Shown here piece after piece: positions 1 to 64,000 of a DNA stretch of 64,000 bases. The notes under the pieces were generated by a model that worked only from the letters and a program-made list of their open reading frames with translations, had not been told where the DNA came from and did no database searches. The translations under genes were made by a program, and so were the position numbers. The stretch lies in the NCBI GenBank assembly GCA_937900255.1, contig CALCDZ010000002.1:9655-73654 (forward strand). Reading direction: 5' to 3'. Within the stretch, counting starts at the first letter, position 1. Every line of letters begins with the position of its first letter. The DNA is from an uncultured bacterium (GTDB taxonomy: Bacteria > Patescibacteriota > Patescibacteriia > SG8-24 > DYFX01).

Positions 1-8
1 AGGGGACT

Positions 9-1250
9 ATGGAGACATGGTGGAAAAAACTCGGCCCCGGCCTCGTGACCGGCGCGTCGGATGACGATCCGTCCGGTATCGCGACCTATTCGATCGGCGG
101 TGCCCAGACCGGGTATCGCCTGTTGTGGCTGGCGCTCTACACGATCCCGCTCATGATCGTCATCCAGGAGACGTGCGCCAGGATCGGCATCGTCACCGGC
201 AACGGCCTGGCCGGCACTATCCGCCGGCACTACAACCGCTGGCTGCTCATCCCGGTGGCCATCCTGCTCATCGGCGCCAATACCTTGAACATCGGCGCGG
301 ACCTGCACGGCATGGCTTCGGCCTCCGCCCTCCTCGTCCCTTTGCCGGAATGGCTGCTGGCGCTCCTCTTCGTCGCCGTCATCGTCGTGCTTCTCATCCG
401 CTTCCCGTACGACAAGATCGCCCGCGCCCTCAAGTGGCTGACGATCAGCCTGTTCACGTACGTGGCGGCGGCGTTCGTGACGCATCAGGACTGGCTGCAG
501 ATCCTCTGGTCGACCTTCGTTCCGCAGCTGCGGACGCTTTCCGGGGACAGCGCGGTCGTCGTAGCCGTGCTCGGAACGACCATCTCGCCGTATCTTTTCT
601 TCTGGATGGCGTCGGAGGAGGTCGAGGAGCATGAAGGCAGGAGCGCCGGTGGGGGCGTGCCCCCATCCAAGGCCATGGAGCTGAAGGGGATGCGCGAAGA
701 CGTCGGGTGGGGCATGGCGTTCTCGAACATCATCATGTTCTTCATCATCGCCACGACCGCCTCCGTCTTTTTCGGCCGCGGCCTGAACCCGGGGTCTTCC
801 ATCGCCGAGGTCGCTTCGGCCTTGCGTCCGCTCGCCGGAAACGCGGCCTTCCTGCTGTTCGCCTTGGGCGTGGTCGGGACGGGACTCCTGGCCATCCCGG
901 TCCTGGCCGGTTCCTCGGCCTACGTGCTGACCGAGGCGCTCGGCCTGCGCGGCGGCTTGTCCAAGAAGTTCCACGAGGCCAAGGCGTTCTACGGCACCAT
1001 CATCTTCTCCGGCGCGGTCGGTTTCCTGATGACGCTCTCCGGCTACGGGGCCGTCTACATGCTGTTCGCGACGGCCGTCGTCTACGGCGTCATTTCGCCG
1101 CCGCTCATCGCCGTCATCCTGCATATCGCCAACAACAGGACGGTGATGGGCGAGTACCGCAACGGCTGGATCGCCAACCTGTTCGGCTTCCTGACGCTCG
1201 CGGTCATGACCGCCGCCGCTGTCGTCCTGTTCACCCATCTTTCACCCTGA
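9..1250 (+). CDS. mntH: NRAMP-family divalent metal (Mn2+/Fe2+) transporter
   Basis: 413 aa polytopic membrane protein. N-terminal Nramp signature GPGLVTGASDDDPSG...GAQTGYRLLWL. ATG at 9 preceded by agggga. Confidence 0.85.
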   Translation: METWWKKLGPGLVTGASDDDPSGIATYSIGGAQTGYRLLWLALYTIPLMIVIQETCARIGIVTGNGLAGTIRRHYNRWLLIPVAILLIGANTLNIGADLHGMASASALLVPLPEWLLALLFVAVIVVLLIRFPYDKIARALKWLTISLFTYVAAAFVTHQDWLQILWSTFVPQLRTLSGDSAVVVAVLGTTISPYLFFWMASEEVEEHEGRSAGGGVPPSKAMELKGMREDVGWGMAFSNIIMFFIIATTASVFFGRGLNPGSSIAEVASALRPLAGNAAFLLFALGVVGTGLLAIPVLAGSSAYVLTEALGLRGGLSKKFHEAKAFYGTIIFSGAVGFLMTLSGYGAVYMLFATAVVYGVISPPLIAVILHIANNRTVMGEYRNGWIANLFGFLTLAVMTAAAVVLFTHLSP

Positions 1251-1257
1251 AGACCGC

Positions 1258-2616
1258 ATGAACATCCATTTTTTCGGTGCCGCCGAGGAAGTCACCGGCA
1301 CGTGCTACCTGCTCGAGACCGGCAGTCACAAGATCCTGATCGATTGCGGCATCTTCCAGGGCGGCACGGGCGACGGCCCGCGCAACCACCTGCCGTTCCC
1401 GTTCAAGCCTTCCGAGATCGACGCGGTCTTCGTGACGCACCCGCACATGGATCATGTCGGCCGCGTACCGCAGCTCGTGAAACGCGGCTATCGCGGTCCG
1501 ATCTTCGCCACCGCGCCGACCTGCGACCTGGCGCAGCTCCTTTGGAAGGACATGCTCGCGGTCATGCAGGACGCCTTCAAGCGTGAGCATGTCGAACCGC
1601 TCTATGACGAGCATGACGTTGCGCGGGCGGGGGAGCGGCTCGAGGCGGTCGAATACGGCGAAAGGACGGAAATCTGTGCCGGGGCATTCAAGGCGACGTT
1701 CCATGACGCGGGTCACGTGCTCGGATCCGCCTTCATCGAGATCGAAGCCGAAGGCAAGACGATCGTCTTTTCAGGCGATCTCGGCAACGACGACGTGCCG
1801 ATCCTGCGCCCGACCGCCCGCCTGCCGAAGTGCGACGCGCTCGTGATCGAATCGACCTACGGGGACCGGCTGCACGAGAGCCTGGACACGCGCGTCAGCG
1901 TCCTGCGCGAGCTCGTGCTGCGGACGGTCGCCGAGAAGGGCGTGCTCATGATCCCGACCTTCGCCATCGAGCGCACGCAGGAACTGATGCTGACGCTCCA
2001 CCGCCTGGCCGAAAAGAAGGAGATCCCGCGCGTGCCGCTCTTCCTCGACAGCCCGCTCGCGATCGAGGCGACGCACGTCTACGAGGAGTACACCCGCTAT
2101 TTCAACGGGACGGCGCAGGACGAGTTCCTCTCCGGCCACCAGCTTTTCAGCCTGCCGGGTTTCGTCGCCACCAAGACGGTCGACATGAGCAAGCGCATCA
2201 ACGAGGTCATGCCGCCCAAGATCATCCTGGCTGGTGCCGGCATGATGACGGGCGGTCGCATCCTCCATCACTTGGTCCGCTATCTTCCCGACCCGCATTC
2301 GACGCTGCTCATCGTCGGGTACCAAGCCATCGGGACGATCGGGCGGAGGCTGTACGAGGGCGCCAAGATGGTGCGCATCCACGGGCAGGACATCCCGGTG
2401 CGCGCCACGATCACGTCGATCGGCGCCTGGAGCGCGCACGCCGACCAGGCCAAGCTGCTGCGCTGGGTAAGGGAAGGGGAGCATGCGCCAAAGATCGTCT
2501 TCGTCACGCACGGGGAACATAACGCGTCCGACACGCTCGCCCGGAAGTTCCGGCGCGACATGGGTATCGACGCCTATGTGCCGAAACCCGGACAGATGTT
2601 CGACTTGCACGCCTGA
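1258..2616 (+). CDS. MBL-fold beta-CASP family hydrolase (RNA-metabolising metallo-beta-lactamase, RNase J/CPSF-like)
   Basis: 452 aa. HPHMDHVG (HxHxDH) zinc motif, with downstream beta-CASP-like region. High GC3 in this frame. Antisense ORFs 1231..1716 and 1771..2637 are rejected. Confidence 0.75.
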   Translation: MNIHFFGAAEEVTGTCYLLETGSHKILIDCGIFQGGTGDGPRNHLPFPFKPSEIDAVFVTHPHMDHVGRVPQLVKRGYRGPIFATAPTCDLAQLLWKDMLAVMQDAFKREHVEPLYDEHDVARAGERLEAVEYGERTEICAGAFKATFHDAGHVLGSAFIEIEAEGKTIVFSGDLGNDDVPILRPTARLPKCDALVIESTYGDRLHESLDTRVSVLRELVLRTVAEKGVLMIPTFAIERTQELMLTLHRLAEKKEIPRVPLFLDSPLAIEATHVYEEYTRYFNGTAQDEFLSGHQLFSLPGFVATKTVDMSKRINEVMPPKIILAGAGMMTGGRILHHLVRYLPDPHSTLLIVGYQAIGTIGRRLYEGAKMVRIHGQDIPVRATITSIGAWSAHADQAKLLRWVREGEHAPKIVFVTHGEHNASDTLARKFRRDMGIDAYVPKPGQMFDLHA

Positions 2617-2624
2617 AGGAAACG

Positions 2625-2652
2625 AAAAAACCGCCATGAGGCGGTTTTTTCT
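2625..2652. terminator. Bidirectional rho-independent terminator between convergent genes
   Basis: AAAAAACCGCC-atga-GGCGGTTTTTT perfect hairpin with A/T tracts on both sides. Confidence 0.8.
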
Positions 2653-2658
2653 TCCCGT

Positions 2659-3213
2659 TCAGAGCGAGGCGTCGGCGTTCGCGCTCTCGGACATCTCGGA
2701 GGCGGCACTCGGTCCGCAGGCGCGGCGATCCTTCGAGGACTGTTCCCAGGCGGACTTCTTGGCGGCGCGCCAGGTCTTGAGCGTCGCGCGCTGGGCTTCG
2801 TTCGCGGTCTTCCAGGCGGCGCTGATGGCTGTCCGGCGCGCGGCGCGGTCGGTCATCGCCCAGGCGGCGGCGAGCGCGGTCCTGCGGGCCGCGAGGTTCG
2901 CCGTGGTTCCGCTTGCGTAGGCGCTCCAACCGGCGGCGATGGCGACCTCGCGCTTGTCGACGGCGGCCGCGACGCAGGCGCGCGCGGCTTCCGCTTGCGC
3001 GGCCGTGGCGGCGGCCTTGTCGGCCCTGGCCTTTTCGCGTTCCGCCTTGATCCGGTCTTCGAGCGCTTTTCGCTGGTCTTTCAGGCTCTCGATAGTCGAG
3101 GATGTGGAAGACGTTTCACGCATCGGACCGGCGTTCTCGGCCAGGACCGGGCCGGCCAAGAGCAGGGTCAGGACGGCGGCGGTACCGGCGATTCTCGCGA
3201 TCTTGAAGGACAT
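2659..3213 (-). CDS. Secreted Ala-rich coiled-coil hypothetical protein
   Basis: 184 aa. N-terminal signal peptide (MSFKIARIAGTAAVLTLLLAGPVLA), followed by an A/K/E/R-rich low-complexity region. The terminator lies directly downstream. Confidence 0.5.
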   Translation of the reverse strand: MSFKIARIAGTAAVLTLLLAGPVLAENAGPMRETSSTSSTIESLKDQRKALEDRIKAEREKARADKAAATAAQAEAARACVAAAVDKREVAIAAGWSAYASGTTANLAARRTALAAAWAMTDRAARRTAISAAWKTANEAQRATLKTWRAAKKSAWEQSSKDRRACGPSAASEMSESANADASL

Positions 3214-3363
3214 GCTTCAAACGAGTGAGGGATTTAAAAACGCACTTATCCAGTATAACACCTTCAAAAAATTGGCTCAAACAAGCGGAAATACAAGCGG
3301 CTCCGCGCGAATCTGGTACTGATTTTTCCGCTTAAATAAGCCAATTATTGATGTCATGCTCTA

Positions 3364-3392
3364 TTGACAAATCGGTAAAATCGTGCTATCAT
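3364..3392 (+). promoter_or_regulatory. Sigma70-type promoter (TTGACA-17-TATCAT) for the small-protein operon
   Basis: TTGACA at 3364-3369, a 17-nt spacer and TATCAT at 3387-3392, within an AT-rich 230-bp intergenic region. Confidence 0.6.
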
Positions 3393-3439
3393 CGCTTCAT
3401 CAAGATACGGTTGTACTTCCCTCAACCCAGGAGTTACAA

Positions 3440-3778
3440 GTGAAGGTTTCACTCATTGTCCTCGCTCTCATTGCTTCCGTCGGCTGCGCCCAGTTCCAGA
3501 AGCCGGTGTCCGTGCTCGATTCCCAACCCGTCGTGCATCGCGACATCCAGAGCTTCACCGTCCGCAACTTCGGCCCGAACGGCCGGATCGAGACCGTCAA
3601 GAAGGTGGTCCTCGACGAGGTCGGCATCGTCACCGAAGGGCCCTGCCAGTTCGAGGACGGGACCACGGCCGCCCACTGCGTGATGTGGTCGGCGAGCGAC
3701 GGCCCGCGACAGATGGAACTCAAACCCGGCTGGGGCCTGAGCGTCGTCACGGCGACCGTGATCGAAGACATCAACTGA
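3440..3778 (+). CDS. Small secreted/lipoprotein-like hypothetical protein (GTG start)
   Basis: AGGAG lies 7 nt upstream of GTG 3440. Signal peptide VKVSLIVLALIASVGC. 112 aa with high GC3. Confidence 0.5.
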   Translation: MKVSLIVLALIASVGCAQFQKPVSVLDSQPVVHRDIQSFTVRNFGPNGRIETVKKVVLDEVGIVTEGPCQFEDGTTAAHCVMWSASDGPRQMELKPGWGLSVVTATVIEDIN

Positions 3779-3900
3779 TCTTAACCTCCGCCCACCTCGG
3801 GACCCTCGCGTCCCGTTTCCGTCAAAGCCCCCGACACGTGTCGAGGACTCCGACGGGAATCGCGTACGTCCAATCCCTCATCGCAACAAGGAGATTCCTG

Positions 3901-4257
3901 ATGAAGAAGCTGCTCATTTCCATCACGGTTGCCTGCATCGCCCTGTTCTGCGCACGGATCGTCCGCGCCGACGGCTCCGGGTGGACCTCCATCGAGCGCA
4001 AGCTCATCAACGTGGAGGAGGTCCGTCTCGACTACACGACGTTCCGTGGTGGGGAGCCCCAGCTCCGCCGGGCGTCGGTGAAGACTGAGCCGAAAAATGC
4101 TGTCATCGTCGTCACTCGCGTCGATAACGCGGGGGAAGTCGTCGGTGCTTGCGTCTACGAGGAGCTGTCGCCCACGGCGAAGGATGGCAGTCGGAAGATT
4201 GTCCGGCTGCATTGCATCCAGCAGAAGGTGGTCATTAGCTACGTCTACGCGCGGTGA
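3901..4257 (+). CDS. Small secreted hypothetical protein
   Basis: AAGGAG RBS precedes ATG 3901. Signal peptide MKKLLISITVACIALFCARIVRA. 118 aa. Confidence 0.55.
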   Translation: MKKLLISITVACIALFCARIVRADGSGWTSIERKLINVEEVRLDYTTFRGGEPQLRRASVKTEPKNAVIVVTRVDNAGEVVGACVYEELSPTAKDGSRKIVRLHCIQQKVVISYVYAR

Positions 4258-4294
4258 AACCGCATGTTCCAACCCCATCCGCAAGGAGCTCGTC

Positions 4295-4510
4295 ATGCTC
4301 AAGCTCAGACGCGAGGTGCCCGTGTTCGGAAATCGGGACTATGTCCCGCCGAATGGAAGCAACCTTTTTGACTGGATCATCGGGACCGTCTTCCTCATCG
4401 TGCTGCTCGGCTGGGCCGAGTCCAAGGCGATGCAGGTCATCGAAGACGTCGGAACGCGCATCGTCCCGTGCTTGTCCGCATCAGGAGAGCTGGTGTCGTG
4501 TCGGCGCTGA
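4295..4510 (+). CDS. Small single-TM membrane hypothetical protein
   Basis: AAGGAG RBS precedes ATG 4295. 71 aa with a central hydrophobic helix IIGTVFLIVLLGW. Confidence 0.4.
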   Translation: MLKLRREVPVFGNRDYVPPNGSNLFDWIIGTVFLIVLLGWAESKAMQVIEDVGTRIVPCLSASGELVSCRR

Positions 4511-4788
4511 TGGTCTTCGTGGCGGTCTGCTGCATCGCGTGGGCGCTCACCATCCGGCCGGGGCCGCCTGCCCCTCGAGTCGTCGTGCAGCACGCCACGA
4601 ACCTGAACCTGCACGTGCACATCCAGAACGATGTGCGCACGCTGGTGGTCCAGCCGCCTGCACTGGTCGCCAAAGCGGCTCCCGCCCCCGCGCTGCCTGC
4701 CACTTCCGCCGGGCCATCCAAGGCACTGGCGGCGTACTCCGAGCCCTCAACCTCCGTGGTTCCAAGCGGCCGCAAGACGGTCGCCTGA
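4498..4788 (+). CDS. Small signal-anchored Pro/Ala-rich hypothetical protein
   Basis: AGGAG at 4482-4486 precedes GTG 4498. Hydrophobic N-terminus SALMVFVAVCCIAWALT. Overlaps the previous gene in another frame. The start is uncertain and could be GTG 4468. Confidence 0.35.
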   Translation: MSALMVFVAVCCIAWALTIRPGPPAPRVVVQHATNLNLHVHIQNDVRTLVVQPPALVAKAAPAPALPATSAGPSKALAAYSEPSTSVVPSGRKTVA

Positions 4789-4809
4789 ACGACGTACAAA
4801 CCCTCAGCC

Positions 4810-4840
4810 AGAGACCCTAGAAAGGGTCTCTTGTCATATT
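4810..4840 (+). terminator. Rho-independent terminator closing the small-protein operon
   Basis: AGAGACCC-tagaaa-GGGTCTCT hairpin followed by tgtcatattt. Confidence 0.6.
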
Positions 4841-4938
4841 TGGGCGCTATCGTCTTTCTTATCTGTCAGGCTTGACATTTCACAGGAAAACTGATAACCT
4901 CTCAACGTCCATCAACGACCTTTCCAAAGGAAAAACCG

Positions 4939-5817
4939 ATGCGTACCACCGTCCTCGTGATGCTGTCGCTGCTGTGCACCCTCTTCCTGGGCGCCTGCGG
5001 CGCCCGTCAGTTCCGGGCGGCGATGCCCGCGTCGTTCCTGCAGACCCCGGTGACGGTCCGTACGGACGCCGTCAAGGCCGATCCGTCCGAGTTCGCGAAC
5101 CCCACCGTGGCCGAGAAGGCGACCGAAACCGCTTCGCCGCCCGTAGCGGACGCGGCACGGGATCGTTCCATCGTCCAAGGAGACATCGACGCCAAGGCGT
5201 CGCAGCACTCCGCAGCGATGCGAACCATAGGCGACCGTCGGCGTGCCTCTTCGGCGCCTTCGCGCAATGGCGCGCTGGTCGCGGCACTGCGCGTCGATCC
5301 GAGCCGTTCGCGTCGCCAGGATGCCGCCTACCGCTCCTGGCTCTGGGGCTGGTTCGACCGGCTCTCCATGCACGATAGACCCGTGACTGCCCGCGTCGCG
5401 CAAGCGACGGCCGGCCAGGCCGTGCGACCTGAAATGGTTGCGGTGTCCGCCGTGCCCATGAACGTCGCGACGGTCGGTCCCGTCCTCGTCGGAGAGCACG
5501 GCTTCGTCGCCGCGCTGTCCGTCGGGCTCAACGTCCCTGCCGTAGGGCCCTTCAAAGGGGGGGAGCATCTGTCGCTCCTGCTGCGCAGGTTCCTCTGCGC
5601 GGCGTTGCTCGGTACCCTCTTGGGAATCTGGCTCGTCCGTCGTTCCCGACGCCAGAGCTGGTACGCTCCGGCGTCGGACGGCGCTCCGAATTCCACGCTC
5701 ATGATCCGCTTGGAGCCCTCCTGGCGCCTGCGGATCTGGTGGAGACGCCTCCTGTCCAGACAACCATGTCCGCCCCCGCGATCGTCGCAACGGACACTGT
5801 CTGGACCGAGCCCCTGA
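4939..5817 (+). CDS. Hypothetical lipoprotein
   Basis: AAGGAAAAAACCG lies before ATG 4939. Signal peptide with lipobox LGAC. High GC3 throughout the + frame. Contains a G7 tract at 5557-5563. The antisense 324-aa and 929-aa ORFs are rejected. Confidence 0.55.
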   Translation: MRTTVLVMLSLLCTLFLGACGARQFRAAMPASFLQTPVTVRTDAVKADPSEFANPTVAEKATETASPPVADAARDRSIVQGDIDAKASQHSAAMRTIGDRRRASSAPSRNGALVAALRVDPSRSRRQDAAYRSWLWGWFDRLSMHDRPVTARVAQATAGQAVRPEMVAVSAVPMNVATVGPVLVGEHGFVAALSVGLNVPAVGPFKGGEHLSLLLRRFLCAALLGTLLGIWLVRRSRRQSWYAPASDGAPNSTLMIRLEPSWRLRIWWRRLLSRQPCPPPRSSQRTLSGPSP

Positions 5818-5838
5818 CGTCTCATCACCCCTCGCGCC

Positions 5839-5872
5839 GACCCGCTTGCTCGCAAGCGGGTCCTTCTTTTTT
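5839..5872 (+). terminator. Rho-independent terminator upstream of uvrB
   Basis: GACCCGCTTGC-tc-GCAAGCGGGTC followed by CTTCTTTTTT. Confidence 0.7.
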
Positions 5873-5908
5873 GACACGTTCGCCATCGCGCCTGATAGCT
5901 TGGTATCA

Positions 5909-5937
5909 TTGACAAAGCCTCTCCTGAACGGTATTTT
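5909..5937 (+). promoter_or_regulatory. Candidate uvrB promoter (TTGACA-17-TATTTT) with a very short leader
   Basis: TTGACA at 5909-5914, a 17-nt spacer and TATTTT at 5932-5937. The ATG lies only 8 nt downstream. Confidence 0.4.
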
Positions 5938-5945
5938 GCGTCCTT

Positions 5946-8003
5946 ATGACGTTCAAGCTCAAAGCCCCCTACAGCCCGGCCGGCGACCAGCCGCAAGCCA
6001 TCGAAAAGCTCGTGGCCGGTTTGCGTTCGGGGATGAAGGCGCAGACGCTGCTCGGCGTGACCGGCTCCGGCAAGACCTATACGGTCGCGAACGTCATCCA
6101 GCAGGTCCAGAAGCCGACGCTCATCCTGGCGCACAACAAGACCTTGGCCGCCCAGCTCTGCAACGAGTTCCGCGAGTTCTTCCCGGAGAATGCCGTGGAG
6201 TATTTCGTGTCCTATTACGACTACTACCAGCCGGAAGCCTACGTCCCTTCGAGCGACACTTACATCGAGAAGGAGGCGATGATCAACCAGGAGATCGACC
6301 GCCTGCGCCATGCCACGACGCAGGCGCTCCTGACGCGCAAGGACGTCATCATCGTGGCGTCGGTCTCGTGCATCTACGGCCTGGGCGCGCCCGAAGCCTA
6401 CGAGAAGACGCTCATCCATTTCAAGACGGGGGAGAGGATCACCCGCGAGGCCATCCTCAAACGTTTCATCGAGATGCAGTTCACGCGCAACGCCACCGAG
6501 CTCCAGCGCGGCCAATTCCGCGTGCGAGGGGAGACGATCGAAGTCATGCCGGCGGGCGAGGAGATGATCTACCGTATCGAGACGGGCCTGGGCGACATCA
6601 AGGGCATCTACCGCATCGATCCGGTCACCAGGAAGCGCGCCGAGCGGGTCGAAGACGTCTGGATCTTCCCGGCCAAACACTTCATCACCGATGCCGACGA
6701 TCGGGTCCGCGCCTTGAAATCCATCGAGGCGGAGCTCAAGGCCCAGCTCGAGAAGTTCCGGAAGGAGGGCAAGCTGCTCGAAGCCGAACGGCTCGATCGC
6801 CGCACGCGCTATGACATGGCCATGATGCGCGAAGTCGGGTACTGCCATGGCATCGAGAACTACTCGCAGCCGCTTTCCGGGCGTCCGCCCGGCGCTCCGC
6901 CGGACACGCTGCTTTCGTATTTCCCCGAGGATTTCATGCTGGTCATCGACGAATCGCACGTGACTATCCCGCAGGTGGGCGGCATGTCCAACGGCGACGC
7001 CGCGCGCAAGAAGACGCTCATCGACTACGGCTTCCGTCTGCCGAGCGCGGCCGACAACCGCCCGCTCACTTGGAAGGAGTTCGAGGAGCGCATGCCGCAG
7101 ACGCTGTTCGTTTCGGCCACGCCCGGAAAATACGAAGCCGAACATTCCGACCAGACCGTCGAACAGATCATTCGCCCGACCGGCCTCGTCGACCCTGAGG
7201 TCATCGTCATGCCCGTCACGGCCCAGGATGCCTCGGCGGTCAAGCAAGCGGTCGGCGAAAACGATACGCTCGCTTCCGAGTACTCGCACCCCGGCTACCC
7301 CGGCCAGGTCGAGGACTTGATCGTCCGCATCAAGGACCGCATCAAGAAGGACGAGCGCGTCATGGCCACCACCCTCACCAAGAAGATGGCCGAGGACCTG
7401 ACGGAATACCTCGAGTCGCTCAAGATCAAGGTCAAGTACATCCACTCGGACGTCGAGACGCTCGACCGCATCCGGATCCTGCACGAGTTCCGCAAGGGCG
7501 TATTCGACGTGCTGATCGGCGTCAACCTGCTGCGCGAAGGCCTGGACCTGCCGGAAGTCTCGCTGGTGGCCATCCTCGACGCGGACAAGGAAGGTTTCCT
7601 GCGTTCGGAAACGTCTCTCATCCAGACCATCGGCCGCGCCGCCCGCAACGTCGGCGGCCAGGTCGTGCTCTATGCCGATGGCGATACCGGTTCGCTCTCG
7701 CGCGCCATCCGGGAGACCAATCGACGCCGTGAGCGCCAGCTGGCCTATAACAAGGAGCACGGCATCACGCCCAAGACCGTCAAGAAGGCGCTGACCTCGA
7801 TGTTCACCGAAATCGAGAAGACCCGCGAGAAGGCCGCCAAGAAGAACCTGGAGCTGGAAGCCAAGGCCGAGAAGCGCCCCGTCGACGAGGTGCTGCGGGA
7901 GAAGGAGGCTCAGATGCGCGAAGCGGCCAAGAACCTGGAGTTCGAGCTGGCGGCGCTCTTGCGCGACGAGATCGCGGCCCTCAAGAAAAAACGGAAGAAA
8001 TGA
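5946..8003 (+). CDS. uvrB: Excinuclease ABC subunit B
   Basis: 685 aa. GVTGSGKT Walker A, helicase motifs, and a C-terminal UVR domain ([18 protein letters not shown]). Confidence 0.95.
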
Positions 8004-8004
8004 T

Positions 8005-10593
8005 ATGCAAGACAAGATCGTCATCAAGGGCGCGCGCGAGCACAACCTCAAGAACGTCGACCTGGAACTGCCCCGCAACAAGATGATCGTCCTCACGGGC
8101 GTCTCGGGCTCCGGCAAGTCGAGCCTGGCTTTCGATACGGTCTTCGCCGAGGGCCAGCGCCGCTACGTGGAATCGCTTTCCGCCTACGCCCGCCAGTTCC
8201 TCGGCCAGATGCAGAAGCCGGACGTCGATGAGATCGAAGGCCTCAGTCCCGCCATCGCCATCGACCAGAAGGCGCACTCCTCGAACCCGCGTTCGACCGT
8301 CGCCACCATCACCGAAATTTACGATTACCTGCGCGTGCTCTACGCCCGCGTCGGACGTCCGCACTGCGTCATCTGCAAGAAGGAGATCCGCAAACTCACT
8401 CCTGAAGCCATCGTCGACGCTGCCATCGAGCGCACGAAAGCCATCCATTCCCAGCAGGTCGAGGAAAACAAGGCGATCGCGGGGAAGGAGTCCCTTCTGA
8501 AGAAGAAGAAAACCCATTTCGACCACATTCAGGTGCTGGCCCCGATCGTCCGCGGGCGCAAGGGCGAGTACATGCAGATGTTGAACGACCTTTATACGTC
8601 CGGCTTCTCCGACGTGCGCATCGACGGCAAATGGAAGAACCTCCGGAACCGCATCACGCTCGCCAAGTACGGCACGCATACGATCGAGCTGCTGATCGAC
8701 CGCGTGCCGCTCGGCTGGCCGCTCGAGAACAACAAGGGTTTCCGCAGCCAGCTGGCCGAAGCCGTCGAGACGGCGCTCGACCGCGCCAAGGGCGTGGTGA
8801 CGTTCGTGTATTCGGACGGCACCGAGCATGTCATGTCTTCCGAATACGCCTGCCCGGACGACGGCTTCTCGTTCCCGGAGGTCGAGCCGCGCCTCTTCTC
8901 TTTCAACAGCCCGTATGGCGCCTGCCCCGAATGTCATGGCCTCGGCACCGAGTCGGTCTGGAGCGATAAGCCGTGCGCCGCCTGCCATGGAGCGCGCCTG
9001 CGGCCGGAAGCCCTGCATGTCTGGCTCGGCGGCAAGAAGAGCATCCTGGACGTCACCGGGTTCTCGATCGAAGAAGCGGCCGATTTCTTCAAGGGGCTCA
9101 AGCTTTCGGAAACGGAACAGGAGATCTCGCTCTCGGTCCTGAAGGAGATCACTTCGCGCCTGCAGTTCATGCTGGACGTCGGACTGAACTACCTGACGCT
9201 CGCCCGCAAGGCAGGCACGCTTTCTGGCGGCGAAGCCCAGCGCATCCGGCTGGCGTCGCAGATCGGCTCCAAGCTGGTCGGTGCGCTCTACGTGCTGGAT
9301 GAGCCGACCATCGGATTGCACCAGCGCGACAACGCCAAGCTCCTCGAGACGCTCACGCACCTGCGCGACATCGGCAACACGATTTTGGTGGTTGAGCACG
9401 ACGAAGACACCATCTTCACCGCCGATCATCTCGTCGACTTCGGCCCCAGGGCAGGCAAGCACGGCGGGCGCATCGTGGCGCAGGGGGCGATGCCGGACGT
9501 GCTGGTGAAAGGACCGGCCAACAAGGAGTCGCTCACGGTCCAATACCTGAACGGCGACCTGAAGATCGCCGTGCCGCGCACTCGGCGCACGAAGGACAGG
9601 GGATCGATCAAGATCAAGGGCGCTTCCGAGAACAACCTCAAGGATGTCGATGTCGAGATCCCGCTCGGCAAGTTCGTCTGCCTGACCGGCGTCTCGGGCT
9701 CCGGAAAGTCCACGCTGATGGAGGAAGTCCTGTGGCGTTCGCTTTCCAACAAGCTGAACGGCACCAACTACAAGCCCGGCAAGCACAAGCAGATCCTCGG
9801 TCTCGAGCATCTCGACAAGTGCATCGTCATCGACCAGTCGCCGATCGGCCGCACGCCGCGCTCGAACCCCGCCACCTATACCGGTTCCTGGACGCACATC
9901 CGCGAGCTGTTCGCCACTACGCCGGAAGCCCGCATGCGCGGATACCAGGTCGGACGTTTCTCCTTCAACCGCCCGGGCGGACGCTGCGAGAACTGCGAAG
10001 GCAACGGTCAGATCGCCATCGAGATGCATTTCCTTCCGACCGTCTACGTCCAGTGCGACGTCTGCAAGGGCCGGCGTTTCGACCGCGAAACGTTGGAGGT
10101 GAAGTACAAGGACAAGTCCATCTACGACATCCTCAGGATGACGGTGGAGGAGGCGTCCGAATTCTTCCGCGACATCCCGTGGATCCACGACAAGATCAAG
10201 CTGCTGAAGGAAGTTGGTCTCGATTACCTCGAGCTCGGCCAGAGCGCGACCTCGCTCTCCGGCGGCGAGGCGCAGCGTGTCAAGCTCGCATCCGAACTCT
10301 CCAAGCGCCAGACCGGCCGCACCATCTACCTGCTCGACGAGCCGACCACCGGCCTCCACTTCGCCGACATCGACAAGCTGCTGGAGGTCCTGCACCGCCT
10401 CGTGAACTACGGCAACACAGTGCTGGTCATCGAGCATAACCTCGACGTCATCAAGACGGCTGACCACGTGATCGACCTCGGTCCCGAAGGCGGCGACCGC
10501 GGCGGGGAAGTGGTGGCCCAAGGCACGCCGGAAGAGATCGTCAGGAGCGCCAAGTCGCTGACGGGGAAGTACCTGAAAAAGTACCTGAAATGA
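8005..10593 (+). CDS. uvrA: Excinuclease ABC subunit A
   Basis: 862 aa. Two ABC ATPase modules ([10 protein letters not shown] / [18 protein letters not shown] x2) and zinc-finger Cys clusters. Starts 1 nt after the uvrB stop. Confidence 0.95.
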
Positions 10594-10622
10594 AAAAAAC
10601 GCCCAGGGCTACGCGCCGGGCG

Positions 10623-10907
10623 CTAGTGGCAGACGCTTCCGCTCCGATCCCGGAGCGGCGGCGCGTGAGCACGGATGAACTCCATGATCCCGTCCTGGTA
10701 GTCTCCGAGCAACCGCGCCAAGCGGGTCAGGTCATCGCTCCCGCGCTCGCGCTCGACGTCGATGCAGAAGACCACGTCGAGATGGTCCGGCGTGGGGCGG
10801 TGGACGCGGATCTCCGCGTAGAGGCGCCTGTCGCCGCCGTAGCCGTACTCGAGCCACACGGGGTGCACCCGGTCCGGGAACCGGTCGGTGACGTCCATGG
10901 ACTTCAC
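10623..10907 (-). CDS. Small hypothetical protein between uvrA and uvrC
   Basis: 94 aa. Protein-like composition and very high GC3 on the minus strand. The overlapping + ORF 10590..11051 looks like antisense of GC-rich coding. Sits in a 455-bp uvrA-uvrC gap. Confidence 0.45.
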   Translation of the reverse strand: MKSMDVTDRFPDRVHPVWLEYGYGGDRRLYAEIRVHRPTPDHLDVVFCIDVERERGSDDLTRLARLLGDYQDGIMEFIRAHAPPLRDRSGSVCH

Positions 10908-11047
10908 GACCCGCGGGTGGCCGCTGGGGATACGGTTATCCCGGTGGAAAAAGGACGCACCTTGGCGATTTTGGACGATTTCCGGTACTGCCTGCTCCTT
11001 GGTGGTACTGCACTTTTCTACCCCGAATCGGGTACGATGTCAATAGC

Positions 11048-12343
11048 ATGAACCTGCCGCAGACGGTCAAACTGAAGGAACCGGAAATCCCCGAAAGCCC
11101 GGGCGTCTATTACATGAAGGACGCTGAGGGGAAGGTTTTGTACGTGGGAAAGGCGGTTTCACTGGCACGGCGCATCCCGCAGTACTGGCAGCGCCCGCAC
11201 GGCGAGCACATCGAACGGATGGTGCCGTCGATCGCCGCCATCGACTGGCAGGTGGTGCCGACGGCCATCGAGGCGCTGATCCTGGAAGCCAACGAGATCC
11301 GTCGGCTGAAGCCGCCGGTCAACGTCATCGGCAAGGACGATTCGAGCTTCATGCACCTGGCCATCACCGCCGAGGAGTTCCCGAGGCCGGTGCTGATCCG
11401 CGGGCATGAGCTGGAAGCGACGCCGAAGAAGAAGTTCAAGCGCGTCTTCGGCCCCTATACCTCGACGGGGTCGATCCGCGCCGCGCTGGAGCTGACGCGC
11501 AAGCTCTTCCATTGGTCGGATTGCGCGCCTGGACAGAAGCGCCCGTGTTTCTACTATCACATCAAGCTCTGCCCCGGCGTCTGCACCGGCGCGATCCCGA
11601 AGCGGGAATACGCCAAGAACATCCGGCGCCTGATGCTGTTTTTCGAAGGGAAGAAGGCGCAGATCCTGAAGGAGACGGAGCGGCAGATGAAGGCCGCCGC
11701 CAAGGCGGAGAATTTCGAGGAGGCTGCCAAGATGCGCAACCTGATGTTCGCGTTGACGCACATCCAGGACGTCTCGGTCATCAAGCGCGAGGACGAACCG
11801 CGCGAGGCCCGCGCGGGCGGCATCGACGTCTTCGGCCGGATCGAGGCGTACGACATCTCCAATATCATGGGCCAGCAGCCGGTCGCTTCCGGCGTCGTCT
11901 TCATCGAGGGTCTTCCGCGCAAGAGCCTGTACAAGAAGTTCGCCATCAAGACGGTCAAAGGCGCCAACGACATCGCCATGATGAAGGAAGTCCTCAGCCG
12001 CCGTTTCGCGCGCGGCGGGTCGTCCTTGCCTTCTTCGGAAAAGCGGACGAAGCACGGCGACTGGGACCATCCTGACCTCCTGGTCATCGACGGCGGTCGG
12101 GGACAGGTCAACGCCGCCATGGGAGTCCTGAGGCGCCTGAAGCTCAAGATCCCGACCGTCGGGCTGGCCAAGGGTCCCGACCGCAAGCAGGACGTCCTGA
12201 TCTATGGCGAAAGGACTCCGGAACTCGTCCGCACCGCCGTCCGCTACAAAAAAATCCTCCAGCACGCCCGCGACGAAGCGCACCGGTTCGCCGTCACGTA
12301 TCACCGCAAACGCAGGGCCAAGAAGTTCCTGAGCGGCAAGTAA
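11048..12343 (+). CDS. uvrC: Excinuclease ABC subunit C
   Basis: 431 aa. N-terminal GIY-YIG (GVYYMKDAEGKVLYVGKA), UVR domain, and C-terminal RNaseH-like/HhH region. Confidence 0.9.
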   Translation: MNLPQTVKLKEPEIPESPGVYYMKDAEGKVLYVGKAVSLARRIPQYWQRPHGEHIERMVPSIAAIDWQVVPTAIEALILEANEIRRLKPPVNVIGKDDSSFMHLAITAEEFPRPVLIRGHELEATPKKKFKRVFGPYTSTGSIRAALELTRKLFHWSDCAPGQKRPCFYYHIKLCPGVCTGAIPKREYAKNIRRLMLFFEGKKAQILKETERQMKAAAKAENFEEAAKMRNLMFALTHIQDVSVIKREDEPREARAGGIDVFGRIEAYDISNIMGQQPVASGVVFIEGLPRKSLYKKFAIKTVKGANDIAMMKEVLSRRFARGGSSLPSSEKRTKHGDWDHPDLLVIDGGRGQVNAAMGVLRRLKLKIPTVGLAKGPDRKQDVLIYGERTPELVRTAVRYKKILQHARDEAHRFAVTYHRKRRAKKFLSGK

Positions 12344-12357
12344 AATCCAGCTTGTCC

Positions 12358-12390
12358 AGAATACCCCTACCCGAAGGGTATTTTTTGTTC
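12358..12390 (+). terminator. Rho-independent terminator after uvrC
   Basis: AATACCC-ctacccgaa-GGGTATT followed by TTTTTG. Confidence 0.7.
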
Positions 12391-12418
12391 GCTTATCCAC
12401 AAAGATGGGGTCGAAGTG

Positions 12419-12471
12419 TTGCCTTGTGGTGTAAAATGGGATATAATGGTTCCATCGTGGTGATAAGTGGG
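12419..12471 (+). promoter_or_regulatory. Pmra promoter (TTGCCT-17-TATAAT) with four phased TGG(G/T) MraZ-box-like repeats
   Basis: TTGCCT at 12419-12424 and a 17-nt spacer to TATAAT at 12442-12447. TGG at 12437, 12447, 12458 and 12468, at about 10.5-bp periodicity straddling the -10 element. Confidence 0.65.
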
Positions 12472-12490
12472 GAAAATAAAGGAAAGTGCG

Positions 12491-12922
12491 ATGTTTATTG
12501 GGGAGTATCGGCATTCGATCGACGAGAAGGGTCGCCTCGCGATTCCCGTGAAGTTTCGCGGGGATCTTGAGTCAGGCGCGATCGTCACTCGCGGACTCGA
12601 TGGGTGCCTGTATGTCTACACCTCCTCCGAGTGGCAGAAGTTGGCCGATAAGCTGGCGGCCATGCCGATGAGCCAGTCCAATTCCCGCGCGTTCGCCCGC
12701 CTGATGCTGGCCGGAGCGATGGATGTGGCGATCGACAAGCAGGGGAGGGTCGTCCTGCCGGAGTACCTGCGGGCTTATGCGGGCATCAAGAAGAACCTGG
12801 TGGTGGCGGGACTCTACAACCACCTTGAGCTCTGGGACGAATCCGCTTGGGACGCCTATAAGCGGAAGACCGAAAAGGATTCCGGCGACATCGCCGAGCA
12901 GCTTGGCGCCCTCGGCGTCTAG
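12491..12922 (+). CDS. mraZ: Transcriptional regulator MraZ
   Basis: MFIGEYRHSIDEKGRLAIP, with two DXXXR-like MraZ repeats. RBS AAGGAAAG. Confidence 0.9.
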   Translation: MFIGEYRHSIDEKGRLAIPVKFRGDLESGAIVTRGLDGCLYVYTSSEWQKLADKLAAMPMSQSNSRAFARLMLAGAMDVAIDKQGRVVLPEYLRAYAGIKKNLVVAGLYNHLELWDESAWDAYKRKTEKDSGDIAEQLGALGV

Positions 12923-12924
12923 GT

Positions 12925-13821
12925 ATGGGCGGCCAGCATGTCCCGGTCCTCCTGAAGGAGGTTCTCGCGCATCTTGATCCCAGGCCCGGAGACGACGTCA
13001 TCGACGCGACGCTCGGCGGAGGCGGTCACGCCTCGGCGCTCCTGGAGGCGATCGGCCCGACCGGCCGCCTCCTGGGGATCGAATGGGATGCCCGCACGTT
13101 GGAGGAGACGCGGAAGTCGCTCGGACGGTTCGGTTCCCGTGCCATGCTTGTCCACGGGAATTACCGGAACGTCGAGACGCTTGCGCGGGCGTGCGGGATC
13201 CCGTCGTTTTCCGCGATCCTCATCGACCTGGGCTACTCGTCCTTTCAGATCGACGACGCGCAAAGAGGCTTCTCTTTCCGTCATGACGGTCCGCTCGACA
13301 TGCGTTACGACGCCTCGGGCGACCTGACGGCATACGACATCGTCAACGGCTGGTCCAAGGAAGACCTGATCCGCATCCTCCGCGATTACGGCGAAGAACG
13401 CGCGGCCGGACGCATCGCCGAGGTGATCGTCCGCGACCGCCGTCAGTATGCCATCTCGTCGACGTCCCAGCTGGCCGCCATCGTGGCCTCGGCACTGCCC
13501 GAGCGTTTCCGGGGCGGCAAGCCCAAGATCCACCCCGCCACGCAGGCCTTTCAGGCGATCCGCATCGCCGTGAACGACGAGTTCGGCAATATCGAAGCCG
13601 TCTTGCCCGAGGCGGTGAAGCTGCTCAAGCCAGGCGGTCGCCTGGCCGTCATCAGCTTCCATTCGTTGGAAGACCGGATCATCAAGCGTTTTTTCGGAAG
13701 TTCCGAAGAGCTCACGGCCATGACCTCCAAACCGATCGTGCCGACCGAGGCCGAATCGATCGGCAATCCGAGGTCGCGTTCCGCCAAGCTCCGTGTCGCC
13801 CAAAAGATTTCCCATGGCTAA
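12925..13821 (+). CDS. rsmH: 16S rRNA (cytosine1402-N4)-methyltransferase
   Basis: 298 aa. VDATLGGGGH SAM motif and typical MraW architecture, directly after mraZ. Confidence 0.9.
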   Translation: MGGQHVPVLLKEVLAHLDPRPGDDVIDATLGGGGHASALLEAIGPTGRLLGIEWDARTLEETRKSLGRFGSRAMLVHGNYRNVETLARACGIPSFSAILIDLGYSSFQIDDAQRGFSFRHDGPLDMRYDASGDLTAYDIVNGWSKEDLIRILRDYGEERAAGRIAEVIVRDRRQYAISSTSQLAAIVASALPERFRGGKPKIHPATQAFQAIRIAVNDEFGNIEAVLPEAVKLLKPGGRLAVISFHSLEDRIIKRFFGSSEELTAMTSKPIVPTEAESIGNPRSRSAKLRVAQKISHG

Positions 13822-14155
13822 AAAGTTCCAGACCAGACGTCATCATCGAGCGCCTCGTGCGCGATCTTTCAGGCTGCCGCCCCGTTTCAGCATCGGCATC
13901 CTCGGCACGCTGCTCGTGGCCTCGTTCGCGGGCTACCTGGTGCAGGTCAATGCCGCTTCCTCCAAAGGTTTCCAGATCCGAACCCTGCAAGAAAAAATCT
14001 CCGATCTGAAGCAGCAGGTGGATAAGACCGAGTTGAGGGTCGCGCAGGAGCAGTCCGTGGCCTCCGTCGAGCAGAAGGTGCGTGAGATGGGCATGGTTCC
14101 GACTGACGAAGTGCAGTACGTCTCGTCCGGAGCGTCCGTCGTCGCGCAGCGCTGA
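13814..14155 (+). CDS. ftsL: FtsL-like cell-division protein (single TM + coiled coil)
   Basis: ATG 13814 overlaps the rsmH stop. TM FSIGILGTLLVASFAGYLV followed by a coiled-coil region. In the conserved position after rsmH. Confidence 0.55.
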   Translation: MAKKFQTRRHHRAPRARSFRLPPRFSIGILGTLLVASFAGYLVQVNAASSKGFQIRTLQEKISDLKQQVDKTELRVAQEQSVASVEQKVREMGMVPTDEVQYVSSGASVVAQR

Positions 14156-14160
14156 GATGA

Positions 14161-14193
14161 AAAAAGCCGGAAGCCTATGGCTTCCGGTTTTCG
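14161..14193. terminator. Bidirectional terminator after ftsL / convergent CDP-OH transferase
   Basis: AAAAAGCCGGAAGCC-tat-GGCTTCCGGTTTT. Confidence 0.7.
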
Positions 14194-14963
14194 AGATGCG
14201 CCCTGATCAGGCCGGCTTTCTCCAGGAAGGAGGGGAGACCGAGCTCTTTTTCGAGAGCGCGCACTTGTCGGCGCACGCTCGATCCATGCGCAATGAGCGA
14301 TCCGGCTGCGAGCAGCGTCGCGGCGACGAATAGGGCGAGCGCGGCCCAAGCGGCGGGCGACCAGGCGGCGCGCACGATGAGGCATGCGATGGCACCCGCC
14401 TCGGTATAGACCTTGATCTTGCCGACCGCGTTGGCTGAGGATTTCAACCCCCACGTCAGCCGCACGGCTTCGCGGAGGAACGTGAGCAGCAGGGCGAAGG
14501 CCGCGGCGCAAGCGATCGACCAAGCCGGCAGCAGGCCGTGACCGAGGACGATGATCGCCGGAAAATACCGGAGCTTATCGACGATCGGGTCGAACTTCGT
14601 CCCGAATTCCGTCGGGCCGAGCCGCAACCAGACGCTCCGTCCTTTTCCGGAATCGACCTTTTCCTTCCAACGGCGGAACTGATGCCGGGCCAGCGCGCCG
14701 TCGACGGCGTCGGTGAGCAGGCTGAGAGCGAAACAAGCGCCTCCCAGCGCCGCATTTCCACGCCACCAGGCCGCCAGCATGGGGACGATCAGCAGCGCAC
14801 CGAAGAGCGTCACCAGGTTCGGCGGCAGCCGGGCGAAAGGCCCGCAGCGGTCCAGGGTCCAGTCGGCGCACCGTGCGGCCAGGCTGAACTCCTTCTTCTC
14901 GTACCAACGTTCTTGTTCCCTGACCATTTCCGCACCTCCTGTGGACTGCGGCCGTTCTATCAT
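14175..14963 (-). CDS. CDP-alcohol phosphatidyltransferase family protein
   Basis: Multi-TM. DAVDGALAR...GTKFDPIVDKL matches the D-G-x2-A-R...G-x3-D-x3-D motif. The 5' end may start at internal M13. Confidence 0.75.
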   Translation of the reverse strand: MIERPQSTGGAEMVREQERWYEKKEFSLAARCADWTLDRCGPFARLPPNLVTLFGALLIVPMLAAWWRGNAALGGACFALSLLTDAVDGALARHQFRRWKEKVDSGKGRSVWLRLGPTEFGTKFDPIVDKLRYFPAIIVLGHGLLPAWSIACAAAFALLLTFLREAVRLTWGLKSSANAVGKIKVYTEAGAIACLIVRAAWSPAAWAALALFVAATLLAAGSLIAHGSSVRRQVRALEKELGLPSFLEKAGLIRAHLENRKP

Positions 14964-15042
14964 GTTGGAAGCCCTTCGGCAAGGGTCGCTTGCCTCGCGC
15001 CTTCGCGCAGGATACTCTGGTGACGATCATCGGATCGTGCAT

Positions 15043-16113
15043 ATGGTCCTCAATACCTTCCTTTACGGCTTCTTGGGCGCGCTGGCCATCACGCCGATCG
15101 TGCGTTTTTTCGCGACCAAGGCGGGGATCGTCGACCGCCCTGATGGCGACCGCAAGAAGCACGAGGCGCCCACTCCGTTGCTGGGGGGCGTCGCAGCCTT
15201 CTCCGCCTTCGCGCTCGCCGTCATCCTCTCGCTCCACGGCCTCTTGGGGGGATTCCTCCCGGCCAAGCACGTCTTCGGCATCCTGCTCGGAGGAGTCGTC
15301 CTGGTCGTCGGAGGATTCTTGGACGACCGATACGACCTTCCGCCGCGGTTCCAGATCCTCTTCCCCGTGGTTTCCTCCCTGATCGTCATCGCTTCCGGAA
15401 TCGGCGCTTCCGTCATCACGAATCCTTTCGGCGGAGCGCTCCCGCTCGACCTTTGGCGCCTGCAGGTCCTCACGATTTCCGGCACCCCGTACTTCCTGAC
15501 GTTCCCGGCGGATCTTTTCACGTTCGTCTGGATGATGGGGATGATTTATACGACCAAGCTGCTCGACGGTCTGGATGGCCTGGTCAGCGGCCTCGGCGTC
15601 ATCGGCTTCGCGGTGCTGGCCATCTATAGCCTTTCGCCCCAGGCGGCCGAGCCGGAGCTGGCGCGGTTCGCCATGGCGGCGGCCGGCGCCTTCGGCGGCT
15701 TCTTGTTCTACAACGCCCGCCCGGCGGCGATCTTCCTGGGCGAAGGCGGATCGACCCTGACCGGATACCTGCTCGGCGTGATGGCGATCATGGCCGGCGG
15801 AAAGATCGGCGTCACCCTGATGGTCCTTGCCGTCCCCATCATGGACGTGGCATGGACGATCGCCTGCCGGTTCTTGGGCGGACGTTCGGTCACGCAGGGC
15901 GGGAGCGATCATCTTCACTTCCGACTCGTCCGATGGGGCCTTTCTCCCGGCAAGACCGTCCTGCTTTTTTGGGCGTTCGCCGCAGGCTTCGGCGGCGCCG
16001 GATTGTTCATCGCCGGGTGGCAGAAAACGCTCGCTCTGGCGCTCCTCGGCGCCCTGTACGCCGCTGTCGTATTCATTCTCGGTAAACGTACCCATGGAAA
16101 ATCCGTCCATTGA
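15043..16113 (+). CDS. MraY/WecA-family (GT4) polyprenyl-phosphate N-acetylhexosamine-1-phosphate transferase (WecA/TagO-like)
   Basis: VDRPDGDRKKHEAPTPLLGGVAAF and a multi-TM MraY/WecA fold. Start chosen at MVLNTF. The long N-terminal extension of ORF 14713 is rejected. Candidate promoter TTGCCT-17-TACTCT upstream. Confidence 0.8.
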   Translation: MVLNTFLYGFLGALAITPIVRFFATKAGIVDRPDGDRKKHEAPTPLLGGVAAFSAFALAVILSLHGLLGGFLPAKHVFGILLGGVVLVVGGFLDDRYDLPPRFQILFPVVSSLIVIASGIGASVITNPFGGALPLDLWRLQVLTISGTPYFLTFPADLFTFVWMMGMIYTTKLLDGLDGLVSGLGVIGFAVLAIYSLSPQAAEPELARFAMAAAGAFGGFLFYNARPAAIFLGEGGSTLTGYLLGVMAIMAGGKIGVTLMVLAVPIMDVAWTIACRFLGGRSVTQGGSDHLHFRLVRWGLSPGKTVLLFWAFAAGFGGAGLFIAGWQKTLALALLGALYAAVVFILGKRTHGKSVH

Positions 16114-16588
16114 GAAGAAACCGACGCCGATCATGACGGCCGTCATCGTCCTGGTCCTGCTCGCCGCCGCGGGACTCCGCGTCAAGGACGCGTTCCTGCT
16201 CCGTCGGGTCATCTGGGCACGGATGTCGTTGCACGACGCTTCCTTCGCCGTTGAAGTGGCCGATACCGCCGCCAAGCGGGAGAAGGGGCTCGGAGGGCGC
16301 TCCGGCATCGCCGGCGATCACGGCATGTATTTCCCGTTCCCGGAGGCGCGCGCTTGGGTGTTCTGGATGAAGGGGATGCGTTTCCCGATCGACATCGTCT
16401 GGATCCGGGAGGGCAAAGTCATCGACATCACATCGGATGTCCCGGTCGATCCCGGACTGCCCCTCAAGACCTATAGTCCGGTCGACCCGGCTGATGCGGT
16501 CCTTGAACTGCAGGCGGGAACCGCCCGCCGCATCGGTCTGCAAAGGGGGGATGCGGCCGTCCTGGCCGTCTCTCCGGACGGGAGTTGA
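16094..16588 (+). CDS. DUF192 (COG1430) family protein
   Basis: GMYFPFPEARAWVFWMKGMRFPIDIVWI motif. N-terminal TM. Overlaps the wecA-like 3' end. Confidence 0.65.
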   Translation: MENPSIEKKPTPIMTAVIVLVLLAAAGLRVKDAFLLRRVIWARMSLHDASFAVEVADTAAKREKGLGGRSGIAGDHGMYFPFPEARAWVFWMKGMRFPIDIVWIREGKVIDITSDVPVDPGLPLKTYSPVDPADAVLELQAGTARRIGLQRGDAAVLAVSPDGS

Positions 16589-16613
16589 CGGCATCCCGGG
16601 CCTCTGCTAGAAT
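16585..16613 (+). promoter_or_regulatory. Sigma70-type promoter for rplU (TTGACG-17-TAGAAT)
   Basis: TTGACG at 16585-16590, a 17-nt spacer and TAGAAT at 16608-16613. Confidence 0.55.
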
Positions 16614-16639
16614 ACGGCTACATTCGATAAACCCAGCAT

Positions 16640-16954
16640 ATGTACGCAGTCGTCAAAACCGGCGGAAAACAATACAAGGTCAAGGAGGGCCAGACCCTGA
16701 ACGTCGAGAAGCTCGAAACCCCCGCGGGTACGAGCCTCGATCTCGAGGTCCTGCTGGTCACGGACGAGGAGGGGAAGGATCTCAAGGTCGGCACCCCGAC
16801 CGTCGCCGGCGCCAAAGTTTCGGCCAAGGTGGTCGAGCATGGACGCGCCGCCAAGATCCAGGTCGTGAAGTACAAGCCTAAGAGCCGCTACAAGCGGGTC
16901 AACGGCCACCGCCAGCCTTTCACCAAGCTCCAGATCGAGAAGATCGCCGCCTGA
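16640..16954 (+). CDS. rplU: 50S ribosomal protein L21
   Basis: [20 protein letters not shown], the canonical L21 N-terminus. 104 aa. Confidence 0.9.
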
Positions 16955-16959
16955 CCGGC

Positions 16960-16998
16960 GGATCGACAAAAGCCCCCGACGATCGTCGAGGGCTTTTC
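16960..16998. terminator. Bidirectional terminator between rplU and recR
   Basis: GC-rich palindrome around cgacgatcgtcg, flanked by aaaag / cttttcg. Confidence 0.55.
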
Positions 16999-16999
16999 G

Positions 17000-17608
17000 T
17001 CATCTCAGGTTCATCTCGCGCCGTCCCGTGAGCGCGTCCGAGAGGGTGACCTCGTCGGCATATTCCAGGTCGGCGCCGCGTGGGAGGCCGCGTGCCAGGC
17101 GGCTGACGCGCGGGACGATCGCGCCGTAGCGCCGTGAAAGGTAGTTCATGGTGGCTTCGCCTTCGATGGTCGGATTGACGGCCATGAGCAGCTCGCGCAC
17201 CGTTCCTCCACGGAGACGCGCATCGAGCGCCTCGATGCCGAGCGACTCCGGCGTCACGCCTTCGATGGGCGAGAGCAGCCCTCCCAGCACGAAATACCTG
17301 CCCTTGAACGCCCCGGTGCGCTCGATGGCGGAAAGGCCTTGCTGGTCGGCGACGATGCAGACCTCGTCGGGGTGGCGCGCCGGGTCGCGGCAGATGCGGC
17401 AAGGGTCCGACTCCGAGACGCTCCGGCACTCCGAGCAGGAGGTGATGGCGCGGTCGAGGGCATAGAGCGCGTCGGCCAGCTGGATCGGCGCGCGGCGCCC
17501 GCGCCCGAGCAGATGGAACACGAAACGCTCGGCGGTCTTCTCGCCGATGCCCGGGAGCCGCTTGAACTCCTGGATGAGGTTCTCGATCGATGCCGGAAAA
17601 CGCGGCAT
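17000..17608 (-). CDS. recR: Recombination protein RecR
   Basis: HhH N-terminus, C4 zinc finger (CSECRSVSESDPCRIC), and Toprim region. Confidence 0.9.
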   Translation of the reverse strand: MPRFPASIENLIQEFKRLPGIGEKTAERFVFHLLGRGRRAPIQLADALYALDRAITSCSECRSVSESDPCRICRDPARHPDEVCIVADQQGLSAIERTGAFKGRYFVLGGLLSPIEGVTPESLGIEALDARLRGGTVRELLMAVNPTIEGEATMNYLSRRYGAIVPRVSRLARGLPRGADLEYADEVTLSDALTGRREMNLR

Positions 17609-17609
17609 G

Positions 17610-17909
17610 TCAGCTGAGTCCCGGGAGGTTCAATCCGCCGGTCTTCTTCATCGCCTCCGCCATCGAGCGCTGCGCCTTCTTGACCGTGTCGTTGTAGGCC
17701 TCTTTCACCGCCGCTTCCAGCTTGGCCTTGTCGGACAGCAGTTCCTGATCGATCGAGACCGAGGTGACTTCCTGATTGCCGTTCATCGCGACTTTCACCT
17801 TGCCCCAGCCGCCCGCGCCTTCGACCGTCACGTCCTTGAGCACGTCCTGGATCTTCTTGGCTTGGTCGCGGAGGTCCTTGAATTGCTTGAGTTTCGAGAA
17901 CATCGTCAT
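17610..17909 (-). CDS. ybaB: Nucleoid-associated protein YbaB/EbfC
   Basis: 99 aa. MFSKLKQFKDLRDQAKKIQD, typical of YbaB. 1-nt gap to recR. Confidence 0.85.
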   Translation of the reverse strand: MTMFSKLKQFKDLRDQAKKIQDVLKDVTVEGAGGWGKVKVAMNGNQEVTSVSIDQELLSDKAKLEAAVKEAYNDTVKKAQRSMAEAMKKTGGLNLPGLS

Positions 17910-17917
17910 AGATGGGA

Positions 17918-19360
17918 TTAGGCTTCGATAGGCGCGGCGGCGGAGGCGTCATGCTCCAGGTTCTTGAAGCTGGTGCGGTTCTCGTCGAAGAAGAGCTTGC
18001 AGACGCCGGTCGGGCCGTTGCGGTGCTTGGCGACGTGGATTTCGGCGACGTGCCGTTCTTCCGGCGCCAGGTCTTCCAGGCGGTAGTTGCGGTCGGCGGC
18101 CTTGCGGTAGATGAACATGACCACGTCGGCGTCCTGCTCGATCGACCCCGACTCGCGCAGGTGCGCCAGCTTCGGGACGGCCGGCTTGCTCATCTCGACC
18201 GCGCGGGAGAGCTGGGAGAGGGCCAGGACCGGGACGTTCATCTCGCGTGCCAAGCCCTTGAGGGAGCGGGTGATGGCGGCGACTTCCTGGACGCGGTTCT
18301 CGATCTTGGTCTGCGACTCCATCAGCTGGAGATAGTCGATGACGATGAGTCCCAGCTGCCCATGCTCCTTCTGCAGGCGGCGCACCTTGGTGCGGATCTC
18401 CATGATGTTGACGTTGGCCGAATCGTCGATGAAGATCGGCGCGTCGGAAAGGGTGCCCAGGGCGTGCCCGATGCGCGGGAAGTCGTCGTCGCCCGCCCGG
18501 TCCGACAGACGCCCGGTACGCATCTTCCAGAGGTCGACGTTGGCTTCGGCGCAGATCATGCGGTCCACGAGCTGTTCCTTGGACATTTCCAGGGAGAAGA
18601 TGCCGACCGGCTTCTTGGCGCGCACCGCGATGTTGCGGGCGATATCGAGCGCCAGAGCGGTCTTTCCGCACGCCGGGCGCGCGGCCAGGATCACCAGGTC
18701 GGAGGCCTGGAGGCCTCCCAGCAGGTTATCGAGCGTGCGGTAGCCGGTCGGGACGCCGCGCAGCTTGCCTTTTTCGCGGTGCAGCTCGTCGATGCGGTCG
18801 AAAGCGTCGTTCAGGACGTTGCGGATCGGGACGAAGTTCTGCTTGAGGTGCTTCTGCGAGACGCCGAAGAGGCGTTGTTCGGCCTGGTCGAGCAGGGTGC
18901 CGATGTCCCCGTCGCCGCCGTCGAATCCCATCCGGGAGATTTCTTGGGACGCGCCGATCAGGCGCCGGAGCGTCGCGTCGCGCTGGACGATCTTTGCGTA
19001 ATGGAGCACGTGCGAAGCGGTCGGGACCGTCTCGGCCAATTGGGCCAGATAGGTCTGTCCGCCGCATTTCTCGAGCGCTCCTCCGTCGCCGAGCCGGTCG
19101 GAGAGCGAGATGAGGTCGATCGGTTCGGACTTGGCGTACAGCGCCAGCATGGCGTCGAAAATGGCCGCGTGGCTTTCGCGGTAGAAGTCCTCCGGCGTCA
19201 CCAAATCCGCCACCTTCAAGATGGCTTCCTTGTCGATCAGGATCGAGCCGAGGACGCCGGCCTCGGCTTCGTAGTTATGGGGCGGGACGAACTCAGGTTT
19301 CTTGTCGGCCATGGCTTTGAATCGTGGCCCAATCTTACGCCAAGGGGAAAGGGGCGTCAA
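17918..19360 (-). CDS. dnaB: Replicative DNA helicase DnaB
   Basis: 480 aa. N-terminal DnaB domain. Walker A ARPACGKT and RecA-like motifs (QLSRAVE). Confidence 0.9.
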   Translation of the reverse strand: MTPLSPWRKIGPRFKAMADKKPEFVPPHNYEAEAGVLGSILIDKEAILKVADLVTPEDFYRESHAAIFDAMLALYAKSEPIDLISLSDRLGDGGALEKCGGQTYLAQLAETVPTASHVLHYAKIVQRDATLRRLIGASQEISRMGFDGGDGDIGTLLDQAEQRLFGVSQKHLKQNFVPIRNVLNDAFDRIDELHREKGKLRGVPTGYRTLDNLLGGLQASDLVILAARPACGKTALALDIARNIAVRAKKPVGIFSLEMSKEQLVDRMICAEANVDLWKMRTGRLSDRAGDDDFPRIGHALGTLSDAPIFIDDSANVNIMEIRTKVRRLQKEHGQLGLIVIDYLQLMESQTKIENRVQEVAAITRSLKGLAREMNVPVLALSQLSRAVEMSKPAVPKLAHLRESGSIEQDADVVMFIYRKAADRNYRLEDLAPEERHVAEIHVAKHRNGPTGVCKLFFDENRTSFKNLEHDASAAAPIEA

Positions 19361-19392
19361 AGCGGCTCCAGGACGTGCTATAATGCCGGCCT

Positions 19393-20538
19393 ATGGCCAA
19401 CAGCGGAGACCGGGCGCGGTCTTGGAAAGCGACCTTCATCCTGTTCGGTACCATCGTGGGAGCCGGTATTTTCGGGTTGCCGGCGCTCATCCAGAAGTCC
19501 GGCTGGCTGATCGGCGTCTTTTGGATGCTCGCGCTCGCCGGAGTGGTGGCGCTTACGCATCTCTTGTATGCCGAGGTCGTGATGGTCACTCCGGGGAGGC
19601 ATCGCCTGGTCGGCTATGTACGGCTGTATCTCGGCAAGGGCCTTTCCGGGATCGAAGCCGTCAATTCGACCTTGAACCTTTACGGAGGCTCGCTCGCGTA
19701 CCTGATCCTGGGCGGCCTGTTCGCCGCCGCGATCCTGACGCCTGTCGCGGCCGTTTCGCCGTTGTACGGGTCGCTGGCGCTCTTCCTGTTCGGTCTCGCG
19801 GCGGCTTGGGGCGGCGCGGCGTTCCTCTCCAGGTTCGATTTCGCCATGACGATCGGGGAATTGACGTCTTTCCTGCTTCTGGCCGGCGTCGCGCTGACCG
19901 CGTTCGGTCCCGGCAACCTGGCGCATGCCGATTTTTCCCAGGCCTTCCTGCCGTATGGCGTGGTGCTCTTCGCTTACGGAGGCCTCACGGCCGTGCCGGA
20001 GGTCGCCGATATCATCGGCCTCGGCAAGCCGCGGCTGGTCCGGCGCAGCGTCATCATCGGGACGCTCATGGCCGCCGGACTGACGATCATTTTCGCGACA
20101 GCGGTCGTCGGGGCGCTCGGGCCGGACGTCACGCCCGAATCGGTCTCAGGCCTCGCCCGCAAGTTCGGCGGCGTCCTTCCGGTCCTCGGCGGAGTGACGG
20201 GGTTCCTTTCGATCCTGACGTCGTATGCGGTCTTCGGCGCCAACCTGAAATCGCAGTTCCAGTTCGATCTCAAACTGAAACCGCTTTCGGCGCTTTTCGC
20301 GGCCGTGGTCCTGCCGTTCCTGCTGTACCTCGCCGGCATCCGCAGCTTCGGGCGCATCCTGGAATTCGTCGGCGCGGTCTTGGTCGGCCTGGAAGGCATC
20401 TTCGTGGCGCTCGTCTATCTGAAGGCCAAAGCCAAGCATCCTGGCCGTATGCTGGACGTACCGAGACCGGTCGTCTATCTCCTCATCGCCGCGTATCTCG
20501 CCGGCATGCTGTACGAAATCTTCCGGCAAGGCGCTTGA
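19393..20538 (+). CDS. Amino-acid permease (HAAAP/aromatic amino acid transporter-like), 11-12 TM
   Basis: 381 aa and highly hydrophobic. TIVGAGIFGLP N-terminal motif is typical of Trp/Tyr/Ser permease families. The ORF 19302 alternate frame is rejected. Confidence 0.6.
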   Translation: MANSGDRARSWKATFILFGTIVGAGIFGLPALIQKSGWLIGVFWMLALAGVVALTHLLYAEVVMVTPGRHRLVGYVRLYLGKGLSGIEAVNSTLNLYGGSLAYLILGGLFAAAILTPVAAVSPLYGSLALFLFGLAAAWGGAAFLSRFDFAMTIGELTSFLLLAGVALTAFGPGNLAHADFSQAFLPYGVVLFAYGGLTAVPEVADIIGLGKPRLVRRSVIIGTLMAAGLTIIFATAVVGALGPDVTPESVSGLARKFGGVLPVLGGVTGFLSILTSYAVFGANLKSQFQFDLKLKPLSALFAAVVLPFLLYLAGIRSFGRILEFVGAVLVGLEGIFVALVYLKAKAKHPGRMLDVPRPVVYLLIAAYLAGMLYEIFRQGA

Positions 20539-20550
20539 GGGTGCCACGCC

Positions 20551-21357
20551 TCATCTTCCATGGCGCGTGCGTGCCAGTTCGAGCGTCTTCTTGATGAGCA
20601 GGGCGACCGTCATCGGGCCGACGCCGCCCGGGACGGGCGTCAGCGCTGCCGCCACGCCTTCCAAGGAGCTGGCGTCGGCGTCGCCGACGGTCATGCTTCC
20701 GATACGCGTCGTGCCGACGTCGATGACGATCGCGCCGGGCTTGATGTCTGCAGCCTTCAGCGACCTCGGCTGCCCGACGGCCGTCACGACCACGTCGGCG
20801 GAGCGCAGGTCCTCCGTCGGCGCCAGGCCGCGCTGTTCAAGCATCAGTTCGAGCGGGGTCGAAAAGACTGGGCTGTTGGCCCTGACCCCGGAAAGCCCTT
20901 CGTGAGGTGCGCCGGCTTCATCAAGCAATAACGAGACGGCTTCGATCAGGCCCGGCATCGCGCCGCGGCCTTGAAGATAGTTCCGGAGGTTCCAAGGGTG
21001 GAACCCGTCGACATCCTTGGCCGGGTCGATGAACGAGACGGTACCGTCCGTATCCAATTGCGGAGGGAGCGGCAGCTGGACCAGGATGGCATCGATGGCA
21101 TCGTCCTCGTTGAGTCCGCGTATCGCTTCCAAGACGGATTCCTGGCGCGCGTCCTCGGGAAAATCCTTCCGCACGAAGAGGATGCCCGCTTCGGCGCAGG
21201 CCTTCTCCTTGAGGGCGACATACAGGTGGGAGGCAGGGTCGTTTCCGACCAGCACGACACCCAGCCCAGGGCGGAAGCCCAGGCGCGAAATCTCTCCCGC
21301 GACATCTTCGCGGATGCGTTTCGCGAGGGACCGTCCGTCGATCAGGCGCGTCTTCAT
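20551..21357 (-). CDS. folD: Bifunctional methylene-THF dehydrogenase / methenyl-THF cyclohydrolase
   Basis: [15 protein letters not shown]...[14 protein letters not shown], a FolD signature. 268 aa. Confidence 0.9.
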
Positions 21358-22625
21358 GCCTTCCAGCCGGGATAAATAGGGTGCGCCGCGGCCAGTCCTC
21401 GCACGACGCGCAGGACATCCTCCCGTACGGACGCGTCTTCCGGCGCCTTGAGCGTCCTCGCGATGAGCGACCCGACGACCCGCATGTCCGCTTCCGCGAA
21501 ACCGCGCGTCGTGAGCGCCGGCGATCCGATGCGAAGGCCCGAAGGATCCATCGGCTTGCGGGTGTCGTAGGGGATCATGTTCATGTTCGTGTAGATGCCT
21601 GAAGCGTCGAGAGCGGCGACGGCGGGCTTCCCGGTGATGCCCAAACCGCTCAAATCGGCGATCAGCATGTGGTTGTCGGTGCCGCCGGTCACGAGGCGTA
21701 CGCCCTCCTCCTCAAGCGCGGCGGCCAGAGCGCGCGCGTTGCTGACGACCTGCGCCTGGTATGTCCGGAATTCCGGCTTGAGCGCTTCGCCGAAAGCGAC
21801 CGCCTTGGCGGCGATGACATGTTCGAGCGGGCCTCCTTGCATGCCTGGGAAGACCGCGGAGTCGATCTTCTTGGCGAGATCCTTCCGGCAGAGGATCATG
21901 GCACCGCGCGGGCCGCGCAGCGTCTTGTGCGTGGTGGTGGTGGCGATGTCGACGTAAGGGATCGGGTCCGGGAAGGCCTTGCCGGCCACGAGACCGGAGA
22001 AATGCGCCATGTCGACCATCAGGTACGCGCCGACCTCGTCGGCGATGGTGCGGAAGGCGGCGAAATCCAGCGTGCGTGGGTAGGCCGTGAAGCCTGCCAC
22101 GATGATCTTCGGCTTGGCCTCGCGCGCGATCTCGCGCACCTCGTCCAAGTCGATCAGGTGCGTGTCGCGCCGCACGCCGTAGTGGACGAACTTGAAAAGC
22201 TTGCCGGAAAAATTCACCGGCGATCCGTGCGTCAGATGCCCGCCCATGGCCAAGTCCATGGCCATGATGACGGCGCCGGGTTCCGCGAGCGCCAGGTACG
22301 CCGCCATGTTGGCCTGCGAACCGGCATGCGGCTGGACGTTGGCATGCTCCGCGCCGAACAGCGTCTTGGCCCGTTCGATGGCGAGCGATTCGATCTCGTC
22401 GATCTTCTCGTTGCCGCCGTAGTAGCGCTTGCCCGGGTAGCCTTCGGAATATTTGTTGGTGAGCGGCGTGCCGAGGGCCTCCAAGACGGCTTCCGAAACG
22501 ATGTTCTCGGAAGCGATCATCTCAAGGCCGTCCTGCTGGCGCAGGACTTCCTCGCCGATCATGCGCGCCAATTCCGGATCCTGGGCGGTGAGGTGGGGGA
22601 GAGTGTGCATGCGGGGAGTGTACAC
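21354..22625 (-). CDS. glyA: Serine hydroxymethyltransferase
   Basis: 423 aa. PLP site [13 protein letters not shown]. 4-nt ATGA overlap with folD. Confidence 0.95.
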
Positions 22626-22661
22626 CTGGCGGATGCCGGATGGAAAGGCGGGCGGATAGGA

Positions 22662-23777
22662 TCAACGCGCAGCGGCGGCGACCGATTCGAGATAGCTCTC
22701 GGCGTACTGCTCCGCGATCTTGTCCCAATCGAACCGTGCGAGCCGTGAGGTCGCTTGGAGCGCGCAGGCTTCGGAAAGCGCATGGTCGGAGAGGAGACGC
22801 GTGATGGCCGATGCCAGCGCTTTCGGGTCGGAGGGCGGAACGAGCAAGCCCGTCTTTTCATGTTCGATGACGTCCGGGATGCCGCCGACGTCCGTGCCGA
22901 TGACCGGGACGCCGAGCGCTTGCGCTTCCAGGAGGACGATGCCGAGCCCTTCGCCCAACGACGGCAGGGCGAAGACGGCGGAGGCGGCCACTTCGGCCAT
23001 CGCTTCGACGTTCGGCTTCGCGCCCACGAAATGGACGGCGTCCTGGAGCGACCGTTCCGCCGTGAATGCCTTGAGTTCCGCTTCCAGCGCGCCGCCGCCG
23101 ACGATCGTCAGTTCGGCGTCGTGGATCGTGCGGCGCACCTCCTTCATGGCTTCGATCAGGAACGGCAAGCCTTTCTCCGGAGAGAGCCGCGCGACCGTCA
23201 CGACGCGGTGCGGCCGCTTTTCGCGCCGCGGCACCTTTGCCAGATGCCCGAAATCGACGCCGTTGGGGATCGTCATGGTGCGCGCGGCGCCCAGCCGCTC
23301 GGCGCGGGCCGTGAGCGCCCTCGAGATGCCGACGACCAAGGTCGGGGAGACATGGATGTTCCGCCAGACGAAACGGGGGATCTTCCGGTTCTTTTCCGGC
23401 ATGTCGAGGTCGCCGCTCTGCAGTGTCAGGAGGGTCGGCTTCTTCCCGCCGAAGGCGCGGTACCACCAGAGGGCGATGCCGGCATAGGATTCCATGACGG
23501 CATGGACCAGGTCGTGCGGTTCCCCGAGCGTCCAGAGTGGAGCGAGCAGGGGGAACAGGAACTTGTCCCGCTTCGTGCCGAAACCGAGCCGGACGATCTC
23601 ATGGGATGTGCCGTCGGGCAGTTCGCGGATTTCGTGGCGGGGAAGCGCGGCATCAAGCCGGGCCGTCACCACCACGATCGAAAAACGCCCGGCCAGGCGC
23701 CGGACGGTCTCGACGACCATCCGCTCCGCGCCGGAAACGAAAGGCTCGTAGAAGGCGGAGTAGATTACGATGCGCAT
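22662..23777 (-). CDS. Glycosyltransferase family 4 (GT-B)
   Basis: 371 aa. N-terminal MRIVIYSAFYEPFVSGAERMV and C-terminal E-x7-E-like region (GEGLGIVLLEAQALGVPVI). Confidence 0.8.
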   Translation of the reverse strand: MRIVIYSAFYEPFVSGAERMVVETVRRLAGRFSIVVVTARLDAALPRHEIRELPDGTSHEIVRLGFGTKRDKFLFPLLAPLWTLGEPHDLVHAVMESYAGIALWWYRAFGGKKPTLLTLQSGDLDMPEKNRKIPRFVWRNIHVSPTLVVGISRALTARAERLGAARTMTIPNGVDFGHLAKVPRREKRPHRVVTVARLSPEKGLPFLIEAMKEVRRTIHDAELTIVGGGALEAELKAFTAERSLQDAVHFVGAKPNVEAMAEVAASAVFALPSLGEGLGIVLLEAQALGVPVIGTDVGGIPDVIEHEKTGLLVPPSDPKALASAITRLLSDHALSEACALQATSRLARFDWDKIAEQYAESYLESVAAAAR

Positions 23778-23781
23778 GCGC

Positions 23782-24750
23782 TCAAGATGCTTGTCTTTCG
23801 AGATATTCGTAGGTCTCGCGCAGTCCGGCCTCGAGAGGCGTGGTAGCGCGCCAACCGATCAGCTGTTCCATCTTGGTCACGTCCGGCGTCCGGTACTTGA
23901 TCTCCATCTTGCGCACCGGCAGGTATTCGATCTTCAGGTTCTTGCCCGAGAGGGCGATGACTTGTTCCGCCAGCTCCTGAATGGTGGTCGGGACGCCCTT
24001 GCCGACGTTGATGGTCTCGCCGTCGGTCTCCTTCTTGAGCATGGCCGTCAGGATGCAATCGATGTTGTCCTTATAGAAGACGAAGTCACGGGTGGCGGAA
24101 CCGTCGCCGAAGATGTGGAGCGGCTCGCCTTTGCGGGCGCGGTCGAGGAAGATGCCGACGACGAAGCCGTACGGCGAACTTTCCTGCCTCGGTCCGTAGA
24201 CGTTGAAGAAACGCAAAGCCACGGTCGGCAGGCCGTACTGATGATAGTAATGGTAGGTCAAGTTCTCTCCGAGCATCTTGACCAAGCTGTACGGGTCGCG
24301 TGGGCTGGGGTTGACCGCGCCGTGCTCATGAGACGGCAGCTGGATGGGCTCCCCGTAGACCTCCGACGAGGATGAGTAGAGGATCTTCTTCACCTTGCGG
24401 TCCTTGCAGAATTCGAAGATGGCCCGGATGCCGTCGATGTCCCTCAGTACGTCAAGCGGGCGCTCCTCGACCCGTTTCACGCCGCAAAAAGCGCCGAGAT
24501 GGAAGACATAGTCGGGCGTGGAGGCATCGAAGGCGCGATCGAGCGTCGCCCAGTCGTTGGCGTTTCCTTGGATGAAGGTGAAATCCGGGTTGCCGTCGTG
24601 TTGGGCGAGGTTGTCGCGCTTTCCGGTGGAGAGGTCATCGAGAACGATGACTTTGGCCCCCAGCCCGAGCAGGCGATCGGTCAGATGAGATCCGATGAAT
24701 CCGGCGCCACCGGTCACGAGGACGTTCGCTCCTTTATAAGCTTCGAACAT
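23782..24750 (-). CDS. NAD-dependent epimerase/dehydratase (UDP-glucuronate decarboxylase / UDP-sugar 4-epimerase-like SDR)
   Basis: VLVTGGAGFIGSHL Rossmann motif and YxxxK. Start placed at M37 (24750) because a terminator hairpin for the upstream gene occupies 24818-24850. Confidence 0.8.
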   Translation of the reverse strand: MFEAYKGANVLVTGGAGFIGSHLTDRLLGLGAKVIVLDDLSTGKRDNLAQHDGNPDFTFIQGNANDWATLDRAFDASTPDYVFHLGAFCGVKRVEERPLDVLRDIDGIRAIFEFCKDRKVKKILYSSSSEVYGEPIQLPSHEHGAVNPSPRDPYSLVKMLGENLTYHYYHQYGLPTVALRFFNVYGPRQESSPYGFVVGIFLDRARKGEPLHIFGDGSATRDFVFYKDNIDCILTAMLKKETDGETINVGKGVPTTIQELAEQVIALSGKNLKIEYLPVRKMEIKYRTPDVTKMEQLIGWRATTPLEAGLRETYEYLERQAS

Positions 24751-24817
24751 AATAGGAGATAGTGTGACGAATCGTCCTGATTGTGCCAGGGAAGCCAGCA
24801 AAGCACAATGGCGGGAC

Positions 24818-24850
24818 GTATTAAAAGACCCCGCATCAGAGGAGGCGGGG
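24818..24850 (-). terminator. Rho-independent terminator (minus strand) after the hypothetical gene 24855..25250
   Basis: On the minus strand: CCCCGCCTCCTCTGATGCGGGG followed by TCTTTTAAT. Confidence 0.65.
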
Positions 24851-24854
24851 GACA

Positions 24855-25250
24855 TCACTTCTTGTCGGGCTTCGGAGGTGCGTCTTCCGTGGCGGGCACG
24901 ACGATGGGGTCGACTCCAGGGATATCGACCTGGATTTCCTTGATCTTGTTGGGAGGCAGCTTGCCCCCGACCTGTTGCGCGGCTTTCTTTGCTGCGTCGG
25001 CCTGAGCCGACCGGCCGCCTGGCGCGGCTTTGCGGACGGCTTCGCGTACTTCTTCCGTCGCTGGTCTCCCGACCTTGTCGGCCAGTTCCTTGGCCGCTTG
25101 GTTGTCTCTCTCGACCCTGTCTCGACTGGGGTCCCTTTTGGAAGGAACGTTTTCTACTCGGGGCTTGACCTTCACCCCGACATCGCCCGGGTCGACAGGC
25201 GCGTTCCGTTCATCTGCGGGCGTACCTGCATTCGGCTTCTTTTCGGACAT
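24855..25250 (-). CDS. Hypothetical low-complexity (K/P/A/E-rich) protein
   Basis: 131 aa. Likely disordered. Good GC3. Terminator downstream. Confidence 0.45.
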   Translation of the reverse strand: MSEKKPNAGTPADERNAPVDPGDVGVKVKPRVENVPSKRDPSRDRVERDNQAAKELADKVGRPATEEVREAVRKAAPGGRSAQADAAKKAAQQVGGKLPPNKIKEIQVDIPGVDPIVVPATEDAPPKPDKK

Positions 25251-25461
25251 GACGGCTCTCCTGAATGAACGTGTGGTGACATCTTGACATCGGGATAATT
25301 GTCTGTAAAGCGTCCGGGATGACTTTTGAGAATAGGTAGCACTTCTTGTTGTATTGATGCCAAGTCACGCAGATTGCTACCCGCAGCGTTGAGTTTTTGA
25401 CAGAATGGGGGGGTTCCATGTAAGTTGAAACAAGTTCATTTTGAACGGAAAGAGGATCGAA

Positions 25462-26190
25462 ATGGGAAATTCTTGGATGCTGCTGGCGGCAATCTCTTGT
25501 GTCATTGCTTGCGCTCACGAGCAGGACAACGGTTGGGATACCGGACTCGATGGCAACGTCAAAGAGACGGTTGCTCAAATCCAGTCGGTACAATGCCGAA
25601 AAACGGATGCTGTCTTGCGTTCGGAGGGTCTGCACGAAGATCAGCTAGGGCTTGTGCGTGACTTCTGCCGCCAGACCTTGCGACAGATGGCCATAGCCCT
25701 AACCGATCGTTTCGAGGAATCAAGACGGCGGGCCGAACTTGCGAAGACCTCCGAATCCTTCTACGCGTGCACGTACGAGGGGTACAATACCGGCATACCG
25801 AGCTATTCGGACCTTGGCCTTTCCTCTGGAACATGCTCTTGGCATGATCCGAATCCGGAATGCCAAGTATTCTACGCTTGCTTGTGGGGGTGCAATAATG
25901 TCGACCCTTCGCTTGGTTGGCACATCAAGTGGTATACCAGCAGGAGTGCACTGGAGGCGGATATTTTCCCCAAAGGGTATTCTTACGTGTCCGGCACGGG
26001 CGAAGGTGGCGGTTACCGTCGTACGTTACCCAATGGATACAGCTACCAAGTCCATTCCCTGACCATCGATGCGAATGGCATGGGGAACTGGCACAATGAA
26101 GGACCCGAGCCCGACCCGAGGTTTAACTGGAGCGGTTATCTCGGAGGTTGGTGGCCTTACGAAGTGAAGGCCTGGCACGACCACTGCTAG
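25462..26190 (+). CDS. Cys/Trp/Tyr/Gly-rich secreted lipoprotein (low-GC islet)
   Basis: AAAGAGGA RBS lies 7 nt before ATG 25462. Signal peptide with lipobox VIAC. 10+ Cys. Local GC is about 52%, against roughly 65% for the genome. Confidence 0.55.
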   Translation: MGNSWMLLAAISCVIACAHEQDNGWDTGLDGNVKETVAQIQSVQCRKTDAVLRSEGLHEDQLGLVRDFCRQTLRQMAIALTDRFEESRRRAELAKTSESFYACTYEGYNTGIPSYSDLGLSSGTCSWHDPNPECQVFYACLWGCNNVDPSLGWHIKWYTSRSALEADIFPKGYSYVSGTGEGGGYRRTLPNGYSYQVHSLTIDANGMGNWHNEGPEPDPRFNWSGYLGGWWPYEVKAWHDHC

Positions 26191-26197
26191 AATCCCT

Positions 26198-26554
26198 ATG
26201 CTTGAAGCGATAAAAAAAAACTTGACCCCAAACGCGACCAAGGTCGGTTTGTTCTTTGTCCTGATGACGACCATCGCACTAGGCATGCTGGACGGTTACT
26301 ACGCGTTCAGCGGTGAGCGACGCGCGCCGGAGGTGCTGGCCAGCATACTGCATGCCGCTCCGTGGTGGGTCATGTCGCTGCCCATCAACTTTCCCGGCCA
26401 GATGCTCCTCCTTCTTCTTCGAGAGTTGGGTTTTAGACCGAGCTTACTTGTGCAGCTATTGCTTGAAATGCCATTCACATACGTGCTGTCGTGCATCGTG
26501 ATCGCCCTCGTGGATAAAACGAGAGAATTCGGCAGCGACGCGGGTGCGAACTAA
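26198..26554 (+). CDS. Small 3-4 TM membrane protein (candidate partner/immunity protein)
   Basis: Starts 8 nt after the lipoprotein stop. Hydrophobic. A9 tract at 26212-26220 within codons 5-8. Confidence 0.5.
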   Translation: MLEAIKKNLTPNATKVGLFFVLMTTIALGMLDGYYAFSGERRAPEVLASILHAAPWWVMSLPINFPGQMLLLLLRELGFRPSLLVQLLLEMPFTYVLSCIVIALVDKTREFGSDAGAN

Positions 26555-26562
26555 CAGATCGC

Positions 26563-26592
26563 CAGAGGCCTCAAGGCCTCTTTTTATCCTCG
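26563..26592 (+). terminator. Rho-independent terminator
   Basis: AGAGGCC-tcaa-GGCCTCT followed by TTTTTAT. Confidence 0.7.
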
Positions 26593-26640
26593 GCTCGAAG
26601 CTTGAAGGGTGTCGTCGTACCAGGTAAGCTTTGCTGGTCT

Positions 26641-28035
26641 ATGCCTCTCGACCTCGATCACCTTCACCGGATCCACTGCGTCGGCATCGGCGGCATCGGC
26701 GTTTCGGCCGTCGCCAAGTTCTTGCGGCTGCAAGGCAAGGAAGTGAGCGGTTCCGACGGGGCGCGCAGCGTGGTCACGGCCGATGCCGAACGCGTCGGCG
26801 TCTCCGTCTTCGATCCGTCGCCGGAAAACATCGCGCCGGACCTCGATCTGCTCATCTACACGTCGGCGGCGCCGGAGACGCATCCGGAACGCGAGGCGGC
26901 GGCCAGGTTCGGCATCCCGCAGCTCAGCTACTTCGAGTTCCTCGGATTGCTTTCGTCACGTCATCGGACGGTCGCGGTCTGCGGCACGAACGGGAAGTCG
27001 ACCACGACCGCGATGCTCGGCCTGATCCTGGAGCGCGCAGGACTCGACCCGCTCGTCATCGTGGGCAGTCGCGTGCCGACCTTTGAATACGGCAATCTTC
27101 GTCCCGGAGAAGGCGGGCTTCTCGTGGTCGAAGCCTGCGAATACCGCGAGCAGTTCATGAGCCTGTCGCCATCGGTGGTCGTGACGACCAAGATCGCGGA
27201 AGACCATCTCGACTACTACCGTGACTTGGCGCATATCCAGGCGACGTTCCGTGCCTTCGCTTCGAAACGGCCTGCGGACGGCCCGCTCATCTGGAACGCC
27301 GATGACGCGGGGAGTCGCGAAGCGTATGCGGGCATCGACGGTCCGAACGGCACCTTCGGGTTCTCGTCCGGCGCCGACCTGCGCGCGGAACGCCACGAGG
27401 TCTCCGCCGGTCTTCAGCGCTTCGACGCCGTCTGGAATGACGGTGTCGCCTGGCGGGGATTGGAGCTCGCAGTGCCGGGCGCCTTCAACGTGTCCAACGC
27501 GCTGGCCGCTCTCGGGGCCGCCCGTGCGCTCGGCGCGGACGAGGCATCCGCCCGTTTCGCGCTCGCGGGGTTCACGGGCATCTGGCGTAGGTTCGAGAAA
27601 GTGGGGGAACGCGATGGGGCTCCGATCATCTCCGATTACGGCCATACGCCGGACGCCATCGCGGCCACGCTCCAGGCCGCGCGCGATTTCTACCCTGGCC
27701 GCAAGATCGTCCTGGCTTTCCAGCCGCATCATCACGACCGCACGCGCAAGCTCTTCGACGCTTTCGTTCCCGCCTTCGACGGAGCCGATACGCTCGTCCT
27801 CTCCGAAATCTATGACGTGGCCGGACGCGAGGAAGGCGCGGGCACGATCTCGTCGCGAGCGCTGGTCGAGGCGATCGAGGCGCGCGGAGCCGTTCCGAGC
27901 GTCCGGTACGCGCCGGATCCGGCCGATGCGCTCCGGCAGCTCGAAGCGCTTGACGCTGAAAATGCCATCATGCTGGTCATGGGCGCAGGGGACATTTATT
28001 CCATTGCCTATCCGCTATGCCGACCGTCGAAATGA
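26641..28035 (+). CDS. murC: UDP-N-acetylmuramate--L-alanine ligase
   Basis: N-terminal HCVGIGGIGVSAVAKFL Rossmann, GTNGKSTT P-loop, and Mur ligase middle and C domains. Start at MPLDLD. Confidence 0.85.
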   Translation: MPLDLDHLHRIHCVGIGGIGVSAVAKFLRLQGKEVSGSDGARSVVTADAERVGVSVFDPSPENIAPDLDLLIYTSAAPETHPEREAAARFGIPQLSYFEFLGLLSSRHRTVAVCGTNGKSTTTAMLGLILERAGLDPLVIVGSRVPTFEYGNLRPGEGGLLVVEACEYREQFMSLSPSVVVTTKIAEDHLDYYRDLAHIQATFRAFASKRPADGPLIWNADDAGSREAYAGIDGPNGTFGFSSGADLRAERHEVSAGLQRFDAVWNDGVAWRGLELAVPGAFNVSNALAALGAARALGADEASARFALAGFTGIWRRFEKVGERDGAPIISDYGHTPDAIAATLQAARDFYPGRKIVLAFQPHHHDRTRKLFDAFVPAFDGADTLVLSEIYDVAGREEGAGTISSRALVEAIEARGAVPSVRYAPDPADALRQLEALDAENAIMLVMGAGDIYSIAYPLCRPSK

Positions 28036-30242
28036 AGCCGTTGGACAAGTTCCTGCTCTACGTCGTCCGCTACGGCCTATTCGCGGTCTTCGCGCTGCCT
28101 TTCGTGGTCTGGTTGAGTCACCTGTACCCATGGGTGACCGGTAAGGTCTTCAGTTTCGTGATCCTCGTCGAAGTCCTGTTTCCTGCCTACGTCTTGCTGG
28201 CACTGCGCCGCCGGGAGTTCCGCCCTTCCAGGAATCCGCTTCTTTACGCGCTTCTTGCCTACTTCGCGGTAGAGACGCTTTCGATGCTCCTGGGCGATAA
28301 TGCGCATCGCAGTCTCTGGTCGAAACCGGATCGGCTGACGGGCCTGTTCTTCCAGTATCACCTCCTCGCGTTCTTCCTCATGGCCGGAGCCGTCTGGCGG
28401 AAGGTGATGGTCCAGCCGATCGTCGCGTCGATCGTCACCGCCGTCCTCCTTTCGCTCCAGGCGCTCCACCAGGTCTTCTCGCCTGCGCCCGGGTCCGACG
28501 GTCGTGGCTCGGCGACGCTCGGTAATCCGGATTATCTCGGACAATATCTCGTGCCGCACCTGTTCCTGTGCGGCTGGTTGATCCGGCGGCACTGGAAGAC
28601 GTCGCTGCGATGGCTGTGGACGGGCGCCGGCGCGCTTATCCTGGCAGGCATCGTCTCCGCCCAATCGAAAGGTGCGCTTGTCGGCGTCGCGATCGGCATC
28701 CTGGTCGGAGCGCTTGTCCTGATTTTCCGATCGACCGGCATGGTCCGGAAGGCAGGACTCGCCGGCATGGGGGTGCTGGCGCTTGCCGTCGCGGGCTTCT
28801 TCATCGGCCAGAAGATCCGGCCGGTCAACGTCTGGTTGTATGATCATCGTTTCTCCATCCAGTATCTCCAGGAAACGACGGGGTCCCGGCGGCTGCTCCT
28901 GCAGAACGCCTTGAAAGGCATCGGCCAGCGCCCGATCCTGGGCTGGGGTCCGGAGAATTTCGAGGACGGTTTCTATTTCAACTACGACCCGCACACCCTG
29001 AAGTTCTCGGATTACGAGACCCGTCAGGATCGGCCGCATAACCTGGTGCTGGAACTCCTGCACAACCTTGGCGCGATCGGTTTCCTCGCGTATGCGCTCG
29101 TCCTCGTCTCCGCCGCGCGCCTGGCCCTGAAGAAAGGACGTCCGGAAATGGCGGCAGGCGTCATCCTGATCGTGGCTGCCGTCTCGCAGGTCGCCACCGA
29201 TCTCTTCATCTTCGAGACGCCGATGTCGTATATGGCGCTCTTCCTCATGTTCTCGCTGATCGCGGCCGATGCGGGAGAACGGGAGGCGTGGGAAGAAGGC
29301 GGCGATGAGACTTCCGCCGCATCCGTACCGCTCTTCGTCCTGGCCGCGGCGCTTTCGGGCTGGTGCCTGATCGGCATCGTGTCCGGCACGATCGCTTCCA
29401 CGCGCCTGACGGCTTCGATGATCGTCGGCCTGCAGGCGCAGGGGGCCTCCGACCAGGACAAGGCCGATCAGCTGAAGGCGGAACTGTCCGGCCTCCGCAA
29501 GCTGAAGACGCCTTACTATGAACGCGACATCCGCGCGCTCAGTTCGCATCTCAGCCGCGCTCGCGGCGAATATCTGGAAGGTCCCCTCAAGCCGATCCTG
29601 ATCGAGACGGCGGAGGAGGAATACGGGCTGCTTCAGCGCAACCGCACGGATTACGTGCACGCGCTCGTCACGGCCGTGGCCTACCTGAGCTTCCATCCGC
29701 GCACGGACGCGCAGCAGGCCGCGCTTGAGGATTCCGCGTCGCTTGCATCCAAGCTTTCCCCGAACCGCCAGGAGGTCGAGGAGATCCTGGCCCAGATCGC
29801 TTGGGAAAAAGGCGACCTTCCCGCATCCGAGGCGCATATCCGCCGGATCAAGGATCTCGACCCCGAACTGCCGATCGGCGACGCCTGGCGGATCAGGTGG
29901 CAACTGGAGTTCGGCGATCCCAAAGAGGCCGTCAAGGCGCTTTCGGGGCGACCAGAAATCGCGCAGGATACGACGGCATGGAATCAGGTCGAATACGGCA
30001 CGCTTCATCTGCTCACGCAGAAGCGTTGGCAAAGCCTTGCGGCATTGCAAGAGGCGTCCGCAGCCGCCGGGGTGCGCAACGTCCAGTGGGACCTGACCGG
30101 TGCGATCGCCTATTGGGCGGAAGGCCAGAAGACCAAGAGCGATGCGCTCATCGCCGAGTGCCGGAAGCGCTATCCGGACAAGCTTGACCTGATCACTTCG
30201 ATCGAGACGAATCGAGCCCAAATCGTCGCGACCGGCGCATGA
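28032..30242 (+). CDS. O-antigen ligase/polymerase-like (Wzy_C) membrane protein with C-terminal TPR-like domain
   Basis: About 12 TM N-terminal half, then a large TM-flanked loop, and a soluble alpha-helical repeat C-terminus. ATGA overlap with murC. Confidence 0.75.
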   Translation: MKPLDKFLLYVVRYGLFAVFALPFVVWLSHLYPWVTGKVFSFVILVEVLFPAYVLLALRRREFRPSRNPLLYALLAYFAVETLSMLLGDNAHRSLWSKPDRLTGLFFQYHLLAFFLMAGAVWRKVMVQPIVASIVTAVLLSLQALHQVFSPAPGSDGRGSATLGNPDYLGQYLVPHLFLCGWLIRRHWKTSLRWLWTGAGALILAGIVSAQSKGALVGVAIGILVGALVLIFRSTGMVRKAGLAGMGVLALAVAGFFIGQKIRPVNVWLYDHRFSIQYLQETTGSRRLLLQNALKGIGQRPILGWGPENFEDGFYFNYDPHTLKFSDYETRQDRPHNLVLELLHNLGAIGFLAYALVLVSAARLALKKGRPEMAAGVILIVAAVSQVATDLFIFETPMSYMALFLMFSLIAADAGEREAWEEGGDETSAASVPLFVLAAALSGWCLIGIVSGTIASTRLTASMIVGLQAQGASDQDKADQLKAELSGLRKLKTPYYERDIRALSSHLSRARGEYLEGPLKPILIETAEEEYGLLQRNRTDYVHALVTAVAYLSFHPRTDAQQAALEDSASLASKLSPNRQEVEEILAQIAWEKGDLPASEAHIRRIKDLDPELPIGDAWRIRWQLEFGDPKEAVKALSGRPEIAQDTTAWNQVEYGTLHLLTQKRWQSLAALQEASAAAGVRNVQWDLTGAIAYWAEGQKTKSDALIAECRKRYPDKLDLITSIETNRAQIVATGA

Positions 30243-31383
30243 GGTCCTGGTAGAGCTCCAGGGTGCTCGCGACCATGGATGAACCGGAGCGGCGTTCCGC
30301 GATGCGCGGGGCGCCGCTTTTCAGTTTTTGGGACAGGTCCTGACCGGCCAGGACGGAACGGATGGCGGAGACGAGCCTTTCGCGGTCGGCGGGCGGTATG
30401 AGAAGCCCCGTTTCCCCGTCCTCGATCAGTTCCGGCAGCGCGCCGACGCGGGTGGCGATGATCGGCACGCCGGCGAGCGAGGCTTCCAGGATCGCCCATG
30501 GCAAGCCTTCTTTCGTGGAGGGGAGGATGAAGAGGTCGAACGCCTTGAGTAGCCGGGCGGCGTCGGGCAGGGCGCCAGGCAGGCAGATGCGCGCGCGGTG
30601 GGCGAGGCCGGAACGGCGCGCCAGGAGTTCCGGCATCTTCGGGCCGTCTCCGATGACGACGAGATCGACATCAGGAAATTCTCCGGCGACCGCGTCGAAC
30701 GCTTCGAGCAGCATCGGAAGATTCTTTGCGGGATAGCTGTTGGCGATCGTGCCGATGATCCGTTCGAAGGCCGGCACCCCGCAAGCCTTGGAAAGTTCCG
30801 TAAGCGCGGCATCCCGTCCAAGGAAGGCGATCTCGTCCGGATCGATGCCGAGCGGAATGAGGTGCAGTCGAGCCGGAACGGAAAGATCCTTGTCCAGCGC
30901 GACGGCGCGTTCGGTCTCGGTCAATACGATGGTAGCGGAGCGCCAGAGCGACGCCAGCTTTTCGCTCGCGAGCATGAGCAGTCGGAACGGGAAAGGTCTC
31001 CGCTCCAAGAAACCCCAGCCATGGGCGGTGAAGATCAGGGCGGGACGTCGCTTCGAGAGCCGGACGGCCAAGGCTGCGATCAGGCCGGCCTTGCTGCTGT
31101 TGGAGTGAATCAGGGCGTACCCCTCCCGATCGATCATCTTTCGGACGGCGTTGACCGCTTTCAGGTCGTTCCATGGCGAGATCGGGCGGCGCAACGCCGG
31201 AATCTCGAAGGTCCGGATGCCGTTCGGAAGCGCCTTGAAAAGCTCGGATCGCGCAGAGGATCCGGCTGCGACCGTCACGTCGAATCCGGAACGCGCGGCG
31301 GCGGCCAGGCGCGCGACATAGCGCTCGGCGCCTCCCCAGGCCGAGGAGGTGATGAGATACAGGAGTTTCGGCTTGGCATCCAT
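30193..31383 (-). CDS. Glycosyltransferase family 4
   Basis: 396 aa GT-B. KLLYLITSSAWGGAERYV N-terminus and EGLPWAILEASLAGVPIIAT C-domain. Confidence 0.8.
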   Translation of the reverse strand: MDAKPKLLYLITSSAWGGAERYVARLAAAARSGFDVTVAAGSSARSELFKALPNGIRTFEIPALRRPISPWNDLKAVNAVRKMIDREGYALIHSNSSKAGLIAALAVRLSKRRPALIFTAHGWGFLERRPFPFRLLMLASEKLASLWRSATIVLTETERAVALDKDLSVPARLHLIPLGIDPDEIAFLGRDAALTELSKACGVPAFERIIGTIANSYPAKNLPMLLEAFDAVAGEFPDVDLVVIGDGPKMPELLARRSGLAHRARICLPGALPDAARLLKAFDLFILPSTKEGLPWAILEASLAGVPIIATRVGALPELIEDGETGLLIPPADRERLVSAIRSVLAGQDLSQKLKSGAPRIAERRSGSSMVASTLELYQDLMRRSRRFGLDSSRSK

Positions 31384-31424
31384 ATTTGCCGCAGGAAAGC
31401 GCAGCAGCTACACTATAGCATGAC

Positions 31425-33650
31425 ATGAAAGTCGTCTTCGCCACCGGAATCTTCCCGCCCGACATCGGCGGACCGGCCGCCTCGGTCCCGTTGTTGGCGG
31501 AAGCTTGGAGCGCTCGCGGGCATGAAGTGACGGTCGTGACGTATGCGGACGCGCCGTCGGTCGCCGGAAACGATCCCGCTTATCGCGTCGTCAGGATTTC
31601 CCGCACGCTTCCGGTTTGGAGGCGGTACCCCGCGTTTTTCATGGCGTTGTGGCGCGCCTCGGCAGGGCCTGGCTCGATCTTCGCCCAGGACGGCGTCGCT
31701 TCCGGGGTGCCGGCGTTGATCGTCTCCCGTCTGCGCCGTCGGCGCCTGATCGTCAGGATCGCCGGAGATTTCGCGTGGGAGCGCGCGCAGGTGGCGCATG
31801 GGTACCGGGAATCGCTTGAGACGTTCCAGCGGGACCGGCGGCTCCCGCTCGGTCTCAGGGTCATCCGAGCGCTACAGCGTTCCGTCTTCCGGCACGCTCA
31901 CCTCGCGGTCGCGCCGAGCCGCTATCTTGCGGATGTGCTGCGCGGTTGGGGGGTGGGCGAGAACCGGATCCGCGTCATCCACAACGGGGTCGTCCTGCCG
32001 GACGTCATCCCTGCACACGGCACTCATCCTCGACGCATCGTCGCGTCCGCCCGGCTCGTGCCATGGAAGAACATCGACGTGCTCATCAAGGCGATGCCGG
32101 GCGTCCTGGCACGCGTGCCGGACGCGACCCTGCTGATCGTCGGAGACGGACCGGAACGGGAACGCCTCGAGGCACTCTCCGCGGCGCCGATGCTGAAAGG
32201 GAAGGTTTCCTTCGCCGGACGGATGGAGCGGAAGGATCTTCTTACGATCATCGCCGAAAGCGCGGTCTTCGCTTTGCCGAGTTCCTACGAGGGCTTTTCT
32301 CACCAGTTGGTGGAGGCGTTCGCCTGCGGAGCCGCCGTCGTCGCCAGCCGCGCCGGCGGCAATACGGAACTGGTCGCGGATGGCAAGAACGGTCTTTTGG
32401 TCGAACCTGGCGACGTCGTCGGGCTCTCGAAGGCCCTCATCCGCTTCCTTGAGGAGCCGGCTTTCGCTGAAGCCTGCGGACGGGAAGCGGCGAAGGGGCT
32501 TGCCGGTTTTACGGTCGATACGCAAATCGCCCGGACGACCGAGGCGGTCTTGGGCCGGCCCGGATTGCGCGTGGTGCTCGTGAGCCGCGACGGCACGGCG
32601 GCGGATCCTTCTTCGCGGACGGCGGCGCGCATGCGCGCCTATGGGGAGCGGGTCGACTTCCTGCATGTGGTCTGTCTCGCGAGACAGGAGCCGTCCTCCA
32701 TGCGGCTTTCGCCGCGCGTGCAGGTGGATGTCGTGGATGCGCGCACGGCGCTCCGTCATCCTTTGGCGCTGACCGGCGCCGTGAAAGATGCCGCCATTGC
32801 CTCGCAAGCGTCGCTCGTCGTCGCGCAGGACCCGTTCGAGGCCGGCGTATCCGCAGCTGCGGCCGCTTGGTCCGTCGGCGTGCCGCTCCTCGTCGAGGAG
32901 CATGGCGGCGTCTACCTTTCCCCGCATTGGAGACGGGAAAAGATCAAACATCGTCTGCTGCATCCGCTGGGACTCCTGGTCATGGGCCGCGCGGCCGGCC
33001 TGCGCGCCGTGAGCGCCAAGATCGAGGCCGACCTGCGCCGTCGCTGGCCGAAGATGCCGATCGCGCGCATCCCCGTCTATACCGAGCCGATCGCGTGCTA
33101 TCGCGAAGGCGCGCCGTACGTCTTCGGATACGTCGGGCGCTTCGTGCCGCAGAAAAAACTTGAGATGCTCCTTTCGGCTTTCGCTTCCGTCGTCCGTACC
33201 CGTCCAGAAGCGCGCCTTCTCATGGTCGGCGCCGGTCCTTCGGAAGCGGCATTGCGCGCCGAAGCGGAAGCGCTCGGTATCGGCGATCATGTGACGTGGC
33301 GGCCGTACAGCGAGCGCATCGTCGACGTCTTCAAGGAAATCGGCACCTTGGTCCTCTCGTCCCGGTACGAGGGCTGGGCGCGCGTCGTGCCTGAGGCGAT
33401 GTCCTGCGGCATTCCCGTGGTGATGACGGACGTCGGCTGCGCCGGCGAACTCCTGCGTAACGGCGTCGAAGGCTACGTGACCCCGATCGACGACGCGGGC
33501 ATCTTGGCTCAAGCCATGCTCAAGATCTCCGATCCGCACCAGCATGCGCTCATGAGCGCGGCCGCCAGGCGCCGCTCGGAAACTTCCGCGACGCCCGAAG
33601 ACCTGGCCGGGCGCCTCATCGGTTTCTGGAAGGAGGTGGCTGGCCTATGA
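31425..33650 (+). CDS. Tandem double GT4 glycosyltransferase (two GT-B modules fused)
   Basis: 741 aa. Two E-x7-E-type C-domains (EGFSHQLVEAFACGAAVV and EGWARVVPEAMSCGIPVV). Confidence 0.75.
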   Translation: MKVVFATGIFPPDIGGPAASVPLLAEAWSARGHEVTVVTYADAPSVAGNDPAYRVVRISRTLPVWRRYPAFFMALWRASAGPGSIFAQDGVASGVPALIVSRLRRRRLIVRIAGDFAWERAQVAHGYRESLETFQRDRRLPLGLRVIRALQRSVFRHAHLAVAPSRYLADVLRGWGVGENRIRVIHNGVVLPDVIPAHGTHPRRIVASARLVPWKNIDVLIKAMPGVLARVPDATLLIVGDGPERERLEALSAAPMLKGKVSFAGRMERKDLLTIIAESAVFALPSSYEGFSHQLVEAFACGAAVVASRAGGNTELVADGKNGLLVEPGDVVGLSKALIRFLEEPAFAEACGREAAKGLAGFTVDTQIARTTEAVLGRPGLRVVLVSRDGTAADPSSRTAARMRAYGERVDFLHVVCLARQEPSSMRLSPRVQVDVVDARTALRHPLALTGAVKDAAIASQASLVVAQDPFEAGVSAAAAAWSVGVPLLVEEHGGVYLSPHWRREKIKHRLLHPLGLLVMGRAAGLRAVSAKIEADLRRRWPKMPIARIPVYTEPIACYREGAPYVFGYVGRFVPQKKLEMLLSAFASVVRTRPEARLLMVGAGPSEAALRAEAEALGIGDHVTWRPYSERIVDVFKEIGTLVLSSRYEGWARVVPEAMSCGIPVVMTDVGCAGELLRNGVEGYVTPIDDAGILAQAMLKISDPHQHALMSAAARRRSETSATPEDLAGRLIGFWKEVAGL

Positions 33651-34693
33651 GGATACTCGTCGTCACGCAGGCCGTCGACGCGGATTCCTCCACGCTCGGC
33701 TTTTTCGTGGAATGGCTCCGCGAGTTTTCGGGGCGCTGCGAGCGCGTGGACGTCATCGCGCTTTCGGTCGGACGGCATGACTTGCCCGCGAACGTCCGCG
33801 TCGTCTCGATGGGTAAGGAACGTGGCATCGGCAGGCTGGGACGCCTGCTGGCATATTGGAGGCATCTTCTGAAGCTCTTGCCGGAAACGGACGGTGTCTT
33901 CATCCATATGTGCCCGGAGTACCTGCTCGCAGGATGGCCGCTTCTCGTTTTCAGGCGCTTGCCGACCGTATTTTGGTACGCGCATCGTTCCAGGAACCTT
34001 CTCGCACGCGCGGCGATGCCGCTCGCCACCCATCTGGCGACGAGCGTTCCCGGAGCCGTCACGCTTGCTGCGGCCAACATCCGGTTCCTTGGGCAGGGGA
34101 TACCGACGGAGCTGTTCCGTCCGCTCCCGCTCCTCGTCGGGTCTCCGTTCAGGCTCGTGGTCGTGGGCCGCATCACGCCTATCAAGCGGCTCGATCTGCT
34201 GATCGACGCCCTGGCCCTTTTGCGGGGGCGCGGCATCGACGCTGCGCTCGAGTTCTGGGGAGAGCCGGCCGCGGCAGGCGACGCGGCCTATGCCGTTTCG
34301 TTGCGGGAAAGGGCCGTAGCCGCGTCGGTTTCTGGAAGAGTGCGCTTCCTCGGGAGAGTGCCGTTCGCGCGTATGCCGGAAAAATACGGCGGGGTTTCCG
34401 TCGCCTGGAACGCCTGCGCGGATGGTGCCGTCGACAAGGCCGTGCTTGAAGCCATGGCTTGCGCCAGGCCGGTCGTGGTGACGAATCACGTCTTTTCCGG
34501 CACGTTCGGACCGGATGCGGATGCATGTCTGGCCGACGGGACGGCGGAGTCCATCGCGGAAAAAACGGCGAAGATCCTGTCGGGCCCCGGCGGGCTGGCG
34601 CTTGGACTTCGCCTGCGCGAGACGGTCGTGGCCCATCATGGCCTTCCTGGCCTCGTGAACGGCATCATCGATCTGATGGACTCCAAGCGTTAA
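33647..34693 (+). CDS. Glycosyltransferase family 4
   Basis: 348 aa. MRILVVTQAVD N-terminus. 4-nt overlap with the upstream gene. Confidence 0.75.
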   Translation: MRILVVTQAVDADSSTLGFFVEWLREFSGRCERVDVIALSVGRHDLPANVRVVSMGKERGIGRLGRLLAYWRHLLKLLPETDGVFIHMCPEYLLAGWPLLVFRRLPTVFWYAHRSRNLLARAAMPLATHLATSVPGAVTLAAANIRFLGQGIPTELFRPLPLLVGSPFRLVVVGRITPIKRLDLLIDALALLRGRGIDAALEFWGEPAAAGDAAYAVSLRERAVAASVSGRVRFLGRVPFARMPEKYGGVSVAWNACADGAVDKAVLEAMACARPVVVTNHVFSGTFGPDADACLADGTAESIAEKTAKILSGPGGLALGLRLRETVVAHHGLPGLVNGIIDLMDSKR

Positions 34694-35460
34694 CGGCGCA
34701 GAAGGATCCTCCACGGCAACAGGGCGGATTCCAGGATGACGGCCTTGCTGATTTTTGATGTGCCGTGCGTCCGATCCTTGAAGGTGATAGGGAGTTCCTT
34801 CGGCACATATCCTGCCAGCACGGCGGCGAGCTTCGTTTCGACCGCGAAGGCGTATCCGTCGGATTTCGGGTCGGCGGCCATGACCCGTTCAAGCGCGTTC
34901 CGGCTCCAGGCGGCGAAACCGGAGGTGGCGTCATGGATGCGGAACCTGGGATGACGAAGCCTGATGATGGCGCTCGCGTAGAGATTGGCCCAACGGCTCA
35001 GAAGACGCCGGTGCAACGGCCAATCCCGACATGCACCGCCGGAGACGTAGCGCGAACCGATGGCGAATCCCGACTCACGTGCCATCGCCGTCAGCGCTGG
35101 GACCTTTTCCGGTCCGTGGGAGAAGTCGGCGTCCATGCTGACGACTACGTCGTAGCCCGTCTCATGTCTCAATATCCATCGGAAGGCGTCGGTATAGGCC
35201 GTGCCCAGGCCTAATTTCCTCGGACGACGCATCAGCAGGACGCGCATCGGAGCCGAGGAAGCGGCGATTTTTGCGGCCTCGGCCGTGCCGTCAGGGCTGC
35301 CGTCATCGACGATGAGGAGGTCGGCCTCGCTCCGCAGTCCGATCGCTTCGATGAATGCGCGAATGTCCTGGCGCTCGTTGTAGGTAGGCACGACGATAAG
35401 CGCCCTGCCGGCAGAGCGATCGTTCAGCCCTTCCACGGAGATGATACGTTCGGAAATCAT
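34690..35460 (-). CDS. GT2 polyprenyl-phosphate sugar synthase (ArnC/GtrB/DPM1-like)
   Basis: LIVVPTYNERQDI...LIVDDGSPDGT...VVSMDADFSHGP (DXD). True start is ATG 35460, overlapping the stop of the upstream GT-C gene. The 633-aa ORF 34690..36591 is rejected as a single gene. Confidence 0.75.
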   Translation of the reverse strand: MISERIISVEGLNDRSAGRALIVVPTYNERQDIRAFIEAIGLRSEADLLIVDDGSPDGTAEAAKIAASSAPMRVLLMRRPRKLGLGTAYTDAFRWILRHETGYDVVVSMDADFSHGPEKVPALTAMARESGFAIGSRYVSGGACRDWPLHRRLLSRWANLYASAIIRLRHPRFRIHDATSGFAAWSRNALERVMAADPKSDGYAFAVETKLAAVLAGYVPKELPITFKDRTHGTSKISKAVILESALLPWRILLRR

Positions 35461-36833
35461 TCGTGCGGAACGTTTTTCTTCGTGCTCCAGGCATCCGATA
35501 GGCGCCAGAAAGCGGAAGCGGCCATGACGGCCATGATCGAATCGAACGGGACGCGATATTTCGTGCCGGGAGTGGTGATGACGTAGGTCAGCGTGAAGGC
35601 CAGCGCCAGAGCGATGAACAAGACCGTCCGCTTGCGCTCCTCCCTGGATTCCAGCGCGACTTCGAGCAGCGAGAGCGTCAGCAGGAACCCGTAGCTCAGC
35701 GCGTAGCCCCAATTCATGAAGCTGTCCGAAAGGATGACGGCACCGTTGCCGCCGACCGCTCCCTTGGGCGGATACATCCATGGGTGCCACAGCAGGAGGA
35801 ACTTCATCCCGAAGAGCCCAGGCAGTTCGGGGGCGTGGGCGCGCATCCAGCCGCGCGCCTTGGCGTACCAGAAGCGGTCCGCTTCCGGTTCGCTGCGGCC
35901 TTGCATGAAGGCACAACCGGATTTCCGGACGCCATCCATCGGCGTCGGGATGCCGTCGGCCGGTTCGGGGGTGGCGTCGATCCAAAGGTCGTTCAGCAGC
36001 ATCCGCATCGCGAGTGGGTTGTAGTCCTTGTGGAAGACGCGGCCTCCATCGGTCGTGAGCGGGACGAACGCGCGGTGGACCGCATAGTTCCGGATGACCC
36101 AGGGCGTCATGACGAGCAGCGCCGAGATCCCCATGACGCATGAGAAGCGAAGCGCTTTCCTGAAGGAGCCCCAGCGCCACCAGAGCCATACGGAGGCCAG
36201 GGGTGCGAAAAAGACCATCGGACCGCTGGTCGCGAGCATCGCCAGGCCGATCCAGAGGCCGTTCAACGCCGCGGTGCCGGTTTTCGGCACGCGTTCCAGG
36301 CGGAGGAGCCCCAGCGTCGCGAGCAGCATCAGGAACGTGAACAGGAAGGTGATGTAGAACTGGGTGTCGTGGTAGAGGTTGTACGGATAGACGGCCATGA
36401 ACAGCGCGCCGAGGAGGCCGACGCGCTTGGAGCGCCATTCCTTGCCGATCAGGTAGACCAGCCAGATGCTGGACAGACCGATCGCCATCTGCGCCAAGCC
36501 GAGCGGCCAGGCATAGCGCGTCGTGCCGAAGACGGCGTAGAAGGGGATGAGGAACAGGATGTAGAGCGGCGCGCGGTACGAGGTCGGGCAATCCCTGGCG
36601 ATGCCCATGCCGTGGCCGGCGACGAAGTTCATCGCTGGGTAGGCGAAGCCCTTCTCGATGCGCGTGGTCAGCTCAGAGTGGAAGGCGAAGAGGAATCCGA
36701 GCCGCAGGATGAGCGCGAGCCCGAGGATGGCGAACAATAGGATATCGGCGTTCCGCTCGACCCGTTCTCCGATCGGCGTATGGCCGTCGCGCATGTCCCT
36801 CCATGCCTCCTGAAGTTTGAGCAGGGGGTGCAT
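35457..36833 (-). CDS. GT-C membrane glycosyltransferase (ArnT/PMT-like, GT39/GT83)
   Basis: 458 aa with about 11 TM. N-terminal first-loop acidic region, typical of ArnT/Pmt. Coupled by ATGA overlap to the GT2 synthase. Confidence 0.75.
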   Translation of the reverse strand: MHPLLKLQEAWRDMRDGHTPIGERVERNADILLFAILGLALILRLGFLFAFHSELTTRIEKGFAYPAMNFVAGHGMGIARDCPTSYRAPLYILFLIPFYAVFGTTRYAWPLGLAQMAIGLSSIWLVYLIGKEWRSKRVGLLGALFMAVYPYNLYHDTQFYITFLFTFLMLLATLGLLRLERVPKTGTAALNGLWIGLAMLATSGPMVFFAPLASVWLWWRWGSFRKALRFSCVMGISALLVMTPWVIRNYAVHRAFVPLTTDGGRVFHKDYNPLAMRMLLNDLWIDATPEPADGIPTPMDGVRKSGCAFMQGRSEPEADRFWYAKARGWMRAHAPELPGLFGMKFLLLWHPWMYPPKGAVGGNGAVILSDSFMNWGYALSYGFLLTLSLLEVALESREERKRTVLFIALALAFTLTYVITTPGTKYRVPFDSIMAVMAASAFWRLSDAWSTKKNVPHE

Positions 36834-36903
36834 ATATCAGCATGAGTATATCGGAACAAGTGCGGCTTCGCAACGCCGGAAGACCTGGTATACTGGAGCC
36901 GTT

Positions 36904-37632
36904 ATGCGGAAAATCCTTCGGGAAGCACGGGCGAAAGCGAGGCTTCTCATGGGCGGCAGCCGGTGCCGTCCGACCATCCTCATGTACCACTCGGTCGGCC
37001 GCAACGCCGCCCACTTCAACGTCACCCCCGAGGCTTTCCGCGCCCAAATGGCCTTCCTGAAAGAGCGCGGCTTCGAGGTCGTCACGCTCGACGAGTGCGT
37101 CCGCCGGGCCATGGCGGGGGAGACGGGCAAGATCGTCGCCCTGACCTTCGACGATGGGTATGCGGATTTCCCGAAGGAAGCTTGGCCCGTGCTGAAGCTA
37201 TACGGATATCCGGCCGTCGTTTTCCTGATCACGGGCCTCATGGGCGGGGGCTACACGACTTCGACAGGCGTCACGATCCCGCTCATGACTTGGGACGTGG
37301 CGGAATTCCTGAAAAAGGAGGGCGTCTCCTTTGGGTCGCATACCGTGACGCATGCCGAACTCGACACGCTTGCCGGCGAGGATGTCGCGAAGCAGTTGGT
37401 CGAATCGCGTGTCGATCTGCGCGAACATCTGGATGTGGAAGCGCGCTGGCTGTGCTATCCGCGCGGCAAAGAGTCGCCTGCCGTCCGCGAATCGGCCAGG
37501 TCGGCTGGGTATGTCGGCGCGGTCACGGTCAAGGCGGGGCATCCGGCTCCCGACACCGATACCTACGGCCTTCCTCGCGCGTATGTGCATTCCGAAATGG
37601 GGATGAAAGAATTTGAGGCGTTGTTCGTATGA
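36904..37632 (+). CDS. Polysaccharide deacetylase (NodB homology domain; ArnD/PgdA-like)
   Basis: TFDDGY...HTVTHAELDTL NodB motifs. Start at MRKILRE. Confidence 0.8.
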   Translation: MRKILREARAKARLLMGGSRCRPTILMYHSVGRNAAHFNVTPEAFRAQMAFLKERGFEVVTLDECVRRAMAGETGKIVALTFDDGYADFPKEAWPVLKLYGYPAVVFLITGLMGGGYTTSTGVTIPLMTWDVAEFLKKEGVSFGSHTVTHAELDTLAGEDVAKQLVESRVDLREHLDVEARWLCYPRGKESPAVRESARSAGYVGAVTVKAGHPAPDTDTYGLPRAYVHSEMGMKEFEALFV

Positions 37633-38234
37633 AGACCGTTTACCGGCGCCTGATGAACGCGCGCCTGAGGCCGATCTTGGCGGGCCTGCGCGGCAGGGTA
37701 CTCGACCTGGCTTCCGGCGCGGCGCCTTCTTATCGGGCGTTTTTCAATCCGAGAGCGGAAGCGGTCAATGGCGACGTGAGCGAAGACCAAGGCGTCGAGC
37801 GTATCGATTTCGATGCGCTGCTGCCGTTCGCGGACGCGTCTTTCGACCATGCTCTCTGCATCAATGCGCTGTATATCGCCAAGTACCCGGGTTTTACGCT
37901 TGGGGAACTGCGGCGCGTCACACGTGCCGGCGGGACGCTCACGGTCGCGGTGCCGTTCGTCTTTCCGGAAGCGCCCGAACCGCACGACTACGCCCGTTGG
38001 ACATCGGAAGGTTTGAGGTCATTGCTGGTCGCTGCGGGCTTCCATGACGTGGCGATAGTCCCGTTCGGCGGGCATTTCACCTCCGCCCTGTTCATCGTCG
38101 AGCCGTTCATGGTCTTCCGGCCGCTGAAATTCCTGGCGCAGGAATCCGCCCTGTTGCTGGACCGCCTCGTCCCGGCGCGCTACCGTGCGGCCAGGCCGTG
38201 CCCGCTCGGGTACGTCGCCATCGCGAAACGCTGA
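37629..38234 (+). CDS. Class I SAM-dependent methyltransferase (Methyltransf_11-like)
   Basis: VLDLASGAA motif I. 201 aa. 4-nt overlap with the deacetylase. Confidence 0.7.
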   Translation: MKTVYRRLMNARLRPILAGLRGRVLDLASGAAPSYRAFFNPRAEAVNGDVSEDQGVERIDFDALLPFADASFDHALCINALYIAKYPGFTLGELRRVTRAGGTLTVAVPFVFPEAPEPHDYARWTSEGLRSLLVAAGFHDVAIVPFGGHFTSALFIVEPFMVFRPLKFLAQESALLLDRLVPARYRAARPCPLGYVAIAKR

Positions 38235-38236
38235 CT

Positions 38237-38899
38237 ATGACAGACACGATCGAAGGGCTCTTCCAGGAAGGATACTGGGGCTCATGGGACCAAATCGAGA
38301 CGTTCCGGCACCGTGCCGCCGCGCGCCTCGTGCGCCAAGGTCCTGTGCTTGACGTCGGTGCCGGCGACGGCTTCTTTCTCGGCTTGCTGAAGAAGGAACG
38401 CGGCATCGAAGGCAGAGGCATCGATCTCTCCGCGGTGGCCGTCGAGAAAGCCGCAAAGAAAGGGATCGATGTGCGGGTGGCGGACCTCTCGCGCGAAAAA
38501 CTGCCGTTCACCGACGGTTCATCCGCGACGGTCGTCCTGCTCGACGTCCTCGAACATTTTTTCCGGCCTGAACAGCTCCTGGCGGAAGTCGCGCGCGTGA
38601 CCTCCTCGGACCTCGTCGTCTCGGTGCCGAACTTCTCCTCGCTCCCTGCGCGCCTGCAGGTCCTGCGTGGCCGTGTGCCGGAAAACAATACTCCGCGCAA
38701 AGGGCATGTCTATTGGTTCACATGGGGGAAATTGAGGAAGATGCTCGATGACTCCGGTTTCGAAGTCATCGACGCGCGTTTCAACGCGAATTTCGAACGG
38801 CTCCCGTTCGTTGGCGGGGTGTTCCGACAGCTGGCCGCCCGCTTTCCGTCCCTCTTCGCCCTTTCATTCGTGGTCTTGGCACGCAAGCGGGCCGTATGA
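38237..38899 (+). CDS. SAM-dependent methyltransferase (MetW-like)
   Basis: VLDVGAGDGFF motif I, and LLDVLEHF. Start at MTDTIEG, right after the preceding stop. Confidence 0.65.
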   Translation: MTDTIEGLFQEGYWGSWDQIETFRHRAAARLVRQGPVLDVGAGDGFFLGLLKKERGIEGRGIDLSAVAVEKAAKKGIDVRVADLSREKLPFTDGSSATVVLLDVLEHFFRPEQLLAEVARVTSSDLVVSVPNFSSLPARLQVLRGRVPENNTPRKGHVYWFTWGKLRKMLDDSGFEVIDARFNANFERLPFVGGVFRQLAARFPSLFALSFVVLARKRAV

Positions 38900-41196
38900 G
38901 ACTCGTCTACATCGCCAACGTCCGTTTGCCGACCGAAAAGGCGCACGGCGTGCAGATCATGCAGATGTGCGCGGCCTTCGCGTCGAACGGGCATGAGGTC
39001 ATGCTGATCGTGCCTGGGCGCCGTAATGCCATCGCGGCGACTCCGTGGGAGTACTATGGTCTCAAACGGAACTTCCGGATCGTGACGGTACCGGTCCTCG
39101 ACTTCATCCCGTTCGATCGCTGGCTCGGCAACGCTGCGTTGTGGTTGACGACCGTCGGATTCGCCTTCGGCGCGCGTAGGGTCGTTGCGGACGCGCGGCC
39201 TGATGCCGTCTACTCGCGGGACGCCGTCCTCGTGACGACCGTGCCGAAGGGCGTGCCCTTCGTCTTTGAAGCGCACGATTTTCCGACGAGGCCCTGGCTC
39301 TATCGGTTCCTATGGAAGGCGTGCTCCCGTATCGTCACCGTGACGGAAGGGCTGAAGCGCGCTTTCATCGCCGCCGGAGTGCCCGAGACCAAGCTGGTCG
39401 TCGCGCATGACGCCGTCGATCCAGGTATTTTTCAGGTATCGGAAAGCAAGGCGGAGGCGCGGCGCGCGCTTGGGCTGCCCACCGAGGGTTTCATCGCCGT
39501 CTACTCCGGCCATCTCTATCCTTACAAGGGGGCCGACGATCTGCTCGAAGCCTGTCTGCATCTGCGCCCAGCTTCGCGAGTGGTCTTCGTCGGTGGACGC
39601 CCTGAAGAAGTCGCCAGGCTGCGGATGCAGGCCGAAAAGCTCGGTGTCACGAACGCCTTTTTTGTCGGGCAAGTGCCTCACGGACTCATCCCGATGTATC
39701 TGCGGGCCGCCGATGGGGCCGTCCTGCCGACGCGTGATACGGATCGGCATGCGTCCGAATTCCTCTCGCCTCTCAAGCTGTTCGAGTATCTGGCCGCCGG
39801 GAAAGCCATCGTCGCCACCGACCTGCCATCGATCCGGGAAGTGTTGGACGAGAATACGGCCGTTTTCGTGCCGCCCCGGTCGCCGGAGGCTTTGGCCGCC
39901 GCCCTGAACGGCCTGGCGGACGTTCCCGTTGAAGCCGAACGCCTGTCTCGGGAAGCGGAAGCCCTGTCGAGGGACTGCACGTGGGTCCATCGCGCTGGAC
40001 GCGTGCTTTCGGGAACGGACGAACCGCAGCCCTCGCTGACCTGGCTGCGGCGGCATCGCGCCGTGCTGGCCTGCATGCTCTTGGCGTTCATCCTGCGCGC
40101 CGCGTATGTCCTCGCGTTCCCGCTGAGACTGGCAGGAGGCGATGGCGAACTGTACGTCGGGTATGCCGACCTCCTCCGCGGGATTCCGGCTTGGTCGCCG
40201 CGCATGTACGCCTACTTCCAGCCCGGCTACCCGATCTTTCTCGCGGTCATCCGTAGCTTGTTCGGTACCGACCTTGTCGCCGTCGGCCTGTCTCAGGCCG
40301 TCATTTCCGCGCTCACGGTCGGCCTCGTGACGGCCATGACGCGGAAACTGGTCGGGGCGCGCGCGGCCGTTTTTGCCGGGCTCATGTCGGCCGTCTCCGC
40401 TTCCTCCATCGTCGAGACCGGGCAGATCTATACCGAAACGCTGTATACGTTCCTGTTGACCGCCGCCGTCTGCGCGCTCCTCGTGGATGCGCACCATCGC
40501 GCCATGCGTCATGCCGCCATCGTCGGTGCATCGTTCGCGCTCGCCGGCTTCGTCCGCGAACTCGCTCTGTATCACGCTGCCCTTCTTGCCGCCGTGACCG
40601 GCATCGGCAAGCGGTCGTGGCGGCCGGTCGTCGGCATCATGGCGCCCGTCGTCGTCATGCTTCTCGTTTTTGGCGCGTATAACCGTACGGTCGCCGCCGG
40701 GCAGGCGGTTCCGCGCGTGCCGATCCTCGCGAAGGGATATGAGGCTACGCTTCAGGACCCGGCTTCGCAGGCCTTCCTCCTGCGCTGGCGGATGTATCCG
40801 CTCGGCCTCTGGTATTTCTTCCGCTATCCGCATCGGTTCGCCGACATCAGCGACCAGGTCTCGACGCGGCAGGCGCTCTTTTCCGGAGACGCCGCCTTGA
40901 TCGGCAGGGAAGCGCCGTACATCCTGGCGAAGGGTCTGCTGACGCTCCTGCATTGGATGATACTGGTCTTGGCGGCCTATGGTCTTTGGCGCGGACGGAT
41001 GCCGCGCGAGGCGAAGATCGTCATCTCCGTGACGATCGCCTTCGCGGCTGCTACGATAACGCTTTCCGGGGCAGCGCGGCTTCAAGGCTTCGAATACCTG
41101 GAGCCGTTGGCCCGTTATCGTTTCCCGGTCGAACCGCTCATCATGATCCTGGCGGCGGCGGGGGCCGAACGCTTCTTAAAGAACGAGACGACGTAA
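38896..41196 (+). CDS. Fusion protein: GT4 glycosyltransferase (GT-B) + polytopic GT-C (PMT_2/ArnT-like) domain
   Basis: 766 aa. Residues about 1-370 form a GT-B (EFLSPLKLFEYLAAGKAIVAT). Residues about 380-766 have 10 or more TM helices (RRHRAVLACMLLAFILRAAYVLAFPL...). Confidence 0.7.
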   Translation: MRLVYIANVRLPTEKAHGVQIMQMCAAFASNGHEVMLIVPGRRNAIAATPWEYYGLKRNFRIVTVPVLDFIPFDRWLGNAALWLTTVGFAFGARRVVADARPDAVYSRDAVLVTTVPKGVPFVFEAHDFPTRPWLYRFLWKACSRIVTVTEGLKRAFIAAGVPETKLVVAHDAVDPGIFQVSESKAEARRALGLPTEGFIAVYSGHLYPYKGADDLLEACLHLRPASRVVFVGGRPEEVARLRMQAEKLGVTNAFFVGQVPHGLIPMYLRAADGAVLPTRDTDRHASEFLSPLKLFEYLAAGKAIVATDLPSIREVLDENTAVFVPPRSPEALAAALNGLADVPVEAERLSREAEALSRDCTWVHRAGRVLSGTDEPQPSLTWLRRHRAVLACMLLAFILRAAYVLAFPLRLAGGDGELYVGYADLLRGIPAWSPRMYAYFQPGYPIFLAVIRSLFGTDLVAVGLSQAVISALTVGLVTAMTRKLVGARAAVFAGLMSAVSASSIVETGQIYTETLYTFLLTAAVCALLVDAHHRAMRHAAIVGASFALAGFVRELALYHAALLAAVTGIGKRSWRPVVGIMAPVVVMLLVFGAYNRTVAAGQAVPRVPILAKGYEATLQDPASQAFLLRWRMYPLGLWYFFRYPHRFADISDQVSTRQALFSGDAALIGREAPYILAKGLLTLLHWMILVLAAYGLWRGRMPREAKIVISVTIAFAAATITLSGAARLQGFEYLEPLARYRFPVEPLIMILAAAGAERFLKNETT

Positions 41197-41228
41197 ACGC
41201 GGCTGCGTCGATAACCTATGGCATTCGT

Positions 41229-41972
41229 ATGAAAGAGGCGATATTTTACGACGATTCGTACTTCCAGGCATTGGAGAATCGTTACTTCTTAGGGGCGCAT
41301 GGTGAACGCGTCAGGGATATCGTGTCTTTCCTCCCATCCAGGAAACACGTCCTTGATTATGGTGCCGGCAGCGGTTACTTCGCATTCCGCGCTCTACAGC
41401 TTGAAAATACCGTCGTTGCGTTCGATTTTGCGCCGGCGGCAGTGCAATACATGCGGTCGCACTATCCGACGCTTGAAATCGTCGAACGGAAGGATGCCTT
41501 GAAGGGGGTGTATGACACGATTCTTCTGAACGACGTGATCGAGCACGTCGACTACTCTGAGCAGGCTTCTTTCATCTCCAATCTCCGGGAGCACTTGAAA
41601 GCAGGCGGTCGATTGATTGTCGCGACCGATAATTTTGACTCGTTCTTCTTCAGGGGCCGTCTCGGTAAAAAATGTCTAGCGATCGATCAGCGCATTTCTC
41701 CAGAAGGCATCATTTATAGGGCCATTAAAAAGGGTGAGACGGAACGTCCTTATTACCACAATGCCTATAATGATTCCCATGTCGGATTACTTGGGCGCGA
41801 CAAATTGGTTCGACTTTTCAAGAGCCAAGGCTTTGAGCTCGTTCGCGAAAAGCACGGTTTTCTCTTTCGTACTTACGTTTCCCGCCTTATCAGCGCATGT
41901 TTTGGGCTCAGGCCACTGCATTCCGTCTATGAGTTCACTTTGATGGCAGAGACCCTCCCGCGTTCAAGGTAG
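41229..41972 (+). CDS. Class I SAM-dependent methyltransferase
   Basis: VLDYGAGSGYFA motif I, and LLNDVIEHV. Local GC is about 50%, lower than the neighbours. Confidence 0.65.
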   Translation: MKEAIFYDDSYFQALENRYFLGAHGERVRDIVSFLPSRKHVLDYGAGSGYFAFRALQLENTVVAFDFAPAAVQYMRSHYPTLEIVERKDALKGVYDTILLNDVIEHVDYSEQASFISNLREHLKAGGRLIVATDNFDSFFFRGRLGKKCLAIDQRISPEGIIYRAIKKGETERPYYHNAYNDSHVGLLGRDKLVRLFKSQGFELVREKHGFLFRTYVSRLISACFGLRPLHSVYEFTLMAETLPRSR

Positions 41973-43257
41973 GCGACGCGTTTTTCGAGGCCTCAGGTTC
42001 CACGTTTAAGATTTTTCGGACAAGAAGCGTTGAATGAAGAAGCCCGAAGATACGAGCGAGGGTTCTTGCGCAGATCGCGCCGAGCAGCCCCCATTTCCAG
42101 ACAAAAAGTGCAAGAGACACGATGCTGATCGCAGACATCGAAACCTGGTAGTGGAGGTTCTCCTTATATCTCATGTGTCCATTGAAGACCGCTACCGGGA
42201 GCGCGGAGGCGATGCCGAGCAGTGATATGGAGAAGATCTGTGAATATGGTATGGCTTCGGCGTACCCGGGAAAAAGCTGCCGATAAATCTGTGGAGCCAC
42301 TAGGACGTAAACGATGATGACGCTGCCGATGGCGGCGATCAACAGGAAGAGTTTTCGGAAGAAAGTCGGCCGTATTTCATTGAGCGGTCGCGCAGCGACT
42401 TTTGGGAGCGCCATCACGTACAGGTTTTTCAGATAGCCTTTGAGCTGCTCTGGCGGAGCGATGGCAAAAGCGTAGACGGCCGTCTCGTGGGAACCGAGCA
42501 GTGTGAAGATCAGGATACGGTCGAGATAATTGGAGATCGAAGAGGCGACATCCAGGAGCGTCAGATTCTTGCCGAAGCGGAGCGCATCGTCCGAAGCCTC
42601 GCCCTTCGGCGGCAGGCGCCGCAGCGTGGCGCCGAGCGCGATGGCGTTCCAGGCCAGCGAGGAAAGGCAGAACCCGAGCGTCAGCGCGATGACCGTCGGG
42701 TGCAGGAGCAGGATCGCGACGACGACGGCGGCCGTTCCGAGCGTCGAAGCGATCCCGTAGCGCGTCTGCAATCCGAAGGCTTTCCGGCCGTTGGCATAAT
42801 CGCCCCAAGAGGAGAGCGCCGAGATGGCGGGAAAAAAGACGGCGACGATCAGGAAGCCCCAGAAGAGATCCGTGCGTCCTTTCGAGAGGTAATATGCGCC
42901 GACCGCGAGTCCGCCCAAGGTGCCGATGCCGGCCCACCGCAGGCGCATCTTCAGGACCGCGTAGATCGTCCTTTCATGGCCTTGCGCGACGGCGCGCGTC
43001 AAAGCATCGGACGTTCCCGTGACGGATGCGATGGCGAGGATCGATCCCCAGGAGAGCAGGTACTGATACGTGCCGTAGACGCCCTTGCCGAGCAAGCGGG
43101 CGAACAGCATCGCCAGGGCCAAGCTCGAGGCCGAACCCATGAACGACGCGATCGACAGGAAAATCCCGCCCTTCGCCAGATAGACGTTGTCGGTACCGGT
43201 ATAGCGTTCTCCTCGGCGCAGGAGGCGGATCGCCAGGAGTTTCAGTCGCTGGAGCAT
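41935..43257 (-). CDS. wzx: Wzx-type polysaccharide flippase (MOP/PST family)
   Basis: 440 aa, 12-14 TM. N-terminus ...GIFLSIASFMGSASSLALAMLFARLLGKGVYGTYQYL is typical of Wzx/RfbX. Confidence 0.8.
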   Translation of the reverse strand: MLQRLKLLAIRLLRRGERYTGTDNVYLAKGGIFLSIASFMGSASSLALAMLFARLLGKGVYGTYQYLLSWGSILAIASVTGTSDALTRAVAQGHERTIYAVLKMRLRWAGIGTLGGLAVGAYYLSKGRTDLFWGFLIVAVFFPAISALSSWGDYANGRKAFGLQTRYGIASTLGTAAVVVAILLLHPTVIALTLGFCLSSLAWNAIALGATLRRLPPKGEASDDALRFGKNLTLLDVASSISNYLDRILIFTLLGSHETAVYAFAIAPPEQLKGYLKNLYVMALPKVAARPLNEIRPTFFRKLFLLIAAIGSVIIVYVLVAPQIYRQLFPGYAEAIPYSQIFSISLLGIASALPVAVFNGHMRYKENLHYQVSMSAISIVSLALFVWKWGLLGAICARTLARIFGLLHSTLLVRKILNVEPEASKNASPTLNAGGSLPSK

Positions 43258-43264
43258 GGGAGCG

Positions 43265-44575
43265 TCACCGGCCTTTCCTCTTCAGGACGCTGTAGATCGT
43301 CTTGAGGACGATGGCGGCGTCGAGGGTCAGCGAGCGGTATTTCAGGTAATAGAGATCGTGCCGCAGCTTCAGCAGGTGGTCTTCATGGGTGGCCGCATAC
43401 GGAGCGCTGACCTGCGCCCACCCGGTCAGCCCGGGGCGTACCAGGTGCCGGACGGGGAAGAGCGGGATGGTCTTCGCGAGTTCGGCCTCGACTTCGGGCC
43501 GTTCCGGGCGCGGGCCCACGAAGCTCATATCGCCGCGGAGGATGTTCCAGAGCTGGGGCAGCTCGTCCAGCCGCGTGGCGCGGAGGAAGCGCCCGAAGCG
43601 GGTGACGCGCGGGTCGTTCTCGGTCGCGAAGGCGATGCCGTCCTTTTCGGCGTCGACGCGCATGGTGCGGAACTTCAGCATGGTGAACGGCCGCCCGCCC
43701 TTTCCGACGCGCGTCTGGCTGTAGAAAGCCGGTCCGCGGCTTTCGATGCGGATGATCGCGGCGATCAGCGGCGCGACCGGCAGCGAGGGGATGCAGAGGA
43801 GGATGGATGCCACGACGTCGAACAGGCGCTTGGCATGTTCATACATCGGCGAATCCTGTCCGGCCAGATTATCGACGATCCAGCGCTCATCGAGGGCCGA
43901 TTCCGGTACGGCATGGCGTATCTTCTCATAGAACGTCGGGAGATCGACGATGGCGGCGCGTTCGAAGAATTTGCGGTAAAGACGGGTCGTCAGCGCGGCG
44001 TTGCCTTGCAGCCGGCGGGACACGACGATCAGGTCGCAGGCCGGGAGTTCCCGAACGGACGATTCATCCGCCACGCCCAGGCAGCTGTAGCCGAGATGCG
44101 GATTCTGGGACAGGACTTCCCCCAATCCTGCGTCTTCCCCGAGGAACAGCACGCGCAGATGGAATCGCCGCCGCGAGAACAGGTGCAGGGCCAGGATCCT
44201 CCAGCCATAGAACAGCCCGGCGAAGAGCGCGGTCGCGAGCAGGAGATTGGTCTTCGGGGCGATGCCGATGCCCGGCATGAAATAAAAGACGGCCAACGAG
44301 AGCAGGAACGCCGCCGCGAGCGCCTCCGCCGTACGCGAAGCCAGCTCGATACGGCCGCGCACCGCGTCGTCATCGTACAGGCCGACGACGTAGAAGACGG
44401 CGAGCCAGATGACGAAAGCGAAAGTGAACGGCTTGGCATGCATCGCCCACCAGGCCGGAAAATCCTGCCCATCATGCCGCGAGAGCAGCGTCAGCCATAA
44501 CGCCAAATAGGCGAGCGCGAGGTCTCCGGTCGCCAAGAGGGCCATCCTGAGTTTGCGGGAGTCGGTCATCCCCAC
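43265..44575 (-). CDS. Polyprenyl glycosylphosphotransferase (WbaP/bacterial sugar transferase family initiating PGT)
   Basis: N-terminal 4-5 TM. C-terminal Bac_transf domain (...PGLTGWAQV...). Ends ...LKTIYSVLKRKGR. Confidence 0.85.
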   Translation of the reverse strand: MGMTDSRKLRMALLATGDLALAYLALWLTLLSRHDGQDFPAWWAMHAKPFTFAFVIWLAVFYVVGLYDDDAVRGRIELASRTAEALAAAFLLSLAVFYFMPGIGIAPKTNLLLATALFAGLFYGWRILALHLFSRRRFHLRVLFLGEDAGLGEVLSQNPHLGYSCLGVADESSVRELPACDLIVVSRRLQGNAALTTRLYRKFFERAAIVDLPTFYEKIRHAVPESALDERWIVDNLAGQDSPMYEHAKRLFDVVASILLCIPSLPVAPLIAAIIRIESRGPAFYSQTRVGKGGRPFTMLKFRTMRVDAEKDGIAFATENDPRVTRFGRFLRATRLDELPQLWNILRGDMSFVGPRPERPEVEAELAKTIPLFPVRHLVRPGLTGWAQVSAPYAATHEDHLLKLRHDLYYLKYRSLTLDAAIVLKTIYSVLKRKGR

Positions 44576-44628
44576 AAGACTAGCCTATAATGGACGTTTC
44601 CGCTATGCTTGACCGGTATCATCGTCGT

Positions 44629-45765
44629 ATGCGCCTTTGCTTCATACTCGGAACCAGGCCGGAAATCATCAAGTCGGCACCCCTCATTTTCGCCGCCAGC
44701 GAGGCTGGATACGCTCCCGTCATCATCCATTCAGGGCAGCATTACGATACGGCGATGGATGGAGGCTTCTTTCAGGAGCTTTCCCTTCCCGCGGCCGACG
44801 TGCGTCTTTCGTCCGGGGGCAAGCCCTACGCCGAACAGGTCGCCTATCTGCTCCGGGAGCTTCCCGGGGCGCTGAAGGAGCTTCGTCCCGACGCGGTCGT
44901 CTTGCAGGGCGATACCGTCACCGTCATGGCGGGCGCTCTCGCGGCGCATGGCCTCAATATCCCCATCATCCACCACGAGGCCGGTCTTCGGTCGCGCGAC
45001 CAGCGCATGGCGGAGGAGTATCACCGCATCATCGCCGACCACGTGTCGACGCTGCTTTGCGCGCCGACGGAGGCGGCGGTCGCCAACCTGCTGAACGAAG
45101 GCATTCCGAGAGAGCGCGTGCACCTGACCGGTAACGCGGTCGTCGACGCGATCAGGCGATTTTCCGGACAGGCTGCGCGGGAGTCGAGCGTGCTCGAAAA
45201 ACTTTCCTTGGCTGCGAAGTCCTATTTCGTGCTGACGTTCCATCGCGCCGAGAATGTCGACGATCCGAGCCGGTTCTCCGCCTTCTTGGCTTCGCTCGAA
45301 CGGATCGTGCGCGAGCATCCCGACCGGCGGATCGTCTTTCCCGTCCATCCCAGGGTCGAGAAGCGGCGCGCCGAGTTCGGTCAAGCGTGGCCTTCAGCCG
45401 TGCTGCCCATAGGACCCCTGGGGTATTTCGACATGCTTCGGCTGCTCTCTGAAGCGGATCTGGTCCTGACGGATTCCGGCGGCTTGCAGGAAGAGGCGGC
45501 GATCCTGGGCGTACCTTGCGTCACGCTGCGCGACAGCACGGAGCGTCCCGAAACCGTGGAAGCCGGATCGAACGTCGTGGCGGGGCTTGCGGAAGATGCG
45601 GTCTCCGAGGCCGTCCGCGCCATGCGCGGCAAGGCGCTCGACCCGATTTCGGCATATGGCGACGGCTTCGCTTCGGAAAGGATCATTCATCTCGCGCGCG
45701 GCGCGTTCGGCGTGCCGGCGTGCCGAGCCGTCACCGAAAAACATGAGGATACTCGTCGTCAGTGA
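44629..45765 (+). CDS. wecB: UDP-N-acetylglucosamine 2-epimerase (non-hydrolysing)
   Basis: MRLCFILGTRPEIIKSAPLI, the canonical WecB/MnaA N-terminus. Start could alternatively be ATG 44590. Confidence 0.85.
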   Translation: MRLCFILGTRPEIIKSAPLIFAASEAGYAPVIIHSGQHYDTAMDGGFFQELSLPAADVRLSSGGKPYAEQVAYLLRELPGALKELRPDAVVLQGDTVTVMAGALAAHGLNIPIIHHEAGLRSRDQRMAEEYHRIIADHVSTLLCAPTEAAVANLLNEGIPRERVHLTGNAVVDAIRRFSGQAARESSVLEKLSLAAKSYFVLTFHRAENVDDPSRFSAFLASLERIVREHPDRRIVFPVHPRVEKRRAEFGQAWPSAVLPIGPLGYFDMLRLLSEADLVLTDSGGLQEEAAILGVPCVTLRDSTERPETVEAGSNVVAGLAEDAVSEAVRAMRGKALDPISAYGDGFASERIIHLARGAFGVPACRAVTEKHEDTRRQ

Positions 45766-46921
45766 TACGTACCTTCCGCTCGTAGGCGGCGCCGAAGTGC
45801 ACGTCTCGGAACTCGCGAGCCGCCTCAAGGCGGCCGGTCACGAGGTCCGGGTTTTCACCAACCAGGACGGGCCGGAAGAGGAAGGCGTCGTGCGCGTGCC
45901 TTGGCGCCGGAATTTCCTCGAGGTCTACCGGAAACTCGATGCCCTGTGCGGAGCCTTCAAGCCCCAAGTGATCGCCGCGCACTACTCCTATCGGTTGGCG
46001 ATGATCGCCGGTTTTTCGGCATTGAAGCGCGGCATCCCGATGACGGTCACCTTGCACGGGCTCGGCACGCTGCCTGAGGCGCATGCTTCCTGGCGCCCGC
46101 GTCTCCAGAACCTGCTATACCAGCGGCTTTCGCTGGCGTTCGCCGCGAAGGTGATCGCCACGAGTCAGGACATGCTTGATGCGGTGCCGTACGTCGCCGC
46201 GAAGACCGAAATCATCCCGAACGCCGCCGACGGCCAGCGTTTCGATCCTGCCGCCTGGGCGTCGGACGCCGCCGCCGGCGCGCTCCGGGAGCGCTATGCC
46301 GGGCGCTCGGTCATCCTGACGGTCCGGCGGCTGAACCCGAAGTGCGGCATCCAGTATCTCGTCGAAGCGCTGCCCGAAATCGTGCGAAGGCGCCCGGAGG
46401 CGTTGTACGTGATGGTCGGCACCGGCCGCCTGGAGGAAGAGATCCGCGCGCGCATAAAAACGTTGGGGATGGAGAAGCATGTCGAGATGGTCGGCCTCCT
46501 GCCGAACGGGAGGACCCCCGCGTATTTTTCCGCGTCCGATGTCGTCGTCTTTCCCAGCACGGCCGAGTCCACCAGCATTTCCTGCATCGAAGCCATGCTG
46601 ATGGAAAAGCCGGTCGTAGCCTCCCGCGTCGGCGGCCTGATCGAATTGCTCGGTACGGACGGAACGCGCGGGCGGCTGGTGAAGCTGGTCGATTGGGAAG
46701 CGTCGAACTACGAAGCTCCGCCGGTTTCCGAAATGCCCAAAGACCGCATCGCTGCCTTGGCGGACGCCGTCTGCGACCTGCTCGACGATCGCGCGGAACG
46801 TGAGAGGATGGGGAAGGAAGCCCGCGCGTACGCGCTGGCCCACTTCGATTGGGATGTCATCATGACGCGCACCATCGGCATTTATGAGCATCTTGCGTCA
46901 GGCGCTGGGAGAACGGCTTAA
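45743..46921 (+). CDS. Glycosyltransferase family 4
   Basis: MRILVVSDTYLPLVGGAEVHV. Start at ATG 45743, overlapping the wecB 3' end. The N-terminal 52 aa of ORF 45587 are rejected. Confidence 0.75.
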   Translation: MRILVVSDTYLPLVGGAEVHVSELASRLKAAGHEVRVFTNQDGPEEEGVVRVPWRRNFLEVYRKLDALCGAFKPQVIAAHYSYRLAMIAGFSALKRGIPMTVTLHGLGTLPEAHASWRPRLQNLLYQRLSLAFAAKVIATSQDMLDAVPYVAAKTEIIPNAADGQRFDPAAWASDAAAGALRERYAGRSVILTVRRLNPKCGIQYLVEALPEIVRRRPEALYVMVGTGRLEEEIRARIKTLGMEKHVEMVGLLPNGRTPAYFSASDVVVFPSTAESTSISCIEAMLMEKPVVASRVGGLIELLGTDGTRGRLVKLVDWEASNYEAPPVSEMPKDRIAALADAVCDLLDDRAERERMGKEARAYALAHFDWDVIMTRTIGIYEHLASGAGRTA

Positions 46922-47849
46922 GGAAGGCGAACCGCTCGCCAAGCACGTCAACATCCGGATCGGCGGACTTGCCGACCTTTACTTCGAGGCGAAAACCTCT
47001 GAGGAGATCGCGCGCGCCATCGAAGCCGCTTTCGCGGACGGCGTCCCGTTCGTCGTCATCGGCGGCGGATCGAACAGCCTGCCGAGCGACGAGGGTTTCC
47101 GCGGGCTGGTCATCCAGGCGGCCAACCGGGGCTGGAGCGTCGAAGGGGATCGCGTCCGCGCCGAGGCCGGCACGCTTTCCGGCTTCCTCGCCCGCAAGAC
47201 GGCGGAAGCCGGACTGACCGGTCTCGAGTGGGCCGTTTCCTTGCCGGGCACGATCGGTGGCGCCGTGCGCGGGAATGCCGGATGCTTCGGCGGGGAAACG
47301 AAGGACGCGGTCGCTTCCGTGGAAGTCCTTCGCCTGCGTGACGGTAAGATTGAGCGCCGCACGTACGCGCCGGAGGAGTGCGCGTTCGGGTACAGGGATT
47401 CCGTCTTCAAAAGGAATTCCGACGTCATCCTCGCCGTCGAGTTCCGCCTGGCGCGCGATGCCAAGGAAGCGTGCCTGGAGAAGATCGACGCCGTGCTTTC
47501 GAAGCGCAAGGCCGAACAGCCGAACGGAAACCCCTCGGCCGGCTGCATGTTCAAGAATTTCGGCTTCGCGGACGAAGGCGCGATCGCCAAGCTGAAAGCG
47601 CGGCTGGAAGTTCCCGCTCCGTTCCTTGCCGCCAAGCGCATCCCGGCAGGCTGGCTGATCGATCAGGTCGACCTGAAAGGAAAGACGATCGGCGGCGCGC
47701 AGGTCTCCCCGAAGCACGGTAATTTCCTGGTGAATCTCGGCGATGCCACCGCTTCCGACGTGCTGCAGCTCATTTCGCTCGTGAAGATGAAGGTCCGTGA
47801 CGAATACGGGATCCAATTGGAGGAAGAGGTGCAGATGCTCGGGTTCTGA
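46884..47849 (+). CDS. murB: UDP-N-acetylenolpyruvoylglucosamine reductase
   Basis: FAD-binding VVIGGGSNSL and a MurB C-terminal domain. 321 aa. Confidence 0.85.
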   Translation: MSILRQALGERLKEGEPLAKHVNIRIGGLADLYFEAKTSEEIARAIEAAFADGVPFVVIGGGSNSLPSDEGFRGLVIQAANRGWSVEGDRVRAEAGTLSGFLARKTAEAGLTGLEWAVSLPGTIGGAVRGNAGCFGGETKDAVASVEVLRLRDGKIERRTYAPEECAFGYRDSVFKRNSDVILAVEFRLARDAKEACLEKIDAVLSKRKAEQPNGNPSAGCMFKNFGFADEGAIAKLKARLEVPAPFLAAKRIPAGWLIDQVDLKGKTIGGAQVSPKHGNFLVNLGDATASDVLQLISLVKMKVRDEYGIQLEEEVQMLGF

Positions 47850-47923
47850 TGCGGCCGGAGGCCGGGCTCTTGGCATCCTCCTTCCTTTCCGCTACGCTGA
47901 AGCCACTTATCCAGCTTTTTCCT

Positions 47924-48235
47924 ATGCACATCAACCGCATCAAGGGCACCAACATGGAGCTGACCGAGGCCATCAAGGAGGCTGCCGCTTCCGAGCTGGC
48001 GACGTTGGACGCGCGACTCGAGCGCTGGGGCGAACCGGTCTCGGCCGACGTCGAGGTCGGCAAGACCACCAATCACCATCACAAGGGCGAGATCTTCCGC
48101 GCGGAAGTGAACCTGAGCATCCCCGGCAAGCTCCTGCGCGCGGAGGACGAGAACGAGGACCTCTACGTCGCCCTCAAGAACGTGGTCGATACGCTCGGAC
48201 GCGAACTGGAAAAGGAAAAGGGGATGAGGGGCTGA
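47924..48235 (+). CDS. hpf: Ribosome hibernation promoting factor (RaiA/HPF, short form)
   Basis: MHINRIKGTNMELTEAIKEAA...EDLYVALKNVVDTLGRELEK. Directly upstream of secA, as in many bacteria. Confidence 0.85.
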   Translation: MHINRIKGTNMELTEAIKEAAASELATLDARLERWGEPVSADVEVGKTTNHHHKGEIFRAEVNLSIPGKLLRAEDENEDLYVALKNVVDTLGRELEKEKGMRG

Positions 48236-48239
48236 CGCC

Positions 48240-50976
<2,737 letters not shown>

Positions 50977-50987
<11 letters not shown>

Positions 50988-51423
50988 TGCGTCTGCCGTC
51001 CGGCAACAGGTCATGACGCCGAAAGTCGGCGTCATGGTCCTGCTGTTCAAGGAAGGCAAGGTGCTGCTGGGCAAGCGGAAGAAGGACGACGGCACGCTCG
51101 GGATGTACGGCACCCCTGGCGGGCTTTTGGAATATCTGGAGACGTTTTCGGAGGGCGCGGCGCGGGAGCTGATGGAAGAGACGGGGTTGGTGGCGGGGGA
51201 GTTCACGCCGCTGTGCGTCACGAACGTGCGGCAGCTCGCGCCGGCGCATTTCGTGATGGTGACGCTCAGGGCCGACTGGAAAGGCGGCGAACCGGAGAAC
51301 CGCGAACCGGACAAATGCGAAGGTTGGGAATGGTTCCCGGTCGATGCCCCGCCGGCGTCGATGACGCCCGCGACCGAAAGCAGCGTCCGCGCGGCCCGCG
51401 AGGGACGGATGCTGTATGAATGA
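50977..51423 (+). CDS. NUDIX hydrolase
   Basis: Nudix box GGLLEYLETFSEGAARELMEETGL (GX5EX7REUXEEXGU). Start overlaps the secA stop. Could alternatively start at MTPKVG. Confidence 0.65.
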
Positions 51424-52033
51424 AGGACGCATCATCGCCGTGGTCGGCACCATCGCCTCGGGAAAAAGCACGCTGGTCAGGCAGTTCGCCGACCGGTATG
51501 GCGCGGAAGCATTTTACGAGGGCGAGAGCGCCGACTTCCCGGAGCGCATCAAGGAAAACCTCCGCTTGAAGACGAACGGTCTCCAGACCGAGCTGTACTT
51601 CTTTTCGCAGACCGTCATCCAGTACGCCCAGGCCGAACGGTTGCGCATGGAAGGCAAGACCGCCGTGTTGGACACCTACTGGAAGACCAACGATTTTTAC
51701 CTCGATGCCGTCGTGCCGGATCCGTTCGACCGGGAGCTCTTCCGACGCTTCATGGCTTCCGTCGCCGAGCGGTTCCGCGCGCCGGACGTGACGATCTTCC
51801 TCGACCCGCCCGATACGGTCATCGCCGAACGCATCAAGCGGCGCGGTCGCGCGTTCGAGATGGACGCCTTGCCGACGGCGCGCGAAGTCGCACGCGCGCA
51901 CCGCCATCATTACGCCCAGGAGGCGAGCCGAGGCGCGGCGCCTCTCTTGATCGTCAGGGATGGGTCCTGCGACCTGGAGGCGCTGGCGGCGGCCTTGCAC
52001 CTTGAACCCGCCCTGCCTGCGGCCGCCGCTTGA
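51416..52033 (+). CDS. Deoxynucleoside kinase-like P-loop kinase
   Basis: IAVVGTIASGKSTLV Walker A, and a dNK-like LDTYWKTNDFY / LDPPD region. 205 aa. Confidence 0.6.
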   Translation: MNEGRIIAVVGTIASGKSTLVRQFADRYGAEAFYEGESADFPERIKENLRLKTNGLQTELYFFSQTVIQYAQAERLRMEGKTAVLDTYWKTNDFYLDAVVPDPFDRELFRRFMASVAERFRAPDVTIFLDPPDTVIAERIKRRGRAFEMDALPTAREVARAHRHHYAQEASRGAAPLLIVRDGSCDLEALAAALHLEPALPAAAA

Positions 52034-52104
52034 CGCGATTGGCCGCGCTCCGGTCCCGATGGTAAAATCCCGCCATCGGATTTTATCCCCACCCTCACGC
52101 CCCT

Positions 52105-52524
52105 ATGCCAAGCCTGGAAGAAGTCTACGGCCGTTTGCGCGCAAAAAAGCGGGAAAAGAGCGAGATCCAGAAGGCTTTCAAGGACGAGCTGGTCAATAAC
52201 CCTCGCTACCAGCAGGTCTCCGAGCAGCTCAAGACGCTGAAGGAGGAGAAGAAGTCGATCGAGAACCAAGCCTGGGCCAGCGCTTCGGCTGACGCCCAGA
52301 AGCTCGACCTCCTGACGCTCGACATCGAGTCGGACAAGGAGATGCTTTCCGATATGGCCCTGAACATGTACACCAAGGGCCAGACGGTCGAGATCGTCGA
52401 CGAGCACAACACCCGCTGGCTTCCGAAGTTTTCGGTCTCATTCAAGAAAGACGACGTGCTGCAGGAGGAGCGCACGTCGGCTGCCGCCGCGGTTCCGGTC
52501 CCGGAACCTGATTTCGCGGCTTGA
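52105..52524 (+). CDS. Hypothetical protein
   Basis: 139 aa. Charged coiled-coil-like N-terminus. No recognisable family. Confidence 0.45.
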   Translation: MPSLEEVYGRLRAKKREKSEIQKAFKDELVNNPRYQQVSEQLKTLKEEKKSIENQAWASASADAQKLDLLTLDIESDKEMLSDMALNMYTKGQTVEIVDEHNTRWLPKFSVSFKKDDVLQEERTSAAAAVPVPEPDFAA

Positions 52525-52537
52525 CGCGCTCCTCCCT

Positions 52538-53179
52538 ATGGACGAGAAGGCAATCCAGAGATTGAACACGGCCATTTCGGTGGTGTTCATCGTCGCGGCC
52601 GCCGCGCTCTTCATCATCGCTCTCAGGCACCGCGGCTCGGGCGCTCCGACCCCCGCGCCTCAAGCGGCGACCGGCACTCCGGAGACGGCCGCCTTCGACG
52701 ACCTGGCAGGCATGCGGCAGCTGCAGCTCGCCAAAGGTTTCGCCAGCTGGACTCCGGATGCCAAGATCGACGAGGGGAAGACGCGAGCGCTTTCGCTCGC
52801 CGTCAAGGGTCAGGTCGCCAAGGCGTATCTGGGCGTGAGCGCGTCGGTCGCCGGAAAGCCGCTCACGAAATACGAGAGCGTCTTCGTCAAGTTCAATGAC
52901 GTCGGCGGACACCTGTTCCGCCCGCGAAGCCTGAAGACCCCGGACGATGCCGGTCCGACCCGCCTTCTCTACGACCTGAACGAGCTTCCGGTCCTTCCGA
53001 GCGTGCCTTACGACGAGACGCGGAAGCCCACGACGGCCGTTCCATACGCCCTGTTCAAAGACGGCCGGTCCGTCAGGTTGACGGCATTCATCTCGTCCCT
53101 CCGCCCCGCGCTGCTCGAGGACCTGTCGATTTCCTACGTCTGCGCCGAGGGATCGGACTGCGCCATCGCCGCGAAGTGA
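52538..53179 (+). CDS. Hypothetical membrane-anchored/secreted protein
   Basis: N-terminal TM/signal anchor AISVVFIVAAAALFIIAL. 213 aa. Confidence 0.45.
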   Translation: MDEKAIQRLNTAISVVFIVAAAALFIIALRHRGSGAPTPAPQAATGTPETAAFDDLAGMRQLQLAKGFASWTPDAKIDEGKTRALSLAVKGQVAKAYLGVSASVAGKPLTKYESVFVKFNDVGGHLFRPRSLKTPDDAGPTRLLYDLNELPVLPSVPYDETRKPTTAVPYALFKDGRSVRLTAFISSLRPALLEDLSISYVCAEGSDCAIAAK

Positions 53180-53188
53180 TCGGGAAGA

Positions 53189-53220
53189 CGAAACCGCCTG
53201 TCGGCGGTTTTGCGTTTTTC
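53189..53220 (+). terminator. Rho-independent terminator
   Basis: AAACCGCC-tgtc-GGCGGTTTT followed by GCGTTTTT. Confidence 0.7.
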
Positions 53221-53260
53221 TCGGCTATCCGTCTAAGATGGCCACGACCTTCAAACAGGA

Positions 53261-53995
53261 GTGAAAATGGAACCGACGCTCTTTGACAGGCGTTCAAAAG
53301 CGCTTCTCGACCGTTTCGATCACGGGCAGCAACGCGCGCGGCGCGCAGAGCGGCCGTTCATGGTCGAATTGCTTGGAACTTCCAATTCCGGCAAGACGAC
53401 GTTGATGGATCGCCTTTATACGGAATTCAAGGGGATGGGGTACCAGGTGGCCAAGGTGCCGGAAGGGGCGGAGGTGATACCGCCGCCGCGCATGTTGCCG
53501 GTCTACAACCTCGAGACCGGCGACTATGCCGTGGGCAGGGCCCGCCGTCTCGCTTACGACAGGAACATCCATCTGGCGATTTTCGACCGCGCGATTTTCG
53601 ATACGGCGGTGTGGCTGGAGATATACCGTACCAGAGGCCTCATCAGCGAGGAGGAGCACGACGCGTTTTCACGGACGTATCTCAGCCGTTTCAACCGCGA
53701 GCTGTTCGACCTGCACGTCTTCCTCGTCTGCGGTCCGGAGAAGGCGCTGGCACGCAAGTACGGCGGGGAAGGATACGCCGCACGCGAAGCGCGTGGAGAG
53801 GTGGCGTATGGGAAGACCACGAACCCCGCCGCCTTGGCGGCATCTCTTGCCGCGCACGAGACCGTCTGGAACCGTCATGGATCCGATCCGCGCCTGTTCT
53901 GGGTCGATACGACCGAACTGGATGCCGGGGGCGTCGCCGAGCATGTATTTGAAGCCTGCCTGCAGGCTTTCGAACGCCGGCTCATGAGTCCCTGA
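53261..53995 (+). CDS. P-loop nucleoside/nucleotide kinase-like protein (dNK/thymidylate-kinase-like fold)
   Basis: LLGTSNSGKTTLMDRL Walker A. DRAIFDTAVW region resembles the dNK ERS/DRY region. 244 aa. Confidence 0.55.
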   Translation: MKMEPTLFDRRSKALLDRFDHGQQRARRAERPFMVELLGTSNSGKTTLMDRLYTEFKGMGYQVAKVPEGAEVIPPPRMLPVYNLETGDYAVGRARRLAYDRNIHLAIFDRAIFDTAVWLEIYRTRGLISEEEHDAFSRTYLSRFNRELFDLHVFLVCGPEKALARKYGGEGYAAREARGEVAYGKTTNPAALAASLAAHETVWNRHGSDPRLFWVDTTELDAGGVAEHVFEACLQAFERRLMSP

Positions 53996-53998
53996 GCG

Positions 53999-54030
53999 CC
54001 GTGCTTCCTTAGCACGGCTTTTTTTGTTAC
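53999..54030 (+). terminator. Rho-independent terminator
   Basis: GCCGTGCT-tcctta-AGCACGGC followed by TTTTTTT. Confidence 0.7.
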
Positions 54031-54041
54031 GGTGCGATGGC

Positions 54042-54635
54042 ATGACTCTCCCGCGCATCGGCATCGATTTCGACGGCGTCATCATCGACCACCGCCCGCA
54101 TAAGCTGCGGTTGGCCGAAGCGTTGGGATTCGTCCTTGAACCGTGGCAGACGAACGCGAACGTCATGGAAAGGCATCTCGAGGACGACAGCTACCGCTCG
54201 GTCCAGAAATCGCTGTATGGCGAGCTGACGGTACAGGCTCCTCCGGTCAAGGATGCGCTGGAAACGCTCGCGCGCTTGCCGGCAGAGCTTTATGTCATTT
54301 CCGCGCGCCGGCCCGAGAACGTCGCTTCGGCCCGCAGCTGGATGGCGAAGCATCGTCTGCATGATATCGTGCCGGAAGATCGCGTCATCTTCTGCTCCTC
54401 CGGCAAGGATAAGCGCGAGCATGTCGAGCGGCTCGGCATCTCGATCTTCCTTGACGACAAGATCGCGTACCTCGATTTCCTTCCGGAGCGGGTGCGGCGC
54501 GTGCTGTTCGACGAGGATGACGTCATGGCGCGTCTGGCCGTCCCGCCGCAGATGGAAACCGCCGCGTCCTGGCCGGAGTTCGAACTCCTGGTTTCCGGGG
54601 GCGAAAGGGAACCGACCCGACGATCCGGGGCATGA
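54042..54635 (+). CDS. HAD-superfamily hydrolase (5'(3')-deoxyribonucleotidase-like)
   Basis: IGIDFDGVI matches HAD motif I (DxDGV). Start could be ATG 54024. Confidence 0.6.
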   Translation: MTLPRIGIDFDGVIIDHRPHKLRLAEALGFVLEPWQTNANVMERHLEDDSYRSVQKSLYGELTVQAPPVKDALETLARLPAELYVISARRPENVASARSWMAKHRLHDIVPEDRVIFCSSGKDKREHVERLGISIFLDDKIAYLDFLPERVRRVLFDEDDVMARLAVPPQMETAASWPEFELLVSGGEREPTRRSGA

Positions 54636-54732
54636 AGCGCGACATTGCCTTTTTCCGGCGGCTTCTTTATACTTCCACCGTATTGTGGATGGACCGGACT
54701 TTTCTTTCTGACTTGAACACCGAAATTCCCGT

Positions 54733-56802
54733 ATGACACAGCGCAGCGGACGATCGTTTTTTCACTACCTTACGGTCCCGTTCATCTGGATCGGCAAGGG
54801 ATTGGCGGGCCTCGCAAAACCGACGCCCAGGGGCAGGACCCGCTGGTCGGTTTTCGTCGTGATCGCCGTGGCCGTCTTGGCCGGTTTCCTTGCCTATCCG
54901 CAGGCTTGGGATAAGGGCGCCGACGCCTGGAACGCCAAGGTCGTCACGGCCGCGAAACTGCCGAGCGCCTTCAAAGTCCCGCATTTCAAGAACATCGCTT
55001 ATCGCCTCGGACTCGATCTGCAGGGAGGGACGTATCTGGTCTACGAAGCGGACACGAAGGAGATTCCCGAATCGGAGCGCGCCACGGCGCTCGACGGCGT
55101 GCGCGACGTCATCGAACGCCGCGTGAACGCCTTCGGCGTCTCCGAACCGGTCGTCCAGACCAACAAGGCCGGAGCGTCTTGGCGCATCGTCGTCGAGCTG
55201 GCCGGCGTGAAAGATATCTCCCAGGCGATCCAGATGATCGGAGAGACGCCGATCCTCGAGTTCAAGGAAGAAAATCAGGCGAGCGCGGTTCCTTTGACGC
55301 CGGACCAGCAGAAGGCGCTGGATGCCAAGAATGCCGACGTGAAGAAGCAGGCTGCCGATGCGCTGCGCAAAGCCCAGTCGAACCCGTCCGACCCCGCCCT
55401 CTCTTGGGAGAAGCTCGGCCTCGTCGAGCAGGCGTCGCAGCCCGCCCTTTGGAAGTGGGCTGACGCTCACAAAACCTCGAAGCTCGCCTGGGAAACGGTC
55501 GACGACGGCCAGGAACTGAACGTCCTGCGCATCAATGGCCGTGACGATAGCCAGAAGGAGCTTCGTGCAAGCCATATCCTGATCTGCTTCAAGGGCGCGC
55601 AGGGCTGCAGCGAAGAAACGACCAAGGAGGCGGCACTCGCGCAGATCACCAAACTCCGGAGCGATTTGACGCAGAAGAATTTCGGAGAAAAGGCCAAGGC
55701 GTTTTCGACTGATGGTTCGGCCAAGGAGAATGCTGGCGATCTGGGCTGGTTCGGTCCGAACGCGATGGTCAAGGCGTTCGAGGATGGCGCGTCCGCGCTC
55801 AAGGTCGGGGAGATTTCCCAGCCCGTCGAATCGCCTTTCGGCTATCACCTCATCCTCAAGACGGGGGAGAGGCCGATGGTGCGTTATGACCTCGACCGCA
55901 TCGCCTTCAAGAAGGCGACGGCGGAAGACGTGCGCCCCGCGCCCGATCAGTGGAAGAACACCGGGTTGTCCGGCAAGGACGTCCAGCACGCCCAGGTCGA
56001 ATTCGACTCGACGTCCGGACGGCCTCAGGTCCTCCTCGCCTTCAACGATGAAGGGAAGAAGATGTTCGGGGAGATCACCAAGCGGAATGTCGGCAAGCTC
56101 GTGGCCATCTTCCTGGACGGCCAGCCCATCTCGATTCCGCGCGTCCAGCAGGAAATCAGCGACGGGAACGCCGTCATTTCCGGCACGTTCGACTTCAAGG
56201 AAGCGAAGCTGCTTGCGCAGCGATTGAATGCGGGCGCGCTGCCGGTACCCATCAAGCTGCTCTCGCGGCAGACGATCGGGGCTTCCCTCGGGCAGGACTC
56301 CCTGCAGAAGAGCCTGTATGCGGGTTCTCTCGGTTTCCTGATCGTGGTCGTGTTCATGATCCTCTACTACCGGCTCCCTGGCCTCCTGGCCTCGCTGGCC
56401 TTGGCCATGTATACGGCTTTCACGCTGGCTGCCTTCAAGCTGCTCGGCATCACCCTCACCCTCTCCGGCATCGCCGGCGTGATCCTCTCGATCGGCATGG
56501 CGGTCGATGCCAACATCCTGATCTTCGAGCGCATGAAGGAAGAGGGCAAGAACGGCCATCCGCTCGAATCGGCCGTCACCGAAGGCTTCAAACGCGCCTG
56601 GATGTCCATCAGGGACTCCAACGTCTCATCGCTGCTCACCTGCGCCATCCTGTACGGCTTCACCTCGAGTTCCGTGCGCGGCTTCGCGGTGACGCTGGCC
56701 ATCGGCATCCTGATCTCGATGTTCTCGGCCATCACCGTGACGCGTTCCTTGCTGCGCCTCGTCGCGCCCTGGGTGTCCAAACATCGCTGGCTGTTCAAAT
56801 AA
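54733..56802 (+). CDS. secD: Protein translocase subunit SecD with inserted parvulin-type (PpiC) PPIase domain
   Basis: 689 aa. N-terminal TM, then periplasmic P1 domain. Residues about 265-380 (SHILICFKG...GDLGWFGPNAMVKAFEDGA...GYHLILKTG) match the rotamase/PpiC signature. C-terminal 6-TM SecD core. Confidence 0.85.
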   Translation: MTQRSGRSFFHYLTVPFIWIGKGLAGLAKPTPRGRTRWSVFVVIAVAVLAGFLAYPQAWDKGADAWNAKVVTAAKLPSAFKVPHFKNIAYRLGLDLQGGTYLVYEADTKEIPESERATALDGVRDVIERRVNAFGVSEPVVQTNKAGASWRIVVELAGVKDISQAIQMIGETPILEFKEENQASAVPLTPDQQKALDAKNADVKKQAADALRKAQSNPSDPALSWEKLGLVEQASQPALWKWADAHKTSKLAWETVDDGQELNVLRINGRDDSQKELRASHILICFKGAQGCSEETTKEAALAQITKLRSDLTQKNFGEKAKAFSTDGSAKENAGDLGWFGPNAMVKAFEDGASALKVGEISQPVESPFGYHLILKTGERPMVRYDLDRIAFKKATAEDVRPAPDQWKNTGLSGKDVQHAQVEFDSTSGRPQVLLAFNDEGKKMFGEITKRNVGKLVAIFLDGQPISIPRVQQEISDGNAVISGTFDFKEAKLLAQRLNAGALPVPIKLLSRQTIGASLGQDSLQKSLYAGSLGFLIVVVFMILYYRLPGLLASLALAMYTAFTLAAFKLLGITLTLSGIAGVILSIGMAVDANILIFERMKEEGKNGHPLESAVTEGFKRAWMSIRDSNVSSLLTCAILYGFTSSSVRGFAVTLAIGILISMFSAITVTRSLLRLVAPWVSKHRWLFK

Positions 56803-56803
56803 T

Positions 56804-57718
56804 ATGTTGCGCATCACCCAACACCGCCGCGTCTTCTACGTATTCTCGGGCATCCTCATGGCCGCGTCCCTGGCGGCATGGCTTCTCTGGGGACTCAAGC
56901 CTGGCATCGATTTCACCGGCGGCTCGATGATGGAAATCGAGTTTTCCAAAGGGCGTCCGACGGTCGCTGAGGTCTCCTCGGCAGCCAGCGCTTCCATCGG
57001 CTCCAAGGAAACGGGGGTCCAGCCGCTCGGCGAGAGCAGCATGGTCCTGCGCATGCCTCCGCTCGAGGAAACCGCGCATCGCAAGCTCTCCGCCGACCTC
57101 AAGGCGGCTTTCGAGAAGGACGGCGACACCCTGACGGAAAAGCGTTTCGAATCCATCGGTCCGGTCATCGGAGAAGAACTCCGCAAGAATACCGTCTACG
57201 CCGTCGTCGCTGCCATCTTGGCGATCGTGTTCTATATCACCTACGTCTTCAGGAAGGTCTCCTATCCGGTCGCTTCCTGGAAATACGGCGTCAGCACGAT
57301 CGTGGCGCTTTGCCATGACGTGGTGATACCGGTCGGCGTCTTTTCCGCCCTCGGGCATTTCATGGGAGTGGAAGTCGGCGCCTGGGTCGTCACGGCGCTC
57401 CTGACCGTCCTCGGTTTCTCGGTGCATGACACCATTGTGGTGTTCGACCGCATCCGCGAGAACCTTTCGCACGCGCATCGCGAAGGGTTCGAAGAGGTCG
57501 TGAACCGCAGCATGAACGAGACGATCGGCCGTTCCGTCAATACGTCGCTCACGGTGCTCCTCGTGCTGATCGTCACGTACGTCTTCGGGGGGGAATCCAT
57601 CAAGGACTTCATCCTGACCATGATCATCGGCATCGCCGCCGGCACCTACTCTTCCATCTTCGTGGCCAGCCCGCTCCTCGTGAGCTGGCAGCTTCGGGAC
57701 GAGCGCGCCCGGCGCTAG
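56804..57718 (+). CDS. secF: Protein translocase subunit SecF
   Basis: 304 aa. Starts 1 nt after secD. SecF TM core. Confidence 0.85.
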   Translation: MLRITQHRRVFYVFSGILMAASLAAWLLWGLKPGIDFTGGSMMEIEFSKGRPTVAEVSSAASASIGSKETGVQPLGESSMVLRMPPLEETAHRKLSADLKAAFEKDGDTLTEKRFESIGPVIGEELRKNTVYAVVAAILAIVFYITYVFRKVSYPVASWKYGVSTIVALCHDVVIPVGVFSALGHFMGVEVGAWVVTALLTVLGFSVHDTIVVFDRIRENLSHAHREGFEEVVNRSMNETIGRSVNTSLTVLLVLIVTYVFGGESIKDFILTMIIGIAAGTYSSIFVASPLLVSWQLRDERARR

Positions 57719-57756
57719 ACGGCTCCGGAAAGCCCTTCCTGCCCGGCCGAAAACAT

Positions 57757-57796
57757 GCTACGCTTCCGTCGAAATGCGGAAGCGTAGTTTTTTCCT
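57757..57796 (+). terminator. Rho-independent terminator after secF
   Basis: CTACGCTTCCG-tcgaaat-GCGGAAGCGTAG followed by TTTTTTCC. Confidence 0.7.
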
Positions 57797-59137
57797 GTGG
57801 ACTTCCCCCAAATCGTCATCAATCTCTCCGGACTCTACGGATTGCTGGAAAAGCCCTTGCCGGAACTCTGGTGGACGGTTTTCGTATACGGAGGCTGGAT
57901 TCCGGTCGTCATCATCATGTGGAACGGCTTCAAGGAACTCTGGCTGCTCTCGAGGCAGGACAAATATGCCCCGACGATCCAGTACATCGTGCTGAGCGTC
58001 AGCATCCAGCGCCTGAACGAGCAGACGCCGAAGGCGATTGAGCACATGTTCACGCACCTGGCGGGAATCTACTCCTCGCCGAACTTCAAGGAGAAATGGT
58101 GGGTCGGCAAGTTCACGCCGTCATTCTCTTTCGAATACGCCTCGATCGACGGCTATACCCAGTTCATCATCCGGACGCCCGTCCAATACAGGGACCTGGT
58201 CGAGGCCTCGATCTTCTCCCAGCATCCGGATGCCGAAATCGTCGAAATCACCGATTACACGAAGAACGTCCCGCACGCGTACCCGGATCCGGAGTGGGAT
58301 TGCTGGGGGACCGAGTTCACGCTCGCCAAGGCCTCCGCGTATCCGTTGCGGACGTTTTCGGAGTTCGAACATGCCCTCTCCCAGGAACTGAAGGATCCGC
58401 TCTCTACGCTGCTCGAGACCCTTTCCCGCCTCAAGAAGGGGGAACAGGTCTGGATCCAGATCCTGGTCTCGCCGCGCGACCAGGACTGGGCCAAGGAATC
58501 GATCGCGCTCACCGACAAGCTCAAGGGACGCCCGCCCAAGAAGAAGGCGCCGCCGCTTTGGCAGCACGTCATAGAATCAGGCGTCGGGTTCGGGGTCACG
58601 GCCCTCAACCAGCTCGCCGGCGGCGGGGCTACGGGCGAAGCGAAGAAGCCTGAAAAGAAGGAGGACAACAAGGTCATGAACCTCTCGCCCGGAGAGCGGA
58701 AGATGCTCGAACAGATCGAGATCAAGGCATCCAAGATCGGTTTCGGGGTCAAGATCCGTTTCGTGTATGTCGGCAAGCGCGGCGTCTATCGCAAGGGGCC
58801 CGTCATCTCCATGATCAAGGGGGCCTTCGGCCTTTTCGGGTCGCTGGACGGCAACAGCTTCAAGAACTACGGGAAAGTCGCCCCGAAGTCGGACTATTTC
58901 TGGCAGCGCTGGTCTGCGGACAAGAAAAAGACCAAGATCATCAAGGCGTTCTCGAACCGCTCCTCGAGCGGTGCCGACCGCTTCGTCTTGAATGTGGAGG
59001 AACTCGCCAGCCTGTGGCACTTCCCGCAGGTCCAGACCAAGGCGCCGCTTCTCAAGAAGGTCGAATCGAGGAAGGTGGAACCGCCGTTCTCCCTGCCGGC
59101 GGTGCCCGACGAATTGCCGGGACTGCCTGACGCCTGA
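57797..59137 (+). CDS. Hypothetical membrane protein (N-terminal TM pair + large K-rich soluble domain)
   Basis: 446 aa. TM LWWTVFVYGGWIPVVIIMW. GTG start abuts the terminator T-tract with no SD, so the start is uncertain. Coding GC3 is good. Confidence 0.5.
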   Translation: MDFPQIVINLSGLYGLLEKPLPELWWTVFVYGGWIPVVIIMWNGFKELWLLSRQDKYAPTIQYIVLSVSIQRLNEQTPKAIEHMFTHLAGIYSSPNFKEKWWVGKFTPSFSFEYASIDGYTQFIIRTPVQYRDLVEASIFSQHPDAEIVEITDYTKNVPHAYPDPEWDCWGTEFTLAKASAYPLRTFSEFEHALSQELKDPLSTLLETLSRLKKGEQVWIQILVSPRDQDWAKESIALTDKLKGRPPKKKAPPLWQHVIESGVGFGVTALNQLAGGGATGEAKKPEKKEDNKVMNLSPGERKMLEQIEIKASKIGFGVKIRFVYVGKRGVYRKGPVISMIKGAFGLFGSLDGNSFKNYGKVAPKSDYFWQRWSADKKKTKIIKAFSNRSSSGADRFVLNVEELASLWHFPQVQTKAPLLKKVESRKVEPPFSLPAVPDELPGLPDA

Positions 59138-59142
59138 ACCCT

Positions 59143-61143
59143 ATGCCGTTCGAAGTCGAGCCGTACAATCACGACCACGAGAACGAGGTCATCCCGTTCG
59201 CCGAGACGAACTTCCGCGGAGAGAAGCGGCGTTTCGGCATCAAGACCGACGACCGCCGAAGGCACGTCTACATCGTCGGCAAGACCGGCATGGGCAAGAC
59301 GACCCTGCTCGAGAACTTCGTGCTCTCCGACATCTATGCCGGTCACGGGGTCTGCTACGTCGATCCCCACGGCGACACCGCCGACAAGATCCTCGATTTC
59401 ATCCCCCCGTGGCGCATCAACGACGTCGTCCATTTCAATCCGGCCGACATGGATTTCCCGGTCGGTTTCAACATTCTCGAGATTTCCAACGAGAACCAGA
59501 AGCACTTGGTCGCCTCCGGGCTGATGGGCGTCTTCAAGAAGATCTGGCCCGACGTCTGGTCGGCGCGCATGGAATACATCCTGCTCAACTGCGTGCAGGC
59601 GCTGCTCGACACGCCCGGCTCGACCCTTCTCGGCATCAGCCGCATCCTTGCCGACAAGGATTTCCGGAAGAAGATCGTCGAGAACGTGAAGGATCCGGTC
59701 GTCAAGGGTTTTTGGGTCAACGAGTTCGCCAAGTACACCGACAAGTTCGCTTCGGAAGCCATCGCTCCCGTCCAGAACAAGGTCGGACAGTTCCTGTCGA
59801 ATACCGTCATCCGCAACATCGTCGCGCAGTCGAAGTCGACCATCGACCTGCGCAAGATCATGGACACGCGCAAGATCCTGATCGTCAACCTCTCGAAAGG
59901 CCTGGTCGGAGAGGACTCGAGCAAGCTGCTCGGCGGCATGCTCATCACGCGCCTCCAGCTGGCCGCCATGGAACGCGTCGACATGATGGAAAAGGATCGT
60001 CAGGATTTCTACCTGTACGTCGACGAGTTCCAGAACTTCGCGACCGAATCGTTCGCCAACATCCTGTCGGAAGCCCGCAAGTACCGCCTGGCGCTCATCA
60101 CGGCCCATCAGTACATCGAGCAGCTGGAGGAGGAAGTGGCGGCCGCCGTCTTCGGCAACGTCGGCACCATCATCGCGTTCCGCGTCGGCGCGAACGATGC
60201 CCAGCAGCTCGCCAAGGAGTTCGCGCCGACCTTCGAGGAGACCGGCGAGGATTTCATCAACCTGGCGAAGTTCGAGATCTACCTGAAACTGATGATCGAC
60301 GGCGTGGCGTCGACGCCCTTTTCCGCGAAGTCGTTGCCGCCGATCGCGAAACGCACCGACAGCCGTGCCAAAGTCGTGGCGGCTTCGCGCGAGCGGTATG
60401 CCATCACGCGCGTCGAGATCGAGAAGAAGGTCAACGCATGGGCCGGGTTCGACGAGGAGACCGGGACGTTCATCGGCAAGCCTTCGGCTTCAGGAACCTC
60501 TTCGGGCGGCGATTCTTTCGGCTCCGATCCCGAACGGCAATACAAAGCCGCCTGCTCGCGGTGCGGCAAGGAACTGCATCTCAAGTTCCCTCCGGATCCG
60601 TCCAGGCCGTTCTATTGCAAGGAGTGCCTTCCGCTCGCGCGTGCCGAAGCGGCCGCTGCACCGCGGGTGCCGCAACCCTCAAGGCCTCCGGTTCCGGTCC
60701 GTCAGCCGGCGCCCATGACCCGGCCGCCGAACTCAGCCGTCGCTCCGGTGCCCGCACCGGCGAAACCGGTCGCGCCGCCGCCTCGCGCCGTGAGCCCTGC
60801 CTCATCCGCAGCTCCGGCGAAAACACCCGCCGTTTCGCCGAAGGCGACCGACGCGAGACCACCAGCCCCCCCGAAACCTCCCGTCCAAAAAACGGCTCCA
60901 TCTCCGCGCCCGCTCCCTCCCGCCCCGAAACCCGGCATGTTCGAGGGGAAGATCCGTCTCGTGCAGGAATCCGAACCCGAGAGCGCAGCGGTCGGCAAGC
61001 AGGAAAATCCTCCCTCACCGGCCCCTCCGAAAATCTCACCGCCCCCGGTCCCGCCCGTCCAATCGAGCGCTCCCTCCGTTCCGAGGGCGCTGAAGCCCGG
61101 CGAAAGCGTCAGGTTCGATGAGGAAGGGAAAAGCCCCGTTTGA
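59143..61143 (+). CDS. T4CP/VirD4-TraD-like (HerA-FtsK superfamily, DUF87-type) P-loop ATPase with C-terminal zinc ribbon and Pro/Ala-rich tail
   Basis: Walker A YIVGKTGMGKTTL. YVDPHGD (T4CP-like DPxGD). Walker B LYVDEFQNF. CSRCGK-x19-CKEC zinc ribbon. A 160-aa P/A/S-rich tail. Confidence 0.7.
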   Translation: MPFEVEPYNHDHENEVIPFAETNFRGEKRRFGIKTDDRRRHVYIVGKTGMGKTTLLENFVLSDIYAGHGVCYVDPHGDTADKILDFIPPWRINDVVHFNPADMDFPVGFNILEISNENQKHLVASGLMGVFKKIWPDVWSARMEYILLNCVQALLDTPGSTLLGISRILADKDFRKKIVENVKDPVVKGFWVNEFAKYTDKFASEAIAPVQNKVGQFLSNTVIRNIVAQSKSTIDLRKIMDTRKILIVNLSKGLVGEDSSKLLGGMLITRLQLAAMERVDMMEKDRQDFYLYVDEFQNFATESFANILSEARKYRLALITAHQYIEQLEEEVAAAVFGNVGTIIAFRVGANDAQQLAKEFAPTFEETGEDFINLAKFEIYLKLMIDGVASTPFSAKSLPPIAKRTDSRAKVVAASRERYAITRVEIEKKVNAWAGFDEETGTFIGKPSASGTSSGGDSFGSDPERQYKAACSRCGKELHLKFPPDPSRPFYCKECLPLARAEAAAAPRVPQPSRPPVPVRQPAPMTRPPNSAVAPVPAPAKPVAPPPRAVSPASSAAPAKTPAVSPKATDARPPAPPKPPVQKTAPSPRPLPPAPKPGMFEGKIRLVQESEPESAAVGKQENPPSPAPPKISPPPVPPVQSSAPSVPRALKPGESVRFDEEGKSPV

Positions 61144-61163
61144 ACGGGGTTTTTCTCTTTTCC
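61134..61163 (+). terminator. Rho-independent terminator
   Basis: CCCCGTT-tga-ACGGGG followed by TTTTTCTCTTTTCC. The stop codon lies in the loop. Confidence 0.7.
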
Positions 61164-61213
61164 TTGCGCTGCGGTAAGATTCCTGCTGAACTCACGTCTT
61201 AGCTGACGAACCG

Positions 61214-61777
61214 ATGATCGTGGAAGGATTGAAAGAGACGCTCCTGCTCGCCAGGATCCAAAGCGGCGATGAATCGGCGTTCGTCGAGGCGTACGGGCAT
61301 TTTGCGCCGAAAATCTACAGGCATGCGCTGTTCCGCACCAGTTCTCCGCAGACGGCCGAGGACGTCATGAGCGAGACGTTCGCGAGGGCGTGGGGCGTCG
61401 TGCGCGCGAGATCAGGCGAGATACGCCACCTCAAGGCGTTCCTCTATCGCATCGCGGATAATCTCATCATCGATCACTACCGGAGCAATGCGCGCGCTCC
61501 CGTGCCGATCGACGAGGATCTGGAGGCGACGCTGTCCTCGCCGAGCGACCCGCAGCGTGATCTCGATCGGACGCTCGCTTCCGACCTGCTGGCAGAGGGC
61601 CTGGCTCGCCTCCGTCCGGAAACCAGGGACTTGCTGGTCATGCGTTACATCGATGACCTGCCGATCGGACATATCGCTGAACGCACTGGAAAGAAGAAAA
61701 ATGCCGTTTACGTCGCGCTGCACCGCGCGGTAAAGGAACTCCAACAGCTATGCGCCGGACCACGCTCAGAAAACTGA
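61214..61777 (+). CDS. ECF-type RNA polymerase sigma factor
   Basis: Sigma70 region 2 (YRHALFRTSSPQTAEDVMSETFARAW) and region 4 (DLLVMRYIDDLPIGHIAERTGKKKNAVYVALHRA). Confidence 0.85.
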   Translation: MIVEGLKETLLLARIQSGDESAFVEAYGHFAPKIYRHALFRTSSPQTAEDVMSETFARAWGVVRARSGEIRHLKAFLYRIADNLIIDHYRSNARAPVPIDEDLEATLSSPSDPQRDLDRTLASDLLAEGLARLRPETRDLLVMRYIDDLPIGHIAERTGKKKNAVYVALHRAVKELQQLCAGPRSEN

Positions 61778-62574
61778 AAGCCCTCCGCCATGCTCCGGTC
61801 CCGCCGGAGGTCCTTGAGGCGGGCCGACGCAAGCTGGACGTCATCATGGCCGAGTTCCCGATGGCGCCGGGCGGCTTCCGCTTCCGCGCGATCCTTTGGA
61901 AACCGGCGATGTATGCCGCCGCCGTCGCCGTCTTCGTGGCCACGACCGGTGGAGCGGCATATGCCGCGCAGGACGCGTTGCCTGGAGACGCGCTCTATAC
62001 GGTCAAACTCGCCGCCGAGGACGTGCAGGAGAGGTTGGCGCTTTCGCCGGAGCGGAAATTCGTCGTCCAGGCGGCTCATGCCGCGAAGCGATTGGAGGAG
62101 ACGCATGTCCTTCTTCAACGCGCCGGACTCGACAGGAAAGAGCGTACCGCGCGCGTGCGCAAAGCCATCTCCGGATATGAGGATCGCCTGGCCAAGCTCG
62201 ATGCCATCGCCGCGAAGATGGCAGACGGACCTGACGCGCCGCATGAACGGGAGGGGAGATTGAAGGCTGTCCAGGCGGCGGAACGCGTCCTCGACCGTCA
62301 CGTGGACCTGGTCGCTTCCGCCACCGCTTCCGAACCGGAAACCGCCGAAAGCGTGCTCGAACCGATCGAGGGATCGGTCAAGTTCGAGCAGGATGTCTTC
62401 CTCTTTGCCGATCGCTCCGCGCATGGAGACGGGAAAGAGGCGGATGACGCCGCAGGGGCGTCTCGGGAGCTGGATGAGCGGCGAAAGGAACGCGGGGAGC
62501 GGCTCATCGATCATGTGGAACGCCTGCGAGAAGGCCTGCGGCATCGTTCGGTTGAAGCGGTCCACGGCATGTGA
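61750..62574 (+). CDS. Putative anti-sigma factor (single-TM, DUF5667-like periplasmic helical domain)
   Basis: Overlaps the sigma-factor 3' end. TM AMYAAAVAVFVATTGGAAYA. Helical charged C-domain. Confidence 0.55.
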   Translation: MRRTTLRKLKALRHAPVPPEVLEAGRRKLDVIMAEFPMAPGGFRFRAILWKPAMYAAAVAVFVATTGGAAYAAQDALPGDALYTVKLAAEDVQERLALSPERKFVVQAAHAAKRLEETHVLLQRAGLDRKERTARVRKAISGYEDRLAKLDAIAAKMADGPDAPHEREGRLKAVQAAERVLDRHVDLVASATASEPETAESVLEPIEGSVKFEQDVFLFADRSAHGDGKEADDAAGASRELDERRKERGERLIDHVERLREGLRHRSVEAVHGM

Positions 62575-63338
62575 GAAGATGGCGGCATATGGGCACTTTT
62601 GTACGGGACGCCCCTTCCGATTTTCGTCGTCACGCAGGCGGTACCCGATCTTCGGCAGTGCACGCGGCGGCCGGAGTCCTCTTTGCGTTGGTCTTGCTCG
62701 CGAAGCCGCAGGTCTCGTTCGCGGCACCCGCTTCCGATACCGACGGCGACGGTTATGACGACATGACCGAGCTCGCGAACGGCTATTCTCCGTACGGTCC
62801 CGGCAAACTCGCCGAGACGGATACGGATGGAGACGGCTTGAGCGATGCTGACGAAATCGTCTTCGGTTCGGACCCGCTCAGGCCTGACACGGACGGCGAT
62901 GGGTTCCCGGATGGCCTCGAGGTCCTGAATGCTTTCGATCCGACGCTGGGCGGAGGCGCGAGGCTCAAGAAGCGCATCGTCATCTCGCTCGCCTCCCAGA
63001 CGCTGGACTATTCCATCGGACCGAAGCATCTGGGAAGCTTCAAGGTCTCGACCGGTAAGGCGCGCACGCCGACCCCGGTCGGCGTCTTCGCGATTCGGGA
63101 TAAGAAGCCTCGCGCCTGGTCGGCGCATGCCAAGTTATACATGCCGTACTGGATGCCGTTCATCGGTACCCAGTATGGGCTGCATGAGTTGCCGGAATGG
63201 CCTGACGGCACCAAAGAGGGGCAGTGGCATCTTGGGACCCCGGCGTCCGGAGGGTGCGTCCGGTTAGGGGTCGGACCCGCCAAGACGCTGTACGAGTGGT
63301 CCGAGATCGGTACGGAGGTCGAAATAAAAAAGGCCTGA
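62571..63338 (+). CDS. L,D-transpeptidase (YkuD domain) with N-terminal DTDGDG calcium-binding (TSP3-like) repeats
   Basis: Catalytic HxxxxS/TxGC: HLGTPASGGCVRL. Three D-x-D-G-D-G repeats. Signal peptide. Start may be at M 62589. Confidence 0.8.
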   Translation: MRRWRHMGTFVRDAPSDFRRHAGGTRSSAVHAAAGVLFALVLLAKPQVSFAAPASDTDGDGYDDMTELANGYSPYGPGKLAETDTDGDGLSDADEIVFGSDPLRPDTDGDGFPDGLEVLNAFDPTLGGGARLKKRIVISLASQTLDYSIGPKHLGSFKVSTGKARTPTPVGVFAIRDKKPRAWSAHAKLYMPYWMPFIGTQYGLHELPEWPDGTKEGQWHLGTPASGGCVRLGVGPAKTLYEWSEIGTEVEIKKA

Positions 63339-63348
63339 AGACGCACGC

Positions 63349-64000
63349 ATGTATCAACTGCGCGATCCCATCCACCAGACGATCGTCTTCGACGACGACG
63401 AGAAGAAGGTCATCGACCATCCGGTCTTCCAGCGCATGCGTCACGTGCGCCAGCTCGGGTTGTCGTATCTGGTGTATCCCGGTGCCGTGCATGATCGTTT
63501 CAGTCACATGCTGGGCGCCATGCATGTGGCCGGGCGCGTGTGGGACACTATCACGGCCGCCGAAGACGCGCCGATCAGGAAAATTTTCTCTGCTGCAGAG
63601 ACGGCATATTTCCGGAGGATCTTGAGGTTCGCGGCGCTGCTTCACGACATCGGCCATGCGCCATTCTCCCACGCCTCGGAGACGTTGATGCCGCAGCTCG
63701 GCGAAATAGAGGCACCGGCGGCTTGGTACAGGGAATGGGAACCTTCGCGGCGGGCCTCGCATGAGGATTATTCGGTGATGCTGATCGCTTCGCTCGGGGC
63801 GGATCGCATGGTCCCGTTGGAGCCGCACGAGGCCCAGGACATCGCCTCGCTCCTGCATCATGGCGTGAAGCCGTCGGCGGACTGGTCGAGGAAGCATGCA
63901 GGAAAGAAAGGGGCGATCCACGACCTGCTCAGCTCGTTGATCTCGGGAGAGCTGGACGCCGATCGCATGGATTACCTCCTGCGCGACGCGTACTATGCCG
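63349..64000 (+). CDS. HD-domain phosphohydrolase (dGTPase/SAMHD1-like dNTP triphosphohydrolase), 3'-truncated by window end
   Basis: VHDRFSHMLGAMHVA and ALLHDIGHAPFSH (HD motif)...DRMDYLLRDAYYA. No stop before position 64000. Confidence 0.7.
   Translation, partial: MYQLRDPIHQTIVFDDDEKKVIDHPVFQRMRHVRQLGLSYLVYPGAVHDRFSHMLGAMHVAGRVWDTITAAEDAPIRKIFSAAETAYFRRILRFAALLHDIGHAPFSHASETLMPQLGEIEAPAAWYREWEPSRRASHEDYSVMLIASLGADRMVPLEPHEAQDIASLLHHGVKPSADWSRKHAGKKGAIHDLLSSLISGELDADRMDYLLRDAYYA

Follow-up and report, generated by a model that had tools for sequence, protein, structure and literature searches.

In colicin-M-like (ColM) bacteriocin systems the effector is encoded beside a partner whose type varies with lineage: a membrane-anchored extracytoplasmic protein in some, an integral membrane protein in others (PMC5277000). 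The gene pair described here, coding for a lipoprotein (A) and a small membrane protein (B), resembles them in several respects: an exported effector, putative in the case of A, stands beside a small protector gene whose product would act at the outer face of the cytoplasmic membrane; both kinds of pair are horizontally mobile and patchily distributed; and the two ColM immunity types mirror the C-class and B-class partners that accompany A. Unlike ColM, A has no sequence or fold similarity to that family, lacks receptor-binding and translocation domains and is lipid- or transmembrane-anchored; its carriers are CPR bacteria and archaea, and its toxicity is putative.

Three further systems invite comparison. 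Polymorphic toxins, like A, place the domain of interest at the extreme C terminus, and one A-family protein (P0030) is a PKD surface-protein fusion with its partner directly downstream; in contrast to them, A comes without Rhs, filamentous-haemagglutinin, LXG or similar delivery domains, forms no arrays, belongs to a conserved rather than hypervariable family and has a single fusion architecture. Bacterial lipoproteins that are Lgt/LspA substrates share with A a predicted signal peptide and lipobox (V-I-A-C in A), but the n-region of A, read from its ATG start, has no Lys or Arg, and presumed archaeal homologues have no lipobox. Contingency loci of Neisseria, Haemophilus and Campylobacter, like this locus, carry one homopolymer within a promoter spacer and a second early in an envelope-protein ORF; unlike theirs, the tracts here are short, no commoner than chance, absent from the same positions in homologues and invariant in the available assemblies (consensus sequences, possibly from one sample).

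To our knowledge, the cell-surface biology and interactions of CPR and DPANN organisms are largely unknown, and very few protein families are shared specifically between the two groups. The pair is compact, self-contained and horizontally moving, an exported protein with eight conserved cysteines plus a membrane partner, with no recognizable fold; a mechanism of killing microbes or of adhesion that is new and spans the bacterial/archaeal divide may lie behind it.

A low-GC islet acquired between conserved genes

The locus (Table 1) lies within 64,000 nt of DNA, analysed as a whole and referred to as the window. A preliminary description had placed a stretch of lower GC than the surroundings at 25260–26592, and computation bears this out: at 0.532, its GC falls well short of the window mean of 0.630 (sd 0.025, 1333-nt windows), a value as low being reached in only 0.7% of such windows. 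Tetranucleotide usage agrees, with 25294–26612 the most deviant stretch of the window (z 5.4). The genome GC of about 65% assumed in that description needs adjusting, as the window measures 63%; on re-reading the sequence, every feature it had listed was found at its given position. The islet is ~1.3 kb long and carries two genes and no others. Their third-position GC (GC3) stands at 0.617 in A and 0.689 in B; nine flanking native-GC genes were checked, of which eight lie at 0.78–0.85 and one, the 131-aa ORF, at 0.682. A second low-GC patch, also with two genes, occurs elsewhere in the window and is left out of the GC3 comparison.

Table 1 Features of the locus, with positions in the window
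Feature	Position	Strand	Remark
Conserved 131-aa charged ORF (native left flank, outside the islet)	24855–25250	−	Also in relatives
Acquired low-GC segment (islet)	25294–26612	.	From DNA similarity breaks, GC and tetranucleotides
AT-rich region upstream of gene A, with promoter-like pair	25294–25461	+	Read from sequence
G7 run	25407–25413	+	Inside promoter-like spacer
Shine–Dalgarno-like AAGAGGA	25450–25456	+	5 nt ahead of gene A ATG
Gene A, 242-aa lipoprotein precursor	25462–26190	+	Lipobox VIAC
Gene B, 118-aa small membrane protein	26198–26554	+	~3 hydrophobic helices
A9 run	26212–26220	+	Gene B codons 5–8 (ATA AAA AAA AAC; I-K-K-N)
Intrinsic terminator	26564–26588	+	Stem AGAGGCC/GGCCTCT (26564–26581), then TTTTTAT
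murC (native right flank, outside the islet)	26641–28035	+	

Three relatives (L043, L044 and L045, each a ‘Patescibacteria group bacterium’, with MurC 78–83% identical) share a common gene order, GT4–epimerase–orf131–[slot]–murC–Wzy, the slot being occupied by a different, native-GC ORF of 150–165 aa. Aligned with blastn against them, the window loses similarity at ~25293 and regains it at 26613–26641. The A–B pair is thus missing from relatives that keep the flanks and hold another native-GC gene in the slot, from which we conclude that a Patescibacteria (CPR) lineage acquired the islet horizontally. The islet replaced the native 150–165-aa gene between the 131-aa ORF and murC, and no remnant of that ORF was found in the window.

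The islet bears no mobility signature in the form of an integrase or transposase, a tRNA target or flanking direct or inverted repeats; scans of the window returned no tRNA and no Rfam match, and no relatives of the islet occur among IMG/VR viral contigs. Insertion of the transposon type was rejected on the lack of flanking repeats, and a viral origin on the lack of IMG/VR relatives.

The same data bear on the alternative that A and B are native and that their low GC merely follows from amino-acid composition or weak selection on codon usage. The product of gene A is indeed rich in Asn, Tyr, Trp and Gly, and in other hosts the A gene has 39–50% GC regardless of host GC. Against a native origin, the GC deficit falls on third codon positions, the intergenic DNA (25251–25461) is likewise low, at 45% GC, and all three relatives lack the pair and hold another gene in its place. 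We consider this explanation largely refuted and its remaining probability very small.

A predicted two-gene operon

Signals in the sequence mark the islet as an operon of two genes that brings along an upstream region and a terminator and forms one transcription unit; the terminator itself sits within the acquired segment. Upstream of A, TTGACA (25397–25402) and TAAGTT (25421–25426) are separated by an 18-nt spacer. The G7 run does lie in this spacer, as had been proposed; the promoter around it is less assured, in that a consensus scan called no sigma-70-type promoter upstream of A, the −10 element matching at only three of six positions. Gene B starts 7 nt past the stop codon of A and has no Shine–Dalgarno sequence of its own, so its translation is likely to be coupled to that of A.

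A disulfide-rich lipoprotein and a small membrane protein

The Cys/Trp-rich lipoprotein with at least ten cysteines announced in the preliminary description is present, as is the adjoining small membrane protein. The A protein contains 10 Cys, 11 Trp, 13 Tyr, 25 Gly and 12 Asn, and is encoded once in the window. Its lipobox (V-I-A-C17, in the context ...LLAAISCVIAC17) and signal peptide were judged by eye against [LVI][ASTVI][GAS]C; use of an upstream TTG start would add one Lys and one Arg to an n-region that otherwise has neither. From these features A is predicted to leave the cytoplasm by the Sec/lipoprotein route and to stay anchored on the outside of the cell membrane. Family alignments identify eight conserved cysteines, one of which is the final residue, and A, a member of a rare, unnamed family, is probably disulfide-rich. 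A conserved face carries the motifs CLWGC, EGPEP and WH..C. Two histidines that do not vary among the first five sequences, His154 and His211, lose this conservation once 20 are compared.

The AlphaFold model of A (pLDDT 79.7, pTM 0.77) comprises a disordered linker (18–30), a four-helix domain (31–96), a Cys-rich loop region (97–150) and a C-terminal α/β domain (151–242). Although the model is good, Foldseek found no neighbour for it in the PDB or BFVD. Searches of Pfam, NCBIfam, PADLOC and PHROGs matched neither A, B nor the ORF upstream, the lipoprotein matching no housekeeping family, and profiles of A, B and two of the C-class partners (C1 and C2) retrieved nothing significant from PDB sequences.

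Searching Pfam with 20 A-family members at E values up to 5 gave scattered sub-threshold matches only. Among them, a phage-type lysozyme (GH24, PF00959) was suggested by two of the 20 members (17.8 and 12.8 bits, the Pfam gathering cut-off being 22.3). We rejected it: the match covers profile positions 27–84, a charged helix with no catalytic region, and PF00959 does not match the A protein of the window. Also set aside as unrelated were several very large repeat proteins (P0026, P0028, P0032 and others), which are dominated by fn3 or DUF285 repeats and matched in the profile search through a short stretch of 25–35 residues around GYSYQV...NG.G.

The hydrophobic peaks of B fall at residues ~13–33, ~45–73 (weaker) and ~85–105. 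A DsbB-like redox partner was considered and rejected, as the CxxC motif (CKEC) is not found in the B protein of the window; it occurs in three B homologues only (L001, L011 and the Diapherotrites homologue L046).

A rare family that travels with a membrane partner

Both families are very rare, A having 34 cluster representatives among 1.84 billion. CPR bacteria, DPANN archaea, Altiarchaeum and Thermococcus all include carriers of A homologues (those named being Magasanikbacteria, Iainarchaeum, Altarchaeum and four Thermococcus MAGs), a sporadic distribution that crosses domains, with 30–55% identity between these. Most members retain an N-terminal lipid or transmembrane anchor: bacterial-looking homologues have lipobox-like motifs (ISAC, IAAC, LVSC, AAAC, STGC and GAGC), and those of low GC, presumably archaeal, have a plain transmembrane anchor or signal peptide and no lipobox. 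We found no description of the family in the literature on archaeal and bacterial toxins.

A B homologue lies directly downstream of A in all four of the homologues found first (BLASTP E values for B at early loci of 7e-16, 3e-18 and 0.002). Over the full set, 37 of 38 homologous loci either have a same-strand ORF within ~80 nt past the end of A or lie on too little contig to tell. Among the 37, 35 partners fall into four membrane classes (B, C1, C2 and C3), one, at L008, is an unclassified four-helix protein, and one locus, L019, has only a short non-membrane ORF after A. Class B proteins are polytopic and 110–130 aa long; the C class, unrelated to B, has a single anchor and ~230 aa, and C1 and C2 are homologous (hhalign 94.5%, E 8e-8). 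Partner class tracks the A tree, with few swaps; in all these lineages, from CPR bacteria and DPANN archaea to Altiarchaeum and Thermococcus, the two genes are co-inherited. Neighbouring genes differ at every locus, and so the pair is self-contained.

The A domain always stands at the extreme C terminus. A single fusion was found: P0030, 1014 aa long, gives a borderline match to the PKD domain and has the C-terminal domain of A at its end, and its gene is followed directly by a C1 partner (E 6e-22).

Candidate functions of the pair

Our preferred reading, at a probability of roughly 35%, pairs an extracellular effector with an immunity protein in the membrane. On this model A would be an extracytoplasmic effector or toxin with the C-terminal domain of ~110 residues, ~131–242, as its active part, and would act on neighbouring or host cells, at their membrane or outside it; the partner (B in this locus, an unrelated membrane-anchored protein of ~230 aa in other clades) would reside in the producer membrane and neutralize A at the surface, the two working like a bacteriocin/immunity or polymorphic-toxin/immunity pair. 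The likeness to such cassettes drawn in the preliminary description is plausible in that the architecture fits, but sequence and fold searches detected no toxin fold, catalytic motif or known toxin/immunity family. Consistent with an effector are the export of A, a partner gene that comes next in the operon, the retention of both the C-terminal domain and the C1 partner in P0030, and the rarity and sporadic cross-domain distribution of a self-contained pair; two unrelated partner types for one effector family also have precedent. Several observations count against it. Most A members are anchored and thus not obviously released, A is well conserved and diversifies in step with its partner, fusions are limited to a single architecture, and the two histidines do not hold across 20 sequences. 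Classical toxin/immunity loci are hypervariable, often with orphan immunity genes or arrays; neither orphans nor arrays were seen here, the window holding a single copy. More tentatively, A may found a new fold family of extracellular, disulfide-locked effectors with dedicated membrane immunity, exchanged among CPR, DPANN, Altiarchaeota and Thermococcales. If so, ultra-small episymbionts and their neighbours would possess a module unrecognized until now, either a weapon or a means of host interaction, that crosses domains.

Nearly as likely as an effector, and still only a possibility, is a cell-surface complex, in which A would be a surface-displayed binding or structural protein held by its C-terminal domain to the partner in the membrane (B or C class), the partner being an anchor, receptor or assembly factor and the purpose adhesion or cell–cell interaction, for example epibiont–host contact, rather than killing. 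Tethering of A in most members, by a lipobox in bacteria and an N-terminal transmembrane helix in others, suits this reading, as does co-diversification of the kind expected of subunits of one complex; P0030, keeping domain and partner, is as compatible with a docking module as with a toxin. CPR and DPANN organisms live attached to hosts, and many carriers belong to these groups, but Thermococcus and Altiarchaeum are free-living. Two unrelated partner architectures are also harder to explain for a single docking interface, even close relatives can do without the gene, which is patchily distributed among them, and A itself has no adhesin-type repeats. An extracytoplasmic ligand-binding or scavenging module, with the α/β C-terminal domain of A binding a small hydrophobic or other ligand and passing it to the membrane partner, seems to us doubtful. 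It would agree with the top Foldseek neighbours, which are all small-molecule-binding α+β proteins (such as IclR ligand domain, LOV/PAS, PYL10/Bet v 1 and lipocalin) yet all non-significant (E > 0.2, TM < 0.2). One C1 partner has sub-threshold matches to DUF2092 (E 0.007) and LolA_like (E 0.31), and C1–C3 share a C-terminal pattern (‘...G..C/..v.v......w.D..t....’) that we take to be typical of LolA-like proteins; however, this signal stays under every cut-off (the best, DUF2092, reaching 16.2 bits against the Pfam cut-off of 21.2, in one member), and PDB sequences gave no match. Dependence on scavenging is a feature of CPR and DPANN organisms and would accommodate these carriers, but Thermococcus has no need of lipid scavenging, and B, smaller than a transporter would have to be, belongs to no recognizable family.

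Homopolymer tracts

The G7 and A9 runs had been put forward as on/off switches, and A9 as extraordinary. Both are placed such that a change in length could alter expression. G7/C7 runs number four in the window, against 13.5 ± 4.8 expected from dinucleotide shuffles, and are under-represented rather than enriched. A9 is the longest homopolymer in the window, but at least one such run arises in 9 of 100 shuffles (expected 0.13), which takes away its exceptional character. Both lengths are unchanged in ENA ERZ650241 (L006), and that of A9 in Logan SRR6231188 (L007), whose contig begins just downstream of G7; both records are consensus assemblies, possibly of the same sample. No A/T run of at least 8 or G/C run of at least 7 occurs at the corresponding positions of the other B-partner loci, nor anywhere in the cassette of the two closest loci (L002 and L003). 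With neither tract beyond chance or kept in other B-partner loci, we infer that they are incidental features of AT-richer foreign DNA and not switches.

A phase-variable surface antigen or contingency locus, with G7 slippage tuning the promoter spacer and A9 slippage switching B, is therefore improbable, if better placed than a native origin of the pair. Loss of one G would shorten the spacer from 18 to 17 nt, a slip of A9 in either direction would truncate B, and the product is a surface protein; set against this are the counts and comparisons above (tract lengths being the same in the consensus records covering each, possibly one sample), together with a poor −10 element. G7 and A9 are at most as long as the tracts in which slippage usually becomes appreciable. 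For annotation, read-level evidence should come first before a short homopolymer in foreign, AT-richer DNA within a GC-rich genome is taken for a phase switch. An immunity gene prone to frameshifts would, moreover, be at odds with the toxin/immunity reading, and A9 near the start of B would be hazardous if B were an immunity protein: one A fewer brings an immediate TGA, and one A more a stop after ~43 codons.

An acquired low-GC cassette in a cell-envelope cluster

Genes A and B lie within a long cell-envelope cluster, a typical site for variable surface genes, whose further long ORFs downstream match glycosyltransferases of relatives. The low-GC islet of the preliminary description is a real anomaly: GC over 25260–26592 is 0.532, the whole window averaging 0.630 (sd 0.025, same-length windows), only 0.7% of windows are this low (all in the islet or one other patch near 41 kb), and the tetranucleotide distance (z = 5.4) is the window maximum. 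The deficit is found at third codon positions: GC3 is 0.617 (A) and 0.689 (B), compared with 0.78–0.85 for the native-GC neighbours checked, one excepted; intergenic DNA upstream of A is 45% GC. The second patch (40953–43257), which falls to 51.5% GC in its lowest 1.3-kb window, probably represents a further surface-polysaccharide segment that is variable or acquired.

Among named sequences, the neighbouring MurC is closest to those of 'Patescibacteria group bacterium' MAGs (75–78% identity), which assigns the window to a CPR bacterium of high GC. Three related genomes (L043, L044 and L045; MurC 83%, 78% and 79% identical) all keep the order GT4, epimerase, charged 129–145-aa ORF (minus strand), murC, Wzy_C, and all lack A–B, carrying in its slot a conserved 150–165-aa ORF of native GC (0.65–0.67) with no Pfam match. 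No remnant of this ORF was found anywhere in the window; it was lost from this genome, or the islet took its place. DNA similarity to the relatives stops at about 25293 and restarts at 26613–26641, so the inserted segment spans about 25294–26612, and an upstream region and a terminator came with it. The islet is accompanied by no flanking repeats, tRNA, Rfam element or mobility gene. The earlier reading of a cassette on a compositional island is supported; that A–B is native is extremely unlikely. The charged ORFs of the relatives are homologues of the 131-aa ORF on the islet's left flank, which is native and outside the islet, adjoins the epimerase gene in all three relatives, matches no family, is highly charged and is probably disordered.

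Features of the islet, its surroundings and related loci (window coordinates unless a locus is named)
Feature	Location	Strand	Description
Cell-envelope cluster	20500–33700		FolD, SHMT, GT4 glycosyltransferase, NAD-dependent epimerase, MurC, 741-aa Wzy_C/O-antigen-ligase-like protein
Charged ORF	24855–25250	minus	131 aa
G7 run	25407–25413		between TTGACA (25397–25402) and TAAGTT (25421–25426)
Gene A	25462–26190	+	242 aa; ATG start, AAGAGGA ahead (direct reading, ORF listing)
Gene B	26198–26554	+	118 aa; starts 7 nt past TAG stop of A
A9 run	26212–26220		within ATA AAA AAA AAC, codons 5–8 of B
Terminator-like hairpin	26221–26245	minus	T9 tail complementary to A9 tract
Hairpin then T run	26564–26588		closes A–B unit
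SAM-dependent methyltransferase	40953–41972		GC3 0.55; second low-GC patch
Wzx-type polysaccharide flippase	41935–43257	minus	second low-GC patch, within glycosyltransferase cluster
Slot ORF of relatives	L043 3428–3925; L044 5447–5899; L045 5441–5926		150–165 aa; 131-aa-ORF/murC interval
P0030 gene and C1 partner	L042 2345–6175		GCA_043808785.1, JAZDEL010000003.1; neighbours RtcB, Archease
B homologue without adjoining A	L046 4001–5522		Ca. Diapherotrites archaeon CG08, PEXL01000043.1
Thermococcus A9 runs	L012 9791–9799; L014 2703–2711; L031 46–54		conserved non-coding block

Two rare families form a conserved pair

The observations that the preliminary description made on the sequence hold as a whole. 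A, its Cys/Trp-rich lipoprotein, has the N-terminus MGNSWMLLAAISCVIAC, which ends in a lipobox, and contains 10 Cys, 11 Trp, 13 Tyr, 25 Gly and 12 Asn; B, the small membrane protein, has hydrophobic peaks at about 13–33, 45–73 and 85–105. The proposed TTGACA promoter with G7 in its spacer stands as sequence elements, but a consensus scan calls no sigma-70-type promoter upstream of A, the −10 matching at 3/6 positions only. The minus-strand hairpin within B is probably fortuitous, since no minus-strand gene terminates there.

A has no match in Pfam, NCBIfam, PADLOC or PHROGs, and literature searches found no description of its family. A word-indexed search of 5.8 billion proteins gave only four homologues (42–56% identity); when 1.84 billion cluster representatives were searched exhaustively with a profile, 34 reached E ≤ 1e-3, 18 of them E ≤ 1e-10. 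Several weaker matches were rejected as chance, being large fn3- or DUF285-repeat-rich proteins aligned over a short stretch around GYSYQV...NG.G. Named carriers are Ca. Magasanikbacteria (CPR), Ca. Iainarchaeum (DPANN), Ca. Altarchaeum, one unclassified archaeon and four Thermococcus MAGs, an unusual distribution over CPR bacteria, DPANN archaea and Thermococcales; 26 additional metagenome loci were retrieved, and none was found in viral contigs. Over 20 members, eight Cys are conserved (C45, C69, C103, C125, C134, C140, C144 and the final residue, C242), as are CLWGCxNxD, KGY, R187, G192-Y193, EGPEP (213–217) and a C-terminal WHxxC; His154 and His211 do not vary among the first five sequences but are not conserved in this wider set. 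Members of bacterial look have lipoboxes, and low-GC members a simple TM helix or signal peptide at the N-terminus. At three Thermococcus loci (L012, L014 and L031; 20.7, 5.3 and 2.0 kb) an A9 run lies about 45 nt upstream of the TATA-like box of the A homologue, as the sole A/T run of at least 8 or G/C run of at least 7.

B is as rare as A (eight proteins by profile search), matches no family or PDB entry, and has a homologue directly downstream of each of the four first-found A homologues (pairwise E 7e-16, 3e-18 and 0.002). Across 38 loci, nearly every long-enough contig has a same-strand ORF at −47 to +81 nt after A. BLASTP clustering sorts these partners into four classes: B (108–193 aa, small polytopic; eight loci, window counted), C1 (228–267 aa, single N-terminal anchor; 12 loci), C2 (about 225–239 aa, Thermococcus; 10 loci) and C3 (about 300 aa; five loci). 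Profile–profile comparison makes C1 and C2 homologous (94.5%, E 8e-8), with weak, local likeness only for C3. Partner class tracks the A tree: B-partnered A proteins form one clade, and C2 and C3 are monophyletic as well. The surrounding genes differ at every locus, which leaves A with its partner as the functional unit. P0030, a 1,014-aa fusion protein with a borderline match to a PKD domain, has only the last ~110 residues of A as its C terminus and is immediately followed by a C1 partner (E 6e-22), which ties the partner specifically to the C-terminal domain of A.

Possible function of the pair

The object is of an ordinary kind, a small horizontally acquired surface-protein cassette; it contains two unannotated, very rare families and an unrecognised fold. 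A is exported, tethered to the membrane and disulfide-rich, and its membrane partner is inherited with it; the pair is patchy, dispensable and has moved horizontally across domains. An effector/immunity pair ranks first among the readings (probability about 0.35). It is favoured by the partner gene immediately downstream, by an active-looking domain that is always C-terminal and was once transferred to a large surface protein whose locus kept the partner, and by two unrelated partner architectures, both exposed at the outer membrane face; colicin-M family systems have the same partner dichotomy (PMC5277000). Against it, A has no toxin fold or catalytic signature, is anchored with no obvious release, shows unusual conservation and diversifies in step with its partner; neither orphan nor arrayed genes were observed. 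The toxin/immunity suggestion made earlier is thus plausible and unproven. A surface complex without antagonism is almost as probable, and a ligand-binding or scavenging module is less so.

The G7 and A9 runs had also been put forward as slipped-strand switches. They are statistically unremarkable: the window has four G7/C7 runs versus 13.5 ± 4.8 expected from dinucleotide-preserving shuffles, and one A9 run versus 0.13 expected (at least one in 9 of 100 shuffles). An ENA contig spanning both runs matches the window at 100% identity over 14 kb, as does a Logan contig, which spans A9 only, over 4 kb; both are weak evidence, possibly coming from the same sample. No other B-partner locus has a comparable homopolymer at the corresponding position, and in the two closest (L002 and L003) the whole cassette is free of qualifying runs. 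Together with the chance-level run statistics, this leaves nothing in support of switching, and a phase-variable antigen is very unlikely.

At L046, the gene next to the B homologue codes for a different lipobox protein, of 387 aa, that has a HEMAH (HExxH) motif and likewise ends in Cys. B-type membrane proteins may thus pair with exported proteins of more than one family.

Follow-up and report, generated by a model that had tools for sequence, protein, structure and literature searches.

In the DNA analysed (a stretch of 64,000 nucleotides, hereafter the 64 kb window, to which all positions refer), murC and murB are separated by a block of approximately 19 kb that contains 15 glycan genes. 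The left border is murC (26641-28035, plus strand), which encodes UDP-N-acetylmuramate--L-alanine ligase with three Mur ligase domains in Pfam (TIGR01082, 376 bits versus a cut-off of 335.1). The right border is murB (46884-47849, plus strand), which encodes UDP-N-acetylmuramate dehydrogenase (NF010480, 284.9 versus 259 bits; TIGR00179, 217.7 versus 144.5 bits) and is followed on its 3' side by hpf (47849-48235, 1-nt overlap) and secA (48240-50987, 4-nt gap). A glycan locus between these two genes had been proposed in the original prediction, and frame-specific GC3 together with Pfam and NCBIfam scans bears it out. Every gene family named there is supported at essentially the same coordinates, and the domain searches confirm the glycosyltransferases, the flippase, the phosphoglycosyl transferase, WecB, NodB, and the methyltransferases. 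However, instead of six GT4 genes plus a fusion, the block contains four stand-alone GT4 genes (one of them double) and one GT4::GT-C fusion, that is, five genes with six GT4 modules; in addition, the Wzx and phosphoglycosyl transferase genes are both placed on the minus strand. The enzyme families are familiar, and some of the fusions are unusual. The genome, that of an uncultivated, ultra-small, Paceibacteria-like member of the Patescibacteria, is high in GC, and most genes of the block have the same GC as the flanks (0.62-0.67). Local dips occur at 24-26.6 kb and 41-43 kb, and the segment of methyltransferase 3 and Wzx is lower in GC.

The gene next to murC encodes a WaaL-fold Wzy_C membrane protein with a TPR tail (28017-30242, plus strand; PF04932, 55.4 bits versus a cut-off of 31.7), and it adjoins murC in all within-clade relatives examined. 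The overlap expected between murC and the first glycan gene is present: the Wzy_C gene starts 19 nt inside the murC stop, and an alternative start, the ATG at 28032, would give a 4-nt overlap (ATGA). A GC-rich hairpin with a U-tract (30286-30320, plus strand) is located 44 nt 3' of the Wzy_C-TPR stop, within the 3' end of the convergent GT4 gene. With a 16-bp stem, it is the strongest terminator-like site of the scan; it is kept in 13 of 13 genomes, and two of the 14 predicted pairs show compensatory changes. In one relative (L087), a different hairpin with a T-run immediately follows the Wzy_C-TPR stop. The hairpin at 30286-30320 is likely the terminator of a two-gene unit composed of murC and the Wzy_C-TPR gene. 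A further terminator-like hairpin with a T-run, called by the consensus scan only, is positioned just 5' of murC (26564-26581, plus strand).

The AlphaFold model of the Wzy_C-TPR protein (pLDDT 92, pTM 0.89) contains 13 TM helices and a helical C-terminal tail (about residues 479-739). The top PDB match of the model in Foldseek, and the sole significant fold match, is WaaL (7tpg, E 5.7e-4). The tail of the window's own protein has no Pfam match. At the profile level it matches TPR proteins, the TPRs of OGT and SPY among them, with E down to 4e-54, and a TPR tail is also evident in homologues of 41-46% identity and in the AlphaFold model, all of which supports the original assignment of this tail. 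Judged from the 13 helices and the distribution of Lys/Arg over the loops, the tail is predicted to be extracytoplasmic, on the side of the membrane that the large loop faces. Residues R278, R291, GWGPENF 309-315, D338, H341, and N342 are invariant; the invariant Arg, His, and GWGPENF sit in the large loop, and the protein has a single large outside loop, not two. We favour the view that the protein would act as an en-bloc ligase (WaaL, PglL or TacL-like) rather than as a repeat-unit polymerase. The glycosyltransferase set is itself conserved, and therefore the conservation of Wzy_C is no strong argument against a polymerase.

The GT4 gene convergent with the Wzy_C-TPR gene (30193-31383, minus strand) encodes the Pfam GT4 N- and C-terminal domains and belongs to the conserved core, with orthologues in every relative (54-64% identity). 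Also in the core is a tandem double GT4 with two complete GT-B modules (31425-33650, plus strand; two stretches each of Glycos_transf_1 and Glyco_transf_4), the orthologues of which are 42-67% identical. A GT4-like core gene follows (33647-34693, plus strand; Glyco_trans_1_4, 57.7 bits), in which Pfam recognises the C-terminal GT-B domain only; its orthologues (31-58% identity) differ between relatives in place and strand. In the fusion, likewise a core gene (38896-41196, plus strand), a cytoplasmic GT4 of residues 1-370 (Glycos_transf_1, 79.6 bits) is joined to a multi-TM GT-C (PMT_2, 32.2 versus 26.1 bits). Its AlphaFold model has a pLDDT of 89.6, the GT-B half matches MshA, GlgM, PimB', HepE, and PimA, and residues D416 and D425 in the first loop after TM1 are invariant. 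Full-length homologues of the fusion form 48 clusters; unlike the fusion, a Doudnabacteria locus encodes the GT4 and PMT as separate neighbouring genes. The GT4 gene at the right end (45743-46921, plus strand; Pfam GT4 domains) overlaps wecB by 23 nt and, as had been predicted for the last glycan gene, also murB, by 38 nt. The product of the gene at this position in L096 is likewise 391 aa long. The GT4 that precedes murB in the remaining relatives is not an orthologue; it best matches the upstream GT4, at 28-35% identity. All GT4, GT2, and GT-C proteins score below every NCBIfam equivalog cut-off.

A DPMS-like GT2, a putative polyprenyl-phosphate sugar synthase (34690-35460, minus strand; PF00535, 82.6 bits; start corrected to 35460), overlaps by 4 nt the stop of a stand-alone GT-C membrane glycosyltransferase gene (35457-36833, minus strand; PMT_2, 31.9 bits versus a cut-off of 26.1). 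The GT2 has no TM segment. Its best solved match is the P. furiosus dolichol-phosphate mannose synthase (5mlz, E 5.5e-28), with ArnC next, and its leading NCBIfam matches are AglJ, PpgS, and ArnC, none of which reaches the cut-off. The stand-alone GT-C has no sequence match to any solved structure. The pair forms a 2.1 kb cassette or indel: it is missing from the closest relative (L008/L096), in which gene order is otherwise the same, and homologues occupy other positions in L006, L007, and L015, in the last case beyond murB. The original prediction had grouped this pair with the adjacent NodB-family polysaccharide deacetylase gene (36904-37632, plus strand; PF01522, 88.9 bits) as a triad. However, NodB is common in the clade core, and its orthologues (54-57% identity) occur in L008, L085, and L087, all of which are devoid of the GT2/GT-C pair, indicating that NodB is not the partner of that pair and that the triad is not a unit. 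NodB matches the PgaB N-terminal domain at 74.8 bits, under the cut-off. A simple hydropathy scan reveals neither a signal peptide nor a TM segment in NodB; therefore, the enzyme is probably cytoplasmic. The 70-bp divergent intergenic region (36834-36903) contains a face-to-face pair of sigma-70-like promoter matches, two of the three such matches in 20 kb. The total number of matches is at chance level, and the pair is therefore weak evidence.

Three SAM methyltransferases are encoded on the plus strand. Methyltransferase 1 (37629-38234; Methyltransf_11, 31.8 bits) has orthologues in L008 and L085. Methyltransferase 2 (38237-38899; MetW, 74.7 bits; Methyltransf_23, 60.2 bits) has a MetW-like fold and weakly matches the mycofactocin oligosaccharide methyltransferase MftM. 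Methyltransferase 3 (41229-41972; Methyltransf_23, 54.2 bits) has a low GC of 0.51; relatives give matches of 29% identity only, and it is non-orthologous to the methyltransferase usual at its position.

The Wzx-type MOP flippase (41935-43257, minus strand; Polysacc_synt, 47.5 bits versus a cut-off of 28.2) is an accessory gene. Homologues of 59-67% identity are present in the closest relatives (P0163-P0167; P0165, assigned to L096, is the only one mapped to a relative). A Polysacc_synt gene is lacking both from the complete block of L091 and from the block of L092, whose murC side is truncated. Therefore, the conserved system must rely on a flippase gene located elsewhere or have another mode of action; the predicted "Wzx/Wzy-type" label fits the window genome, but some relatives have no Wzx in the block. 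The large polyprenyl-phosphate phosphoglycosyl transferase (43265-44569, minus strand; Bac_transf, 223.7 bits) belongs to the conserved core and is composed of N-terminal TM helices, a central domain, and the Bac_transf catalytic domain. Its orthologues (56-68% identity) adjoin the GT4 gene that precedes murB. Its assignment as a "WbaP-type" initiating transferase stands at the level of the generic model TIGR03025 (339 versus 295.55 bits), but the WbaP model itself falls short (201 versus 403 bits), and the WcaJ model is below its cut-off. WecB, a non-hydrolysing UDP-GlcNAc 2-epimerase that supplies UDP-ManNAc (44605-45765, plus strand; TIGR00236, 323.7 versus 210.15 bits), has 386 residues in a gene call from the same sequence. 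It is accessory and, among the blocks seen, present in the window and L096 only; a perfect TATAAT is located upstream of wecB at 44584-44589. Co-transcription of the glycan genes with cell-wall genes, as originally suggested, finds support at the two end units alone (murC and Wzy_C-TPR; wecB, GT4, murB, hpf, and secA); in the interior, the strand switches at least three times.

Upstream of murC, the predicted pair of an extra GT4 gene and an epimerase gene (22662-24750) is confirmed by Pfam and by matches to solved structures. The GT4 (22662-23777, minus strand; Glycos_transf_1, 144.7 bits) has counterparts of 74-82% identity in every close relative and is missing from distant relatives, in which glyA abuts murC; it is part of the same lineage-specific expansion as the block. 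The second gene encodes an NAD-dependent SDR of the UDP-sugar 4-epimerase/decarboxylase type (23782-24750, minus strand; Epimerase, 188 bits); its open reading frame extends to 24858, with 24750 as the likely start. Among solved structures, it matches UDP-glucose 4-epimerase best (4zrm, E 1.4e-55) and UDP-glucuronate decarboxylases next, and the GalE model scores 159.7 bits, below its cut-off of 262. A polyprenyl-phosphate HexNAc-1-P transferase family gene (15043-16113, plus strand; PF00953, 92.9 bits) had been called wecA/tagO-like. The WecA model indeed scores higher than MraY (88.2 versus 50.8 bits), but both are far below cut-off. The surrounding order Glycos_transf_4-DUF192-L21-recR is also found in L087, and the gene counts as conserved backbone rather than as part of the island.

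The arrangement in relatives supports an insertion between murC and murB, as originally proposed. More distantly related genomes, represented by 15 metagenome loci, have the backbone glyA-murC-murB-hpf-secA; in these, murC and murB either overlap or have 0-3.7 kb between them, free of glycan genes, and the two genes are thus not routinely separated by unrelated genes. Within the clade (MurC at least 56% identical), a glycan block of 15.5-25 kb always lies between the two genes: the same glycan genes follow murC in 12 of 12 genomes with MurC of 75-78% identity and also in relatives with MurC of 56-61% identity, and murB is preceded by glycan genes (in L092, MurB 62%, only the murB side is present, on a separate contig). 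Three murC/murB-bracketed blocks are complete or completable and measure 15.5 kb, about 16.9 kb, and 25.0 kb. Approximately eight core genes are constant in order and orientation across relatives whose MurC identity ranges from 56% to 78%, and the overlaps with murC and murB are retained in every relative. The middle cassettes vary and include DegT/hexapeptide/GFO_IDH, formyltransferase, AsnB-like, and carbamoyltransferase genes. The block is a conserved core with swappable cassettes. By this comparison the insertion is ancient and clade-wide, not a recent event in the window genome.

We therefore consider it likely that this is a vertically inherited, lineage-specific cell-surface glycoconjugate locus, which settled between murC and murB in the ancestor of a single Paceibacteria-like clade within the Patescibacteria. 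Family membership suggests the following pathway. The large phosphoglycosyl transferase would prime polyprenyl phosphate with a sugar-1-phosphate at the cytoplasmic face. Up to six GT4 modules would then extend the lipid-linked oligosaccharide, with UDP-ManNAc supplied by WecB in the window genome, and the three methyltransferases and the cytoplasmic NodB deacetylase would modify it. It is reasonable to infer from WecB, the methyltransferases, and NodB a glycan with ManNAc, O-methyl, and de-N-acetylated residues. Wzx would flip the lipid-linked glycan across the membrane. At the outer face, the WaaL-fold Wzy_C enzyme would transfer the completed glycan from the lipid carrier to a protein or lipid acceptor, which the extracytoplasmic TPR tail may recruit. 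The DPMS-like GT2 would make a polyprenyl-phosphate sugar, from which the two GT-C domains could add further residues outside the cell. The block may also hold two independent pathways instead of one.

The same comparison bears on two other accounts of the origin. The junction could be a permissive hotspot in which unrelated glycan cassettes accumulated (a phosphoglycosyl transferase/Wzx/Wzy_C pathway, a GT2 and GT-C extracytoplasmic system, and sugar-nucleotide modification), the link to murC and murB being positional and devoid of functional meaning. The discrete GT2/GT-C indel with homologues at other positions, the variable middle cassettes, and the lower GC of the methyltransferase 3/Wzx segment are consistent with this account, as is a Doudnabacteria locus in which a similar module (Wzy_C, convergent GT4, further GT4s, and PMT) lies away from mur genes. 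However, the constant order and orientation of the core, the overlaps retained at both ends, and the conserved hairpin with compensatory changes that bounds murC and Wzy_C-TPR argue against it, and we regard a hotspot as rather unlikely. A recently acquired mobile island or an assembly chimera could account for the GC dips, but the arrangement recurs in more than 15 independent assemblies, the identity of island genes drops in step with that of MurC, most genes share the GC of the flanks, and no tRNA, integrase or transposase match (Pfam scans included), or flanking repeats are found at the island. The comparative data effectively refute this highly improbable origin.

As to function, the locus could instead direct a classical Wzx/Wzy heteropolysaccharide (a capsule or secondary wall polymer), with Wzy_C-TPR as the polymerase, the TPR as a built-in scaffold or chain-length device, and an LCP-type enzyme, encoded elsewhere, that would link the polymer to peptidoglycan. 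The trio of phosphoglycosyl transferase, Wzx, and Wzy_C with several GT4 genes would fit, and a site among peptidoglycan precursor genes suits a wall polymer. The Bacillus subtilis operon tuaABCDEFGH for teichuronic acid, a monoderm polyprenyl-phosphate glycan, has the same kit of a Bac_transf transferase, a Wzx-type flippase, a Wzy_C protein, and GT4s, and the GT4 modules weakly match TuaC and TuaH in NCBIfam. In contrast, the locus has no Wzz-like TuaF and no UDP-glucose dehydrogenase, its Wzy_C protein has a 13th helix and the TPR tail, and it adds GT-C enzymes, the GT4::GT-C fusion, methyltransferases, NodB, and the murC-murB site. The ORFs scanned in the 64 kb window include no Wzz/PCP or LCP gene and no second Wzy_C gene, the Wzy_C protein has a single large outside loop with WaaL as its sole significant fold match, and Wzx is missing from the blocks of L091 and L092. 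None of these points is decisive, and the classical reading is possible, though doubtful; we prefer the glycoconjugate locus with an en-bloc ligase.

This preferred reading has several parallels. The Wzy_C-TPR protein shares the fold of the O-antigen ligase WaaL (7TPG) and has invariant Arg and His in the large outside loop; unlike Gram-negative O-antigen systems, the locus has no Wzz, and WaaL has no TPR tail. Patescibacteria are regarded as devoid of LPS, and the window shows no lipid A gene; therefore, the acceptor cannot be lipid A-core. The conserved housekeeping flanks and variable middle resemble the galF-gnd O-antigen loci. The O-oligosaccharyltransferases PglL/PilO/TfpM and WsaB are Wzy_C-family enzymes that transfer a lipid-linked glycan en bloc to protein. 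Against this likeness, the TfpM model gives a negligible 18.5 bits versus a cut-off of 600, the profile match to the solved oligosaccharyltransferase 9rmk (E 1.4e-7) is not reproduced by a smaller TM-domain-only profile, and the window shows neither a pilin nor an S-layer gene next to the Wzy_C-TPR gene. In Geobacillus and Paenibacillus, the S-layer glycan (slg) clusters bring together GT4s, O-methylation, and a WbaP-like phosphoglycosyl transferase, and the locus is alike in its phosphoglycosyl transferase, GT4s, and methyltransferases. A precedent for a monoderm Wzy_C-family ligase is Streptococcus pneumoniae TacL, a lipoteichoic acid ligase that attaches its lipid-linked polymer to a glycolipid anchor and not to lipid A; TacL has no TPR tail, and the locus has no teichoic acid genes such as TarIJ or LicD.

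The GT2 and GT-C genes recall the three-component extracytoplasmic glycosylation systems GtrA/B/C, ArnC/ArnT with the ArnD deformylase, and Bordetella LgmABC, in that a DPMS/ArnC-like GT2 is translationally coupled to a GT-C, with a NodB gene adjoining. The locus differs from these systems in that its GT2 has no TM helices, NodB is kept where the pair is missing, and no GtrA or ArnEF-type small flippase is found in the locus. TMTC1-4 and OGT/SPY are glycosyltransferases with a TPR superhelix that binds protein acceptors. They share with Wzy_C-TPR the fusion of a glycosyltransferase to TPRs, a resemblance of architecture only: the catalytic folds of TMTC, OGT, and SPY are PMT-type GT-C or GT-B, whereas that of Wzy_C-TPR is of the WaaL type.

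The block of glycan genes (28017-46921) lies between murC (26641-28035) and murB (46884-47849), and both borders are firmly identified. MurC passes the NCBIfam equivalog TIGR01082 (376 bits against a cut-off of 335.1) and MurB passes NF010480 (284.9 bits against 259). The window has a GC content of 64%, and third-position GC makes its coding frames easy to call. From left to right, the backbone comprises mraZ, rsmH and an ftsL-like gene; a CDP-alcohol phosphatidyltransferase; a WecA-like transferase, DUF192 and L21; recR, ybaB and dnaB; a permease, folD and glyA; a GT4, an epimerase and small unknown ORFs; murC; the block; and murB, hpf and secA. In the stretch 12467-16113, the dcw cluster ends after mraZ, rsmH and the ftsL-like gene, and is followed by the opposite-strand CDP-alcohol phosphatidyltransferase and then by the WecA-like transferase. 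The latter gene, at 15043, scores 88.2 bits with the WecA model (cut-off 326) and 50.8 bits with the MraY model (cut-off 192), below both and closer to WecA. It might still be MraY itself, which would complete the dcw fragment.

We compared relatives anchored on either border. Those from the genome collection that were anchored on MurC bear, without exception, the title Patescibacteria, Candidatus Paceibacter or Minisyncoccota, and a "Gammaproteobacteria" label on some of them is obviously mistaken. The order murC, Wzy_C-TPR (the membrane protein with a TPR tail), minus-strand GT4 and double GT4 is found in 12 of 12 genomes with MurC 75-78% identical, and glycan genes stand immediately upstream of murB in each of the five loci that are long enough and whose MurB is at least 69% identical. 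The same arrangement reaches relatives with MurC 56-61% identical; locus L092 (MurB 62%) shows the murB side only. In three relatives the block can be followed from murC to murB, twice by direct reading and once by way of gene lengths. It spans 15.5 kb in the Hainich H41 contig, about 16.9 kb in CAZHHN010000008 and 25.0 kb in CP129476.1, a complete genome.

Scanning metagenomes with MurB as anchor gave 72 loci. The glyA-murC-murB-hpf-secA backbone persists in relatives whose MurB is 37-52% identical, and in 15 loci among them murC and murB either overlap or are separated by 0-3.7 kb. The gap is at most 26 bp in L028, L041, L042 and L058, and a few hundred bases in L046 and L075. It holds one ORF of ~300 residues in L023, L032 and L038, other small non-glycan ORFs in L024, L029-31, L036 and L074, and 3.7 kb of non-glycan sequence in L035 and L045. 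The ~300-residue ORF, tested in L038, encodes a Cu-oxidase_4 protein (YfiH/PgeF-type, peptidoglycan editing factor family), and the ORF of L024 looks like a shorter relative of it. The upstream GT4/epimerase pair (22662-24750, minus strand) is also missing in distant relatives, indicating that the expansion lies on both sides of murC. Between this epimerase and murC (24855-26554), GC falls to 0.50-0.62 and four ORFs have no Pfam match, three of them with predicted transmembrane segments. Only the first of the four (24855-25250) has homologues in relatives, at 41-60% identity, and the stretch is ~0.75 kb longer than its counterpart there.

The original prediction that the block was inserted between murC and murB is thus borne out by the synteny of relatives, though the insertion is old. 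A recent mobile island was considered and rejected: a repeat search over 22.0-48.5 kb gave short chance matches only, with neither flanking direct repeats nor IS ends. No integrase was found around the block. No tRNA gene or Rfam family reaches threshold anywhere in the 64-kb window, which leaves no tRNA-linked integration site or riboswitch. The identity of the island genes drops in parallel with that of MurC across relatives. One ancestral insertion followed by vertical descent is the simplest reading of these comparisons.

Pfam and NCBIfam scans recovered every gene family predicted for the block, and the overall reading of it as a lipid-linked surface glycan assembly locus, a known kind of system, is essentially right. 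Several details required correction. Where six GT4 genes and a fusion had been predicted, there are five genes, the fusion among them, with six GT4 modules in all. The phosphoglycosyl transferase (43265-44569) and Wzx (41935-43257) are both on the minus strand. The GT2 gene starts at 35460 (34690-35460, minus strand) and overlaps the stop of the GT-C gene by 4 nt. The phosphoglycosyl transferase, predicted to be WbaP-type, fails the WbaP model TIGR03022 (201.4 bits against 403) and also the WcaJ model (271.6 bits against 410.75). It matches Bac_transf with 223.7 bits, and the sole NCBIfam model that it passes is the generic exopolysaccharide model TIGR03025 (339 bits against 295.55). It has the architecture of a large phosphoglycosyl transferase, with four N-terminal transmembrane helices and a CoA_binding_3 match (21.6 bits) below cut-off. 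WecB (44605-45765) passes the equivalog TIGR00236 (323.7 bits against 210.15), and Wzx is a MOP-family flippase (Polysacc_synt, 47.5 bits against 28.2). As regards a lipid A-core acceptor, LPS genes were not seen in the window; Patescibacteria are regarded as lacking LPS.

Across the clade, the block consists of a core of fixed order and a variable middle. The first half of the core comprises Wzy_C-TPR, the minus-strand GT4, the double GT4, a GT4-like gene and a methyltransferase. The second half comprises the GT4::GT-C fusion, a second methyltransferase, the minus-strand phosphoglycosyl transferase and a GT4 that overlaps murB (45743-46921 in the window). NodB (36904-37632) often belongs to the core. 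The middle differs by genome and in relatives holds DegT, a hexapeptide acetyltransferase and GFO_IDH; a formyltransferase; ATP-grasp genes; or an AsnB-like amidotransferase or carbamoyltransferase. The closest relative (L008/L096) has exactly the gene order of the window minus the GT2/GT-C pair, indicating that the pair is a 2.1-kb indel. The pair is also found at other positions, with examples in L006, in L007 and, on the far side of murB, in L015. In the latter, a close relative, glycan genes lie between murB and hpf (11004-14362), including a methyltransferase and a GT2 56% identical to that of the window, indicating that the hotspot extends past murB. WecB and the following GT4 were seen together in the window and L096 only.

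The flippase is not part of the core. The closest relatives have homologues of Wzx, and in CP129476 a homologue of greater divergence (32%) adjoins murB. No flippase is recognisable in the complete block of L091, nor in that of L092, which is cut off on the murC side. Wzx is therefore accessory to the conserved core. Together with the adjacent methyltransferase (41229-41972), it forms a segment of lower GC. In CP129476.1 (locus L089, 16422-19010), an 862-residue protein with faint Ig-like matches lies between the last GT4 and Wzx inside the glycan block. It might serve as a surface protein or as a target for glycosylation; it has no counterpart in the window.

Wzy_C-TPR (28017-30242) is the one Wzy_C-family protein in the block, with a Wzy_C domain of 55.4 bits (Pfam gathering score 31.7). 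The predicted TPR tail has no Pfam match in this protein, but a 35-sequence profile matches TPR proteins with E-values down to 4e-54, and both the structure model and homologues 41-46% identical show the tail clearly. In the confident AlphaFold model (pLDDT 92, pTM 0.89), a helical repeat domain comes after 13 membrane helices. WaaL, the O-antigen ligase (7TPG, 7tpg_B; TM-score 0.57 normalised to the target), is the one fold in the PDB matched with E <0.001; the other Foldseek matches in the PDB are TPR proteins. Short loops rich in Lys and Arg alternate as expected for an N-terminus inside, in which case the 13th helix would place the TPR tail outside. In the model, a large outside loop (residues 267-342) precedes TM10, and the TPR tail is probably on the same side as this conserved loop. 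The invariant residues are concentrated in loops on the outside: R106, H115, R163, R278, R291, the GWGPENF motif (309-315), D338, H341 and N342. R278, R291 and H341 of the large loop are invariant in 35 sequences and are candidate counterparts of the Arg and His residues conserved in the outside loop of the WaaL family.

By its sequence and fold, Wzy_C-TPR could be a polymerase as well as a ligase or oligosaccharyltransferase. There is one large outside loop, not two, and the fold match is WaaL. No Wzz/PCP chain-length regulator matches among the ORFs scanned across the 64-kb window, which also holds no second Wzy_C gene. These four points favour a ligase or an oligosaccharyltransferase, but none is decisive. 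The TfpM model scores 18.5 bits against a cut-off of 600. A solved oligosaccharyltransferase (9rmk_A) is matched with an E-value of 1.4e-7 by the 35-sequence profile and is not matched by an 8-sequence profile of the transmembrane part only; the Wzy_C transmembrane domain alone has no sequence-level match among solved structures. No pilin or S-layer-like gene is recognised in the block, and LytR_cpsA_psr (LCP) has no match among the ORFs scanned across the window. Ligation to the final acceptor may be the task of Wzy_C-TPR itself.

The predicted fusion of a GT-B and a GT-C glycosyltransferase (38896-41196) is confirmed by Pfam for both halves and is kept full-length in 48 homologue clusters. 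In Foldseek searches, the N-terminal half resembles MshA, PimA, PimB', HepE and GlgM. The search with the fusion model is dominated by this GT-B half, so the GT-C half is not matched to a specific solved GT-C. The first loop after TM1 contains two invariant aspartates, D416 and D425. The fusion argues for functional coupling of the putative GT4 and GT-C activities. In a Candidatus Doudnabacteria locus (L093, 13987-16811), genes for a GT4 and a PMT-family GT-C are adjacent and unfused, with a 4-nt overlap, and look like an unfused counterpart of the fusion. Their neighbours are a Wzy_C homologue and a convergent GT4, and mur genes are absent from the vicinity, indicating that the module predates its arrival at murC-murB. 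GT4 domains related to the N-terminal half have other fusion partners in the hits P0119-P0126 and P0135, either a GtrA-like domain (PF04138) or methyltransferases; the lineage of this GT4 seems to fuse readily with membrane partners or modification enzymes.

Among solved structures, the GT2 comes closest to archaeal dolichol-phosphate mannose synthase (5mlz, E 5.5e-28), followed by those of ArnC; every NCBIfam equivalog is below cut-off. The stand-alone GT-C beside it (35457-36833, minus strand) matches PMT_2 (31.9 bits against 26.1) and has no sequence-level match among solved structures. A DPMS/ArnC-like GT2 with a cognate GT-C alongside is shared with Gtr/Arn/Lgm-type systems. However, the block lacks the small GtrA- or ArnEF-type flippase, with no PF04138 match in any scanned ORF, and NodB is not an LgmC/ArnD-like partner. 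NodB is retained with a GT4 (GT4_c), a methyltransferase and the fusion in L096, L085 and L087, all of which lack the GT2/GT-C pair. Therefore, the proposed GT2/GT-C/NodB triad is not a functional unit. A role of NodB as a peptidoglycan deacetylase is unlikely, as a hydropathy scan gives neither a signal peptide nor a transmembrane segment.

The overlaps at both ends had been taken to suggest co-transcription with cell-wall synthesis. At the left end, the Wzy_C-TPR gene shares 19 nt with murC, or 4 nt (ATGA) if its start is at 28032, and a terminator-like hairpin lies upstream of murC. The strongest terminator-like hairpin of the region (30286-30320) lies 44 nt past the Wzy_C-TPR stop. It is present in 13 of 13 genomes, in most with a U-tract, and shows compensatory changes at 2 of 14 pairs despite falling within the coding sequence of the convergent GT4. 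At the same place, a relative at greater distance has another hairpin, also with a T-run. At the right end, the spacings along wecB, GT4, murB, hpf and secA are -23, -38, -1 and +4 nt; the GT4-murB overlap is maintained in relatives, and a perfect TATAAT lies just upstream of wecB. Matches to sigma-70 promoters occur at chance count (3 found, 3.9 expected), and only their placement in a 70-bp divergent spacer is suggestive. Good support for co-expression with cell-wall genes is therefore confined to the two end units; the interior contains several strand switches.

The individual families are ordinary, and current understanding is not overturned; the value of the locus is as a good target and a tidy comparative story. 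The unusual features are the murC-coupled WaaL-fold enzyme with its putative outside TPR tail, the conserved fusion, the non-core flippase and the constant position of the block between two genes for peptidoglycan precursors. Patescibacteria (CPR) are an understudied phylum, with hardly any biochemical work on their cell envelope. A lifestyle of attachment to host cells is assumed for them, and surface glycans are therefore likely to be important to it. We found no paper describing the locus, or Wzy_C-TPR proteins in CPR. The locus is a defined candidate, present throughout the clade, for making a major surface glycoconjugate, with a clear evolutionary origin in one insertion into an ancestral murC-murB junction, with a core and cassettes that resemble serotype loci, and with two uncharacterised enzyme architectures, a WaaL fold with a TPR tail and a GT4 fused to a GT-C. 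A more far-reaching possibility, which we consider improbable, is that the WaaL-fold/TPR enzyme paired with murC is an undescribed kind of Patescibacteria envelope ligase transferring a lipid-linked glycan straight to peptidoglycan or lipid II, or a general enzyme for O-glycosylation of surface proteins. Glycan output would then be tied to the synthesis of peptidoglycan precursors, as both draw on UDP-GlcNAc and the polyprenyl-phosphate carrier. The fusion would be a second new enzyme type, coupling the cytoplasmic and extracytoplasmic steps of one pathway in a single polypeptide.

Three further features lie in the right part of the window. SecD (54733-56802; 689 aa) carries a PpiC/parvulin-type peptidyl-prolyl isomerase domain (residues 264-375) inserted between its first domain and the P1 head, which would make it a translocon-chaperone fusion. 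A 446-residue protein with no Pfam match precedes a TrwB/TraG-like coupling ATPase that bears a treble-clef zinc finger (57797-61143 for the two). A YkuD-type L,D-transpeptidase (62571-63338) bears a bacterial TSP3 repeat.

Follow-up and report, generated by a model that had tools for sequence, protein, structure and literature searches.

Predicted GT2/GT-C glycosylation module and NodB deacetylase-methyltransferase cassette in a patescibacterial surface-polysaccharide cluster

Organization of the gene cluster

Within the window (the whole stretch of 64,000 nucleotides that was analysed, from an uncultured patescibacterium), the genes for a GT2 glycosyltransferase, a GT-C membrane transferase and a NodB-family deacetylase are located inside a ~20-kb Wzx/Wzy-type surface-polysaccharide cluster, with murC on one side and murB on the other. 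The gene structure, the families and folds, the catalytic residues, the lack of export signals and the co-occurrence patterns were all observed directly, and on this basis we favor with moderate confidence the view that these genes belong to two separate units, namely a Gtr-like module for side-chain glycosylation at the outer face of the membrane and a cytoplasmic sugar-tailoring cassette. The initial annotation had read the three genes as a triad resembling ArnC/ArnT/ArnD; the genes, their families and the GT2/GT-C logic of that reading held up, whereas NodB as its third member did not.

All three ORFs were recovered, at 34690..35460 (minus strand, GT2, 256 aa), 35457..36833 (minus strand, GT-C, 458 aa) and 36904..37632 (plus strand, NodB, 242 aa). 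Their third-position GC (0.75-0.87) is coding-like, and their Pfam matches (PF00535, E 4e-23; PF13231 PMT_2, E 1.8e-7, 31.9 bits vs a cut-off of 26.1; and PF01522, E 3e-25, respectively) lie far above chance level and bear out the families originally assigned. The coupling of GT-C and GT2 was also found as described, with the TGA stop of GT-C overlapping the ATG of GT2 in an ATGA at 35457-35460, and so was the divergent pairing of NodB with GT-C across a 70-bp intergenic region (36834..36903) that separates the GT-C operon from the NodB operon. Two sigma-70-like sites were seen in this spacer (36873->36845, minus strand; 36867->36894, plus strand) vs 0.5 expected from shuffles, these being pattern matches only. 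In the public-collection version, NodB starts 15 codons downstream (227 aa).

The surrounding genes encode an initiating phosphoglycosyltransferase, Wzx, a Wzy_C protein, six GT4 units and WecB. On the left flank, murC (26602..28035, plus strand; TIGR01082, 375.8 bits, cut-off 335.1) is followed by a 741-aa Wzy_C-family membrane protein of polymerase or ligase type with nine hydrophobic segments (28017..30242, plus; PF04932, E 7.6e-15), a GT4 glycosyltransferase (30193..31383, minus; PF13692, E 4.5e-32), a 741-aa double-GT4 glycosyltransferase with two GT4 units (31425..33650, plus; PF00534, E 4.9e-74 over two stretches) and another GT4 glycosyltransferase (33647..34693, plus; PF13692, E 2e-15), which is convergent with GT2 with a 4-bp overlap. 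At the far end of the trio, NodB opens a plus-strand operon and is followed by a SAM methyltransferase of ~201-203 aa (37629..38234, plus; PF08241, E 2e-7), a MetW-like SAM methyltransferase (38198..38899, plus; PF07021, E 1e-20; PF13489, E 3e-16), a 766-aa protein that combines GT4 and PMT_2 GT-C-like matches (38896..41196, plus; PF00534, E 3e-22; PF13231, E 1.5e-7) and a third SAM methyltransferase (40953..41972, plus; PF13489, E 5e-14 over residues 119-298 of a long ORF), whose true start is probably near 41200, 3' of the fusion gene. Further genes encode a Wzx/MATE-like polysaccharide flippase with several TM segments (41935..43257, minus; PF01943, E 2e-12), an initiating polyprenyl glycosylphosphotransferase (43265..44575, minus; PF02397, E 1.6e-66; TIGR03025, 339 bits, cut-off 295.6), a non-hydrolysing UDP-GlcNAc 2-epimerase (WecB; 44590..45765, plus; TIGR00236, 323.7 bits, cut-off 210), which by its family would supply an N-acetylated amino sugar for the glycan, and a GT4 glycosyltransferase (45587..46921, plus; PF00534, E 2e-29), up to murB on the right flank (46884..47849, plus; NF010480, 284.9 bits, cut-off 259).

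A Ppm1/DPM1-type GT2 coupled to a compact GT-C enzyme

GT2 is predicted to synthesize a polyprenyl-phosphate hexose and is of the Ppm1/DPM1 type. Among solved structures, its best match is the Dol-P-Man synthase of P. furiosus (PfDPMS, 5mlz; E 4.8e-28, 101 bits), with a match over residues 19-246 that covers the entire catalytic and interface-helix region, whereas the match to ArnC is far weaker (E 5.5e-9). Residues E12, D39, D89, D91, H94, R117, R131, S135, R202 and K208 are kept in the alignment with PfDPMS, and the acceptor-phosphate residues R117, R131 and S135, which were reported as conserved among bona fide DPMSs, are invariant across the GT2 family. Thousands of homologues of ~235-270 aa were found; for those with 44-50% identity, the names given by the sources are polyprenol monophosphomannose synthase or DPM1. 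The top NCBIfam models (AglJ, PpgS, ArnC and Dol-P-hexose transferase) each scored far under their cut-offs (38-43 bits for the ArnC and PpgS models vs 529 and 370), PpgS being the second-best match (E 3e-11).

With regard to sugar specificity, the sequence suggests that the product of GT2 is likely a hexose without an acetamido group, and this hexose is probably mannose. However, the metal-binding Q93 and the sugar-contacting K178 of PfDPMS are invariantly replaced by Ser and Ala in the GT2 family, and thus the sugar may not be mannose. No TM segment was predicted in GT2; considering that PfDPMS truncated of its TM domain retains membrane targeting and activity, a TM-less GT2 is plausible.

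The GT-C fold of the 458-aa protein was confirmed at the level of an AF2 model (pLDDT 88.5, pTM 0.90). Two acidic residues, E54 and E60, lie in its first outer loop, each being D or E in 19 of 21 sequences. The model resembles ALG12, ALG3, ALG9, GPI-MT-I and PimE, resembles ArnT no more than it resembles other GT-C enzymes, and has a compact size similar to that of ALG12, ALG3, ALG9 and GPI-MT, which are Dol-P-Man-dependent enzymes acting on lipid-linked glycans. Considering the NCBIfam and PfDPMS matches, the fold and the named homologues, there is good support for the initial proposal of a polyprenyl-phosphate sugar made by GT2 and transferred by GT-C on the outer face. Adjacency of GT-C and GT2, in most cases with an overlap, was observed in 10 of 11 distinct orthologous loci (mostly short metagenomic contigs), and one locus kept GT-C with no adjoining GT2. 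In addition, the 766-aa fusion protein carries its GT4 (GT-B) part at residues ~1-370 and a second PMT_2 GT-C-like membrane module at ~380-766; its C-terminal half contains six hydrophobic segments, and it shows 30% identity to the 458-aa GT-C over 93 aa (E 7e-8). This fusion is present in every orthologous locus whose sequence covers the area.

NodB and its methyltransferase partner

Sequence and structure comparisons place NodB in the PgaB/IcaB/PplD subgroup of CE4/NodB metal-dependent de-N-acetylases, and the enzyme is predicted to be cytoplasmic. Its PDB sequence matches are PplD (6dq3, 2.5e-16), IcaB and PgaB, and its AF2 model (pLDDT 95.9) was aligned by Foldseek with PplD at TM 0.79/0.84. 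The metal and acid/base residues are kept, and H29, D83, D84, H146 and H150 are invariant among 26 homologues. The two findings that could have spoken against the initial annotation, a deacetylase lacking catalytic Asp/His and a GT2 placed among non-polyprenyl GT2s, were not obtained, since the catalytic residues are complete and GT2 groups with polyprenyl-phosphate-sugar synthases. The suggested role of NodB as an ArnD-like middle step was not upheld: no ArnD sequence match was found at E <= 10, and ArnD (8t0j) only appeared at Foldseek rank 49 (TM 0.38, 8% identity). Neither a signal peptide nor a TM helix was predicted for NodB. PplD acts outside the cytoplasm, as do PgaB and IcaB, and the extracytoplasmic location of all these nearest solved relatives fits poorly with a cytoplasmic placement of NodB.

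NodB was detected in 4 of 10 evaluable orthologous GT-C loci, all from the closest GT-C subclade; the six loci without it could come from genomes that encode a deacetylase at another position. The partner conserved with NodB is the methyltransferase of ~201-203 aa rather than GT2/GT-C, which argues against the functional tie to GT2/GT-C that had been suggested. The methyltransferase start overlaps the NodB stop in an ATGA, and this overlapping pair is kept in five of six NodB loci. Methyltransferase orthologues (53-65% identity) lie directly 3' of NodB in L006, L007, L014 and L015, whereas the short PF08241 methyltransferases that were compared from L002 and L004, which lack NodB, showed just 24-31% identity. 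Moreover, L014 and L015 contain the cassette without a GT2 or GT-C orthologue, with a distant GT-C-like protein (70.6 bits) in L014 at ~6 kb from NodB.

Proposed functions and comparison with known systems

In the two-unit scheme that we favor, sugar identities, acceptors and reaction order are inferred. The minus-strand unit would start with a soluble or peripheral GT2 that places a hexose, most likely mannose from GDP-mannose, on polyprenyl phosphate at the cytoplasmic face; a flippase would carry the lipid-linked sugar across the membrane, and GT-C would hand it to the lipid-linked repeat unit or growing polymer at the outer face. The second GT-C module, in the fused GT4 protein, would probably draw on the same donor. 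The plus-strand unit may be an accessory cytoplasmic tailoring cassette, in which a HexNAc in the lipid-linked oligosaccharide would be de-N-acetylated by NodB ahead of flipping, and the methyltransferase would then act on the same or a neighboring residue.

Gtr-type side-chain glycosylation has been described for O antigens as well as for cell-wall polysaccharides, and its three-component systems (Salmonella/Shigella Gtr, Klebsiella O2, the CsbB/GtcA/YfhO type of Gram-positive bacteria and C. youngae GT136) consist of a GtrB-like GT2, a flippase and a GT-C. Similarly, a GT2 polyprenyl-phosphate sugar synthase is here genetically coupled to GT-C in a Wzx/Wzy polysaccharide locus. However, the GtrB/ArnC type has two C-terminal TM helices whereas this GT2 is of the short, TM-less Ppm1/DPM1 type, no dedicated flippase gene (GtrA, SMR or a second MATE) was recognisable in the window, the second GT-C module is fused to GT4, and the module belongs to the conserved cluster core rather than being a mobile seroconversion add-on. 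With Ppm1 and PimE or MptA/B/C of Corynebacteriales, and with DPM1 and ALG3/9/12, it shares the DPMS catalytic and acceptor-phosphate residues and the compact GT-C structure; unlike these systems, it has no Ppm1-D1/Lnt-like or DPM3-like membrane partner near GT2 and belongs to a repeat-unit cluster rather than to PIM/LM/LAM or N-glycan assembly.

For NodB, HfsH of Caulobacter offers a precedent of a cytosolic deacetylase working on lipid-linked precursors. Both lack export signals and belong to Wzx/Wzy-type clusters, which would make HfsH a functional analogue, but NodB shows next to no similarity to the HfsH model (E 2e-5, non-corresponding regions aligned). In rhizobia, NodB and NodS carry out de-N-acetylation and then SAM-dependent N-methylation of Nod factor, and the present cassette likewise has a CE4 deacetylase directly followed by a translationally coupled, conserved SAM methyltransferase. 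However, the NCBIfam NodB model reaches just E 1e-3, the methyltransferase is not detectably NodS, and NodA and NodC are lacking; N-methylation may be suggested here purely by analogy.

Alternative interpretations

It is also conceivable, though quite unlikely, that GT2 makes polyprenyl-phosphate-HexNAc, NodB deacetylates it at the cytoplasmic face and an envelope acceptor receives the cationic amino sugar from GT-C, as in the Arn pathway or with mycobacterial PpgS, which makes polyprenyl-phosphate-GalNAc, and the GT-C Rv3779, which uses it as GalN (or GalNAc) donor. The same GT2, CE4 and GT-C superfamilies adjoin here around a common divergent control region, PpgS is high among the matches of GT2, and NodB could be an optional extra acquired by one subclade. 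In the Arn pathway, ArnD works on the cytoplasmic side; NodB, which keeps its catalytic residues and lacks an export signal, is located suitably for such a step, with GT-C at the outer face. However, GT2 lies much closer to the Dol-P-Man/Ppm1 synthases than it does to ArnC or PpgS, NodB is far below the ArnD models and structures, and no ArnA, ArnB or ArnE/F equivalents were found in domain and family searches. The absence of NodB from most GT-C loci, its place in the opposite, methyltransferase-coupled operon and the cassettes lacking GT2/GT-C orthologues also argue against this pathway.

Protein O-mannosylation as in actinobacterial Ppm1/Pmt, with GT2 providing polyprenyl-phosphate-mannose and GT-C mannosylating Ser/Thr of secreted proteins, appears very improbable. 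Such a donor synthase, proposed in the initial annotation, fits the Ppm1/DPM1-type GT2, and the sole Pfam match of GT-C is the PMT-related PMT_2; but GT-C is no Pmt/GT39 enzyme, as it lacks matches to the Pmt-defining PF02366 and to PMT_4TMC, has no MIR or large loop domain and is far smaller than Pmt, and the pair always occurs within a polysaccharide assembly cluster linked to the GT4-GT-C fusion. A further, rather unlikely role is that the GT-C modules build the main chain or a lipoglycan in the manner of PimE, MptA or ALG enzymes, extending a backbone or glycolipid anchor outside from polyprenyl-phosphate-hexose. The complete Wzx/Wzy set and six cytoplasmic GT4 units already suffice for a backbone, L009 has a GT-C without an adjacent GT2, and backbone and branch roles look alike from sequence alone. 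However, two GT-C modules and GT2 are part of the conserved cluster core in every lineage, which sets them apart from the usual accessory Gtr modules, GT-C is structurally like the ALG enzymes, GPI-MT-I and PimE, and mycobacterial GT-C enzymes use Ppm1-made polyprenyl-phosphate-mannose to build lipomannan and lipoarabinomannan.

Gene organization and conserved units

The comparative data resolve the region into two units, namely a common pair of a Ppm1-type synthase and a GT-C transferase for outer-face glycosylation, and a portable deacetylase-methyltransferase tailoring cassette. The GC content of the window is about 63% and spurious ORFs are therefore common; the three ORFs considered here show the high third-position GC typical of real genes as well as strong domain matches, and encode a GT2 (34690-35460, minus strand, 256 aa; PF00535, E 4e-23), a GT-C (35457-36833, minus strand, 458 aa; PF13231 PMT_2, E 1.8e-7, above the family cut-off), and a NodB deacetylase (36904-37632, plus strand, 242 aa; PF01522, E 3.3e-25). 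The GT-C stop codon overlaps the GT2 start codon in an ATGA at 35457-35460, and a spacer of 70 bp with one promoter-like match per strand separates the divergent GT-C and NodB genes. Coordinates, coding signal, and Pfam matches thus bear out the initial annotation with regard to the three ORFs, their ATGA coupling, and the divergent layout. NodB is the first gene of a plus-strand operon and shares an ATGA overlap with the next gene, which encodes a methyltransferase of 201 aa (37629-38234).

Among about 20 GT-C orthologues (52-73% identity), 11 distinct GT-C loci were compared and rechecked with our own HMMs over six-frame ORFs. GT2 adjoins GT-C in 10 of these 11 loci, mostly with overlapping genes (the exception is locus L009), and a GT4-GT-C fusion gene was found in all loci covering that area. 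NodB is present in four of the 10 evaluable loci (the window, L006, L007, and L011), precisely the loci whose GT-C is most similar (at least 69% identity), and was not found in L012, L013, L008, L002, L009, or L004. Instead of NodB, a GFO/hexapeptide-acetyltransferase/DegT set occurs in L002, L008, and L012, and the NodB-less L004 carries an AsnB-like amidotransferase; such replacement across loci is what variable sugar tailoring usually looks like. Genes for ATP-grasp/citrate-binding, CoA-ligase, and citrate-synthase-like proteins also lie inside the polysaccharide clusters of two loci (L008:8230-11033 and L012:7977-10753); this set, resembling ATP-citrate lyase or succinyl-CoA synthetase, sits in an odd location between a GT4 gene and a DegT aminotransferase gene.

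As a reverse test, we took NodB orthologues in two other clusters, namely that of L014 (on a contig of 823 kb), with 59% identity, and that of L015, with 50%. Both loci lack a GT-C orthologue and a Ppm1-like GT2. HMM search detected one distant GT-C-like protein in L014 (533 aa, 70.6 bits), which tempers any claim that NodB can stand without a GT-C altogether. In both loci, NodB is followed by a methyltransferase of about 203 aa with overlapping stop and start codons, and the resulting cassette (36904-38234 in the window, L014:10001-11340, and L015:10001-11316) has a 4-bp overlap. The methyltransferase is common to L014, L015, the window, L006, and L007 at 53-65% identity, and identity drops to 24-31% for the corresponding short methyltransferases that were compared from L002 and L004, which have no NodB. 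Because the NodB-methyltransferase pair is present in L014 and L015 without a GT-C orthologue or Ppm1-like GT2, NodB and the methyltransferase form the conserved unit, to which GT2 and GT-C do not belong. The recurrence of this cassette in polysaccharide clusters that otherwise differ points to a portable module for tailoring.

GT2 as a putative polyprenyl-phosphate hexose synthase

GT2 possesses a GT-A catalytic domain with a DXD (DAD) motif, and its closest solved structure is the Dol-P-Man synthase of P. furiosus (PfDPMS; E 4.8e-28, residues 19-246). Reading the alignment against the published active site of PfDPMS, we found that DADFSH of GT2 corresponds to 89-DADLQH-94 (invariant in seven of eight orthologues), that R137, R151, and S155 correspond to the acceptor-phosphate-binding residues R117, R131, and S135, and that R230 and K236 correspond to R202 and K208 of the A-loop, the latter five positions being invariant in the eight orthologues. 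E12, D39, D89, D91, and H94 of PfDPMS are also kept and do not vary among the eight orthologues; the metal-binding Q93 is replaced by Ser and the sugar-contacting K178 by Ala, both changes being invariant in the family. GT2 has no hydrophobic or transmembrane (TM) segment; a PfDPMS variant lacking the TM domain retained membrane targeting and activity in the paper describing its active site. The best NCBIfam matches, without exception synthases of polyprenyl-phosphate sugars, are AglJ, PpgS, ArnC, and Dol-P-hexose transferase, each scoring far below the family cut-off. Homologues of 235-270 aa number in the thousands; for those with 44-50% identity, the names given are polyprenol monophosphomannose synthase (by NCBI) or dolichol-phosphate mannosyltransferase (by JGI). 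As for mannose specificity and the use of GDP-Man, conservation of D39, D89, and H94 stands beside the substitutions at Q93 and K178. Judged from these sequence features, GT2 is a predicted polyprenyl-phosphate hexose synthase of the Ppm1/DPM1 type, and the sugar that it would load is probably mannose.

Assignment of GT2 as ArnC (Und-P-Ara4FN synthase) was rejected: the ArnC equivalog model NF007986, whose cut-off is 529 bits, gave 38 bits and matched the N-terminal half only, as did ArnC in the sequence comparison with solved structures (E 5.5e-9), and the two C-terminal TM helices are absent. Among the relatives, L012 encodes a 556-aa protein (L012:3859-5529) that joins a Ppm1-type GT2 with a SAM methyltransferase domain, and in L011 and L002 there is an overlap between the genes for GT2 and a methyltransferase. 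These arrangements hint at methylation of the lipid-linked sugar or of the transferred residue.

GT-C and the GT4-GT-C fusion protein

Comparison of the 458-aa protein with solved structures gave no match at the sequence level, including by family-profile search. An AlphaFold2 model built from 21 homologues (pLDDT 88.5, pTM 0.90) predicts a true GT-C, with a multi-TM fold and an acidic residue in the first outer loop, in which positions 54 and 60 are each D/E in 19 of the 21 sequences. The protein is compact, with short outer loops and no large outer domain. ArnT (GT83) was discarded as an assignment, since the protein resembles ArnT no more than it does other GT-C families, and so was Pmt (GT39), given that PF02366, PMT_4TMC, and the large loop-5 domain are lacking in a 458-aa protein whose sole Pfam match is PF13231. 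The family profile retrieved about 86,000 cluster representatives, 8,719 of them at E <= 1e-30, and GT-C is one member of this very large group of small PMT_2 proteins.

A second protein of the window (38896-41196, plus strand, 766 aa) combines a GT4 (GT-B) domain with a PMT_2 GT-C-like membrane module, the latter resembling a paralogue of the 458-aa GT-C (30% identity over 93 aa, E 7e-8). Fusions of about 765-800 aa are present in the relatives at L002:7573-9912, L004:1636-3951, L006:4577-6931, L008:3292-5688, L009:4921-7257, L011:1522-3867, and L012:62-2395. Since a cytoplasmic GT4 is joined to a GT-C-like membrane module, a single polypeptide may glycosylate on both membrane faces.

NodB as a predicted cytoplasmic CE4 de-N-acetylase

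NodB has a complete catalytic set (TFDDG, H-x3-H, and the N-terminal YH), and H29, D83, D84, H146, and H150 do not vary among 26 homologues. It displays the Asp-His-His metal triad, the catalytic Asp and His, and the (beta/alpha) barrel fold of CE4 enzymes; H29 is presumably the acid, by likeness to H55 of PgaB. Its solved relatives by sequence are PplD (6dq3, E 2.5e-16), an extracellular de-N-acetylase acting on the linkage unit of a streptococcal polysaccharide, as well as IcaB and PgaB. The structural model (pLDDT 95.9) likewise retrieved PplD in Foldseek (E 4e-16, TM-scores 0.79/0.84), then PgaB, IcaB, and BpsB. NodB is thus a CE4 de-N-acetylase of the PgaB-IcaB-PplD subgroup. A relationship to ArnD (the Und-P-Ara4FN deformylase) was rejected by sequence and by structure, ArnD being missing among the 26 PDB sequence matches listed at E <= 10 and its structure 8t0j ranking 49th in Foldseek (TM-score 0.38, 8% identity). 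We could detect neither a signal peptide nor a TM helix in NodB, with the long or the short start alike. Export in the manner of PplD, PgaB, and IcaB was rejected as well, because the hydrophobic N-terminus is absent from both ORF versions and the orthologues are equally long.

Polysaccharide cluster and proposed function

The three genes lie in a polysaccharide-type cluster of about 20 kb (26602-47849 with its two flanking genes), which comprises genes for a Wzy_C protein, three separate GT4s, a double-GT4 protein, the GT4-GT-C fusion with its further GT4 domain, GT2 and GT-C, NodB, three SAM methyltransferases, Wzx, an EPS-type initiating phosphoglycosyltransferase, and WecB (the last two above the cut-off). 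It is flanked by bona fide murC and murB genes, with murC overlapping the Wzy_C gene by 19 bp. This bracketing is also kept in L002, L007, and L009, and its retention in relatives suggests a link to cell-wall synthesis. No dedicated flippase (GtrA or SMR/ArnEF) was found in the window by two hydrophobicity scans covering all small ORFs; the sole candidate was a 118-aa ORF with three TM segments at 26198-26554. Like its neighbor at 25441-26190, this ORF lacks a Pfam match, and GC falls to 0.57 in this area (24000-26600). Of the elements of a three-component (Gtr-type) system, the synthase, the GT-C, and the glycan-locus context are present, and the product of the sole Wzx/MATE gene (41935-43257) could act on the donor or on the repeat unit.

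We propose that the GT2/GT-C pair would act as a Gtr-type module, in which the Ppm1-type GT2 makes a polyprenyl-P-hexose at the inner face; this would then be flipped, in principle by the single Wzx/MATE protein in a manner comparable to the C. youngae system, and GT-C would add the sugar to an Und-PP-linked repeat unit or polymer at the outer face. The fused GT-C module probably adds the same lipid-borne sugar. The cassette, in turn, would tailor in the cytoplasm: NodB may de-N-acetylate a GlcNAc- or ManNAc-derived residue of a lipid-linked oligosaccharide, for which the proposed deacetylation of a lipid-linked precursor by cytosolic HfsH offers a model, and the coupled methyltransferase would act afterwards. 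In the NodB/NodS system, de-N-acetylation is followed by N-methylation of the freed amine, and by analogy we speculate that this methyltransferase does likewise. A full scheme, in which a NodB/NodS-like cassette acting in the cytoplasm on a HexNAc of the lipid-linked unit yields a cationic or N-methylated amino sugar in the core envelope polymer of this uncultured lineage, one Ppm1-type synthase feeds both GT-C modules (one of them GT4-fused), and the genes are locked between murC and murB, is tentative and rather unlikely as a whole.

The GT-C modules might instead function in building the backbone or a lipoglycan, which is plausible because they are part of the cluster's conserved core, but we regard this as rather unlikely. 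The initial annotation had read the three genes as an Arn-like triad of ArnC-like synthase, ArnD-like deacylase, and ArnT-like transferase. Its logic of a GT2 supplying a GT-C stands; the ArnD-like middle step is not supported, nor is a three-gene functional unit, with NodB in only four of 10 loci. The Arn pathway as a system was also dismissed, since the window lacks ArnA/ArnB and an ArnE/F flippase, with neither an aminotransferase nor a formyltransferase nor an SMR gene among its genes, and since the deacylase does not always accompany the pair. An Arn-like or PpgS/Rv3779-like route, conceivable for the NodB-bearing subclade, has a real precedent, but GT2 family, NodB subgroup, co-occurrence, and operon structure are all unfavourable, and we consider it improbable. 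Protein O-mannosylation by GT2 and GT-C is very unlikely, given that the domains which define Pmt are missing and that the genes invariably lie in a polysaccharide cluster. Our reading of a Gtr-type pair beside a tailoring cassette describes a known kind of system and opens no new mechanism. It corrects the analogy, in that neighboring GT2, CE4, and GT-C genes are not enough for an Arn-type cationic-modification pathway, and is useful for annotating the very large small-PMT_2 GT-C family and for spotting sugar-tailoring modules that vary among the polysaccharide loci of uncultured bacteria.

Other features of the window

No rRNA, tRNA, or Rfam matches were found in the window. The genes uvrB, uvrA, and uvrC, of which the latter two are short (862 and 431 aa), are nearly contiguous at 5946-12343, interrupted only by an ORF of 153 aa (10590-11051), an unusual grouping of all three excision-repair genes. 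In SecD (54733-56802, plus strand, 689 aa), the N-terminal P1 segment is separated from the P1 head by an inserted prolyl-isomerase domain of the PpiC/parvulin type (residues 264-375, E 4e-23). PpiD-YfgM is reported to associate with SecYEG, and a SecD-parvulin fusion is not mentioned in the titles or abstracts listed by the literature search. The gene at 59143-61143 (plus strand) encodes a type IV coupling protein of the TrwB/TraG type that bears a treble-clef zinc finger. It adjoins several ORFs lacking Pfam matches (52538-54635 and 57797-59137), and this region may mark the boundary of a mobile element.
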